Shown here: positions 1 to 34,616 of the stretch, one piece after another
How positions within the stretch are numbered: the stretch's first letter is position 1
Layout: each line of letters starts with the position of its first letter
NCBI GenBank assembly: GCA_947626445.1
Contig: CANQSC010000003.1
Location: 1 to 34,616, forward strand
DNA length: 34,616 nt
DNA from: an uncultured Bacilli bacterium
GTDB lineage: Bacteria; Bacillota_I; Bacilli_A; RF39; UBA660
Direction of reading: 5' to 3'
Notes under the pieces: generated by a model
What the model saw: the letters and a program-made list of their open reading frames with translations, nothing else
Databases searched by the model: none
Told to the model about the DNA's origin: nothing
Translations under genes and position numbers: made by a program

Positions 1-61
1 ATTTATACATAGCCTCCTACTATATATAAATATTAACATAATACCCCCCCCCCTATGTCAA
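1..61 (-). promoter_or_regulatory. Poly-G (G10) spacer promoter plus RBS for a gene starting just outside the left edge; near-copy of 3553-3613
   Basis: Minus strand: TTGACA (61-56), TA, G10 (53-44), TG-T-TAATAT, then AGGAGG. 55/61 identical to 3553-3613 by manual alignment. Confidence 0.75.
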
Positions 62-708
62 CAATTTTTTAGGCTTTCTACTAGAATTTGACTAAATTTA
101 TCAAGATATTCTTCACTCAAAAGTTTTTGTCTTTCCTTAACATTAGATAAAAAACCACATTCTATTAAAATTCCAGGAATTTTTAATCTACTATACATAT
201 ATGTACTATTAGGAATTTTTTTAATTTCTCTATTACTTTGTAAATTTTTATTTAAATAATCTTGTACTTTTAAAGCAATTTCTTTATTTAAAGAATTTTC
301 TTCATTATAAAATACTTGAGGACCATAGTAGCTACTATCTTTTAGATAATTAAGATGAATTGATATATAATAATTAGCCCTACTATTATTAATAATTTTA
401 ATACGGTGATCAAAATCACTTTTCTTACGGCGATTGGCATTAGGAGTTCCTAAATCATAATCACCATCACGAGTTAAAATAACTGTTGCCCCATTTTCTT
501 TTAATTTATCTCTTAATTTAAGACTAATTTTTAAATTAATATCTTTTTCATAAATATTTCCAACAACAGTTCCCGGATCAACACCACCATGGCCAACATC
601 AATGACATAAGTTTTATTACTTAAAGGACCACTTGCCAAAGAAGGATTAATATATAAAATAGAAGTTAAGATACAAAAACATAAAAAACTAATTAAATAT
701 TTTTTCAT
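58..708 (-). CDS. N-acetylmuramoyl-L-alanine amidase (Amidase_3, CwlD-like) with N-terminal signal/anchor
   Basis: Motifs IDVGHGGVDPG, EKDINL, ISIHLN and ILIECGFLSN; hydrophobic N-terminus. Confidence 0.9.
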   Translation of the reverse strand: MKKYLISFLCFCILTSILYINPSLASGPLSNKTYVIDVGHGGVDPGTVVGNIYEKDINLKISLKLRDKLKENGATVILTRDGDYDLGTPNANRRKKSDFDHRIKIINNSRANYYISIHLNYLKDSSYYGPQVFYNEENSLNKEIALKVQDYLNKNLQSNREIKKIPNSTYMYSRLKIPGILIECGFLSNVKERQKLLSEEYLDKFSQILVESLKNC

Positions 709-736
709 AAAATATTATATGAAAAAAGAAAAGCTT

Positions 737-1636
737 TTATTTACTTTTCTTTAGTTCTTTTAAAACTGCTAAAGAAGCAAGAGACCCATCACCTACAGCA
801 GTTGTTAACTGGCGCAAGGGCTTTAGACGAGCATCCCCAGCTACAAATATTCCAGCTGTTTTAGTATATACATCATCATGAGCAATAATATAGCCATTAT
901 CATCTAAATCAACAACATTATTAAAGATTTCATTTTCAGGTATTCTACCAATAGCAATAAATAAGCCATCTATTTTTAATTCTTGCATAGTTTCTTCATT
1001 GTCTTTAAGCATAATACTTTCTAAATATTCTTGACCATTTAAAGATACAATATTAGAGTTTAATATAAATTCAACATTAGACTTAGTTTTAAGTTCTTCT
1101 AAATTTTTATCTTCACCCCGAAATTCACTCCGACGATGAATTAAATAAACTTTATGAGCAAGATTAGATAAATATAAAGCATCTTCTAAAGCGGTATTTC
1201 CTCCCCCAATAACCGCAACAGTTTTTTCTTTAAAAAAGTTACCATCACAAGTAGCACAATAAGAAATACCTTTACCAATAAATTTAGTTTCATTAGGAAG
1301 ATTTAGTTTGCGATTAGAAGCACCTGTGGCAATTATAATTGTAGAACTTTGGTATTCATTTTTATCAGTAATAACTTTTTTATCATCACTTATTTTTAAG
1401 ACAGTTTCATATTTAATATCAGCACCTAAATTTTTAACTTGATTATATAAATTAGTTGCAAAATCATAGCCGCTTATTGACATAATACCTGGATAATTTT
1501 CAACTTTATTGGCATTAAGAATTTGCCCACCATAACTTTTAGCTTCTAACATTAAAACTTTTTTATTTGCTCTTAATAAATAAAGAGCACTTGTTAAGCC
1601 AGCAGGACCAGCACCAATGATAATAGTATCGTACAT
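737..1636 (-). CDS. trxB: Thioredoxin-disulfide reductase
   Basis: GAGPAG FAD motif, CATC redox motif, GGGNTA NADPH motif and HRR. Confidence 0.95.
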   Translation of the reverse strand: MYDTIIIGAGPAGLTSALYLLRANKKVLMLEAKSYGGQILNANKVENYPGIMSISGYDFATNLYNQVKNLGADIKYETVLKISDDKKVITDKNEYQSSTIIIATGASNRKLNLPNETKFIGKGISYCATCDGNFFKEKTVAVIGGGNTALEDALYLSNLAHKVYLIHRRSEFRGEDKNLEELKTKSNVEFILNSNIVSLNGQEYLESIMLKDNEETMQELKIDGLFIAIGRIPENEIFNNVVDLDDNGYIIAHDDVYTKTAGIFVAGDARLKPLRQLTTAVGDGSLASLAVLKELKKSK

Positions 1637-1714
1637 AAGTTAGTCACCTCATTACTTAGTATTTATAATTTTTATTTATTTAAACATTAAATAAATAAAA
1701 TATATATAAAGTAT

Positions 1715-1758
1715 ACAAAAAAATAATAAACATTGTCTATATTTATAAACAATGTTTA
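1715..1758 (-). terminator. Intrinsic terminator after surface-protein paralog 1
   Basis: Minus strand: stem TAAACATTGTTTATA / TATAGACAATGTTTA followed by a T-rich tract. Confidence 0.7.
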
Positions 1759-1770
1759 CACTATTAATAT

Positions 1771-3552
1771 TTAAAAAGCTAGAACGAGACGAAAGCTGTG
1801 ATAACTCGACGATGATCCATAATCCGTATGTAAATCGAAAATACCACTACCAGTTCCAAAGTCAATAATGCCACCACGTTGAACCCATGGACGGGCCGTG
1901 TAAACAATCCATGCTTCATCATTATACCAACTACCTACATTTCTTGATTGAATTAAATATTTCATACTTTGGAATGGGCCCATTTCTTTGGTCGCATCTC
2001 CTAATTTTCCTCTATTATACGACGTGTCACTGGTACTATAATCATATTTATCATAGAATCTTTCATCGGTTGGTAAATCTATTCCTTCTGTTACTTCTAT
2101 AATACTATGATTTACTTCCAATCCATTATCATTACATTCGGGACATGTTAATTTTCCCTTAAATCCTGAATTCCAAACATTATGTCGGCCTGATGATAAT
2201 TTGCCAGTGTGGCCATCTCCAGTGCTGTTGTCATCCATTCCACTCATCATATTTTCCCAAGCTCCCCCACTCATATCATAGATTCCACTATAATTATTTG
2301 TTGTACTGGCTACCACACTTGCTTTATTAAAATAATTGGTATTATAGTCACCATCAGCTCCAGGTGAAGAAACTCTTCCATATTCATTACAAGCTTCTGA
2401 ATTTACACTACATAATTCATTAGTGGTTGTATAGCCAATCGTTGGTTCTTGTCTTGCGGCATAGCCTGTTAAAAAATCATAATTATTATTGATCCTTATT
2501 TCTTGATGGCTTCCATACTTACTATGTTGTAAGTAAGCTACGGCTCCCCATTCACTATTTTTCATCATATGACTATTTAAATTTTGCTCATAATGTCTTC
2601 CTACTGTATAAGCTTTAGCTACTTGAATTTCTCGCCATGAATATACATTTGGCTTGATTATCACTTTGCTTGCTGCTTCTATTGCAGCTTTTTCATCTGT
2701 TGGATTTACTTGAGCAGCTGCAGTACTTCCTGCTCCATCATAACCGGTTTCAAATTTTCCTACCCATAGGCCATTCGTATCAAATGAGGTAAACGCTGGA
2801 TGCGTTAACCATTCTCCTTGTTTGTTTCCATTTTGAGGTTCAATATCTTTATTTTCAAATTCAACATTTATTATTTGTTCTTTATTTGTTTTGGTTGTTA
2901 AGCCATCATAGTTTCCTTCATCAAATATTTGATACCTGTATCTTGGGATCCAAACAAAATAACTTTCAATATCATTTTCTTCGATTGGTTGGTTTTCTCC
3001 TGGGTCTTCTACACCACTTCTTAAGATAACTGCATTTGCCCACTTCTGATTTTTATAATCATACCATTTTTCTTTGGCACTTGCTCTTGTAACATGACCA
3101 TTTTCTTCATTTATTATTATTGGTATTAATTTACTACTTAATACTGGATCTGCTCCATTTAATTCTCGATCGATATATTTATCATTAAAATATAAGGTAC
3201 ATTTGGTTTTACTTTTACTTAAATTCTTTATTAAGGGAGCCCATTCATCTTTATTCCATTCGATACTTGCTCCATTATCACATTCCCCATCGATAAACAC
3301 TAATCCTTCACTATTTTCTTTACTTGGCATTTCTTCTAATAATTCATTTCCTTTATAAAAAGCAAAATAAACATCACTATTACCAAAATAATCTACTTTT
3401 CCATTCATCATAGGAAAACTTACTTCTTCACTAAAACTTGCAAATGTTTTATATAACAAAAATGATATACTTATTAATACAATTAGACTTATACTTATTA
3501 AAATTATTTTTCTTTTCCTCTTATTTTTATCAACATATTTTTCGAGTTTCAT
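1771..3552 (-). CDS. Surface protein paralog 1 (intact): shared N-terminal anchor module plus C-terminal C-type-lectin/FGE-sulfatase-like domain, a DGR-target-like fold
   Basis: Likely start is ATG 3552 (MKLEKY...) after AGGAGG. Contains a TM segment, THPAF, GLWVGKFE, EWGAVAYL, GIYDMSGGAWE, PWVQRGG and terminal SFRLVL. Confidence 0.8.
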   Translation of the reverse strand: MKLEKYVDKNKRKRKIILISISLIVLISISFLLYKTFASFSEEVSFPMMNGKVDYFGNSDVYFAFYKGNELLEEMPSKENSEGLVFIDGECDNGASIEWNKDEWAPLIKNLSKSKTKCTLYFNDKYIDRELNGADPVLSSKLIPIIINEENGHVTRASAKEKWYDYKNQKWANAVILRSGVEDPGENQPIEENDIESYFVWIPRYRYQIFDEGNYDGLTTKTNKEQIINVEFENKDIEPQNGNKQGEWLTHPAFTSFDTNGLWVGKFETGYDGAGSTAAAQVNPTDEKAAIEAASKVIIKPNVYSWREIQVAKAYTVGRHYEQNLNSHMMKNSEWGAVAYLQHSKYGSHQEIRINNNYDFLTGYAARQEPTIGYTTTNELCSVNSEACNEYGRVSSPGADGDYNTNYFNKASVVASTTNNYSGIYDMSGGAWENMMSGMDDNSTGDGHTGKLSSGRHNVWNSGFKGKLTCPECNDNGLEVNHSIIEVTEGIDLPTDERFYDKYDYSTSDTSYNRGKLGDATKEMGPFQSMKYLIQSRNVGSWYNDEAWIVYTARPWVQRGGIIDFGTGSGIFDLHTDYGSSSSYHSFRLVLAF

Positions 3553-3613
3553 ATTTACATATAGCCTCCTACTATATATAAATATTAACACTTAACCCCC
3601 CCCCCTATGTCAA
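3553..3613 (-). promoter_or_regulatory. Poly-G (G10) spacer promoter of paralog 1, predicted phase variable
   Basis: TTGACA 3613-3608, G10 3605-3596, extended -10 TG-T-TAATAT (3587-3582), 20-bp spacer, AGGAGG 3570-3565. Confidence 0.75.
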
Positions 3614-3727
3614 GAAAAGCTTATTACTTTAGACCACTTAGTTATAAATTAAAAAATTAAAGTAATAAGAAATTGTTTAAAATGTGCAAATTATAATGCA
3701 TTTTATTTTACTCATTAATCATTATTT

Positions 3728-5507
3728 TTAAAAAGCTAGAACAAGACGAAAACTGTAGTAGCCAGCCGTACGACCGTCCGCGGCATTGAAATTGAACACG
3801 CCAGCTCCTGTACCATTGGTGTAAGCGCCACCACGTATGACCCATGGATTTCCCAAACCGACAAACCATGCCTCATCGTTATACCAACTTCCTACTGGTC
3901 TTGATTGAGTTAAATATTGCATAGTTTGAAACGGGCCTATTTCTTTGGTTGTATCTCCTAAAAAACCCCTATTATATGTTACACTACTTGTACTATAATC
4001 ATATTTATCATAATATCTTTCATCTGTTGGTAAAGCTATTCCTTCTGTTACTTCGGAAATATCATGATTTACTTCTACTCCTGGATCATTACATCCTAGA
4101 CAGGTTAATTTTCCTATAAATCCAGAATTCCACATATTATGGCGTCCTGCTGACAATTTACCGGTTTTGCCATCGCCAGTACTATTATCATCTATTCCGC
4201 TCATCATATATTCCCAAGCTCCTCCACTCATATCATAAATTCCACTATAATTATTTGTTGTACTTGATATTACACTTGCTTTATTAAAGTAATTGGTATT
4301 ATATGTTCCATCTTCTCCTGCTTTGTTTACTTCTCCATATTCATTGCAAGCATCAAGTGTATTACTACATAATTCATTTGTTCCTGTATAGCCTGTGGTT
4401 GGTTCATGAATTGCTGCATAACCGGTTAGATAATTTGAATTTATTGATTCTCACACTTGTATGACTTCCATATTTACTATGTTGTAAATAGGCTACTGCT
4501 CCCCATTCAGTGTTTTTCATCATATGACTATTTAATCTTTCTTCATAATGCAATCCAACTGTGTATGCTTTTGCTACTTGTATTCCTCGCCATGAATACA
4601 CATTTGGTTTAATTATAACTTTATTAGCTGCTTCTATTGAGGCTCTTTCATCAGCTGGATTTACTTCTGCTGCTTTAGTGCTTCCTGCTCCATCATACCC
4701 TGTTTCAAATTTGCCCACCCATATGCCATTTGTATTAAATGAGGTGAAGGCTGGATGCGTTAACCATTCTCCTTCTTTACTTCCATTTTGAGCTGCTACA
4801 TCTTTATTTTCAAATTCTATATTTATTATTTGTTCTTTATTTGTTTTGGTTGTTAAATCATTATAATTTCCTTCATCAAATATTTCATATCGATATCTTG
4901 GGATCCATACAAAATAACTTTCAATATCATTTTCTTCTATTGGCTCGTTTGCTCCTGGATCAGCTTTTCCATCTTTTAAAATAACTGCATTTGCCCATTG
5001 TTGATTTTCGTAATCATACCATTTTTCTTTTTCATTTGCTCTTGTAACACTTCCATTTTCTTCATTGATTGTTATTGGTATTAGTTTATCACTTAATACT
5101 GGATCTGTTCCTCTTAATATTTTTTCAGTATATCTTTCTTCAAAATACAAGCTACACTCGGTTTTTACACTTTTTAAATTTTTTATTAATGGTGACCATT
5201 CTTCATAATTCCATTCGATACTTGCTCCATTATCACATTCACCATGATCAAATACTAAGTTTTCTTTATTATCTTTCTGTGGCATTTCTTCTGTTAATTC
5301 ATTATTTTTATAAAATACAAAATAAATATCACTATTTCCAAAATAATCTACTTTGCCATTCATTATTGGAAAACTTACTTCTTCACTAAAACTTGCAAAA
5401 GTTTTATATAACAAAAATGATACACTTATTAAAGCTATTAGACTTATACTTATTAAAATTATTTTTCTTTTTTTCTTATTTTTATCTTCATATTTTTCAA
5501 GTTTTAT
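3728..5507 (-). pseudogene. Surface protein paralog 2, disrupted (ATG>ATA start and a frameshift at ~4442); same architecture as paralog 1
   Basis: The in-frame IKLEKYEDK begins with ATA at 5507. ORFs 4404..5414 and 3728..4231 join into a full paralog-1 homolog if 2 bp are restored in ATC AAT A AAT TCA. The downstream frame is open from 4441 to 3728. Confidence 0.8.
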
Positions 5508-5565
5508 ATGTAATCCCTTCTATCTTTATTTATTATGAATTGATAATAGTTTTATTATGTTCTCT

Positions 5566-5615
5566 ATTCTACTGTAGTATATAAATATATTATCTATTCT
5601 AATGTAGAATGTCAA
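5566..5615. promoter_or_regulatory. Promoter of paralog 2 (TTGACA-17-TAATAT, minus strand) overlapped by two 15-bp palindromic operators
   Basis: ATTCTAC-T-GTAGTAT (5566-5580) and ATTCTAA-T-GTAGAAT (5596-5610), 30 bp apart. -35 at 5615-5610, -10 at 5592-5587. Confidence 0.7.
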
Positions 5616-5658
5616 GATAGAGTTTTCAATGTTAATATCTTTTTAAGGAAGGATATTC

Positions 5659-5895
5659 ATGAATGAAAGTAAGATTATTTTTAAATTAAAAAAGATTATG
5701 GATGAAAAAAAGATGAGTAAAAATCATCTTTGTAAATTAACTGGTTTAAGATTTGAAACTGTTCAAGGATATTATAAAGGAAATATTTCTAGAGTTGATT
5801 TATATGTTCTATCTTTATTATGTAAAACTCTTGATTGTCGTGTAGAAGATTTAATTGAATATCAAGATACTAAAAAAGAAAAACAATTACAATAA
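5659..5895 (+). CDS. XRE/Cro-C1 family helix-turn-helix transcriptional regulator
   Basis: 78 aa with LKKIMDEKKMSKNHLCKLTGL...LCKTLDCRVEDLIEY; RBS AAGGAAGG. Confidence 0.9.
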   Translation: MNESKIIFKLKKIMDEKKMSKNHLCKLTGLRFETVQGYYKGNISRVDLYVLSLLCKTLDCRVEDLIEYQDTKKEKQLQ

Positions 5896-8094
5896 TTATT
5901 TTCTTAGTCTTAAGGAATTTAAAACAACAGTTAAACTACTTATAGTCATAGCTAAACTAGCAATCATTGGATTTAATGAAAGTCCAAATGGTTTTATTAT
6001 TCCAATTGCTAAAGGTATCATTAATATATTATAGAAAAAGGCCCAAAAAAGATTTTGTTTAATTATTTTAATAGTACGTTTACTAATGTTTATTAAAGAA
6101 ATTATTTTTTCTAAATCATCATTCATTAATATAACATCAGATGAATCGGCCGCAATGTCAGTACCGGAATTAACACTTATACCAATATCAGCAGTGGCAA
6201 GAGATGGAGCATCATTAATGCCATCACCAACCATCATTACGGTTTTGCCTTCTTTAATTAATTGTTTAATATAATTAGTTTTTTCATGAGGCATTACTTC
6301 AGCTTGAATATTTTTGATACCTACTTTTTCAGCAATAATTTTAGCTGTATGTTCATTATCACCGGTCAGCATAACAACATTTTTATGAAGTTTTAATAAA
6401 TTTTCAACTACTTTTTTTGCATTAATTCTTAAGATATCTTTAACTCCTATTACTCCTACTATTTCATTATTAATGATTACATAAATTATTGTATTGCCAT
6501 CCTTTGTTAAAGTAGCTTCATCTTTTAAATAATCATTTTTGATTTTTAATTTATTTACTAGTTTTTGATTTCCAGCATAAATGTTTTCGTTTTTAATTTT
6601 ACCAGACAAACCAAGACCAGCCATATTTTTAAAGTTAGTAACTTTTATTAACTCTAAATTTTTTTCTTTAGCATAATTAGTAAAAGATGTAGCAATTGGA
6701 TGAGAAGAACAACTTTCTAAACTAGCAACTTTTGTTATTAATTCTTCATTAGATAATTTACTATAATTAAATATTTTAGCGATTTTTAAATTACCATAAG
6801 TTAAAGTTCCGGTTTTATCAAAAACTATTGTATTAACTTTATGAGCATTTTCTAAGGTAACACTTAATTTTACTAAAATGCCTTTTTTAGCACATAAGCC
6901 TTCACTTACGACAATTGCAAGAGGAGTTGCAAGGCCTAGAGCACAAGGACACGCGACAACTAAGACAGTTACAAAATGAATTAAGGATGCACTAAAATTG
7001 TGAGTGAATATTAAGTAGCCTAGAAAAGTTAAAAGCGCAATTAAAAGGATTGTTGGAACAAAATAACTACTTATTTTATCCGCTATTTGAGCAATTGGGG
7101 CTTTAGTATTGGTTGCTTCAACTACTAAATTCACAATTTGACTAATAGTAGAGTCTTTACCAATTTTTATAGCTTTATATTCAATATAACCATCTAAATT
7201 TAGAGAACCTGCTATGACTTTGTCATTAATTGTTTTTTTACTAGGAATTGATTCACCGGTAATAAAAGTTTCATCTAAATAGGTTGTTCCACTTGTAATA
7301 ATACCATCAACAGCAATTTTATCTCCTGGCTTACAAACTAAAATATCACCTTTTTTTACTTCATCAATAGTGACTTCTTTAATATCTCCATCAACTTTTA
7401 GATTAGCTTTAAGGGGCGTAATTTTTACTAATTCTTGAATTGCTGATTTAGTTTTTTCACGATTTTTACTTTCTAAGAAACGGCCAATTTTAATAAAAAG
7501 TAAAACAATTGCTGAGGACTCAAAATATAAATTATGAACATAATGAGTTTTTCCTACAACAATCATGATTAAACTAAATGTACTATATAAAAAACTTGCT
7601 AAAACCCCAATGCTTACTAAAGTATCCATATTAGGGGCTAGAGAAAATAAATTTCTTAAACCCTTTTTTAAAATATCAAAACCATAAATTAAGAAAGGAA
7701 TAGTTAATATAAATAAACATATAGCATAATTAAGAGGATTTTCTTTCATACAGAAATATTTAATAGTTGGCATTTTTAACATTTCAGCCATACTAATATA
7801 CATTAAAATAATTGCTAAAATACTTAAAAGAATAATTGGTTTTAAATGATGCTCCTTTTTTTCTTCTTGTTTTTCATTATATATTCCTAAGTATTCATAA
7901 CCTGATGTTTTAACATAGTTTGCTAAATCATTAATATTAATACTATCATCATAAGTTACTAAGGCTGTTGCCATAACTAAATTAACAGAAGCATCAATAA
8001 CTCCTTTACTATTTTTTAAATGTTTTTCAACATGATTAGAACATGCACTACAAGTCATACCGCCAATTTTTAAAATAATTTTATTCATTTTCAT
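5896..8094 (-). CDS. copA: Copper-translocating P1B-type ATPase
   Basis: GMTCSAC metal-binding domain, TGES, CPC, DKTGT, HP, GDGIND, YN and MxxSS Cu(I) motifs. Confidence 0.92.
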   Translation of the reverse strand: MKMNKIILKIGGMTCSACSNHVEKHLKNSKGVIDASVNLVMATALVTYDDSININDLANYVKTSGYEYLGIYNEKQEEKKEHHLKPIILLSILAIILMYISMAEMLKMPTIKYFCMKENPLNYAICLFILTIPFLIYGFDILKKGLRNLFSLAPNMDTLVSIGVLASFLYSTFSLIMIVVGKTHYVHNLYFESSAIVLLFIKIGRFLESKNREKTKSAIQELVKITPLKANLKVDGDIKEVTIDEVKKGDILVCKPGDKIAVDGIITSGTTYLDETFITGESIPSKKTINDKVIAGSLNLDGYIEYKAIKIGKDSTISQIVNLVVEATNTKAPIAQIADKISSYFVPTILLIALLTFLGYLIFTHNFSASLIHFVTVLVVACPCALGLATPLAIVVSEGLCAKKGILVKLSVTLENAHKVNTIVFDKTGTLTYGNLKIAKIFNYSKLSNEELITKVASLESCSSHPIATSFTNYAKEKNLELIKVTNFKNMAGLGLSGKIKNENIYAGNQKLVNKLKIKNDYLKDEATLTKDGNTIIYVIINNEIVGVIGVKDILRINAKKVVENLLKLHKNVVMLTGDNEHTAKIIAEKVGIKNIQAEVMPHEKTNYIKQLIKEGKTVMMVGDGINDAPSLATADIGISVNSGTDIAADSSDVILMNDDLEKIISLINISKRTIKIIKQNLFWAFFYNILMIPLAIGIIKPFGLSLNPMIASLAMTISSLTVVLNSLRLRK

Positions 8095-9155
8095 TAACTC
8101 CCACTGATAATTAATTTAATTACTTCTATAAATCTTTTTTTCATATTATTAGGAACATTTTTAATTTCTTTAAAAAAGTTAACAATGGAGATTGGTTTTA
8201 TTTCTCTAAATTGCATAACATTTTTAATACCTAAATGTTCACATATTAAAGCTAATGTTTCAACAAATTTAACTTTTTCTTCTTCTGTCATTTCCTCTAA
8301 ATATTTTTTTAAGTTTTTTTCTAAGTTAAGACTTTTTTTAGAAAGTTTGCCTTCTAGGAATTTGCCCCCAAAACAACACCAACTATCACCATAATGTTGT
8401 AATAAGCCTAGATTATGAGATTTTACTACTTCATATTTATCATGACCTAAAATCATGCCAAAAATACTTTGTTCAGGTACATATATTTTTAATTTAGGAA
8501 GCATTTCTTGCCATTCTCTTGCTTTTAATACATCATCTAAAAAGCCTGGTCCATCATAGTTATAAACATTAATTATTCTTTTTTTGATATTAGTACTCGC
8601 ATGCATGTAAGCATACATAGCTAAGTTACCACCTTTAGAATGACCCCCAACATATATATTACGATCTAAAATATTAATTGTTTCATTTAAATAATTTTTA
8701 GCTTTGTTTTGTGAAATGGTTGGATATTTATAGATTAATTCAAAATCTTCTTCCCAACCAATAATATTACTATCAGTTCCTTCAAAAGCTACATAACAAA
8801 GGTTAGATGGAAATCTTAACGTTAAAGCTCCAAATTGCGTTTCTTTATTTATTTCTTCTAAATAATAATAAACTTTAGCTTCATTAAATCTTTGACAATC
8901 TTTTAAAGCTTTAATTAAATTATAAGTACTAGGAAACAAATAATCTTCTTTTTTAAAATCTTTTTCCGAATATTTTTTTAAATAGATTTCACATATTTCT
9001 TTTATGGTTTTAAAACCTTTTTTATGATTTGGAACAATATTAGTTAATTTAGCATAAGTTAGTAGAGTTATAATTAAACTATCTACTTCATTAAAGGCAA
9101 GTTCTTTAAAAGAGGAATTACCATAATACTTTAAATAATCATATATATCTTTCAT
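8094..9155 (-). CDS. DUF2974 (Mbeg1-like) alpha/beta hydrolase
   Basis: FNEVDSL, QFGA, VAFEGTD, GWEED, GGHSKGGNLA and DGPGF; start ATG 9155 after GGAG. Confidence 0.85.
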   Translation of the reverse strand: MKDIYDYLKYYGNSSFKELAFNEVDSLIITLLTYAKLTNIVPNHKKGFKTIKEICEIYLKKYSEKDFKKEDYLFPSTYNLIKALKDCQRFNEAKVYYYLEEINKETQFGALTLRFPSNLCYVAFEGTDSNIIGWEEDFELIYKYPTISQNKAKNYLNETINILDRNIYVGGHSKGGNLAMYAYMHASTNIKKRIINVYNYDGPGFLDDVLKAREWQEMLPKLKIYVPEQSIFGMILGHDKYEVVKSHNLGLLQHYGDSWCCFGGKFLEGKLSKKSLNLEKNLKKYLEEMTEEEKVKFVETLALICEHLGIKNVMQFREIKPISIVNFFKEIKNVPNNMKKRFIEVIKLIISGS

Positions 9156-9222
9156 ATTGACCTCCATTGTGTTTTTTATTTCTTTTTGTTATAATAACAC
9201 ATATGAAGGTAGGATGAAAAGA

Positions 9223-10533
9223 ATGAATAGAAGAATGAAAGAAAAATATTTAAAAATTTTTATACCTTTACTTGTTGGTTTAATCTTTATTTTATTAATT
9301 TGGGTTGGTTATAAATTAATTTTTGGCAAAAAACTTTCATTCTTAGAAACAATTGATAAATCAGTATATGCTGATATTAATTATGAGGCAATTTATGGAA
9401 TTCATTTAAATTTTAAAGGTTCTTTTGTTCTACCAGATAATTATCATGATATGAAATTAGTGTTAGCAAATGGTAAAGATGAGATTGAAATTCCGATTGA
9501 AGTTAAGGAAAAAGGTGGAAAGAGGGAATTTGTAACTAGTAATTTTATTAATAAAGGTATTAATTTAGAGTATCTACCGGTTGGAACTTATTATTTATTA
9601 ATTAAAGCAAGTACTAATGAAAATAATAAAGAAGTTGATAAATATTTTTCAGTAACTAATAAAACTGATTATGATAATTTAGAATATTATACTTTAACAA
9701 AGAATGGTAAGAATAATAAAATTGATATTGAATGGAATACTTATGAAGAATGCCCAACTTTAAGATTTACGGTTAAGGAAACTAATTTACCAAGTGATGT
9801 TTATGATATTACGATTGACCCTGGACATGGGGGAGTTGATACGGGGGCAATTGGATATTTAAATGGCAAGGAATATCACGAATCAAATTTAAATTTAACA
9901 GTTAGTTTGGCTCTAAAAAAAATCTTAGAAGAGCGTGGATATAAAGTCGCTATTACCAGAAGTACTGATGAAAACATTGAAATTTATGAAAAAGGCGGAA
10001 GTGCTGTTTTAGCTAATGAAACAAAATCAAAATTCAACTTTGCTCTTCATCATAACTCTTTTGATTACCAAGCTGAAGAATTAAATGGTTTAGAAATTTA
10101 TGTAGCAAGTGATATTGAATTTGATTTTGCTAATTTATTAATTGAAAATATTATTAAAGAAACAGGTACACAGATATCACCTAAAGAAATTTATCAAACG
10201 GTTCCGGGCATTTATCAAAGATATTTTTCTGAAGATGATATAGCTGAAGATGAAGTTCAACCAAGTAATAAAACAACATCAATGATATACTATTATAATA
10301 TTCGGGAATTAGGTGGAATAAGTACTCAATCAACAAATGATGGAAGATATAAAGATATTAATGGTTATCCGGCTAATCCTTACTATAAAGCTAATGTTAC
10401 AACAGAACCTTATCTATTAGAACTTGGCTATGTCAATAATGAAGAAAACTTAAAATTAATTATTGGCAATGAAGAAAAATATGCTTTAGGAATTGCTAAT
10501 GCTATAGAAAAATACTTAGAAACAGATTACTAA
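9223..10533 (+). CDS. Membrane-anchored N-acetylmuramoyl-L-alanine amidase (Amidase_3) with N-terminal extension
   Basis: N-terminal TM segment; IDPGHGGVDTGA, ESNLNL, ALHHNS and LLELGY. Start is 9214 or 9223. Confidence 0.85.
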   Translation: MNRRMKEKYLKIFIPLLVGLIFILLIWVGYKLIFGKKLSFLETIDKSVYADINYEAIYGIHLNFKGSFVLPDNYHDMKLVLANGKDEIEIPIEVKEKGGKREFVTSNFINKGINLEYLPVGTYYLLIKASTNENNKEVDKYFSVTNKTDYDNLEYYTLTKNGKNNKIDIEWNTYEECPTLRFTVKETNLPSDVYDITIDPGHGGVDTGAIGYLNGKEYHESNLNLTVSLALKKILEERGYKVAITRSTDENIEIYEKGGSAVLANETKSKFNFALHHNSFDYQAEELNGLEIYVASDIEFDFANLLIENIIKETGTQISPKEIYQTVPGIYQRYFSEDDIAEDEVQPSNKTTSMIYYYNIRELGGISTQSTNDGRYKDINGYPANPYYKANVTTEPYLLELGYVNNEENLKLIIGNEEKYALGIANAIEKYLETDY

Positions 10534-10546
10534 GTATTTTTTTAAC

Positions 10547-11143
10547 TTAATTATATATGTATTTAACTTCTAAATTAATGTTCTTTCCTAATGTTTTTAA
10601 CCTTTCTTGTAAATCATTTAACTTATTCATTACATCAAAATAAAATTCTTGAAAATTATTTATTTGATTTTGAAAAATATCAACAATTATTAACAAAAAT
10701 AAACTATTATTCATAACATATGTATCTTCATAAGTATGAGGATAGTGAACATAATAATTATTTGGATAATTTTCATAATATTTTGTTACTCTTTGATAAG
10801 TATTTTTTATAAAATTGATATCAATACTTTTAAGTTCATAGGCTTTTTTTAAATTTAAAAGTTCTTCTTCACTTAAACGTTCTAAAAATATTTCATTTTT
10901 TAAATAAAATATTTTCCATATAGAATTTACCTCAAATTGTTTTATAAATTCATTTGAAGGTATTATTGGATAATTAATCTTGCTTAAAAATTCATTTTCA
11001 ATCTCACTTAAATTTAAAATTTTATCTAAATAAATTTCTATTGATTTTTTATAAAATTGTACTAATTCATTATATAATTCATTTTTTTGATTATTTTCTA
11101 TAAGTCCAACTTTATTTAATTTTTCAATATTATTTTTATCCAT
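10547..11143 (-). CDS. Hypothetical cytoplasmic protein, candidate immunity partner of the upstream protease-type effector
   Basis: Start MDKNN after GGAGG abuts the stop codon of 11145..13946. The function is inferred from position only. Confidence 0.55.
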   Translation of the reverse strand: MDKNNIEKLNKVGLIENNQKNELYNELVQFYKKSIEIYLDKILNLSEIENEFLSKINYPIIPSNEFIKQFEVNSIWKIFYLKNEIFLERLSEEELLNLKKAYELKSIDINFIKNTYQRVTKYYENYPNNYYVHYPHTYEDTYVMNNSLFLLIIVDIFQNQINNFQEFYFDVMNKLNDLQERLKTLGKNINLEVKYIYN

Positions 11144-11144
11144 A

Positions 11145-13946
11145 CTAGTTACCTCCATTAATAGTTATGGCATTTATACCAATATTAGTATTTTTTAATT
11201 CATCTAAATCTAGTGAACATATATGTCCCCATGATTCAACTAAAATATGGTTTTCATCTTGTATACCAATTACACTTACTGTATGTCCTTCACCACAAAG
11301 TACAGTTTTATTTAGAGCTGGAATATAAAATTTTACTTTATCAGGAGTTGATTCATTATTACCATTTTTTAAATTATTTAGGGTAGGATTAAGTGTTAAT
11401 AATACACTTCCTTTTTTTAAACCATCAGCTATTTTATTAATAACTGTTTGATTAAATTCTGCGTCAGGAATATTATTATTTACTTGCCATGGGGCGACAG
11501 GAAAATTATTATATATTCCTTTATTAGTAGTATTAATATTTAATCCTTTACTTTTTAAATAATCTTCAATTGTTTGAACATTATTTCCTTCAAAATAAGA
11601 AGTTCCCAATTTTATTTTATATTTAGGAGTATAAACATCTTTGCCATCAACATTTTTAACCATGTTATTTTTATTCATCCAGCAATAAAAATCAGTTAAT
11701 AATAAATCATCATTTGGTAATGTTAAGCCTGTTTGATTTTTTCTTGTTAATGGAAAACCAAATGTTTGTTTAAAAAGGTCAGGATTGTTTTGAAAATAAA
11801 TCATGATAGTATTTATGGTAGCCGCATAATCACAAATACCTCCTGTAATTGAACCATTCATATCTGTAGCTAATTTAATTTTATCTTGTTGTGACATATT
11901 AGGAAAATATGATTTAATTATGTCTAATACCAAATTAGCACGCTCTGGGACTTTCATATCAGCTTCTACAATAGATTGATTTGCCCCATTTCGACCGGCT
12001 GGAAATTGTTCAAAAAAGCTCATATATCCTTTAAGAATAGACGAATTAATTATATCATCAATATTTTCAATAGAAATATTTGCTTCCGTTTTACTACATT
12101 TTTCAATTAAATCTTTTAAATCAAGGTCAGAATTTTTATTTATTTGTTCAATAACTTGATTTAATTGCTCATTATTGATATTTATTTTTTGATTGTTTAT
12201 TACTAATGATAAACCGCCAAGAGCTCCACTATAAGCATTCAAATTACCGGCTACAATTGCTCCCATTAAAAATGATTTAATTGCTTCATCTGTTAATTCA
12301 TCTAAATTTACGGGTTTATTTAAGAGTACAGCATCTATCCCAGCCATTAAATAACTTTGCAAAAATTCTTCGTTTCCTTCTTGGAGCATTCTGACGATAA
12401 AGCTTGTACTTGGATTATCTGCTAATCCTAATACACCACCCATTTTCTCAGTTAATACTTCTGATCCTGCTGATAATAAGCCGTATAATATTGATGTCAT
12501 TGTTGTATGTCCATTTACTAAGGCTTCATGTTTAGAGTTTCCATAGGCAGATGCTCCCATCAAAAGTTGTCCTACTTTAGGCGCTAGTTCTGGAGCTACT
12601 AATGATGCTAGAAAACTTGCCGTTACACTTGGTAACATATTTCCAGTAGACATTCCTACTTGATACACATTGTCTAATATTTTAGTTTGTTTTTGTAAAT
12701 ATTGTAAATAATACGCTATCTTATATTCACTTACTGATAAATTTTCATCATTTATTACGGCATTTTCTAAACCTTTAAAAAACAAATTTATTCCATCACT
12801 TAATCCATCAGTTCCAACATTTAAGGTATTACATATATTCTCTTGTATTTCTCCTTCATCATCTAATGATAATTCTTTTATTTCTTTTTGAGCTAAATTA
12901 TAACCAATTCTTTGATTTAGTTCATCTTGTTTTTTATCTATATATTTATCAGCTGATGCTCTTCCTTCATTTTCAAAAAGATAAGAATAAATTTGAATTT
13001 CTTCTTGAGTCATTACTTTATAATTTTCATACATTTTAGAAAAATCTTGTTGATATACTACAACTTGTCTATTTATTACATCACTTATATCTAATCCTTC
13101 TTTGTTAGCTAGACTTTTAGCATACTCACAAAATAATAAAGGATTATAATTTTCTTGCAATTGATATGCTAAATCTGGTACATCATATATTCTTAGATAT
13201 TGTTCTTGATATTCATTATATTTTTCTTCTAATTTTTCATCACTTAAACTGCCATTTAATAACCATTTAATATATTCTTGACTATTGGTTATATTTTCTT
13301 CTTCCTTGGCTATTTTTAATTTTTGAAGTTCTTGTTTTAAGGCATATTGAGCTGATGATAACATTAAACTGTCGTTTTTTATCTTTTGCATATTTTCTTT
13401 ATATTCATCTTCTGTTTTATCACTATTTGTTAATTTTTTAAAAATTTCATTATAGGTATCTGTATAGGTTCTAATTTTTTCTTGCCACTCTTTATCATTA
13501 TAAAAAGCTTCTACTATATTAGCATCAGTGTACATTTGAGAATAATTTCCTAATAATAAATTTTCATATTCTTGAGGTGTCATTGGTTTATCTCCATTTG
13601 ACATTATCTCGCCATTTTCATACCATATTTTTTCATTTTTTATTGAAAAAGCATCATCATATTGTTTTTGTAATGTTTCATATTCTTTATCCATCTGTTT
13701 TTTTAATTTTGTGATATTTTCAAAATTATCATTATTAGTCTTTATTAATCCATCTATATCTTGTAAATTATCATTATTATTACTATTATCTTCTAAAGAA
13801 AAATTAACAATTTCTACTTCACTAGAATTATAATTTGCGTAATTATTTAAATTTTGATTACTAATATTATCAGAAACATTTGTAACTTCCTCATTGTTAT
13901 TATTAGTATAATCTATATTTATATTTTTTACATCTTTTCTAATCAT
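11145..13946 (-). CDS. Putative T7SS effector: shared leader, helical and hydrophobic middle region, C-terminal papain-like cysteine protease
   Basis: GGICDYAA (Cys), GEGHTVSVIG (His) and VESWG; no Sec signal; located in the T7SS locus. Confidence 0.65.
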   Translation of the reverse strand: MIRKDVKNINIDYTNNNNEEVTNVSDNISNQNLNNYANYNSSEVEIVNFSLEDNSNNNDNLQDIDGLIKTNNDNFENITKLKKQMDKEYETLQKQYDDAFSIKNEKIWYENGEIMSNGDKPMTPQEYENLLLGNYSQMYTDANIVEAFYNDKEWQEKIRTYTDTYNEIFKKLTNSDKTEDEYKENMQKIKNDSLMLSSAQYALKQELQKLKIAKEEENITNSQEYIKWLLNGSLSDEKLEEKYNEYQEQYLRIYDVPDLAYQLQENYNPLLFCEYAKSLANKEGLDISDVINRQVVVYQQDFSKMYENYKVMTQEEIQIYSYLFENEGRASADKYIDKKQDELNQRIGYNLAQKEIKELSLDDEGEIQENICNTLNVGTDGLSDGINLFFKGLENAVINDENLSVSEYKIAYYLQYLQKQTKILDNVYQVGMSTGNMLPSVTASFLASLVAPELAPKVGQLLMGASAYGNSKHEALVNGHTTMTSILYGLLSAGSEVLTEKMGGVLGLADNPSTSFIVRMLQEGNEEFLQSYLMAGIDAVLLNKPVNLDELTDEAIKSFLMGAIVAGNLNAYSGALGGLSLVINNQKININNEQLNQVIEQINKNSDLDLKDLIEKCSKTEANISIENIDDIINSSILKGYMSFFEQFPAGRNGANQSIVEADMKVPERANLVLDIIKSYFPNMSQQDKIKLATDMNGSITGGICDYAATINTIMIYFQNNPDLFKQTFGFPLTRKNQTGLTLPNDDLLLTDFYCWMNKNNMVKNVDGKDVYTPKYKIKLGTSYFEGNNVQTIEDYLKSKGLNINTTNKGIYNNFPVAPWQVNNNIPDAEFNQTVINKIADGLKKGSVLLTLNPTLNNLKNGNNESTPDKVKFYIPALNKTVLCGEGHTVSVIGIQDENHILVESWGHICSLDLDELKNTNIGINAITINGGN

Positions 13947-13954
13947 AAATCCTC

Positions 13955-16393
13955 CTAAGTAAAATATAGAAAATCTCCAACACTTCGTTCGCCAGTTTCA
14001 TCAGTTGGATTATTTATTAATTCTCCATCAAATACTAAGGAAACACTTCCACCTTGATCCATGCTTTTTGCATAAGTACAACCTTTATTATACAAATATT
14101 CTCTTGCTCCAACATTTGTTGTAGAACCTGTTAAAATATAATATTCTCCAGGCTTCGTCATACCAATAACAGTACTATTATAAGCTGTATCATTTTCACT
14201 AGAGGGTTGAGAAATATAATCTTTTTCACCATTCCAAATTAATCTTGAATCTAAACTGGCAAAAGTATAAACCACTCCTTTATCTATCAAATCAGTAGCT
14301 GTTGTTCCAGGACTAGGTGTAAATAATCTACCATCTTTATCTAGACAAATTTCCATGGCTTGGGAAGTACCATCATGCACGATTTTTCCATTTACTATAG
14401 CTATATGATTAGTATTTCTTAAATCTTGCTCGCCATTATCTAAAAAGTTACTACCATTGATCACTAATGTAGCATTTTTTCTTTTAGCTGCACTACTAGG
14501 TTTTTCAAGACCACTAGCATATTTTCCATTAGCTGGCTCTCCTTTTATCTTAGAAGGATCATCAATAACTATATGGGTTAAATAGCAAGGATTGCCATCA
14601 ACTTCGACATCTCTAATTGTAATAAATTCATTTTCATCTATTTTAACTTTAAATGCTTTTTGAATTTCTTCCGCATATTTCACTATAGCATTACCAATAT
14701 TACTATTTTTTAAAATCTTAGATAAATCAATTTTTTTAACCACTTTTCTATTACTCTTAACTGAAGTCGGCTCTGAATTTGAAGAAGAATTGTTTTGAGG
14801 TATTTTTAAAACCTGACCAACATTAATATTATTTGGATCGGTTATATTATTAGCTTTAACTATGTCATCAACACTTAATCCATATTTGGCTGCTATGGCA
14901 CTTAACGTTTGCCCACGTTGAACAGTATAATCCTCAAATGTTGGCTTATTATTAGATTTATTTGTCATAATTAAATTAATAAAATTAAGAATTTTTTCAG
15001 GATTAATATTTATATTTTGTTCTTTTAATTTATTGCTTATTATTTCCTTTAAATTATTAACTACTTTGTTATTTGATTCTTTAAAATCTTGAATTTGTTT
15101 TGCTAAGACGGGAATCATTGATTCCATAGTATTATTTACTTTTTGGCTTACCATTTTTATTTGATTAATCAATTGTTGATAATTAGTTTGAAAATTATTG
15201 AAATTGAATGATTCAATTATATTATTAATATTTTGATAGTTAATGCTTATATTAGATTCTTTTAATTTTTCAGTTATTATTTTTTTTAAATCATAAGCAT
15301 TATTAATATTTTTGTCTTTAATTTCTTGGGCTTGTTTTGCTAAAGTTAGGATAATTGAATCAACTGTATTATTTGCTTTTTGGCTAATATTCTTTATTTG
15401 ATCAACTAATTGTTGAGCTTGATTGACAGGGTTTTCTTCTTCTTTAGTGGTAAGAATTTTATCTACCATTTCTTTTATACTTTTCGAATTAATTTTTATA
15501 TTTTGTTCTTTTAATTTATCATTAATCATTTTTCCTAAATCAATAGCTGTTTGAGAATTTTGATTATTAATATCTTGAATTTGTTTAGTTAGTAATGGAA
15601 TTGCTGATTTTATTGCATCATTTGCTTTTTGGCTTGCTATTTTTATTTGTTCTGCCAATTGTTTTGCTTTAGCTTTTGAATCTGTTTCATTATTTTTGGC
15701 AAGAACTTTATCAACGATAATATTAATACTTTCTGGATCAAAATTGGCATCAATTTCATTTAGCTTATCAATAACTAATTTTTTTAAATCTTCTGCTGTA
15801 CTATTATTTTTATCATTAATATTTTGGATTTGTTTTACTAAAGTTGGAATAATTGAGTCAACCACATCATTTACATTTTGACTAGCCATTTTTAATTGAT
15901 CAGCAATTTGTTTTGATAATTCTTCCTTTTTATCCGTTTTTTCACCTTTAGATGGTATTTTAATAATTTGATCTACTTCAATATAATTTGGATTAGATAT
16001 ATTATTTTCTTTTACTAAATCATCAATAGAAACCCCATACTTTTCGGCAATAATAGTTAAATTATCTCCTTCTTTGACGGTATAAGTTGATGTATCTTCG
16101 GGAAGGTTAGGAATTTTTATTACTTGACCATTTTCAATATAATTTGGATCGGCAATATTATTATAGTCAGCTAATTCTTGATATGTTAAGCCATATTGCT
16201 CAGCAATGGAGGTCAATGTCTCGCCACTTTCGACAACATGCTCGCTATCAAATTCCATTGTTTCTACATTTGAATTTTGATAATCAATTGATACATTAGT
16301 ATCATTATTATTCTTAATACTATCTACATTACCAGATTCTTTTTGTTCATCATAATATATTGATTGCTTACTTACTCCTTTTTTTATTGCCAT
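13955..16393 (-). CDS. LysM x3 protein with four ~80-aa helical repeats and a C-terminal phosphodiester glycosidase (NAGPA-like) domain; putative T7SS substrate
   Basis: LysM motifs HVVESGETLTSIA, YTVKEGDNL and YTVQRGQTLSAIA; VINGSNF, MDQGGS and ERSVGDFLYF. Confidence 0.8.
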   Translation of the reverse strand: MAIKKGVSKQSIYYDEQKESGNVDSIKNNNDTNVSIDYQNSNVETMEFDSEHVVESGETLTSIAEQYGLTYQELADYNNIADPNYIENGQVIKIPNLPEDTSTYTVKEGDNLTIIAEKYGVSIDDLVKENNISNPNYIEVDQIIKIPSKGEKTDKKEELSKQIADQLKMASQNVNDVVDSIIPTLVKQIQNINDKNNSTAEDLKKLVIDKLNEIDANFDPESINIIVDKVLAKNNETDSKAKAKQLAEQIKIASQKANDAIKSAIPLLTKQIQDINNQNSQTAIDLGKMINDKLKEQNIKINSKSIKEMVDKILTTKEEENPVNQAQQLVDQIKNISQKANNTVDSIILTLAKQAQEIKDKNINNAYDLKKIITEKLKESNISINYQNINNIIESFNFNNFQTNYQQLINQIKMVSQKVNNTMESMIPVLAKQIQDFKESNNKVVNNLKEIISNKLKEQNININPEKILNFINLIMTNKSNNKPTFEDYTVQRGQTLSAIAAKYGLSVDDIVKANNITDPNNINVGQVLKIPQNNSSSNSEPTSVKSNRKVVKKIDLSKILKNSNIGNAIVKYAEEIQKAFKVKIDENEFITIRDVEVDGNPCYLTHIVIDDPSKIKGEPANGKYASGLEKPSSAAKRKNATLVINGSNFLDNGEQDLRNTNHIAIVNGKIVHDGTSQAMEICLDKDGRLFTPSPGTTATDLIDKGVVYTFASLDSRLIWNGEKDYISQPSSENDTAYNSTVIGMTKPGEYYILTGSTTNVGAREYLYNKGCTYAKSMDQGGSVSLVFDGELINNPTDETGERSVGDFLYFT

Positions 16394-16527
16394 GCGTACT
16401 TTCCTTTCGTTTTAATTAACATTATTTTCATTTTTCTTTATTAGTTTTAAAACATACTTATTTTTTTTCTTTTTTTCTATTAATTATTGTTAGATTAATC
16501 TCTTATATGCAAATATGCTAATATAAA

Positions 16528-16767
16528 TCATTTATTACCTTTTAAATAATCAATTAATTTCATTATTATTTTAAACAATTCTTGATATTCTTTTTCTTCA
16601 ACTGGACAGATATTTTCATTTATAATTTTACCTACAAAAACACTCTCAAAGTCATTAGGAGATATAATATAAAATACATATTCAAAATTATTATATTTAA
16701 TATTAACTAACGGATATATTTCTTTTGTTTCATCATTAAGACTAACAATTATTTTTTCATTGTCCAT
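16528..16767 (-). CDS. Small hypothetical protein (DUF1292-like)
   Basis: 79 aa, overlaps the stop of the upstream gene, acidic beta/alpha pattern ending PVEEKEYQEL. Confidence 0.55.
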   Translation of the reverse strand: MDNEKIIVSLNDETKEIYPLVNIKYNNFEYVFYIISPNDFESVFVGKIINENICPVEEKEYQELFKIIMKLIDYLKGNK

Positions 16768-17339
16768 ACTAATTTATCCCCTTCTAACATTTTTTTTGCT
16801 TCTTTCTCAGCAATTAAATCTTTAGTTTTATAATGCTTTTCTCCATCCCAATCTTTAATATATTTTAGAATATCTTCTTTACTAATTGATTCATTATTTT
16901 TTAATAATTTATCCTCATATAAATTATAGAATACACTGCTTTCTTTAAATAAACATAGATTAGTCCATTCTCCTCCAACAATTACATTACCTGTTAAAAT
17001 ATCTTGAGCTAAATATAGATCATTAGTTAAATAAACAGTTCCATCAGTTAATTGCTTTATATATAATTTATCTAATCCTATCTCTTTATCATCAATAATA
17101 ATCTGTTCATTATCATATATTTTAGCAAATTCTTCATCTATTTCTTCATCAGGTATTTCTTCCATAATATTTTGGCATAATATTTCATAACTTTCAGTAT
17201 AGCATAAATCTTCTTCAATCGTATTAGCTTTAACATGATTTATTAATAAACTAGATATTAAGATACTATTAGTAAGCATTAAAGTAGATCCTTTAATTAT
17301 TTTATTTATTTTCATTTTTTTAGTATTTATTATTTTCAT
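16749..17339 (-). CDS. Secreted acidic hypothetical protein (possible extracytoplasmic immunity or accessory protein)
   Basis: Basic N-terminus, hydrophobic stretch, VKA cleavage-like site, RBS GAGGAG. Confidence 0.6.
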   Translation of the reverse strand: MKIINTKKMKINKIIKGSTLMLTNSILISSLLINHVKANTIEEDLCYTESYEILCQNIMEEIPDEEIDEEFAKIYDNEQIIIDDKEIGLDKLYIKQLTDGTVYLTNDLYLAQDILTGNVIVGGEWTNLCLFKESSVFYNLYEDKLLKNNESISKEDILKYIKDWDGEKHYKTKDLIAEKEAKKMLEGDKLVWTMKK

Positions 17340-17359
17340 ATATTTTTCTCCTCTTATTA

Positions 17360-19006
17360 TTAATTACCATTTAATATATACTTCATATAATCATATAAAG
17401 TTTGAAATTCTCCATAATTAATTTTAATTTGAGTTAAGCGTTCAGGATATATGTAATAGTTATCTATACATCTAGCAAACCATTCATTAGGTGCATCTTT
17501 TAACGCTATTGACAGTAATTCACTATTATTTTGATTAAATATTTGTTTGTAAACTACTTCTTTCCAATCTTCTCTTTCAGATATTCTACCTTTTGCTGCA
17601 TCATAAGCATGTCCCAATTCATGAATCAATATTTTTTGAGCTGTAAGGCGCTTCTTTTCATCATTAGATACTATAGTATTACCATTTATTACTACTTTTT
17701 TACCATTTAATGTTATACCAGAATATCCTCCATTTTTAAGATATAGAATTGGAATTTCTTTATCTAAGCTAGAATTTTTTATAGTTTGAATAAAATCATA
17801 ATCAAGATTTTTAGTATTATTAATATAATCAGTTACATACTGTTGAGCTTTTTTAATATATTCTTCTTTATCTTCACCTTCCAAAGGTACAACTTTAACC
17901 TTTTTTTTATCATTTTCATCTACTTCAAATTTTGCTAATGGAATTTTAAAGTTAAAATCGCTATTTGGATAAGAAATATATAGCACATCGCCTACATACA
18001 TTACTTCACCATGATTAGGTATGGTAATTGTTTGAGGCTGAGCAATGATACTACAATTGAGATCATATTCAGTATTAGAGCTACTTTTAAAGAAGGCAAA
18101 TCGTAAAATGTCTAAATATTTTTCATAATCTAAATTATTATTTTTTAAAACATCTTTTATTATTTGCATAATATCACGGGCTTGATTAAGATTTTGTTGA
18201 TGCGTTTCTTTAATTTTGCTAGCAATTACAGGAATTAAATTCGTTATTTTTTCATTGGCATTTTTAAAAAAATTTTTTATTTCATCTGCTAATTGTTCAG
18301 GAGTATCATTGCCCTTTGACAACATTTGAATTATTTTATTTATATCTGTTGGATCAAGACTCATATTTGACTTGGAGAAGGCTTCTTTTATAATATTTTT
18401 GATGACTTCACTTGTTTGATTACTATTTTGCGCAACTTCTTGGGCTTTAGATCCTAACATAGTTGCGGCTTTATTTGATGCTTCAGTTATTTTTTTACAT
18501 AATTTTTTTATTTCATCTGCTACTTTTTTTTCTTCAGAATTACTATTTTGATTTTCTTCTTTAGGAGGAATTTTTATTACTTGACCGATTTCAATATAAT
18601 TAGGATCGGCAATATTATTATAATCAGCTAATTCTTGATAGGTAAAACCATAAGCATTAGCTATTTTTGTTAAATTATCTCCCCCTTTAACGGTATAAGA
18701 TGATGTGTCTTCGGGAAGATCAGGAATTTTTATTACTTGACCAGTTTCAATGTAATTGGGATCGGGTATATCATTATAATCAGCTAAATCTTGATACGTT
18801 AAACCATATTTTTCAGCAATGGAGGTCAATGTTTCGCCACCTTCGACAACATGCTCACTATCAAAGTCCATTGTTTCTACATTTGAATCTTGATAGTCAA
18901 TTGATATATCAGAATCATTATTATTCTGAATACTATCTACATTACCAGATTTTTTTTGCTCATCATAATATATTGATTGACTACTTACTCCTTTTCTTAT
19001 TGCCAT
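17360..19006 (-). CDS. LysM x2 protein with two helical repeats and a C-terminal HExxH zinc metallopeptidase (lethal-factor/PPEP-like); putative T7SS substrate
   Basis: LysM motifs; ILIHELGHAYD followed by NEWFAR; RBS GGAGG. Confidence 0.78.
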   Translation of the reverse strand: MAIRKGVSSQSIYYDEQKKSGNVDSIQNNNDSDISIDYQDSNVETMDFDSEHVVEGGETLTSIAEKYGLTYQDLADYNDIPDPNYIETGQVIKIPDLPEDTSSYTVKGGDNLTKIANAYGFTYQELADYNNIADPNYIEIGQVIKIPPKEENQNSNSEEKKVADEIKKLCKKITEASNKAATMLGSKAQEVAQNSNQTSEVIKNIIKEAFSKSNMSLDPTDINKIIQMLSKGNDTPEQLADEIKNFFKNANEKITNLIPVIASKIKETHQQNLNQARDIMQIIKDVLKNNNLDYEKYLDILRFAFFKSSSNTEYDLNCSIIAQPQTITIPNHGEVMYVGDVLYISYPNSDFNFKIPLAKFEVDENDKKKVKVVPLEGEDKEEYIKKAQQYVTDYINNTKNLDYDFIQTIKNSSLDKEIPILYLKNGGYSGITLNGKKVVINGNTIVSNDEKKRLTAQKILIHELGHAYDAAKGRISEREDWKEVVYKQIFNQNNSELLSIALKDAPNEWFARCIDNYYIYPERLTQIKINYGEFQTLYDYMKYILNGN

Positions 19007-19016
19007 ATTGAGCCTC

Positions 19017-19262
19017 CTAATTTATTTTTTGATTAATACTTGGTAAAACAATATTATTAATTTTTTTATAATTGTTTTCATTAATATTTAAATATTTTTT
19101 TAATGTATCTTTTTCAATAATGGTATTATTTAATTTAACAGTATCATTCATTTCATTTATTAGTTTTTTATGAATAATGCTTAATTCTCCTAAATTATGA
19201 TTTAATTTAATAACTAATTGTTGTAAAATTTGATACTTTTTTTTAGTTGCTTCATCTATCAT
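19017..19262 (-). CDS. Small helical protein, WXG100-like accessory candidate
   Basis: 81 aa of amphipathic helices, translationally coupled within the T7SS cluster. Confidence 0.55.
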   Translation of the reverse strand: MIDEATKKKYQILQQLVIKLNHNLGELSIIHKKLINEMNDTVKLNNTIIEKDTLKKYLNINENNYKKINNIVLPSINQKIN

Positions 19263-19552
19263 AAATCACCTATATTTTCAAGTATACTTTCTGTTTCTTT
19301 AACTTGTTTTTGATATTTACTTATATTTTTTTCTAAGACAATAACATTATTTTGAAAATTACGATTTATAACCTGTAAATTTTTAATTAAATTTATTTCA
19401 AAATTATTTATTTTATTTACATTTGTAGATTTATAAATGCTATTTATCTGACTATTTTTATTTAATGATTCAATATTTAGTAAACATTCTTTTTGATAAA
19501 ATTTCATTTTATTTAAATTTAACTTAAGTAATGCTTCATTTAATATTGCCAT
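19259..19552 (-). CDS. WXG100-like small helical protein (central YxS)
   Basis: 97 aa, helix-turn-helix pattern with central IYKS, T7SS context. Confidence 0.55.
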   Translation of the reverse strand: MAILNEALLKLNLNKMKFYQKECLLNIESLNKNSQINSIYKSTNVNKINNFEINLIKNLQVINRNFQNNVIVLEKNISKYQKQVKETESILENIGDL

Positions 19553-19567
19553 TTTATCTTATCCTCT

Positions 19568-20128
19568 CTATAAGTAATTTATATATTCTAATTCTTTAAT
19601 AATTCGATTTTCATATTTAGATACAAGACTATTTATTTCAATTTCTTTTCTTTCAATATTTTTTATGGTATTTTTAACGTTATAATATATCTTTTTTATA
19701 CTTTGTTGATTATTTACTAAATCAGTTTTAATATTTAAAATTATTTCTTTTTCGGTTGGGCAAAAACTTAAATCCATATTGTTAATTAAATTTATAGAAT
19801 CAGCAATTTGATTTAAATATTTTTCAAAGATATTAAATAAAGAATTTTTGTTATCTTTTAAATAATAAATTTGTTTAGCAATTGGTTCATATTTAAAAAC
19901 TATACTTTTAAATATTTCATTTAATTCTTTTAAATCTAAAATAACTTTGTTTGATTCATTTTTTTGATAATTAATTTGATCTAAATATAATTTTGAATGT
20001 TCGTCTTGCCAGCAATCCATAGCTTGATTTAAGGCATTATAAAAATTCAAATAATTTAATTCATAAGAATCAATTATTTGTTTAATTTGTAAACTTTGTT
20101 TTTTTAATAGTTCTACGTCAATTCTCAT
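19568..20128 (-). CDS. WXG100-like protein (central WQD) with helical extension
   Basis: MRIDVELL start and CWQDEHS at the hairpin position. Confidence 0.6.
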   Translation of the reverse strand: MRIDVELLKKQSLQIKQIIDSYELNYLNFYNALNQAMDCWQDEHSKLYLDQINYQKNESNKVILDLKELNEIFKSIVFKYEPIAKQIYYLKDNKNSLFNIFEKYLNQIADSINLINNMDLSFCPTEKEIILNIKTDLVNNQQSIKKIYYNVKNTIKNIERKEIEINSLVSKYENRIIKELEYINYL

Positions 20129-20143
20129 AATTGCCTCATATTC

Positions 20144-20183
20144 TCTTAAATAAGTAAAATAAATTTATTTTACTTATTTAAGA
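20144..20183. repeat. Perfect 40-bp palindrome
   Basis: TCTTAAATAAGTAAAATAAA|TTTATTTTACTTATTTAAGA. Confidence 0.9.
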
Positions 20184-20202
20184 AAAAACAAATACGTTTT
20201 TT

Positions 20203-20847
20203 CTAATCATTTCCTGCAAATGCTTGAGCAATTTTACCTTCAGTATTTTTATAATTGGTAACAGTAGTATTTATTGCACTTTTTAATTGAGAACTACAAC
20301 CAGTAAAAGTTGTATTAATATTGTTCTTAATCGTATTTAATGATGCTAGTAAATTAGCTGCTGATTCGCCACCAATAAAACCACAAGTTTGAACAGCAGT
20401 TACAGCACGACTTAAGGCACCTTGAGCTGCACCATTAATAATTTGTAAACTATTAGTAGTTGTATTAGCAGCAGATAAGTCAATACCTCTTACCCCATTA
20501 ATGTTTTCTTTAATTACAGAAGTATTAAGTTCTTTACGTGTTGAGGTATAAGATGGTGCTGAAAAAGTAGCGCCAGTTTGATTAGCCCAATTTTGGCCAG
20601 CTGTTTTCATAGAATTAACAACACTTGTAAAAATTTTTTCAGCATCTTTTGTTAATTTATCCATTGCTGGTTTAACTGAGTCATTAAAATATTTTTGTGC
20701 ATTGCTGCATGCCCATAAATTTCCCATTTTGTCAACAAATTGTGATTGAAACTTTCCACATAAAATATCCATTGTGTCATTAGCTGCTGTAATAAAATTA
20801 TTCATTGATGTTCTAACAATTGCAGGATCAAAACCCATTAAAGCCAT
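20203..20847 (-). CDS. Tandem (double) WXG100-like protein, probable major T7SS substrate
   Basis: Start MALMGFDP after AAAGGAG. First half has WAC, second half has FIG; C-terminal YKNTE matches YxxxD/E. Confidence 0.65.
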   Translation of the reverse strand: MALMGFDPAIVRTSMNNFITAANDTMDILCGKFQSQFVDKMGNLWACSNAQKYFNDSVKPAMDKLTKDAEKIFTSVVNSMKTAGQNWANQTGATFSAPSYTSTRKELNTSVIKENINGVRGIDLSAANTTTNSLQIINGAAQGALSRAVTAVQTCGFIGGESAANLLASLNTIKNNINTTFTGCSSQLKSAINTTVTNYKNTEGKIAQAFAGND

Positions 20848-20891
20848 TTTTAGCTCTCCTTTCACTTGATAGTTTACCCTATCACAATTTA

Positions 20892-20951
20892 ATTATAATA
20901 AACTTTCTTTATTTTGCCAATTAAAGATAATTTTTTTGACGTTTTTTGACA
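20892..20951 (-). promoter_or_regulatory. Internal sigma-A promoter for the WXG100/effector genes with an upstream tandem direct repeat
   Basis: TTGGCA (20920-20915)-17-TATAAT (20897-20892). TGTCAAA and CGTCAAA at 20951-20945 and 20941-20935. Confidence 0.6.
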
Positions 20952-20952
20952 C

Positions 20953-21213
20953 TTATTTAGTAAATATAAATAATTCCGTACCATTTCTTATATCCGTATA
21001 AATAACTACTTCATTATTGTGATAAACTCGACAATTATCCTTATTTAATAAAATGTATTCTTCATTATTTGCAAATATAGTCCCCGTTAAATCTATTATT
21101 GATTTAATTAACATTTTTTTAATTTTCCAAATTACTTCATTTACTGGTAAAAATAAATCAAAAGTTTCATTTAAAGTTGGAACAGTTAATTTTATTAAAA
21201 CTTTATTTTCCAA
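20953..21213 (-). CDS. esaB: EsaB/YukD-like ubiquitin-fold T7SS protein
   Basis: 86 aa with FDLFLP...IRNGTELFI, directly downstream of essC. Confidence 0.75.
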   Translation of the reverse strand: MENKVLIKLTVPTLNETFDLFLPVNEVIWKIKKMLIKSIIDLTGTIFANNEEYILLNKDNCRVYHNNEVVIYTDIRNGTELFIFTK

Positions 21214-21215
21214 AA

Positions 21216-24200
21216 TTATTCCTCCTCTTTAGATATAAAATCAATTAATTTACATAAAATTGGGGTACTCTCTGATATAATATATCCCATTTGATTATTA
21301 TAATCTTTAGTCATATCTCTAGTAATATTTGATAAATGAAATAAAGTTTGATCCGCAATTCCTTTACCTACCCATAAGCCGTCATTTAAACTAAAAGTGC
21401 TAGTAAACCATTGCTCATAAGCATAATTTTTAACTTTGTTAGCACCATCTATAATAAGAGGATAAATTTTTTCATAAGTTTTTAATAAATTAAAGAAATT
21501 GGTTAATTTATCAGAATCAACTTTACTTATAAATTTATCAAGATTATAGATAATAATTATACCTTTTAAAGTATTTTTTTGATTAATTAAATTATTCATA
21601 TATTCTATAATACTATCCATTAATTGATCAAAATTTTCTGTGTAATAATTAGGATAAGTAATTTTATTTAAACTTAAGTCTTTACTAGAATCAATAATAA
21701 TTAATTGAGTATTTTTAAGATGACTTATTTCTTCTATTAAACTTAACGTAAAATTTTTAAGATTACCAATTTTATTAGATGTTATAATATTACCTAAATT
21801 AGTAGAAAAATCTAAAGAAAGAATTTCTAAATCATTTTTACTTATAGCAATTGGTAAAGATGTGACATCACTAAGATGTTCTTCAATATCTTTCAAACGA
21901 ATTATATTTGGTAAAGTCGGAATTTTACGAGCTTTGTTTTTATTTAAATTTTGTTGTTCTATGACAAAATCGTTAATTTCTTTAGTCATTTTAGAATCTA
22001 ATGGGAAAGGTGTGGCTGTTTGAAACTCATATACTTCATCAGTTCTAAATAAGCCTCGGCCAAAAATATTTTTAGGAATAATTTTAGTATGAACATCAAA
22101 TATAGAACGATAATCATTATCATCTTTTAATTTAAAGGCTATAATATTTGGACAATTTTGAGATATTTTAGTATGAACAGAATTAACTTGGTTAGCTGTT
22201 ATAATAAAGATTATTCCATAATGTTCTGAATCTCTTATTAATTCTGGTAATTCATCATATAAATCTTGATTAGCTTCATAAATACTATCATAATTATTCA
22301 TAATAATAGCTTTAATTGGTAACTTCTTTTCGTTTTTTTGATTATATAATTCAAAATCACCATTATAGTCTGATAAAATCTTTTTACGTTTTTTGATATC
22401 TTCTTTAATTAACTTCCATAAATTATTATATTTTTCGTCTTCAAGGGCTAAGACAAGACCACCAACATGAGGTAATTTAGAATATTTGACTAGTGATTCA
22501 GAACCATAATCAATTATATAAAAATTAATATCATCAGCTTGATAATTTTTAGCAGTTTCATAAATAATTGTATTTAATAAATTTTCATTTTCGCTACCAT
22601 CGTTTCCATAAATAATAGTATTGCCATTTTTTAAATAAGAATAGGTAACTAAATTTTGTTGTTGATATTGTGGAGCATCATACTCACCTATTATAATTTT
22701 TATTTCATCGGTTTTTTGATAATGATATTTATTTTCTAGAGAAGACACTAAAACATCAGATGGCAAACTTTCTAACCATAATCTTTTAGCTTTCATTCCT
22801 AAATTTTGCGATACCGAAATGATATTTTTTAAGATGGCTGTAATTTGTTCACCTTCAGCTTGAACATGATTTTGACTTGAAGCTTGAATGTTTTTAATAA
22901 AAGTGCCACTTTCATCGATAAAATTGATACTTCTATCTACTTGTTTAATAAGTTTTTCACTAGGATAATAATTAGCTCCAGCATAGGCAGATTGGCCTAA
23001 AACAAAATATTCGTCAAAACCAACTTGTAAATAAAATCTTCCGGTTTGCTTTATGGCCGCTGCTTCAGGTCGTTTTAGCATTTCTCTACTATCTTGTTCA
23101 TCACTTACTTTTAAACAAACCCGAAAACGAGTATTAGACCAAATTTGATCATTGACAACACCACTTGGTTTTTGAGTTGCTAAAATAAGATGAACCCCTA
23201 AACTACGACCAATACGCGCGACACTAATTAAATCATCCATAAAGTCAGGTTGATTAACTTTTAATTCAGCAAATTCATCGCATATGATAAATAAATGAGG
23301 AATTGGTGTATCTAATCGTCCTTCATTATAATATCTTTGATATTTATATATATCTATAGTACTTTCACTTAATTTATCTCTTGCTTCATTAAAAATAGTT
23401 TGTCTTCTTTTAATTTCACTATTAATACTTACTAATGCTCGGTCAATTTCTGACTTATCTAAATTGGTTATTGTTCCCGCTAAATGAGGTAAAACTAAAT
23501 TAGTAGTTTTATTTTCAAAGGCATAGGCTAAGCCCCCACCTTTATAGTCTATTAAAATAAATGCTACTTCTTCAGGACTATAATTAATTGCCAAAGATAA
23601 AATATAAGTAATAATAAATTCTGATTTACCTGAACCAGTAGTACCAGCTATTAAACCATGAGGTCCATGAAATTTTTCATGTAAATCCAAATATAATAAA
23701 TCACCATGTTCATCTACACCAACTTCAGCTTTTAAACTTAATGTTGCATCATTTCTCTGCCATCTATTTAAAATATTTAATTGCTCTACTTTACCTACTT
23801 TTTCCATCTCTAAAAAATTAATACTATTTGGTAATTGACTTAAATTATTTTCAAATTCAATAGGAATATTAGCTAAAGCTTTAACGATGTTACTCATGTT
23901 AAGGTTATAATGAATTTCATCAGTAAAACTACTTTTTTCTTGATTTTCATAAGCATTAATTAAAATCTCTGAGGTGCGGTCACCAATGGTAATAAAATTA
24001 TTACATTTACTTGGTAATTTACTCAATTTATTTTCAATAAACACAATACTAAAACCAAGATTTACATCTAATTCAGTTAAATCTTTAACAAAATCAAAAC
24101 GTTTAAATTCGTCTATTTCATCCATGATGATAAAATAATAAGGCTTAGGAGTATAATTTTTATTACTACTTTTAGCGATCCTTGAATTAAGTTCACTTTC

Positions 24201-25757
24201 TAGGTAATCAGCAATGGTTTTAGCACTTTCTTTATTAGTTGAAAAAAATCTTAATGTTTTTTCGTCATTAAAGTTATGATTTAAATATTTTAAGTATTCC
24301 CATAAATATGCGTTTTGCTCATTAGTAAATAAAACAATTTTGACATCTTCATATGTGTAAAAAGTTAAGATTTGTAAAAGTAAATTATTAACAAAGGCAA
24401 TAGTTTTTCCGGGAATACCCATAATTGCTGTTAGTTTGTGTTCATAAAATGAATAACCTAACGGAACATTTGGAATAAATTTATACTTTTCAATTAGATT
24501 TTCAGCTTGTTCTCTTAATTCATTTTCATCAACTTTAAAATCTTCTTCATTATATTCTACTTTAACATCTAGGGGTTGATTGCCAATTCCTACTCTAAGA
24601 GTTAGAAAATCACTTTGGTCAAGTCTTTTATCCCAAAAGTTCATGCTTTTATTGGCAATTGTGGAAAGACAATCTTCTATGGTTAGTAAATTTTCTAAAA
24701 TAATTACTTTTTGAAGTTCCTTTTCATCCGCGAAGGTTTTTTCTTTTTTGCTTAAATATTTATTGTATTTTTCAATGATTTCTTTATGGTGTTTCTTTTG
24801 TTGACGGCGATTATAAAATTGGGTTAATAATGGCCAAACTAACATGGATATTAACATAGCACTACTGGTAATTAATTGAGGCCAAGATTCGGCCATGGAT
24901 GTAGTTTTTCTAGTAATGCTAGTTATGGTACTTACTAGCATTGCTGCTCCCGTTACGCCCATTGTAAGCATTGGGCCAATTACTAAAATTAAAGGAAGTT
25001 CATTTTTGCTTTCTTCAGGTGGGGGACTTATTTTAATTGTTTTCGATTCAATTGTTCTTCTAAGTCTTGGCGCTTTAGAATAATAATCAACGGGTTGATA
25101 TAAATTGTTATCTTTTAATTCAATGTTTTTAGGAGGTTCTTCATTAACATAAACATGTGGTTTGATATTTGTTTTACCATTAATAATATTTAAATCTTTT
25201 TCAGAAGTTATAATTAAAAAGAAAGATTTTAAAAAGATTAACCTTATACCATAGATGTCTATTTCATCACCAATTTTTAAATAGGCACTCTTTTTTGAAT
25301 AAACTTTTTGATTAATGTATAAATTATTTTGACCTTTATTAATTATTTGAAGGCCTTGATTACCATTATTTAATTCAAATAAAATATTTTTAAAATATGG
25401 GCATTTATTTTTGATATTAACATTATTTTCGTTGCCAATTAAAAGTTCTAAGTTTGAAGGATATTCATAAGTTAATACCTTTTGAGTTAAAGGACTAGTT
25501 ACATAAATTAAAAATAATTTTTGATCTCTTTTAATAACATAGTATTCATTAACATTTAAAGCAACTTTTTTTACTGAGATTTGATTGCTATAAATATCCA
25601 TATCTTCTAAAGCATATAAAACCCATTTGCCATTTTGAGCTTCTATATTAATTAAACTATTTTTGTTTTTTTCATAATCAAAAGAATAACTACCAGAAAC
25701 GCTAGTAGGTAAACGAAAATTAATAAGTCGATCATTTAAATATAAAGTTATTATCAC
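21216..25757 (-). CDS. essC: Type VII secretion FtsK/SpoIIIE ATPase EssC
   Basis: N-terminal FHA-like region, two TMs, GPHGLIAGTTGSGKSE, IDYKGG, CDEFAEL and ARIGRSLGVHLILATQKP. Start is GTG 25757 or 25766. Confidence 0.93.
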   Translation of the reverse strand: MIITLYLNDRLINFRLPTSVSGSYSFDYEKNKNSLINIEAQNGKWVLYALEDMDIYSNQISVKKVALNVNEYYVIKRDQKLFLIYVTSPLTQKVLTYEYPSNLELLIGNENNVNIKNKCPYFKNILFELNNGNQGLQIINKGQNNLYINQKVYSKKSAYLKIGDEIDIYGIRLIFLKSFFLIITSEKDLNIINGKTNIKPHVYVNEEPPKNIELKDNNLYQPVDYYSKAPRLRRTIESKTIKISPPPEESKNELPLILVIGPMLTMGVTGAAMLVSTITSITRKTTSMAESWPQLITSSAMLISMLVWPLLTQFYNRRQQKKHHKEIIEKYNKYLSKKEKTFADEKELQKVIILENLLTIEDCLSTIANKSMNFWDKRLDQSDFLTLRVGIGNQPLDVKVEYNEEDFKVDENELREQAENLIEKYKFIPNVPLGYSFYEHKLTAIMGIPGKTIAFVNNLLLQILTFYTYEDVKIVLFTNEQNAYLWEYLKYLNHNFNDEKTLRFFSTNKESAKTIADYLESELNSRIAKSSNKNYTPKPYYFIIMDEIDEFKRFDFVKDLTELDVNLGFSIVFIENKLSKLPSKCNNFITIGDRTSEILINAYENQEKSSFTDEIHYNLNMSNIVKALANIPIEFENNLSQLPNSINFLEMEKVGKVEQLNILNRWQRNDATLSLKAEVGVDEHGDLLYLDLHEKFHGPHGLIAGTTGSGKSEFIITYILSLAINYSPEEVAFILIDYKGGGLAYAFENKTTNLVLPHLAGTITNLDKSEIDRALVSINSEIKRRQTIFNEARDKLSESTIDIYKYQRYYNEGRLDTPIPHLFIICDEFAELKVNQPDFMDDLISVARIGRSLGVHLILATQKPSGVVNDQIWSNTRFRVCLKVSDEQDSREMLKRPEAAAIKQTGRFYLQVGFDEYFVLGQSAYAGANYYPSEKLIKQVDRSINFIDESGTFIKNIQASSQNHVQAEGEQITAILKNIISVSQNLGMKAKRLWLESLPSDVLVSSLENKYHYQKTDEIKIIIGEYDAPQYQQQNLVTYSYLKNGNTIIYGNDGSENENLLNTIIYETAKNYQADDINFYIIDYGSESLVKYSKLPHVGGLVLALEDEKYNNLWKLIKEDIKKRKKILSDYNGDFELYNQKNEKKLPIKAIIMNNYDSIYEANQDLYDELPELIRDSEHYGIIFIITANQVNSVHTKISQNCPNIIAFKLKDDNDYRSIFDVHTKIIPKNIFGRGLFRTDEVYEFQTATPFPLDSKMTKEINDFVIEQQNLNKNKARKIPTLPNIIRLKDIEEHLSDVTSLPIAISKNDLEILSLDFSTNLGNIITSNKIGNLKNFTLSLIEEISHLKNTQLIIIDSSKDLSLNKITYPNYYTENFDQLMDSIIEYMNNLINQKNTLKGIIIIYNLDKFISKVDSDKLTNFFNLLKTYEKIYPLIIDGANKVKNYAYEQWFTSTFSLNDGLWVGKGIADQTLFHLSNITRDMTKDYNNQMGYIISESTPILCKLIDFISKEEE

Positions 25758-25839
25758 ATCAATCACCTTAATTATTCTCTATTAAATATTTTAACAAATA
25801 AAAAAGATAAAATAAAGAAGAATTATGTTGGTTTGATGG

Positions 25840-26547
25840 TTATTTTAAGATTTTCTTTTTTATTTTATCGTAAGAACGAGGATATTTACTATCGGTTAAG
25901 GATTTTTTTTGAATATCTAAGATAGTACGATGCCCAGCGTTATTAGGTAAGGTGAATTCTTCAGTTGAAATAATTGATGATGAAAGTTCTTTTAAAGCAC
26001 CTAAAGAATTATTTTGTTCTTCTAAAGTTATATTAGCTTTCATAATTAGAAAGTGACCATTTACTTTTAAAGTAGGAATTCCTAATTCAAGCAAAATTCT
26101 TAATTCGGCAACTGCACGAGAAGTTATATAGTCAAATTTTTCACGATTATATCTTGCATAATCTTCAGCTCTTTCTTCTACTAATGTGACATTTTTTAAA
26201 TTTAATTTAGAAATACATTCCTTTAAAAATTTGATTTTTTTATTATTTGAATCTAATAAAGTAACTTGTAAATTAGGATAAACAATTGCTAAGATGAGAC
26301 CTGGAAAACCTGCTCCAGTACCAATATCTAATAAAGATTGATTAGTAAAATTAGTTACTTTGGAAAGCGTTAAAGAATCATAAAAGTGTTTTAAGTAAAC
26401 TTCATCAAGATTTTTAATAGCTGTTAAATTAGTGTGTTCATTATAAGAAAGTAAAAAATTAGCATATGTTTTTAATTGTTCTTGTTGGTCACTAGTTAAA
26501 TCAATATTTAATTTAGTTAATTCATTTATAAATTCATTTTCTTTCAT
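25840..26547 (-). CDS. rsmG: 16S rRNA m7G527 methyltransferase
   Basis: NLTAI, KHFYDSL, DIGTGAGFPG and SRAVA; follows mnmG. Confidence 0.95.
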   Translation of the reverse strand: MKENEFINELTKLNIDLTSDQQEQLKTYANFLLSYNEHTNLTAIKNLDEVYLKHFYDSLTLSKVTNFTNQSLLDIGTGAGFPGLILAIVYPNLQVTLLDSNNKKIKFLKECISKLNLKNVTLVEERAEDYARYNREKFDYITSRAVAELRILLELGIPTLKVNGHFLIMKANITLEEQNNSLGALKELSSSIISTEEFTLPNNAGHRTILDIQKKSLTDSKYPRSYDKIKKKILK

Positions 26548-28405
26548 CTTTACCATATTCCTTTTTTAAATAAACACTTAAAATAGCTATATCACTTGGA
26601 TTCACCCCACTAATGCGAGCTGCTTGGGCGATTGTTAGAGGTCTTATTTGTTCAAATTTTTGACGAGCTTCAGAGGCTAAGTTTTTAACATTTTGATAAT
26701 TAAGATCAGATGGAATTTGCTTTTCTTCTAACTTAGCCATTTTTTCAACTTCTTTATAAGTTTTTTTGATGTATCCTTCGTATTTAGTCATGATTTCCAC
26801 TTCTTCTTGAATTTCTTTATCAAATGATATTTCTATAAATTCATTTAAAAATTTTAAAGTTATCTCTGTTCTTTTTAATAAAGCTAAGTAAGACATTGAG
26901 GTCGCTGGAACATTCATATTTTTTTCAATGAATTTTTCTTTAACTGAAGAAGTTATTTTTAATTTATTTTGTTTTAGAAATTCTTCTAATTCTTTTATTT
27001 GGGTTAGTTTATCTAAGTAATGTTTGTATTGTTCATCAGTAATACTACCTACTTTTTTAGCATATTCACGAAGTCTTAAATCAGCATTATCATGACGAAG
27101 AATTAAACGATATTCAGCTCTTGATGTTAACATACGATATGGTTCTTTAGTTCCCTTGGTTACTAAGTCATCTATTAAAACACCGATGTAAGCATCATTT
27201 CTTTTTAAGATTAAAGGGGCTTTTTGTTCAAGTTTTAAACTAGCATTAATACCAGCAAGAAGACCTTGGGCAGCAGCTTCTTCATAGCCACTTGTACCAT
27301 TAATTTGACCTGCTGTATAAAGATTATTAATAACTTTGTTTTCTAAAGATGGATATATTTGTAAAGGATTTATTGCATCATATTCGATAGCATAAGCATA
27401 TTTAGTTATAATGGCATTTTCTAGACCACTTAAACTATGAACCATTTTTTCTTGAATATCTCTTGGCATCGAAGTTGAAAATCCTTGTAAATACCATTCA
27501 TCATAGTAAAGACTTTCAGGCTCTAAAAAAAGTTGATGACGTTCTTTATCTTTAAAACGCACGAGTTTATCTTCAATGCTTGGACAATAACGAGGTCCAA
27601 CTCCGGTTACATATCCTCCATACATCGCTGATTTTTCTAAGTTATCCAAAATTATTTTATGAGTATTTTGATTAGTATAAATTAAATAACACTTTTGCTG
27701 TTCATTTGGATTATAAGTTGCTTTATTATCACAAGAAAAAGTCCAAAACTCATCATCACCTTTCTCTTCTTGCATTTTGGAAAAGTCAATTGATGAAGCT
27801 TTAATTCTTTGAGGAGTTCCCGTTTTTAATCTTTGAATTTCTAAACCATATTTTTTTAGATTATCACTTAAATGATTACTACGGTCTTCTCCATGAGGAC
27901 CGCCTTCCGTATTTTCACTACCAATTAAAATATTAGCTTTTAAATAAGTTCCGGTTGTTAAAATTACCGATTTACTATAAATTTCTTTACCATCAGCTAA
28001 AATAACCCCTTTTACTTCATTATTTTTAATAATTAAATCTTCAACTTTAGCTTCTAAAATTTCTAGATTAGGTGTTTCTTCTAAAGCTTTTAACATGTTT
28101 TTAGGATATGTTACTTTATCAGCTTGGGCTCTTAGAGAACGAACAGCAGGACCTTTAGAATTATTTAGCATTTTGATTTGAAAATGAGAAATATCGGCGA
28201 TTTTGCCCATAAGCCCTCCTAAAGCATCAATTTCTCTTACAATAATTCCTTTAGCAGAACCTCCTATTGAGGGATTACATGGCATATCGCCAATATTTTT
28301 TTTATTCATGGTAATTAGTAAGGTCTTATGGCCTTTAAAAGCTGAAATATGAGAAGCCTCTATTCCTGCATGACCTCCACCAACAACAATTATATCGTAA
28401 TTCAT
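26534..28405 (-). CDS. mnmG: tRNA uridine 5-carboxymethylaminomethyl modification enzyme
   Basis: GGGHAG, MPCNPSIGG, GPRYCPSIEDK, AGQINGTSGYEEAAAQG and SRAEYRL. Confidence 0.97.
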   Translation of the reverse strand: MNYDIIVVGGGHAGIEASHISAFKGHKTLLITMNKKNIGDMPCNPSIGGSAKGIIVREIDALGGLMGKIADISHFQIKMLNNSKGPAVRSLRAQADKVTYPKNMLKALEETPNLEILEAKVEDLIIKNNEVKGVILADGKEIYSKSVILTTGTYLKANILIGSENTEGGPHGEDRSNHLSDNLKKYGLEIQRLKTGTPQRIKASSIDFSKMQEEKGDDEFWTFSCDNKATYNPNEQQKCYLIYTNQNTHKIILDNLEKSAMYGGYVTGVGPRYCPSIEDKLVRFKDKERHQLFLEPESLYYDEWYLQGFSTSMPRDIQEKMVHSLSGLENAIITKYAYAIEYDAINPLQIYPSLENKVINNLYTAGQINGTSGYEEAAAQGLLAGINASLKLEQKAPLILKRNDAYIGVLIDDLVTKGTKEPYRMLTSRAEYRLILRHDNADLRLREYAKKVGSITDEQYKHYLDKLTQIKELEEFLKQNKLKITSSVKEKFIEKNMNVPATSMSYLALLKRTEITLKFLNEFIEISFDKEIQEEVEIMTKYEGYIKKTYKEVEKMAKLEEKQIPSDLNYQNVKNLASEARQKFEQIRPLTIAQAARISGVNPSDIAILSVYLKKEYGKDERK

Positions 28406-28419
28406 TTTTAACACGTCCT

Positions 28420-29775
28420 TTATTTACCAAGACAAAATCTTTTAAAAATATTATCAATTAATTCATCTTCATAATATTCGCCAATAATTTTGCCTAAGTT
28501 TTCCCAAGCACTTTTAAGTTCAATGGTAAGCATATCAATCGGAATATTTGCTTCATTATCTTTAATAACATTATTGATATTATTTAAAGCCTCTTTAGCT
28601 AATGTAATTTGTCTAGTGTTTGACAAGTAATTTAATTTTTTAGATTCAAGATTTTCTAAGCCAAAATTATTAATGATTTGGTCTTTTAATTCTTCGATTC
28701 CTTCCTTTTTTATAGTGCTTCCTAAGATTATTGGTAATTTAGTTTTAATTGGTTCAAGCTTGGTTTCTAAATCAGTTTTATTAATGAAAACAAGATTGTT
28801 TTTAGTTTCAAGTTGTTTTAAAAGTTCTTCTTCTGCACTTGTTATTTTTTCATTATTATTTAAAACTAAAATAGTTATATCAGCTGATTTCATAATTTCT
28901 TTACTTTTTTCAACACCAATTTTTTCGACAACATCACTAGTATCTCTAATACCTGCTGTATCTATTAGGTTAAGTAAAATACCTTTATGAATTAAACTAC
29001 CTTCAATAGAATCTCTAGTGGTTCCAGATATATTAGTTACAATGGCTTTATCTTCTTCTAGTAAAGCATTTAATAGAGAGGATTTACCAACATTAGGTTT
29101 ACCAATAATCGCCACATTTATCCCCTTTTTGATTAATTCACCATTTTTAGATTCTTTAATAATTTGTTCTAATTCATTTTTTACTTCAGTTAATATTGGA
29201 GTAAGGTTTTCTTTAGTAATTTGTAGTTCATCAACATATTCAGGATAATCAATATTTACTTCAATATTAGATAATAAACCAACTAATTTTTCTCTTAAAG
29301 AAGTAATTAATTCAGTTGTTTTTCCGGTTAAATGATTCATGGCTAAAATTGATTGATTATCAGTTTGAGATTCTAATAAATCTTCAACTGATTCGGCTTC
29401 AAGTAGATTAATGCGACCATTTAAGAAAGCTCTTTTTGTAAATTCACCAGGTTCAGCAAGACGGGCTCCATGTAAAAGTAAAATTTCTAAGATTTTATTA
29501 GTAACAGCATATCCTCCATGACAATTAATTTCCACAATATCTTCTAAAGTATAAGTTTTAGGGGCAAACATAACTGATACTAAAACTTCATCAATCTTTT
29601 CATTATTATCTACAATATAACCATAATGAATAGTATGAGATTTACAATTGTTAATTTTTTTATTAGAAAAAACTTCACTTAAAATATTAAGTGATTCTCT
29701 ACCACTCATTCTAATGATATTTATTGCTCCAACTCCAATATTATTAGTAGAAATAGCCACAATAGTATCGTCCAT
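28420..29775 (-). CDS. mnmE: tRNA modification GTPase
   Basis: GEFTKRAFLNG, GKPNVGKSSLLN, GTTRD, DTAGIR, NKTD and terminal FCLGK. Confidence 0.97.
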   Translation of the reverse strand: MDDTIVAISTNNIGVGAINIIRMSGRESLNILSEVFSNKKINNCKSHTIHYGYIVDNNEKIDEVLVSVMFAPKTYTLEDIVEINCHGGYAVTNKILEILLLHGARLAEPGEFTKRAFLNGRINLLEAESVEDLLESQTDNQSILAMNHLTGKTTELITSLREKLVGLLSNIEVNIDYPEYVDELQITKENLTPILTEVKNELEQIIKESKNGELIKKGINVAIIGKPNVGKSSLLNALLEEDKAIVTNISGTTRDSIEGSLIHKGILLNLIDTAGIRDTSDVVEKIGVEKSKEIMKSADITILVLNNNEKITSAEEELLKQLETKNNLVFINKTDLETKLEPIKTKLPIILGSTIKKEGIEELKDQIINNFGLENLESKKLNYLSNTRQITLAKEALNNINNVIKDNEANIPIDMLTIELKSAWENLGKIIGEYYEDELIDNIFKRFCLGK

Positions 29776-29800
29776 GTTTTCACCCCACTTACTGCAAGGT

Positions 29801-29829
29801 ATTATAGCAAACTAAAAAGAAATTGTCTA
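29801..29829 (-). promoter_or_regulatory. mnmE promoter
   Basis: TAGACA-17-TATAAT with extended TG. Confidence 0.65.
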
Positions 29830-29831
29830 TA

Positions 29832-29999
29832 ATAACAAAGACCTATACTCACAAAGAATATAGGTCTAGAGTAAAGGTAGGTCTCCCAGTTCCTACATGT
29901 ATTCTTTCAGATTAACTTACTCAAACTTGTTACCAAGTGTAGTGCAAGAAGAATAATTTACACCCTCTTTACTAATATCAAATAATTTTTTACTTTGAT
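29832..29999 (-). ncRNA. Candidate structured small RNA (~165 nt), family unidentified
   Basis: Own promoter TTGAAA-18-TATAAT (30034-30005), several stems including one with a GTAA tetraloop, and a terminator-like hairpin at 29839-29867. Confidence 0.5.
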
Positions 30000-30059
30000 A
30001 TACTATTATAAACACACTATTTTTATTTTTTCAAATATAACCAAATGTTAGTAAGCAAA

Positions 30060-30084
30060 GCGGGGTCCGCAGGCGACCCTCCGT
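30060..30084 (-). other. GC-rich imperfect hairpin just downstream of paralog 3 (possible DGR target-recognition hairpin)
   Basis: GGGTC-GCCTGCG-GACCC within an unusually GC-rich tail, with no U-tract. Confidence 0.4.
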
Positions 30085-30093
30085 CCAACGAAC

Positions 30094-31505
30094 CTAACTC
30101 GCAAGCTCAGTTTTATATGGCGTCCCTTTTTCACCGTTACCGTCTATTATTTTTACTGACGATGATAGATATGCGACTGGCTGAACCCCGTAAGCATTGC
30201 CCGCGCGGTAGTCGCTGACATAGCCAGACGAAAGCACAAGGAACACATCGGAAGCATCAGTAGAATCCGGCGATGGTGTCATTGTCCATGAATAACCACT
30301 ACTTGGTTTTAACCAATCATTATCTTTACAACTTCCACTATTATATTTATTCATACTTTTTCCTAAACATGTTTCTCTTACTTCTCCTCCTACTGCATAC
30401 CCAAAGTCACTTGCATACATTAATCCTATATTTCCTTCCCATGTTGTGGTTCTTTCTACTTCATCATTACAATCTGTTCCTCTATAACTTGAACATAGTT
30501 CCTTTCCATTATGACTTCCTCTTTCTGCTTCATATGTTGCTTTTGCTGTCCATTCTGAATCATTATAAGTTGCAAATGTTCCTGTATTCCATCTTACTTT
30601 TGCTATTTTGTTCTTTGCTTCTTCACTTATTCCACTACTTTATTTACTTCATTTTTACCGCTATAACAACTTCCACTTCCTCTGTTCCAATACAAACTTC
30701 CTCCGATTGTTGGTGTTCCACTATATACGGTATTGGGATTTAATAATTTCATTACATCTGCCTCGCTCCACTCATTTACTCCATAACCATTATTTATTCC
30801 TGATGCACTACTATCCCAACTATAATTTCCTATACTTTCTTCTCTTATTATTTTTACCAAACTTTCTTGTTGTCCTCCATTATCTATATTGGTTATGTTA
30901 TTCATGACTCCTATGATTCGCCATAATATTGGATTACCATTACTATCTCTATCTCCTATATCTATATAGTTATTTACTGTTTCATTTGCTCCTACATATC
31001 TTATATTTGCGTCACTTGTATCATCAACCCATAAATTTGTTGTATCTAAATTGGCATTAGTTTTGATACACTCTGATGCTCCTGCTCCGGATTGTCCACA
31101 TTTTACAACTGCTTCATCATAAGTAGGAACATATTCTTCAAAATGCAAACTACATTTAGTCTTTACTTTGTTTAAACCTTTTACTAATGGAGCCCATTCT
31201 TCACTATTCCATTCGACACTTGCTCCATTATCACATTCAGCGTAGTCAAATACTAAATTTTCTTCATTATCTTTCTGAGGCATTTCTTCTAATTCTTTAT
31301 CACCATGATAAAAAGCAAAATAAATATCACTATTACCAAAGTAATCTACTTTTCCATTCATAATAGGAAACTCTGCACTTTCCGAAAAGGACGCAAAGGT
31401 TTTGTATAGAAGTAATGATACACTTACTAATACTATTACACTTATACTTATTAAAATAATTTTTCTTTTTTTCTTGCTCTTATCCTCATATTTTTCTAGC
31501 TTCAT
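30094..31505 (-). pseudogene. Surface protein paralog 3, frameshifted at ~30640: shared N-terminal module plus a different (DUF6273-like) C-terminal domain
   Basis: The first ~125 aa match paralogs 1 and 2, followed by LWRIIG and VKII. After the frame change come SSGISEEAKNKIAKVRWNTG...IGLMYASD...WTMTP...GVQPVAYL...GNGEKGTPY. Confidence 0.8.
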
Positions 31506-31528
31506 ATAATCACCCTATTCTTAGAGTA

Positions 31529-31560
31529 ATTATAGCAACTAACCCCCCCCCCTAAGTCAA
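31529..31560 (-). promoter_or_regulatory. Poly-G (G10) spacer promoter of paralog 3, predicted phase variable
   Basis: TTGACT 31560-31555, G10 31552-31543, TG-C-TATAAT (31534-31529), 20-bp spacer. Confidence 0.78.
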
Positions 31561-31570
31561 GTGGTAAATG

Positions 31571-31595
31571 AAAAAAACACTAGTATTTTAGTGTT
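31571..31595 (-). terminator. Intrinsic terminator after jag
   Basis: AACACTA/TAGTGTT stem followed by a T run on the minus strand. Confidence 0.6.
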
Positions 31596-32181
31596 ATTCT
31601 TTATCAACGGATTTTATAACAACATGTCTATTAGGTTCTACTCCTACACTTTCTGTTGCTACTCCTTTAAAGTTTGTTAATTTATTATGAATTATTCTTC
31701 TTTCAAAAGAATTCATGTTTTCAAGTTCGGCATCAACTTTTGTTGCTCTTACTTCTTTGGCTACTTTAATTGCTAATCTTTCTAAATTATCAATTCTTCT
31801 TTCTTTGTAGTTTTCAACATCTAGAATTATTTTTGGACTAAATCCCCAATCTAATTTTACTTTGTTTTTAACTAAAGTTTCTAAGGCTTTTAAGGTTTGA
31901 CCATTTTTGCCTATTAAGATAGGATTATTATTAGAATACATTGTTATATTAATTGTTTCTTCTCTAACATTAGATTCAAAATTTACAAGAAGTCCTAAAT
32001 GTTCTAGAACATCGCTTAAATAATTTTCAATATCTTCAACTAATTGATTAAATGAGATTGCTTTAATATTAAAACTATTATCATCTTCTTTAGTTTTAGA
32101 ATAAACAATATTTTCGGTTCCTAAAATATTTTTAGCTTCTTCTAGTGCTTCTAATAATGTCTTTCCTTTAGTTTCAATCAT
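31594..32181 (-). CDS. jag: Jag/EloR (KhpB) RNA-binding protein, KH and R3H domains
   Basis: LIGKNGQTLKALE, LDVENY, FERRIIH and SVGVEPNR; synteny with yidC. Confidence 0.93.
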   Translation of the reverse strand: MIETKGKTLLEALEEAKNILGTENIVYSKTKEDDNSFNIKAISFNQLVEDIENYLSDVLEHLGLLVNFESNVREETINITMYSNNNPILIGKNGQTLKALETLVKNKVKLDWGFSPKIILDVENYKERRIDNLERLAIKVAKEVRATKVDAELENMNSFERRIIHNKLTNFKGVATESVGVEPNRHVVIKSVDKE

Positions 32182-32186
32182 ATATA

Positions 32187-33194
32187 CTACCTTCTTTCTT
32201 TTTTCTTGGTTTTAACCTCTACTATTCTTTTTTCTTTTTGAGCATCTTTTTCTAAAACTTTTTTAACTATAAAGTTTTGAACTACGGCAAAACCATTGGT
32301 TACAATCCAGTAAAAGGCAATGGCTGTTGGTAAATTAAATGAAGCAATTGAAATACTGATTATCATAAATTTAAACATGAAATTCATTTGTTTCATCATT
32401 TCATCATTACCATTATTTTGAGTCATTGAATGTTTAAAAGAAACATAAGTTGTAACAATTATTAAGAATATTAAAATGATATAAATATATTGTCCTTGGC
32501 TGATACCTTTCCATGGGGTTGTTCCAAGTTGCATGCCAAATAGTGAACCTTCAAAAATAGCTGGTACTTTATTAATAGCATCTAAGAAAGCAAAGAATAA
32601 AGGTATTTGAATTAAGGCAACTAAGCATCCTGATACAGGGTTAATTTTATATTTTTGATAAACAAGCATCATTTCTTGACTTTTAGCCATCATGGAAGCA
32701 TTGTCAGTTTTGTTAGCATATTTTTTTTCAATTTTAGCTATTTCTGGTTGGGCTTTTTGAATGTTAGCTGATTGTCTCATACTTTTAATTGATAAAGGTA
32801 ATAAGATAAATCTAATTAATAAACCAACAATCATTACGGAAATACCAAAGTTATTAACTAAAAAACCTAATTTTAAAATTACTAAGGCTATTGGTCTAAC
32901 TAATAAAGTTTGCCATAATCCACTGTATTTATTAGTGCCTAAGTTAAATTCTTGACAAGTTGGTAATTCTTCTAATTTAACATCTAATTGGTCATTATGT
33001 TCTTCATAAATTCGATATAATTCACTATCTTCTTTTGGTTTACATAAGATATCTTTTCTAACACTTTGACCAGTTTCAGAGTTAGTAATTAATCTTCCTT
33101 CACTATCTTGTAAATAATCTTTAGCTCCACAGCCACTTGTTAGTAATAAAATACTTATTAAGATGAGTCCTAAGATTTTGTTTTTTCTTTTCAT
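32187..33194 (-). CDS. yidC: Membrane protein insertase YidC (lipoprotein)
   Basis: Lipobox LTSGC, IRFILLPL, QPEI, GCLVALIQIP and AFYW. Confidence 0.93.
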   Translation of the reverse strand: MKRKNKILGLILISILLLTSGCGAKDYLQDSEGRLITNSETGQSVRKDILCKPKEDSELYRIYEEHNDQLDVKLEELPTCQEFNLGTNKYSGLWQTLLVRPIALVILKLGFLVNNFGISVMIVGLLIRFILLPLSIKSMRQSANIQKAQPEIAKIEKKYANKTDNASMMAKSQEMMLVYQKYKINPVSGCLVALIQIPLFFAFLDAINKVPAIFEGSLFGMQLGTTPWKGISQGQYIYIILIFLIIVTTYVSFKHSMTQNNGNDEMMKQMNFMFKFMIISISIASFNLPTAIAFYWIVTNGFAVVQNFIVKKVLEKDAQKEKRIVEVKTKKKERR

Positions 33195-33520
33195 AAGTTT
33201 GTCCTTTCTAATAATGATTTAAAACTTTCTTCTAATTCTTGAAAACTAATTTTACTTGTGTTTTCTTTCATTATTATAATATAATCCTTATCAGTTCTCA
33301 ACTGATTTTTGTATTTATCTAGGATGATGCGCATTCTTCTTTTGCATTTATTTCTCATAACGGCATTACCAAGTTTTTTAGAGACCGCTATACCAAAATG
33401 AGGATAATTAAATTTGCTTTCCTTATTATATAAGACAAAATTTTTATTTTTGATGTAGTTTTGAGTTTCTATTATGTTAGTGAAGTCTTGATGTTTTTTA
33501 ACCATTTCGTGTTTTTTCAA
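33191..33520 (-). CDS. rnpA: Ribonuclease P protein component
   Basis: FGIAVSKKLGNAVMRNKCKRRMR (RNR motif). Confidence 0.95.
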   Translation of the reverse strand: MKKHEMVKKHQDFTNIIETQNYIKNKNFVLYNKESKFNYPHFGIAVSKKLGNAVMRNKCKRRMRIILDKYKNQLRTDKDYIIIMKENTSKISFQELEESFKSLLERTNL

Positions 33521-33566
33521 AATTATCCTCTCCTTAATATTAAAAAGTCCACATTAAAAAATGTGG

Positions 33567-33689
33567 TTACTTACATAATCTTTTGCGACCTTTTTGTCTT
33601 CTGGTTTTTAAAATGTTTGTTTCTTTACGAGCAAAAAAACCATGTTTCTTTTTCATTTTTCTTTTATTTGGTTGATATGTTCTTTTCAT
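33567..33689 (-). CDS. rpmH: 50S ribosomal protein L34 (40 aa; not in the ORF track)
   Basis: Manual translation [40 protein letters not shown]; RBS AAGGAGG. Confidence 0.95.
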
Positions 33690-33720
33690 CTAGAATCCCT
33701 CCTTTTTTTAAGTCTTACCT

Positions 33721-33750
33721 ATTATAATATTAAGATTGGGAAAAAGTCAA
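33721..33750 (-). promoter_or_regulatory. rpmH promoter
   Basis: TTGACT-18-TATAAT. Confidence 0.6.
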
Positions 33751-33783
33751 CTTAAAATGGCTTTTGTGGACAGTCATTTGGAT

Positions 33784-34491
33784 TTATTTTTTTTTGATTA
33801 AGTTAAGTTTGTTTTCATATTCTGTCATTTCTTTTTCGATTTGTTCAAGGTCTTTTAGGGATGCTCTTTTTAATAAATAAAAAGGACTAATTAGTAACAT
33901 TGTACCTAAACAAAAGATTAAAGTATCAAAAATATTTTTAGATTTTGTTTCCTTATTATATAGATATGTGGATTTTTCTTTATTTAAAATTTGAACATTG
34001 TAGGTTGGATAATTTTCTTGTTCATTAATATTATTAACATATTCAACATATTCACATTCTTTAGTTAAAGTATTATTTAATAAGGTTGGATTAGAAAGTA
34101 ATTTTCTAATATCTTCTTCATCTTGATTGGTATAGGAATAAGTATAGTGAATTTTTTGATACATACCATTATTTATAGGTTCATATGGAGTATTATATTC
34201 TAATAATAATTTTAAATCTTTTTCTTCATCATATTGATTAGTAAAATCTAAAACTGGTTTAGAATGTTCATTTTGTTCGTTAAAGGTTTCAATTGCTGGG
34301 ATAAATGTTTTAATTATATCTTGTTTAAAAGGTGTTATATTTGTTGAACTAAAAAAATAATATAAAGATATAATCGCGCCTATTTGAGTTGCTGTAGAAA
34401 AATTTTTAACAAAGTTTGTCTTACTTTTTTGTTTTTTTAATTGTTCTAATTTGAGTTTATAATATTCTAATTCATTTTTTGTATTATTCAT
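33784..34491 (-). CDS. Hypothetical membrane protein (two TMs flanking an extracellular domain)
   Basis: Hydrophobic segments QIGAIISLYYFF and TLIFCLGTMLLISPFYLL. Confidence 0.7.
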   Translation of the reverse strand: MNNTKNELEYYKLKLEQLKKQKSKTNFVKNFSTATQIGAIISLYYFFSSTNITPFKQDIIKTFIPAIETFNEQNEHSKPVLDFTNQYDEEKDLKLLLEYNTPYEPINNGMYQKIHYTYSYTNQDEEDIRKLLSNPTLLNNTLTKECEYVEYVNNINEQENYPTYNVQILNKEKSTYLYNKETKSKNIFDTLIFCLGTMLLISPFYLLKRASLKDLEQIEKEMTEYENKLNLIKKK

Positions 34492-34540
34492 AATCTTGCC
34501 TCTTTCATTAATTTAATTATAATTGATTGGTTTTAAGAAT

Positions 34541-34616
34541 GTCAAGAACCACGCAATAAATTACGTGGCTTGTTCTAGGTGCTGAAAGCACATTTAGTGA
34601 GTAAACTCACCCAACT
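34541..34616. mobile_element. IS200/IS605-superfamily (TnpB/IscB-type) element end or omegaRNA scaffold fragment, truncated by the window edge
   Basis: GTCAAGAACCACGCAATAAATTACGTGGCTTG subterminal hairpin, followed by GTGCT-GAA-AGCAC and GTGAGT-AA-ACTCAC hairpins and a GC jump. Confidence 0.55.

Follow-up and report, generated by a model that had tools for sequence, protein, structure and literature searches.

The stretch of DNA analysed here (the window, 34,616 nucleotides from an uncultured Bacilli bacterium) carries three related genes, A, B and C, all on the minus strand. Gene A (1771..3552) is, from its translation, an intact open reading frame of 593 amino acids. It begins with a basic stretch, followed by a predicted helix at residues 11-37 and then by a beta-sandwich module, and it ends in a type-A C-terminal domain that is C-type-lectin/FGE-like. 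Its first 125 amino acids (3178..3552) form a module common to the family; by tblastn this N-module is 78% identical to that of gene B and 74% to that of gene C, bearing out the earlier note, which had described a shared module of about this length in the three genes. Gene B (3728..5507) is a type-A pseudogene in which ATA replaces ATG and a frameshift near 4443 divides the tblastn alignment into two HSPs (5132-4443 and 4444-3731); no G-tract promoter of the kind described below lies upstream of it. Gene C (30094..31505), sited between jag and mnmE, joins the N-module to a second kind of C-terminal domain, type C, and is frameshifted near 30630-30640; this single frameshift could be an assembly error. 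As they stand, two of the three genes (B and C) are broken. Directly after the stop codon of gene C is a GC-rich tail (30050..30096, minus strand) with no counterpart in the genome's other type-C copies; it recurs after the orthologous gene of a relative, L063, and its folding is no better than that of shuffled sequences (z 0.25).

The promoter of gene A (3582..3613, minus strand) consists of TTGACA (3613-3608), TA, a run of ten Gs (G10, 3605-3596), TTAAGTGT and TAATAT (3587-3582). That of gene C (31529..31560, minus strand) consists of TTGACT (31560-31555), TA, G10 (31552-31543), TTAGTTGC and TATAAT (31534-31529), the -10 here being preceded by TGn. A further copy (1..61, minus strand) points off the contig, with TTGACA (61-56), TA, G10 (53-44), TATTATGT, TAATAT and a leader running to base 1; the stop codon of an amidase gene falls within its -35 hexamer. 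It is clear that one G10 design, with exact tracts, is used at all three positions as proposed earlier: each tract follows TTGAC[AT]TA and stands 8 nt before TAATAT or TATAAT, so the spacer is 20 bp in every case. The G8 pattern has nine overlapping matches in the window against 0.07 expected, and none of 100 shuffles reached nine. The 1..61 copy ends one base short of the position of the ATG in identical promoters on other contigs, and these stand before genes beginning MKLEKY (on C33 and C53), consistent with the fourth family member that the copy had been taken to imply. In three relatives in which the amidase gene was found as an anchor, no such promoter follows it.

The assembly is 1.17 Mb (1,172,205 bases; contigs shorter than 2.5 kb were left out), is 82% complete and has a GC content of 0.26; the host, an uncultured and walled gut bacterium of the Bacilli (amidases and LysM are present), has a small genome of about 1.2-1.4 Mb. 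With the N-module of gene A as a tblastn query, about 25 matches were found in the assembly, which also contains C-terminal domain loci of type A (about 25) and type C (about 13); the family footprint is 49,863 bases, at least 4.25% of the assembly. Among 18 congeners searched, 17 carry the N-module, with 3-44 matches apiece; 12 genomes from other families gave none. The dispersed family envisaged in the earlier note is therefore present and is larger than had been seen there, and it is best explained as a genus-specific set of exported or membrane-anchored proteins. A surface location is suggested by the N-terminal helix and by analogy of fold. Instead of the constant anchor proposed earlier, the N-terminus could be a signal peptide that is cleaved off, and the ...KTFASFSEE of gene A presumably resembles a SipW-dependent (TasA-type) signal; this candidate was rejected, as no profile matched (gene A has no NCBIfam match at E <= 1) and no SipW-type signal peptidase (TIGR02228) was found in the 82%-complete genome at E <= 0.01.

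The C-terminal domains of genes A and B are of one type (73-81% identity by tblastn), to which that of gene C has no tblastn match. The two types are thus unrelated in sequence, as claimed earlier, but the claim does not extend to their folds, since both are predicted to be C-type-lectin-like. An AF2 model of gene A (pLDDT 80) matched TaqVP best in Foldseek (5vf4, E 3e-8), followed by Mtd and FGE; the TaqVP match is clear, whereas FGE structures match weakly (E 5.6e-3 and above). A PDB profile comparison of type A also gave 5vf4 (E 0.0075), and no Pfam family matched gene A at E <= 0.01, FGE-sulfatase (PF03781) included. For type C, the closest intact paralogue of gene C was modelled rather than gene C itself; residues 140-473 of the model resemble the N-terminal part of the T. 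ramosa IgA peptidase (9qa6, residues 32-305) with a Z of 14.5, and C-type lectin domains with a Z of 3-4.6. The tips of these domains are GC-rich against the genome as a whole, as had been observed: 0.45 in gene A and 0.52 in gene B over 130 nt, and 0.5-0.6 in gene C in 40-nt windows.

The earlier note had likened these tips to the targets of a diversity-generating retroelement (DGR) and had suggested a search for its reverse transcriptase (RT) and template (TR). A canonical cassette, DGR-1, was found on contig C59, separate from the window contig. It comprises the TR, a small MutS_I protein upstream (E 5e-13), a 126-amino-acid open reading frame identified as Pfam bAvd (E 3.4e-22) and, beside this, an RT with IGNYTSQ at residue 189 and YMDD at 221, so that the [I/L]GxxxSQ and YxDD motifs, the adjacent Avd and a TR/VR pair differing nearly only at adenines are all present. 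The second RT of the genome (contig C13) was rejected as a DGR RT, as its QGGLISP motif is of the group II intron type. The DGR-1 template (TR1, C59:268-420) aligns without gaps to 25 tips. Mismatches at adenine and non-adenine sites number 19 and 0 for the C59 tip, 20 and 1 for C58a, 15 and 2 for C78, and 15 and 4 for C67; in a wider alignment the adjacent C59 tip has 16 A and 1 C mismatches. Across the series between 0 and 49 of the 95 non-adenine sites are mismatched, the adenine-site count stays within 15-23 of 35, and GC drops from 0.58 to 0.34. The full 3' template match with a short GC hairpin is present only in the C59 and C110 tips. Young paralogue pairs differ at 46-83% of adenine sites and only 2-12% elsewhere; C78 and C67, for example, differ at 23 of 35 adenine sites, 2 of 95 non-adenine sites and 24 of 450 positions of the gene body. 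Since divergence of the tips at non-adenine sites is about that of the gene bodies, adenine-specific hypervariation is separately shown and template homogenisation is not.

The variable region of gene A (1778..1910, minus strand) aligns to TR1 without gaps, with mismatches at 21 of 35 adenine and 29 of 95 non-adenine sites (Fisher p 0.004); the 18-nt 3' stretch CAGTTTCCGGCTTGTTCT that it has in common with the template contains four mismatches, the GC end and hairpin are missing, and at non-adenine sites it differs from every other tip by at least 22. That of gene B (3735..3867, minus strand), partly decayed, has mismatches at 17 of 35 adenine and 10 of 95 non-adenine sites (p 9e-6). Because of these non-adenine differences from the sole assembled template, and the lack of the 3' match, both look like relics, and in sequence genes A and B have the appearance of decayed former DGR targets whose tips are drifting toward AT-richness. 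The suggestion of DGR-like tips therefore stands in that variable regions and a DGR exist, but not for A and B as current DGR-1 targets. Gene A was rejected as such on its non-adenine mismatches and missing template 3' end, and gene B on its non-adenine mismatches together with the loss of start codon, promoter and reading frame.

The tip of gene C probably belongs to a second type of DGR. Its variable region (30170..30290, minus strand) has a gap-free alignment to the adenine-rich TR found in a congener, G001, which holds a TR-MutS_I-Avd-RT cassette. Gene C and its paralogue C40 differ at 19 of 29 adenine sites of the G001 template and at 4 of 62 sites elsewhere. No type-C template or RT was found in the 82%-complete assembly; the best explanation of the sequences is that tip C was written, with that of C40, from a type-C template absent from the assembly. 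In L063 a second, template-like copy of the tip lies about 60 nt past the GC-rich tail of the gene C orthologue. Some congeners have an RT that is a pseudogene and still carry the family.

Genome-wide there are 29 tracts of G8 or longer (23 G10, 2 G9, 1 G11 and 3 G8). Fourteen stand directly before MKLEKY-type genes, two more share the leader of these but lie at a contig end, and two precede variant N-termini; the proposed tie between poly-G promoters and the family thus holds for at least 16 of the 29. In relatives, 78 loci gave 28 G10, 9 G9, 2 G11, 1 G8 and 1 G7, all on the strand of the gene, and the design is kept in gut MAGs of rabbit, mouse, human and chicken; the gene C orthologue in G015 carries GGGAGGGGAGG. 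For the pattern TTGAC[AT]-Nx-(TATAAT or TAATAT), x peaks at 17 (30 cases) without a G tract, and the 19 promoters with a tract have x of 20 (16) or 19 (3). The spacer of 20 bp, 3 bp above the genome norm, is maintained although the bases flanking the tract vary (1+10+9, 2+10+8 and 3+10+7). Between copies and species tract lengths run from G7 to G11, and G8, G9 and G11 variants exist among near-identical promoters. In about half of the promoters a GTGGTCTAAAAT box also precedes the -35 by some 15 nt. The read mapping drew on public runs in the form of assembled contigs, at 85% likeness; these were fragmented, paralogues piled up, and no usable tract lengths came out of it. Solely from this anatomy, namely the 20-bp spacer and the occurrence of G8-G11 among copies, we infer ON/OFF switching by slippage.

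In three promoters an inverted-repeat element lies exactly between G10-T and the -10, as seen at three left and three right junctions. It has inverted ends of at least 75 bp, a terminator hairpin and a palindrome, TTATGTGGAC/GTCCACATAA; the 10-bp motif TTATGTG[GT]AC occurs four times in its ends. Three types of junction are found (promoter with gene; promoter with palindrome and inverted end; end with gene), and they have a common core of GGT, A/T-rich bases and TTATGT. Six contig ends break at the identical base within the repeat, and the interior of the element is absent from the assembly. The element is present in 4 of 47 genomes of the genus; in G002 an internally deleted 70-bp copy resembles a transposon footprint. 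In two scans of metagenomes nothing was found.

Module exchange behind the N-module, the remaining part of the earlier proposal, fits the finding that each promoter subtype is seen with each C-terminal type. Furthermore, C1 and C33, both type C, have N-modules that share 87-89% identity with the one in the type-A gene C58a, and only 80-82% with those in the type-C genes C3_C (gene C), C37 and C29. In three relatives (G008, G007 and G003) mnmE follows jag directly; together with the amidase genes that no such promoter follows, this speaks for movement of promoter-gene units.

We consider it probable that the three genes in the window, and a fourth of which it has only the promoter, belong to a genus-specific family of about 25 members in which an N-module is joined to C-type-lectin-like domains served by two DGR classes, under poly-G promoters and with mixing of modules. 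Each member would consist of the N-module (basic stretch, hydrophobic helix and small beta-sandwich) and one of two putative ligand-binding, C-type-lectin-like domains, each domain type being the target class of its own retroelement. This would copy an adenine-rich template, with errors at adenines, into the 3'-terminal ~130 nt of its target; the type-A retroelement on C59 may serve, now or recently, a handful of paralogues. Most members would have a sigma-70-like promoter with G10 within its 20-bp spacer, acting as a contingency switch: transcription would be weak or absent in the usual G10 state, and slippage would alter output. Recombination would bring promoters and N-modules of different types together with different C-terminal domains, and would carry whole promoter-gene units to new chromosomal sites.

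A stronger form of this model, in which all three layers act now on genes A, B and C as live DGR targets that are also phase-variable, is already disfavoured and we regard it as improbable. The tips do keep a surplus of adenine-site differences, and in an 82%-complete assembly more templates may be missing; retrohoming, however, rewrites the entire tip and would have erased the non-adenine differences still counted in A and B. The distance of tip A from every other tip gives no sign of a common second template, neither gene keeps the template 3' end, and gene B has neither start codon nor promoter. The switch in the preferred model is itself open to another reading. G10 is strikingly uniform, and three bases would have to be lost before the spacer measured 17 bp, so a fixed role in regulation or recombination fits equally well; G10 would then be a fixed cis element of a family-wide regulon and not a mutable switch, with a protein, or insertion and excision, controlling expression. 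The tract could serve as a rigid spacer, as a binding site for a dedicated regulator through which a 20-bp spacer becomes functional, or as a docking site for the inverted-repeat element. This is a possibility to be taken seriously, though not the one we favour: G10 predominates both here and in relatives (28 of 41 tracts there), the spacer is preserved with varied flanks, the GTGGTCTAAAAT box recurs upstream, and the element, whose terminal ...GGT mimics the tract end, is inserted precisely at the 3' edge of the tract. Against it, near-identical promoters differ in tract length, homopolymers this long are intrinsically unstable, no regulator was identified, and the G10 design is far wider than the element.

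Alternatively, the junctions could be two states of a site-specific inversion or shufflon, with inversion rather than slippage as the main ON/OFF switch and a fixed G10 promoter being joined to, or cut from, alternative family genes. The three junction types with their common core, the six contig ends stopping at one base and the recurrence of the 10-bp motif speak for such a system. We find it doubtful, since no recombinase was seen, the interior is unassembled (short contigs having been dropped), the 3+3 junctions compare with at least 16 plain promoters, the G002 copy looks like a transposon footprint, and both the scarcity of the element among congeners and the empty metagenome scans count against it. 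A compound scheme is similarly speculative: G10-T might double as the place where a dedicated element lands or crosses over and reversibly splits the -35/G10 half from the -10 and gene, control then being by tract length, by a promoter-splitting mobile or invertible element, and by two retroelements rewriting two kinds of lectin tip behind one exchangeable N-module. We know of no described targeted promoter-splitting switch of this kind.

On the preferred model, with slippage in the G10 promoters and DGR-written tips, at least 4% of a gut genome of about 1.2-1.4 Mb is given to one protein family joining two textbook routes of surface variation, a lectin tip hypermutated by a retroelement and a promoter-spacer repeat, to which module exchange is added. 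Such investment in variation points to strong, shifting selection on binding or recognition, whether of host glycans, immunity or phage. The ~25 tips, graded away from one template, form a natural time series of the recruitment, use and abandonment of DGR targets; the congeners with an RT pseudogene and a persisting family offer a comparative system for what the retroelement adds; and, for a lineage without cultured representatives, the G10 design is a candidate contingency switch that is simple and open to testing.

Each layer has known counterparts; literature searches turned up no description of a DGR combined with poly-G promoters throughout a family and with exchange of N- and C-terminal modules. 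Repeats in promoter spacers are known from porA (poly-G) and opc (poly-C) of Neisseria meningitidis, vlp (poly-A) of Mycoplasma hyorhinis and Vmm (TA repeats) of Mycoplasma mycoides, where ON and OFF are one or two repeat units apart; the mycoplasma switches occur in a multigene family. As in those systems, a simple repeat between -35 and -10 of a putative surface-protein gene sets the spacer length; unlike them, the modal spacer here is 20 bp, 3 bp over the optimum, the tract is very uniform across paralogues and species and is a candidate switch only, and the host has a cell wall and is an uncultured gut bacterium of the Bacilli. The poly-G contingency tracts of Campylobacter jejuni lie mostly inside coding regions of unrelated genes. 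There too a low-GC genome has a few dozen G8-G11 tracts, far above chance, on surface-structure genes, whereas in this genome almost every tract belongs to a single conserved promoter design used by one family. The mpl family of Mycoplasma penetrans uses invertible promoters and vsa of M. pulmonis is a shufflon; the resemblance lies in a short inverted-repeat element beside promoters of several family genes, with a terminator preceding the disconnected genes, and the difference in that no recombinase was found and the element is at a minority of promoters, in 4 of 47 congeners.

Multi-target DGRs were reportedly described in 2017 by Paul and co-workers in small-genome uncultured CPR/DPANN lineages, and DGR-diversified pilus proteins are said to have been found in gut Bacteroides by Macadangdang and co-workers in 2022. 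In common with these, one retroelement would serve several remote targets in a reduced-genome or gut-dwelling host; in relatives from the Hadza gut the same C-terminal domain is found on a pilin-like N-terminus. The closest counterparts of the tips are TaqVP of Thermus aquaticus (5vf4), Mtd of Bordetella phage BPP-1 and TvpA of Treponema denticola, all DGR variable proteins with a C-type lectin/FGE-like fold. As with those proteins, the variable region is the last ~130 nt of the gene and ends ...FRLVLA, template mismatches are adenine-specific, a bAvd and an RT with I/LGxxxSQ are present, and the predicted fold matches TaqVP. Unlike them, the family has no Pfam FGE-sulfatase match, about 25 paralogues of one target type are present in a genome of about 1.2-1.4 Mb, most of these are at graded stages of decay from the template, most members have a poly-G promoter of their own, and a second target class, with its own type of DGR, is carried on the same N-terminal module.

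The family to which the three window genes belong is large and dispersed. The assembly (G000; 1.17 Mb in 119 contigs, 82% complete, 26% GC) holds about 25 matches to the N-terminal module (the first 125 residues), about 25 loci with the C-terminal domain of gene A (type A) and about 13 with that of gene C (type C), in tblastn searches for which the modules of these two genes served as queries; the counts are approximate because many loci sit at contig ends. Together the family loci take up 49,863 bases, or 4.25% of the assembly, and the earlier note, which had proposed a dispersed family from the window, had if anything understated it. Of 18 other congeneric genomes searched with the module, 17 gave matches (3-44 per genome), as against none of 12 genomes from other families of the class. 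A scan for relatives of A, with one genome per species, gave 424 coding stretches, from which 78 loci were retained; these come from MAGs of uncultured Bacilli or “Tenericutes” from rabbit, mouse, human (Hadza) and chicken gut.

The window is one complete contig (C3) of this assembly. Within it, the N-module of A matches that of B at 78% and that of C at 74% (tblastn). Gene A (3552..1771, minus strand) is an intact ORF of 593 amino acids. Gene B (5507..3728, minus strand) has ATA where the others have their ATG, lacks a G-tract promoter and is frameshifted near 4443; gene C (31505..30094, minus strand) carries a single frameshift near 30630-30640. Translation table 11 fits the window; table 4 (TGA as tryptophan) left genes B and C broken and added spurious ORFs, and was rejected. 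The neighbours are yidC, jag, mnmE, mnmG, rsmG, a thioredoxin-reductase-like (trxB-like) gene, amidases, LysM proteins and a P-type ATPase. These are ordinary chromosomal genes, and the inclusion of amidases and LysM proteins indicates a walled cell; the family genes are therefore scattered among housekeeping genes. The rnpA-side genes, together with the trxB-like gene, amidases, LysM proteins and P-type ATPase, also rule out a prophage origin. An Rfam scan of the window gave no family at its gathering score. The window further encodes an FtsK/SpoIIIE-family ATPase of 1516 amino acids (19017-25766, minus strand), adjoined by small ORFs of 81-97 amino acids that have no Pfam match; judging by its ATPase domain, this region could be a type VII-like secretion cluster.

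Genes A and B have a common C-terminal domain, to which that of gene C has no sequence similarity, and gene A itself has no Pfam or NCBIfam match. In an AlphaFold model of gene A (33 relatives as input, pLDDT 80) the N-terminal helix spans residues 11-37 and a small beta-sandwich residues 61-124; after these comes a large domain, whose top structural match is TaqVP (5vf4, E 3e-8), followed by Mtd and formylglycine-generating enzymes; the sequence profile of gene A also reaches 5vf4 (E 0.0075). A SipW-type signal peptide was considered for the N-terminus and dropped, as there was no profile match and no SipW was found in the 82% complete assembly. For type C, the nearest intact paralogue of gene C (L141, on contig C37) was modelled, at pLDDT 63. 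Residues 140-473 of this protein, which correspond to window 30097-31085, resemble residues 32-305 of the Thomasclavelia ramosa IgA peptidase 9qa6 (Z 14.5 over 224 residues, rmsd 3.7); inspection of gene C by eye revealed no HExxH motif, and the match is therefore to a non-catalytic part. Weaker matches were to many C-type lectin domains and to the Legionella Lcl C-terminal domain (Z 3-4.6). The fold matches of both types would therefore place both tips, the GC-rich 3' ends of the genes, on lectin-like scaffolds. The two C-terminal types had been described as unrelated; this holds for their sequences, and it is in sequence only that they appear to be so, as both are predicted to have lectin-like folds.

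Mixing of modules, as had been suggested by the fusion of one N-module to two C-terminal types, is supported. Two promoter/leader subtypes, one with TAATAT and the leader AGGAGGCTATGTATAAAT and the other with TATAAT and the leader GGTGATTAT, are each found with both C-terminal types. The grouping of N-modules is likewise independent of C-terminal type: those of the type-C genes on contigs C1 and C33 are 87-89% alike to that of a type-A gene (C58a), as against 80-82% to those of window gene C and of the type-C genes on C37 and C29. The type-A domain also occurs behind other N-termini, namely a variant MNKNEKII/MKKKII module, a different N-terminus in the gene on contig C13 and, in more distant relatives from the Hadza gut (L034, L036, L037), a pilin-like hydrophobic helix. 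At one further locus (L088, positions 380 and 2289) a G10 tract without TTGACA precedes a prepilin-like start (…KAFTLIELLAVIVI). Whole promoter-gene units move as well, judging from gene order. In the window gene C lies between jag and mnmE; in three relatives (G008, G007, G003) mnmE directly follows jag. The stop codon of the N-acetylmuramoyl-L-alanine amidase gene at 58-708 (minus strand) lies within the TTGACA (56-61) of the promoter at 1-61; a G10 promoter after the amidase was absent from all three relatives in which the anchor was found (five searched), and the amidase ends differently there.

The association of poly-G promoters with the family was borne out. The window has exact G10 tracts at 44-53, 3596-3605 and 31543-31552, all on the minus strand (nine overlapping matches to a G8 pattern, 0.07 being expected by chance), each with TTGAC[AT]TA upstream and TAATAT or TATAAT 8 nt downstream. 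Genome-wide there are 29 tracts of at least eight G (23 G10, 2 G9, 1 G11 and 3 G8) and just 8 of G6-7. Downstream of the 29 lie a MKLEKY-type start codon (14), the same leader running off a contig end (2), variant N-termini of type-A genes (2), an inverted-repeat element (3) and others (8), these being a BspA-like LRR protein, a signal-peptide protein, a gene start split by a group II intron and a G8-AGA class. Conversely, 12 of the 16 N-modules whose start is present have a G10 promoter; two have the element instead, gene B has nothing and one is cut by a contig end.

What the tracts do is less clear; the earlier note had proposed ON/OFF switching by slippage, which is unproven. The 78 loci of relatives contain 41 tracts, all on the gene strand (28 G10, 9 G9, 2 G11, 1 G8 and 1 G7), and the distance between -35 and -10 is constant at 20 bp despite differing bases around the tract. 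Across the genome, the spacing x in TTGAC[AT]-Nx-(TATAAT|TAATAT) peaks at 17 without a G tract (30 cases), as against 20 (16 cases) or 19 (3 cases) with one. Under sigma-70 promoter rules a 20-bp spacer is poor, and the common G10 state is thus predicted to be weak or off. The uniform tract length across promoters could just as well mean that G10 is a fixed element. The closest species that shares the gene C locus has an interrupted tract, GGGAGGGGAGG, before its orthologue of gene C. A survey of sequencing runs comprised 15 DNA datasets, all as assembled contigs, and no RNA; when four of the runs were compared with window 29000-32600 at 85% likeness, the unitigs were short and paralogues stacked on one another, an effect that the choice of 85% made worse.

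An inverted-repeat element splits three of the family promoters. Its repeat, at least 75 bp long, reads …GCCTTTAAATACTGGCTTTTTTT AAAAATGTACACATAACTAAAATGTACACATAAGGT, includes a terminator-like hairpin and was seen at six contig ends, where it separates G10-T from the -10 without any other bases. Of these ends, three read promoter-G10-T-(palindrome TTATGTGGAC/GTCCACATAA)-repeat (C45:1-110, C83:1-112, C29:1-60) and three read repeat-TAATGT-(-10)-gene (C105:2848-2922, C29:13780-13856, C8:1-76). The element has a palindrome, TTATGTGGACGTCCACATAA, on its promoter side, and its inverted ends carry repeated TTATGTG[GT]AC motifs. It would be either a mobile element (transposon or MITE) that strikingly prefers this position in the promoter or one state of an inversion switch. 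All six junction contigs end at the identical base, and the interior is absent from the G000 bin (shortest contig 2,528 bp) and was not found in G002, G011 or G015; two metagenome scans gave 0 matches each to the element. Among 47 genomes of the genus, 4 have the left junction pattern; congener G002 carries a 70-bp internally deleted copy (contig C15; L092:1060-1140) at a promoter that is uninterrupted in G000.

Several further promoter arrangements were seen. About half of the G10 promoters have a conserved box, (A)GTGGTCTAAAAT, some 15 nt before the -35 (window 3626-3640, and on contigs C58, C23, C33, C37, C25 and C83); its conservation could reflect a binding site, or simply a 3' flank that tandem family genes have in common. 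A second promoter class, TTGAC[AT]TA-G8-AGA…GCCTTATAAT, has a longer gap to the -10 and no family gene downstream (G000 C38:6082-6089, C51:7622-7629 and C87:1-8; also L016:6766). On contig C11 (13313-14840) a G10 tract, here lacking a -35 hexamer, lies ahead of a 492-aa protein that has an N-terminus like that on C13 and, by eye, BspA-like leucine-rich repeats; the G10 design thus extends beyond the lectin family. On contig C16 (about 270-343, minus strand) a second-subtype G10 promoter and ATG run directly into GTGCGACAGTG..., a group II intron 5' end.

The tips were expected to be products of a diversity-generating retroelement (DGR), and the genome proved to hold a cassette of this kind. 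RVT_1 has four matches at three places, C13 (one), C14 (two fragments) and C59 (one); the C13 reverse transcriptase (RT; 1-1173) and the broken pieces on C14 (4422-4918) are of group II intron type (QGGLISP, maturase-like tail), and that on C59 has the DGR motif IGNYTSQ and YMDD. Contig C59 opens with the last part of a type-A gene, its variable region at bases 1-110. A GC-rich spacer leads to the template (268-420), in which AAC/AAT codons abound, and this is followed by a MutS-domain-I protein, bAvd and the RT. The template could be aligned gap-free with 25 type-A gene ends. At its adenine sites, 15-23 of 35 are mismatched in all copies, which is saturation; at the other 95 sites the mismatches run from 0 to 49 as tip GC drops from 0.58 to 0.34. 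In order, these number 0 (C59), 1 (C58a), 2 (C78), 4 (C67), 6 (C56), 7 (C53), 9 (C110), 10 (window B), 29 (window A) and up to 49 in the most diverged tips. Young paralogues differ at 46-83% of adenine sites while the remaining tip diverges about as the gene body does; C78 and C67, for example, differ at 24/450 body, 2/95 non-adenine and 23/35 adenine sites. Such a pattern is what adenine mutagenesis following duplication leaves behind. Since non-adenine divergence is close to that of the body, homogenisation by the template is not separately proven, and adenine mutagenesis alone is supported.

That genes A and B are live targets, as also proposed, is wrong or at least unproven: with 29/95 and 10/95 non-adenine mismatches to the template, tip A would be a relic and tip B probably an older former target in a dead gene. 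Tip A differs from every other tip at a minimum of 22 non-adenine sites, and the pairwise tip matrix from the 82% complete assembly gave no partner indicating a second template for tips A and B. The full 3' template match (…CTCGCCGA) with a short GC hairpin is found in the C59 and C110 tips only; the GGGGT/ACCCC hairpin after the C59 tip is a weak fold (z -0.72 against shuffles). Among 41 genomes searched, G000 included, orthologues of the C59 RT are intact in seven congeners (G003, G015, G049, G043, G037, G045, G039) and stop-riddled in three, L118 (G011:C62), L120 (G002:C23) and L121 (G018:C24). The three congeners with a broken RT retain 18-37 N-module matches. At another locus (L011) a G11 run abuts the middle of a MutS-I-like gene, suggesting template deletion.

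Gene C points to a second DGR. Its template is absent from the G000 assembly (82% complete); a congener, G001, has a cassette organised in the same way (template, MutS-I-like protein, Avd-like ORFs, RT in pieces) that begins with an adenine-rich copy of a type-C tip, gap-free against tip C. With the G001 template used solely to mark adenine sites, tip C and that of its paralogue on contig C40 differ at 19/29 adenine and 4/62 other sites; a single template, belonging to their own species, therefore gave rise to both. The GC-rich tail after the gene C stop is unique within G000; its reading as a hairpin was rejected, as it folds no better than shuffles (z 0.25). In a relative (L063) the same tail follows the gene C orthologue, and about 60 nt further on lies a second, partly template-like tip copy. 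Given the tail and this arrangement, gene C has the appearance of a target lying next to the template of a second DGR, whose remaining parts would be located elsewhere, unassembled or lost.

At the level of titles and abstract openings, a literature search gave no published account of the layers combined, and no description of so large a family in so small a genome, of a graded decay series of DGR tips or of the promoter-splitting element. Each layer by itself is of a known kind.

Follow-up and report, generated by a model that had tools for sequence, protein, structure and literature searches.

Poly-G promoter spacers of variable length in front of dispersed lectin-fold genes in a genus of uncultured gut Bacilli: a candidate slipped-strand switch

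Introduction

Three promoters in the stretch of DNA analysed here (34,616 nucleotides, called the window throughout) carry exactly ten G between their -35 and -10 boxes, which raises the question whether the run is a fixed part of the promoter or a spacer of variable length by which the genes behind it are switched. A first-pass annotation had proposed that the 20-bp spacer set by ten G is an OFF state and that a gene is turned on by the loss of 2-3 G; as an alternative it had considered a fixed protein-binding or structural element relying on an extended -10. Judged by their anatomy and by comparison with related genomes, the three sites probably belong to a set of sigmaA-type promoters, spread through the genus, in which a length-variable poly-G spacer acts as a slipped-strand switch.

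Results

Three G10 promoters in the window

The following features were assigned to the promoter region at 3582-3613 and to the two similar sites (positions are those of the window):

3582..3613, minus strand: promoter, sigmaA-type, with a spacer of 20 bp and consensus box matches in the sequence
3608-3613, minus strand: -35 box TTGACA, followed by TA, the G10 tract, 8 nt ending TGT, and the -10 box TAATAT at 3582-3587
3596..3605, minus strand: G10 tract, predicted slippage switch
3565..3570, minus strand: Shine-Dalgarno sequence AGGAGG, assigned from the sequence
3623..3637, minus strand: upstream motif GTGGT(C/T)TAAA(A/G)TAAT, found before 14 of the 28 genomic TTGAC-G sites (hand count)
30..61, minus strand: second G10 promoter, with G10 at 44-53; its gene passes the contig end
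31529..31560, minus strand: third G10 promoter, with G10 at 31543-31552, between jag and mnmE

At all three sites, all on the minus strand, the layout was read as TTGAC(A/T)-TA-G10-5 nt-TGN-(TAATAT/TAATAT/TATAAT) with a 20-bp spacer, in agreement with the first-pass annotation, and these promoters hold the only G or C runs of six or more in the window. The spacers of 17-18 bp that had been described for other promoters of the window were found at four of them, namely 17 bp at 29829 (mnmE), 18 bp at 33750, 17 bp at 20920 and 17 bp at 5615 (paralog 2). The leader of the promoter at 30-61 is identical to other family copies. Because the region 5' of the promoter at 3613 folds no better than shuffled sequences (z -0.63), no insulating terminator is claimed. 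The ATG nearest to the Shine-Dalgarno sequence lies at 3558-3560 and is directly followed by TAA, the family start being at 3552; at 3552-3570 and in similar leaders, the ATG favoured by the Shine-Dalgarno sequence opens a start-stop or a 9-codon out-of-frame reading frame overlapping the family start, which could lower translation.

The genes behind the promoters

The genes of the family in the window, together with a neighbouring regulator-like gene, are:

1771..3552, minus strand: intact 593-aa paralog with a basic N-terminus, one predicted membrane helix and a CLec-fold C-terminal part
3728..5615, minus strand: paralog 2, with a 17-bp promoter without G-run at 5587-5615 and a frameshift near 4440
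5659..5895, plus strand: Cro/C1-type HTH gene (PF13443), divergent from paralog 2
30094..31505, minus strand: family member of a second C-terminal class, following the third promoter and carrying a frameshift near 30630

The structure model of the 593-aa product (pLDDT 80.5, N-terminal helix) had as its best Foldseek match the variable protein TaqVP of a diversity-generating retroelement (DGR), with an E value of 3.7e-6 and a TM score of 0.45 by target, and of 8000 candidates scored, 7933 were relatives. The family is predicted, from the model, to consist of membrane-anchored CLec-fold surface proteins. None of the family proteins had a Pfam match above cut-off; an FGE-sulfatase assignment, which came from unnamed clusters in an Atlas search (score 0.86, 16% of members), was a weak lead only and was set aside. 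The paralogs are under purifying selection (dN/dS ~0.31 among nine genes).

Paralog 2 has no ATG at the family start position, and the HTH gene divergent from it is a possible repressor. In three family copies of the source genome without G-run (C21, C56, C62), a TATAAC-N-GTTATA palindrome lies over the promoter spacer, possibly as a repressor site. Elsewhere in the window, the minus strand from 11145 to 25766 encodes a 1516-aa EssC/FtsK-like ATPase, small WXG100-like ORFs and two LysM-repeat proteins; by its translations, this cluster looks like a type VII secretion locus.

G-runs in the source genome and the genus

G-runs were counted in the source genome (G000; 1.17 Mb, 26% GC, 82% complete), which has 179 G5, 6 G6, 2 G7, 3 G8, 2 G9, 23 G10 and 1 G11. 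The 23 exact G10 stand against an expectation of 0.002 from base composition or 0.025 by extrapolation from shorter runs, so that the first-pass annotation was right to call G10 exceptional in such AT-rich DNA. TTGAC precedes the run by at most 4 nt in 28 of the 31 runs of seven or more, with the G always on the coding strand of the gene; C-runs within 4 nt after TTGAC numbered zero in this genome. By hand reading, 22 of these 28 sites have a -10 box, 17 at 20 bp and 5 at 19 bp, and the remaining 6 are interrupted by inserted DNA. TG before the -10 box is present at all three sites of the window, as had been noted, and at 15 of the 22 intact genomic copies; as a general feature of these promoters it did not hold up. 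Promoter-like TTGAC(A/T) sites of the same genome had a spacer peak at 17 bp without a G-run (55 sites) and peaks at 20 bp (16) and 19 bp (4) with one.

A strict promoter pattern matched 9 of 24 genomes of the same genus and 0 of 16 genomes outside it. Exact-length patterns, run on 47 genus genomes, gave 372 G10 sites (in 37 genomes) and 76 G9 sites, at least 45 sites of G11 or longer (up to G17) and at least 27 distinct sites of G7-8, the last two counts being lower bounds because the patterns demanded a trailing base. The 27 G7-8 sites comprise 10 element junctions, 4 interrupted tracts, 4 apparently unrelated sites and 9 intact promoters, 8 of which have spacers of 16-18 bp. Between clades the flanks compensate one another and the run (3+10+7, 2+10+8, 1+10+9 and 1+11+8), each sum being 20 bp. 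A similar layout, with spacers of about 16-20 bp, was seen in species-genome records labelled Clostridia, Campylobacter, Treponema and others, which were not counted and may overlap the genus set.

Some tracts stand before other genes. Interrupted G-tract promoters were found ahead of apparent sugar-transferase (surface polysaccharide) operons in G019:C7 and G049:C6 (L234, L243) and ahead of an apparent ABC transporter (L235), and a G10 promoter in G000:C46 lies ahead of an unrelated, apparently wall-anchored protein.

Variation of tract length

The length of the G-run varies between copies and between lineages with flanks unchanged. Orthologous promoters of G055 and G060 have G9 and G10, respectively, with the remaining promoter and leader identical; a gapped comparison (117 sites) gave G11 in G044 against G10 in G043 (one of three pairs), and an ungapped comparison of orthologues gave no pairs. 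The run is thus not fixed at ten across strains, orthologues differing by one G and copies with G9, with G11 or more and with G7-8 being present.

Variation within a sample was compared on assembled contigs, not reads, from four runs of one rabbit-gut sample, from which the genome may itself have come. The tract of G000:C23, G9 as assembled, has one additional G in contigs of all four runs; in the best such contig about 170 upstream letters are identical and only 11 letters extend past the tract. For the window tracts at 44-53 and 3596-3605, the sole length variant listed is a single-base deletion in one contig; its depth is 3 of 59, and either a paralog or an error may account for it. Contigs of this one sample thus suggest switching within the population at G-runs. 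A full MutS is encoded in 44 of 46 relatives, so switching is possibly slow.

Tracts of G8/G9 mostly gain and tracts of G10/G11 mostly lose a base in Campylobacter jejuni, the genomic mode being G9/G10, as given in the excerpt of PMC3401435. The equilibrium computed from these rates is 49% G9 and 28% G10 (rates from the excerpt of PMC3401435), a distribution of similar shape, and the length spread found here is tighter and one base longer than they predict. In meningococci, tracts of G7-G10 are described as switching far more slowly (excerpt of PMC4085013). A fixed protein-binding or structural element with an extended -10, the alternative of the first-pass annotation, was not supported by the comparison: the length varies, many copies lack the extended -10, and in Campylobacter slippage bias yields a mode of G9/G10, as far as the excerpt of PMC3401435 goes.

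Spacer length and the predicted ON state

Tracts with a substitution inside the run are expected to slip little and were used as locked alleles, in a test that is small, hand-classified and drawn from related genomes. Where the tract is interrupted and the spacer measures at least 20 bp, the family gene is broken or lost at 7 of 11 sites (G000:C9, G002:C3, G014:C33, G016:C115, G022:C93, G048:C24 and G051:C76); the unbroken genes are two complete ones at 20 bp (G007:C87 and G050:C50) and two whose reading frames are still open where the stretch ends. With an interrupted tract and a spacer of 19 bp or less, 1 of 18 genes is broken, nine of the 18 sites coming from G058. Fisher's test on this contrast gave p 0.0014, and 0.028 without G058, relatedness inflating the significance. 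Left out of the count were 16 sites with fewer than about 300 codons of contig, 3 sites before non-family operons and 2 sites still holding G10 or more. Among the genes behind pure tracts, 5 of 65 are broken (hand tally), one being that at 30094-31505 of the window, and behind 16-18 bp promoters all 7 complete genes are intact.

Since genes often decay behind locked spacers of at least 20 bp and rarely behind those of 19 bp or less, the 20-bp state is likely OFF. The pattern points to 19 bp as the length at which expression would begin, so that the loss of a single G may be enough. The threshold between 19 and 20 bp is blurred because G058 has 19-bp spacer classes, many of its G10 promoters being natively 19 bp. 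The slippage switch with G10 at 20 bp as the probable OFF state therefore stands from the earlier proposal, while the loss of 2-3 G is perhaps unneeded, because genes behind 19-bp locked promoters stay intact.

A run in the coding sequence was found in sister species. Five of the nine family loci fetched from G013 and G045 (L309, L311, L313, L317, L318) carry G9-11 within the first codons, and neither genome has a match to the promoter pattern; the loci of G019, which bring the total to 12, have no intragenic G-run. All five runs are, as assembled, out of frame from the nearest start by one base, one locus having an alternative in-frame start. Poly-G at this place would mean translational instead of transcriptional switching in G013 and G045. 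The slippage switch with its predicted OFF state at G10 is thus favoured by the spread of lengths, the differences between orthologues, the decay of genes whose locked spacers measure at least 20 bp and the run placed in a reading frame in sister species.

A spacer of 19-20 bp could conversely be the working geometry, used through a MerR-like activator, an alternative sigma factor or an A-form-like G-run, with all other lengths being damage. The retention of 19-20 bp across clades would fit such a reading, as would the upstream motif conserved before half of the TTGAC-G sites and a divergent 379-aa sigma70-family protein (G000:C28:8947-10086) encoded besides SigA and sporulation-type sigma factors. 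It would not account for genes that decay behind tracts locked at 20 bp or more, for intact genes behind 16-18 bp copies or for the equivalent run inside reading frames. MerR-type promoters have a dyad operator within the spacer, and the spacer here, G10 with variable AT-rich flanks, has neither dyad nor palindrome. MerR_1 (PF13411) had matches in 25 of 47 genus genomes and none in G000 or in nine others rich in tracts (G002, G005, G008, G011, G047, G055, G056, G057 and G059), genomes that are incomplete. Taken together, we regard the working-geometry reading as unlikely.

Mobile elements at the G-run

A part of the poly-G tracts is joined to integrated DNA. The conjugative element at G000:C23:5720-15532 (L142), which encodes a large serine recombinase, has its end at a G7 to which the -10 half of a promoter is joined; the recombinase (Resolvase, Recombinase and Zn ribbon domains, with a LysM-like match) adjoins VirD4-like and sortase genes. 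The five closest recombinases of 22 match rows (55-100% identity, counting the query) stop 45-60 nt short of a G-run in every case; a family gene comes next on the contig in three, and an enzyme identical to that of C23 precedes a different paralog in G007. The left ends read TTGAC-G6-12 followed by element DNA, with inverted arms of 8-15 bp matching the right ends; left and right ends lie on different contigs, and no excision joint was present among the listed variants. More distant recombinases end elsewhere, some within family coding sequence; one distant clade (L187, L192, L202) ends inside an apparent DYGYA-coding stretch of the lectin-fold family. C5 methylase genes were seen at several left ends of the element family, and a tandem insertion in G051:C36.

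A second element type replaces one half of the promoter at three left and three right junctions in the source genome. It has long inverted ends with a short palindrome inside; the joint lies 4 nt after the G-run, and the 6-bp sequences at the junctions are not identical (contig ends G000:C8, C29, C45, C83 and C105; L128, L227). The body of this element was not found, and the pattern for its right end returned mostly chance hits, in numbers close to a reversed control, so that only the rows of G000 and G011 are informative.

That the G-run is primarily a recombination site or the footprint of mobile elements, its promoter position being incidental, was weighed on these junctions and is still less probable than a fixed working geometry. 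The position of the closest serine recombinases just before a G-run, the inverted arms on their matching left ends and the junctions of the second element type speak for it. Against it, more than 400 intact copies retain both boxes and the compensated spacing and lead into genes; the right element end in G002:C74 brings a TTGACA of its own ahead of the G-run, which would fit the restoring of a host promoter; and the intragenic tracts would be left unexplained. A sequencing or assembly artefact has next to no probability and is already largely refuted, for although homopolymer lengths are error-prone and many assemblies may share methods, the runs lie at one defined place between conserved boxes in 37 of 47 genomes and on the coding strand only, naturally interrupted alleles exist, and runs coincide with element junctions.

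Link to a diversity-generating retroelement

The contig stretch G000:C59:1-2347 (L274) holds a complete DGR cassette with variable repeat (VR), template repeat (TR), MSL, avd and reverse transcriptase (RT), identified by RVT_1, bAvd (E 3e-22), a MutS_I-like MSL and a non-coding AAY-rich repeat; the RT has a GxxxSQ-type motif, which we take to be that of DGR-type RTs. The VR in cis differs from the TR at 16 of 30 A and at 1 of 77 other positions. Eighteen 3' ends elsewhere in the source genome match the TR, six of them on genes with intact G-tract promoters. Two genes behind G10 promoters, on C58 (differences at 20/35 A and 1/95 others) and on C110 (18/37 A and 9/102 others, with a copy of the downstream signal), look by this pattern like recent DGR targets. 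In the 3' ends on C58, C67 and C78, nearly all differences from the TR fall on A, yet the sequence found after the cis VR is missing there.

In the window, one feature was assigned by comparison with the same TR:

1778..1910, minus strand: diverged variable-repeat-like 3' end, with differences from the G000:C59 TR at 21/35 A and 30/98 others

The enrichment at A (p 0.004) lies amid much drift, and the genes on C58 and C110 fit the target pattern better. The cis VR is followed by a homing signal (IMH and hairpin) of which the gene at 1771-3552 has no copy; this gene looks like an old, released DGR target. For the 3' end of paralog 2 the differences from the TR are 17/35 A and 11/98 others. No TR was found for the paralogs of the second C-terminal class. 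The RTs on C13 and C14, considered as further DGR candidates, were rejected as group II intron-like; that at G000:C13:1-1180 lies directly upstream of a family paralog.

Related RTs were found in 15 of 46 relatives. Where complete, the gene preceding the cassette stands behind a G-tract promoter in G011, G055 and G060 and lacks one in G049 and G052; a TR-VR pair was not detected on the stretches from G011, G055 and G060, and the RT of G011 is broken. In these three (L293, L294, L303), the G-tract gene stands almost directly before the accessory genes and the RT.

Discussion

In the mechanism proposed here, G10 (20 bp) would be OFF, G9 (19 bp) would permit some expression and G7-8 (17-18 bp) full expression. 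Each promoter would drive one membrane-anchored lectin-fold protein among 20-60 dispersed paralogs, and a slippage bias that leaves most tracts at G10 would let a cell show few paralogs while the population samples the repertoire. The DGR would supply, or have supplied, the differing binding tips, and integrative elements would use the abundant tract as a landing site.

A wider reading, offered tentatively as one possibility, is a two-layer, antibody-like display in a gut commensal, with tips written by the DGR, archived copies behind poly-G promoters and conjugative elements that use the run as attB. Dozens of diversified copies would be archived round the chromosome, the slippage equilibrium would leave each promoter off, and every cell would show a small random subset; the conjugative elements would silence a copy, keep it switchable through a -35 box that they bring along, or set its tract length anew when they excise.

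Promoter-spacer switching by poly-G is already known. In tp0126 of Treponema pallidum and porA of Neisseria meningitidis, poly-G between -35 and -10 sets the spacing with an optimum of 17 bp, at which the tp0126 promoter works best, and at tpr paralogs of Treponema G8 or fewer is permissive (excerpt of PMC7864442). The likeness lies in poly-G within promoters of surface-protein genes; as far as the excerpt of PMC7864442 describes those systems, the present one differs in its 20-60 dispersed paralogs, its modal spacer 2-3 bp over the optimum, its host among uncultured low-GC gut Bacilli, its CLec-fold genes and its DGR link. By analogy, the switch would work like tp0126, porA and, across the family, the vlp genes of Mycoplasma hyorhinis, a membership that rests on anatomy and length variation. 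The vlp genes sit in one cluster. They share with the family described here a homopolymer promoter for each surface paralog, switched on and off by indels (excerpt of PMC10502178), and differ in that the tract here is poly-G instead of poly-A and the copies are dispersed and far more numerous.

C. jejuni resembles the genus in its low-GC genome, its dearth of G6-G8 and its mode of G9/G10, and the intragenic version of its tracts has a counterpart in G013 and G045; its tracts are mostly intragenic and in unrelated genes, those described here mostly in promoters of one family (excerpt of PMC3401435). The genus also differs in having MutS. For the DGR of Treponema, seven non-adjacent targets have been described, and MSL accessory genes are known (excerpt of PMC5758913). 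The cassette found here shares TR, MSL, avd and RT, a C-terminal CLec-type VR, A-specific differences and non-adjacent target-like genes; it differs in that many target-like genes stand behind poly-G promoters and in that most remote copies lack the post-VR sequence of the cis target and are partly diverged (compared with the excerpt of PMC5758913).

Searches of an open-access library, on the lineage together with phase variation, on DGR together with phase-variable promoters and on recombinases at poly-G promoters, listed no description of such a system and no serine integrase family targeting a poly-G promoter core. The novel points are the number of loci, the lineage of the host, the link to a DGR and the role of the tract as an integration core.

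Promoter-spacer phase variation would thereby be extended to a large lineage of uncultured gut Bacilli with 20-60 loci per genome. The lineage offers natural experiments, in locked alleles and in promoter versus in-frame versions of the tract, and its approximately 500 copies trace a slippage equilibrium in a MutS-bearing genus. With a DGR-derived lectin repertoire coupled to poly-G promoters, surface binding proteins would be randomised in their sequence as well as in their expression.

Follow-up and report, generated by a model that had tools for sequence, protein, structure and literature searches.

A degenerate N-terminal leader shared by unrelated cargo proteins of one EssC clade is a candidate type VII export tag in an uncultured order of Bacilli

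Three cargo genes of a type VII secretion system (T7SS) in an uncultured Bacilli bacterium encode proteins that begin with the same degenerate leader of about 45 residues. The genes lie in a 34,616-nucleotide stretch of DNA (contig CANQSC010000003.1, hereafter the window), and relatives of the leader occur in many other loci, at a constant position, on a wide variety of protein bodies, in association with one clade of the ATPase EssC and with separately encoded, toxin-free helical proteins. Sequence comparisons lead us to favor the view that the leader is a tag for T7SS export, standing in for the LXG-type domain that would otherwise be joined covalently to the cargo, and that its receptor is most likely either the EssC of this clade or a conserved 214-aa WXG100-like protein.

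The T7SS cluster of the window lies entirely on the minus strand. EssC (21216..25766) is a 1516-aa FtsK-type ATPase that matches Pfam FtsK_SpoIIIE and scores 968.6 bits against TIGR03928 (cut-off 778.4). Directly behind essC is the gene for an 86-aa protein (20953..21213) for which the fetched essC loci contain 37 homologues. It has no Pfam or NCBIfam match, and we take it to be EsaB/YukD-like from its position and general likeness. The 214-aa WXG100-like protein (p213; 20203..20847), a likely EsxA equivalent, is represented by homologues (E<=1e-5) in 17 of the 401 genomes searched; when it was used as a query, a GTDB scan added 2 loci and a metagenome scan added 16, mostly redundant. The genes that follow encode p186 (19568..20128), a toxin-free helical protein of 186 residues and thus of LXG-domain size, and two Lap-sized proteins, p97 (97 aa, 19259..19552; a conserved family) and p81 (81 aa, 19017..19262; 17 homologues in T7SS loci).

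Next come the three cargo genes, each with a ribosome-binding site at its start; the preliminary description gave their coordinates and lengths correctly and quoted the leaders exactly. Cargo A (548 aa, 17360..19006) consists of the leader (residues 1-48, 18863..19006, with the core VETMDF at 43-48, 18863-18880), two LysM domains (E 2e-31), a helical region, and an HExxH metallopeptidase-like end (HELGH at residue 462; Peptidase_M91 E 1.3e-5, just over the cut-off). Cargo B (812 aa, 13955..16393) has its leader at residues 1-48 (16250..16393; core VETMEF at 43-48, 16250-16267), two LysM domains, helical repeats, a third LysM domain, and a phosphodiester glycosidase (NAGPA); Pfam thus bears out the presence of LysM domains in the two proteins. 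Cargo C (933 aa, 11145..13946) carries the leader at residues 1-49 (13800..13946; core VEIVNF at 44-49, 13800-13817), an effector body shared with other proteins (~74-620), and an exchangeable C-terminal domain. Behind A lie genes for a 196-aa protein with an N-terminal hydrophobic stretch (16749..17339; KD19 1.39 at residue 14), a putative immunity protein or partner of A whose 3 homologues each lie behind a leader cargo gene, and for a 79-aa protein (16528..16767), whose 3 homologues are paired with the 196-aa family. The latter is weakly DUF1292-like; a protein in a similar place in locus L069 matches DUF1292 at E 2e-4, which is under the cut-off. A 203-aa putative immunity protein (10547..11158) follows C and has 15 homologues in the fetched loci, most adjoining a cargo gene. 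The arrangement is that of variable C-terminal toxins with genes downstream that may confer immunity.

The resemblance among the three leaders is real, but it amounts to less independent evidence than had been claimed. A and B share 52% identity over residues 1-299 and are paralogues, so their common leader is a single observation and only the match to C counts. Taken alone, this match is modest: shuffle tests of A/B against C give p 0.0008-0.0014 for global and 0.016-0.023 for local alignment. Nonetheless, of the 1010 N-termini of the genome none but A and B themselves ranks above C, and a leader profile built from the C family only, run over 1554 N-termini, recovers A at E 2.6e-6 and B at 9e-5. 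The reciprocal profile, from the LysM family, finds two C orthologues (1e-4 and 1e-3) and weakly some others, and misses C itself. What A, B, and C all share is confined to about 50 residues; outside the leader, the best blastp match of C to A or B (E 5e-5) is of low complexity. None of the three proteins has a Sec or lipoprotein hydrophobic core within its first 45 residues (best 12-residue Kyte-Doolittle means 0.18, -0.02, and -0.56), in agreement with the preliminary description, and the maximum over the first of the two distant cargo sets described below is 1.15. The consensus proposed in that description held in part. Among 11 close leaders, I3, K5, and I12 are invariant and V43, E44, and F48 nearly so, but both tyrosines vary, and we rejected the full consensus that includes them. 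We also rejected LDXD as the family, because PMC3482391 presents it as a helical bundle similar to WXG proteins.

The preliminary description rightly took C to have no relation to A and B apart from the leader, but C is not an orphan, since its body is found in other T7SS loci. C has no Pfam match. Its body aligns with residues 333-891 of two effectors with helical N-termini (L027 and L029), which means that the leader occupies the place of their ~330 extra residues. C orthologues have their first 600 residues in common and differ in their ends. The end domain of C is likely a papain-like cysteine protease, to judge from C705, H888, an SWG motif, and atlas leads to Peptidase_C39_2 and IdeS/Mac-1 at 0.91.

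The window alone overstates the evidence for the leader, and it is the relatives that make the case. In its degenerate form the leader spans ~45 residues, with an aliphatic start, an Asn/Ser-rich spacer, and a hydrophobic-E-x-hydrophobic-D-hydrophobic core near residue 40. We trained a scoring matrix on the 11 close leaders and applied it to two held-out sets. Kin are not independent observations here, as 7 of the 16 genomes belong to one genus. In the first set (19 cargo from 15 distant loci, picked after their N-termini had been inspected), the median score was 9.2 for cargo and 2.6 for 72 other proteins of >=300 aa from the same loci (p 2e-9). The best site fell within residues 28-50 in 18 of the 19 cargo and in 24 of the 72 others; composition shuffles gave a combined p of 1e-11, and internal windows scored 3.1 and 1.5. 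For the second set, loci were selected by EssC identity and the matrix was fixed before they were fetched. Its 16 cargo had a median of 6.7, compared with 3.4 for 93 others (p 8e-6). The 95th background percentile was exceeded by 11/19 cargo in the first set and 5/16 in the second, and a clear motif was absent from about half of the second set, including cargo of L142 (two), L144 (two), L149, and L151, where EssC is 47-50% identical.

A strict leader profile searched against 1.84 billion representatives returned 13 matches, every one at residues 1-57 and all, by inspection, related to the LysM family or the C family. The leader recurs far beyond the three genes of the window, the first of three sequence-based predictions of the preliminary description that held; the others are its presence on diverse bodies and its association with one EssC type. 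It precedes diverse domains: 29 leader proteins have 15 non-homologous post-leader regions, and the C-terminal domains behind the leader include CHAP, phage tail lysozyme, LysM, NAGPA, M91, transglutaminase, ADP-ribosyltransferase+HD, and metallophosphoesterase. The motif is far more degenerate than had been suggested and not strictly N-terminal, because it also occurs at residue 268 of a fusion of p186 to a peptidase in L154, within the linker behind the LXG-sized domain. The core hexamer is unspecific: of the 390 long ORFs in this genome, 26 fit the pattern at residues 25-66. A broad leader profile had matches in 21 of 401 genomes, 14 of which hold this system; in the other 7, the matches were internal, weak, and in unrelated genes. 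We thus found no N-terminal leader away from a T7SS in the 401 genomes with this profile, which is insensitive and missed a training sequence (G221). In one genome (G015), a C orthologue with the leader sits away from essC.

The leader tracks one type of EssC. In a FastTree phylogeny rooted at the midpoint, the leader loci fall within a single clade of EssC that comprises 23 of the 40 rows and has support 99, and cargo of the other clades have helical N-termini instead, with the leader pattern in 0 of 10. No match to the LXG domain (PF04740) was obtained in A, B, and C, in 38 and 21 related proteins, or in five genomes. In five genomes (this one 82% complete, the other four 91-95%), EssB/YukC (PF10140) did not exceed the cut-off in any, with a positive result in the B. 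subtilis control, and EsaA/YueB (TIGR03929) likewise scored over the cut-off in none, with one match below it in G104.

The separately encoded helical proteins suggest what might stand in for an LXG domain. An iterated profile of the 214-aa protein reaches WXG-like proteins of 97-107 aa, and it is likely a pair of tandem hairpins; its match to ESAT-6 is at E 0.12, and it has no match to Pfam WXG100. AlphaFold2 predicts helices at residues 5-39, 43-116, and 124-183 of p186 (pLDDT 82.5), in which W40 is invariant and for which the atlas lead is WXG100 at 0.88. By profile, p97 is fused to p186 in L072, L142, L144, and L150, and the sizes and predicted helices of p97, p81, and p186 would fit an LXG-Lap bundle. 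In four fold searches with the models of p186 and the L154 fusion, WXG100, LapD2, and PPE chains appeared among unrelated helical bundles (Z 8.5-9.7), and neither LXG, Lap, nor WXG100 was singled out above them; among PDB sequences, the p186 and p213 profiles had no significant match. The AlphaFold2 model of residues 1-300 of the L154 fusion is uninformative about the motif region, with pLDDT under 50 at residues 231-277. We do not claim homology of p186 to the helical N-termini of cargo of the other clades (profile-profile E 0.005-0.007, probability ~6%). One genome (G185, 94% complete) has leader cargo and no match to p186 or p81, which counts against the trio of p186, p97, and p81 being essential.

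The mechanism that we propose is as follows. The leader would be disordered, and its hexamer of alternating acidic and hydrophobic residues may fold into a short beta-strand upon binding a conserved component of the machine, for which the EssC of this clade and the 214-aa protein are the likeliest candidates. The 186-, 97-, and 81-aa proteins would assemble into a rod resembling an LXG-Lap complex and would supply, on behalf of all cargo together, the signal that normally engages the ATPase. Once outside the cell, the cargo would attack cell walls or competitors, and the genes downstream of them would provide immunity. More tentatively, a stronger form of the proposal may be considered, in which a stripped-down T7SS (EssC, EsaB, and free helical carriers, with neither EssB nor EsaA) exports any folded enzyme by means of a portable, disordered 45-residue N-terminal tag; this would be the first short, signal-peptide-like T7SS address, sufficient on a foreign protein and born by the uncoupling of the LXG rod from its toxins.

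Four other explanations bear on the same observations. The leader may be a remnant of gene fission, in which a disordered linker that once followed an LXG-like domain came to head the cargo. Export would then rely on a different region of the cargo or, as in the S. suis MSE effectors, on an adaptor, and the hexamer would be kept for stability or chaperone binding and not for targeting. The L154 protein is a natural fusion of p186, linker, YEDIDY, and M14 peptidase, other p186 proteins have long tails, YeeF-less fragments have a precedent (PMC12558993), and the spacer of C is 32-46% identical to those of its orthologues though the bodies are 70% identical, all of which fit such an origin. We nevertheless consider it unlikely, as the leader precedes 15 unrelated body clusters, the motif is fixed near residue 40, and some cargo consist almost entirely of leader and enzyme, which leaves the machine little else to recognize (L060:14527 is little beyond the leader and a C-type end domain). 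DUF4176 (PF13780), the known chaperone of such linkers, moreover has no match in five leader genomes, including this one; it is found in other leader loci, and we rejected it as an obligate partner. It also seems improbable that the leader works after or apart from targeting, for instance by tethering cargo to the cell surface or to a carrier polymer that has been secreted, by providing a processing site, or by aiding entry into target cells. Two motif copies in L140 and 8 in the p186 tail of L018 (p 0.008; two other tails are unenriched, p 0.50 and 0.26) suggest multivalent binding, and LysM and wall-enzyme cargo could remain on the surface of the producer, but the cargo show no other export signal, so something must route them, and the leader is the only feature that they share.

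That the common start merely reflects duplication or recombination of 5' ends among neighboring genes is very improbable. A and B are paralogous and the strict leader is confined to a small lineage, but the motif lies at an equal position across distant genera in proteins with no other similarity, and the Val of the core is encoded by all four codons, indicating that the core is conserved at the protein level; both held-out sets already largely refute this functionless reading. Phosphorylation of a core Thr (E-T-x-D-hydrophobic) by a kinase of the locus, read by N-terminal FHA domains of EssC, would account for Thr being the most frequent residue there and for the hydrophobic T+3, which resembles an FHA ligand. 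Kinase-like ORFs adjoin cargo in L064, L065, L067, and L071 (by inspection) and phosphothreonine sites are intact in T7SSd/e (PMC11217815), but this explanation is scarcely credible, because Thr is present in just 10 of 26 aligned leaders (C has Ile), EssC residues 1-200 have no GR or SxxH phosphate-binding residues visible by eye, and the gene list and Pfam reveal no kinase-like gene in the window's cluster.

If the leader is an export tag, it represents a different mode of recognition in T7SS, in which a short linear element is carried by unrelated folds. In Bacillota, the T7SS cargo characterized so far carry their address in a folded bundle of helices (WXG100, or LXG with Laps). Such a tag would lend itself directly to a leader-fusion assay and could become a tool for secreting chosen proteins. 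The leader also offers a way to catalogue effectors in a large uncultured order in which EssC is present in 193 of the 401 genomes searched, and for which the part of the literature covered by our search held no description of a T7SS.

The system resembles T7SSb in that its EssC passes TIGR03928 and is adjoined by EsaB-sized and WXG100-like genes, but it differs in that EssB and EsaA are not over the cut-off in the five genomes. The extra core genes of T7SSc-j (PMC11217815), whose given substrates have helical LXG-like or Rhs domains, were not seen by Pfam in the window's cluster. In the DUF4176/Ltc system (PMC12478183), too, T7SS toxins are bound at a short site within disordered sequence, and many related loci have small DUF4176 genes ahead of the cargo; however, the Ltc site lies in a middle domain and is an amphipathic helix, whereas the leader motif alternates like a strand. 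In the TelA-LapA3-LapA4 system (bioRxiv 10.1101/2023.07.21.550046), as is predicted here, a helical protein of ~190 aa and two small helical partners lie upstream of cargo/immunity genes, and the L154 model has two helical halves parted by short strands, in the manner described for TelA. Here, in contrast, the LXG-sized protein is a separate, toxin-free gene in most loci with no Pfam LXG match, and several cargo accompany one set of carriers. The closest precedent, compared by description, is that of the MSE-ExT effectors of the Streptococcus suis T7SSb (PMC12558993), and LXG-less T7SS cargo are thus already known. These polymorphic effectors lack a YeeF/LXG domain and share a conserved N-terminal region that occurs in fused and unfused forms, as in our system, and a separate small helical protein aids their export, as we propose here. 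Their adaptor has a YxxxD motif and binds both the cargo and the D1 domain of EssC. MSE is a conserved domain of 310 aa, mostly on NADase toxins, that binds MapC2; the leader described here is instead a degenerate stretch of 45 residues on unrelated folds.

The genome that holds the window is 1.17 Mb, 82% complete, and low in GC, and the window is its contig C3. On the minus strand, mnmE-mnmG-gidB is followed by essC (which exceeds the TIGR03928 cut-off), an 86-aa EsaB-sized gene, and genes for helical proteins of 214, 186, 97, and 81 aa (the last three termed p186, p97, and p81). The cluster continues with cargo protein A (548 aa), genes for 196 and 79 aa, cargo proteins B (812 aa) and C (933 aa), and a gene for 203 aa. 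EssB, EsaA, Pfam LXG, and DUF4176 were each searched in five genomes, and none exceeded its cut-off. Genes for an Mbeg1-like hydrolase and an N-acetylmuramoyl-L-alanine amidase (8094-10533) flank the cargo region, as in genomes G011 and G002, and the amidase could help export across the wall. At 30094-31505, a surface-protein-like gene, whose family has multiple copies in relatives, occurs as two fragments, of 292 and 108 aa, whose reading frames differ.

The preliminary description proposed that A, B, and C share an N-terminal leader, and the sequences it quoted are exact; each start has a ribosome-binding site. A and B are 52% identical across 299 residues, and so their leaders count as one observation. 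The alignment of A/B with C had a shuffle p value of about 0.001 (global) or 0.02 (local), and C ranked next-best among 1010 N-termini of the genome. When 1554 N-termini were searched, a profile of C-type leaders (those of the C family) alone matched A (E 2.6e-6), B (E 9e-5), and, less well, the remaining LysM-type leaders (those of the A/B family) poorly (E 0.4-1.4); the reverse profile picked up two C orthologues. Residues I3, K5, I12, V43, E44, and F48 are conserved, whereas the Tyr residues of the originally proposed consensus are not. A strict leader profile found 13 matches in 1.84 billion representatives, all within residues 1-57, and a word-indexed search found 10, which indicates that the strict form is confined to one small lineage.

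The bodies behind the leader are as diverse as had been anticipated: when 29 leader proteins were compared over residues 63-230, they sorted into 15 clusters with no relation to one another, and the Pfam domains present include LysM, NAGPA, M91 peptidase, CHAP, phage tail lysozyme, transglutaminase, ADP-ribosyltransferase with HD, and metallophosphoesterase, with many leader cargo proteins giving no Pfam match. Judged from its sequence, C is a polymorphic effector; its orthologues match it at about 70% over the first 600 residues but have exchanged ends. The end domain of C is likely to be papain-like, a prediction based on Cys705, His888, SWG, and the atlas leads (C39 and IdeS proteases). Residues 74-614 of C match 333-891 of the giant effectors of loci L027 and L029, which begin with a helical domain, and the leader of C occupies the place of about 330 of their residues. 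A 325-aa protein (L060:14527) is essentially the leader plus a C-type end domain. The C orthologue at L017:9007-10075 (G002) is fragmented by stops, and the adjoining LysM cargo is intact.

Homologues of the 214-aa WXG100-like protein occur in 17 of 401 genomes of the order (E<=1e-5), and the other 16, of which 7 belong to one genus, supplied the loci of set 1. Their large non-housekeeping cluster ORFs have an N-terminal aliphatic box, an Asn/Ser-rich spacer, and then a hexamer (hydrophobic-E-x-hydrophobic-D/N/E/S-hydrophobic). With an eight-column matrix trained on 11 close leaders only, the 19 cargo proteins, selected after inspection of their N-terminal starts, had a median score of 9.2, compared with 2.6 for 72 other proteins of at least 300 aa from the same loci (p 2e-9) and 2.6 for 390 ORFs of the genome that holds the window (p 3e-10); two low-scoring rows had been removed from both set 1 groups (one, L058:15315, is at a contig end and probably truncated; the other, L062:2804, lies at a distance of 10 kb). 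The best site lay within residues 28-50 in 18/19 cargo proteins and 24/72 others, and 11/19 and 5/72, respectively, exceeded the 95th percentile. Shuffling inside each N-terminus gave a combined p of 1e-11, with 7 of the 19 individually above 0.1. The leader is real and extends beyond the three genes first described, in a more degenerate form than was proposed.

Set 2 was chosen by EssC identity alone. EssC was found in 193/401 genomes, and the top group (33 loci in 32 genomes above 1400 bits, with a gap below) contributed 15 further regions, to which five next-tier regions and G258 were added; 13 of these 21 regions yielded 16 cargo candidates. A second matrix, from a 26-leader alignment made before the regions were retrieved, separated cargo (median 6.7) from the 93 other proteins (median 3.4; p 8e-6), with 5/16 and 2/93 above the 95th percentile. 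With the first matrix, the medians were 5.9 and 3.1 (p 0.003). Three tailed p186 proteins were excluded from both groups. A text pattern for the motif, composed after both sets had been inspected, matched 8/16 cargo and 2/93 others in set 2, 16/19 set 1 cargo, 26/390 ORFs of the window's genome, and 0/10 cargo proteins with helical N-termini. Clear motif failures in set 2 were two proteins each in L142 and L144, together with L151 and L149, of which L149 has a helical N-terminus.

In a FastTree analysis of 40 EssC proteins, the leader-cargo loci formed one clade of 23 rows (support 99), with a 20-row core (support 100); the helical-N-cargo loci fell outside it. This agrees with the suggested co-occurrence of the leader with one EssC type, although the link is partly built in, because the labels were assigned by the analyst and most leader loci were found via the 214-aa protein. 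The split persisted in an unselected genus set (EssC in 24/47 genomes). G025, outside the clade, is a possible exception, with one truncated orphan ORF carrying a weak motif (score 7.8, residue 66). A search of the 401 genomes with a broad but insensitive profile revealed no further N-terminal leaders beyond those of this system.

The order often carries EssC twice per genome, and several EssC clades differ in their carrier sets. One clade (L034-L036, L039) has only the EsaB-sized gene, with neither carriers nor cargo in the stretch examined. In some others, a gene of roughly 630 aa adjoins the carriers (L024:2352-4253, L032:3945-5786, L048:13152-15086); we take its product to resemble a HerA/VirB4-like ATPase. 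At least three tandem WXG-like paralogues of 220-250 aa lie downstream of essC at L033:667-2731 and L150:8962-11227. The EssC match at G285:C5:22136-26242 contains stops and is possibly frameshifted; the adjoining leader cargo is intact. In several leader loci, ORFs that appear kinase-like by inspection (L064:4418-5158, L065:4459-5214, L067:4363-5094, L071:15017-15712) separate the 214-aa gene from cargo/immunity genes.

The predicted structure of p186 has three long helices, and that of its L154 homologue has two helical halves with short strands between, which fits the published description of the TelA LXG (bioRxiv 10.1101/2023.07.21.550046); a fold search with the p186 and L154 models did not single out LXG likeness. 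Fusions of p186 to p97 in several loci suggest that the two pair. One protein (L154:7728-9596, G372) joins a p186-like domain (E 3.9e-6), a linker with YEDIDY at 268, and an M14 peptidase (zinc carboxypeptidase); free cargo proteins of L155 and L156 carry YEDIDY too, at residues 43-45. Tailed p186-like proteins without an enzyme domain (L018:551-1792, L020:3362-4558, L050:2028-3209, L155:8354-9631, L156:8304-9677) have low-complexity tails of about 200-270 residues. Only the L018 tail is enriched in the motif, with eight copies (p 0.008); two other tails have no excess. G185 (94% complete) has leader cargo and no p186 or p81 match, and G104 and G360 also gave no p81 match. The L154 fusion, the tail copies, and these absences point to EssC or the 214-aa protein, rather than p186, p97, and p81, as the putative motif receptor.

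We favor, as probable, the interpretation that the leader is an export tag that would dock on the secretion machine as a strand, with the conventional signal provided by the free helical proteins. The leader-bearing cargo lacks a Sec signal, as first noted, and also an LXG signal. It is unlikely that the leader is a remnant of gene fission, with export determined elsewhere, and slightly less likely again that it acts after export. The leader is modular, fixed in position, and conserved at the protein level on T7SS-linked cargo, with its core Val encoded by all four codons; that it is functionless is improbable. Docking via phosphothreonine on FHA is the least credible alternative.

Literature searches, mostly among papers outside subscription, turned up neither a short N-terminal T7SS tag nor an account of a T7SS in RF39. 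Export of cargo without LXG is already known: according to the report on Streptococcus suis MSE effectors (PMC12558993), such cargo can be exported via an adaptor, and the putative leader-dependent export would therefore be a variation on a known theme.
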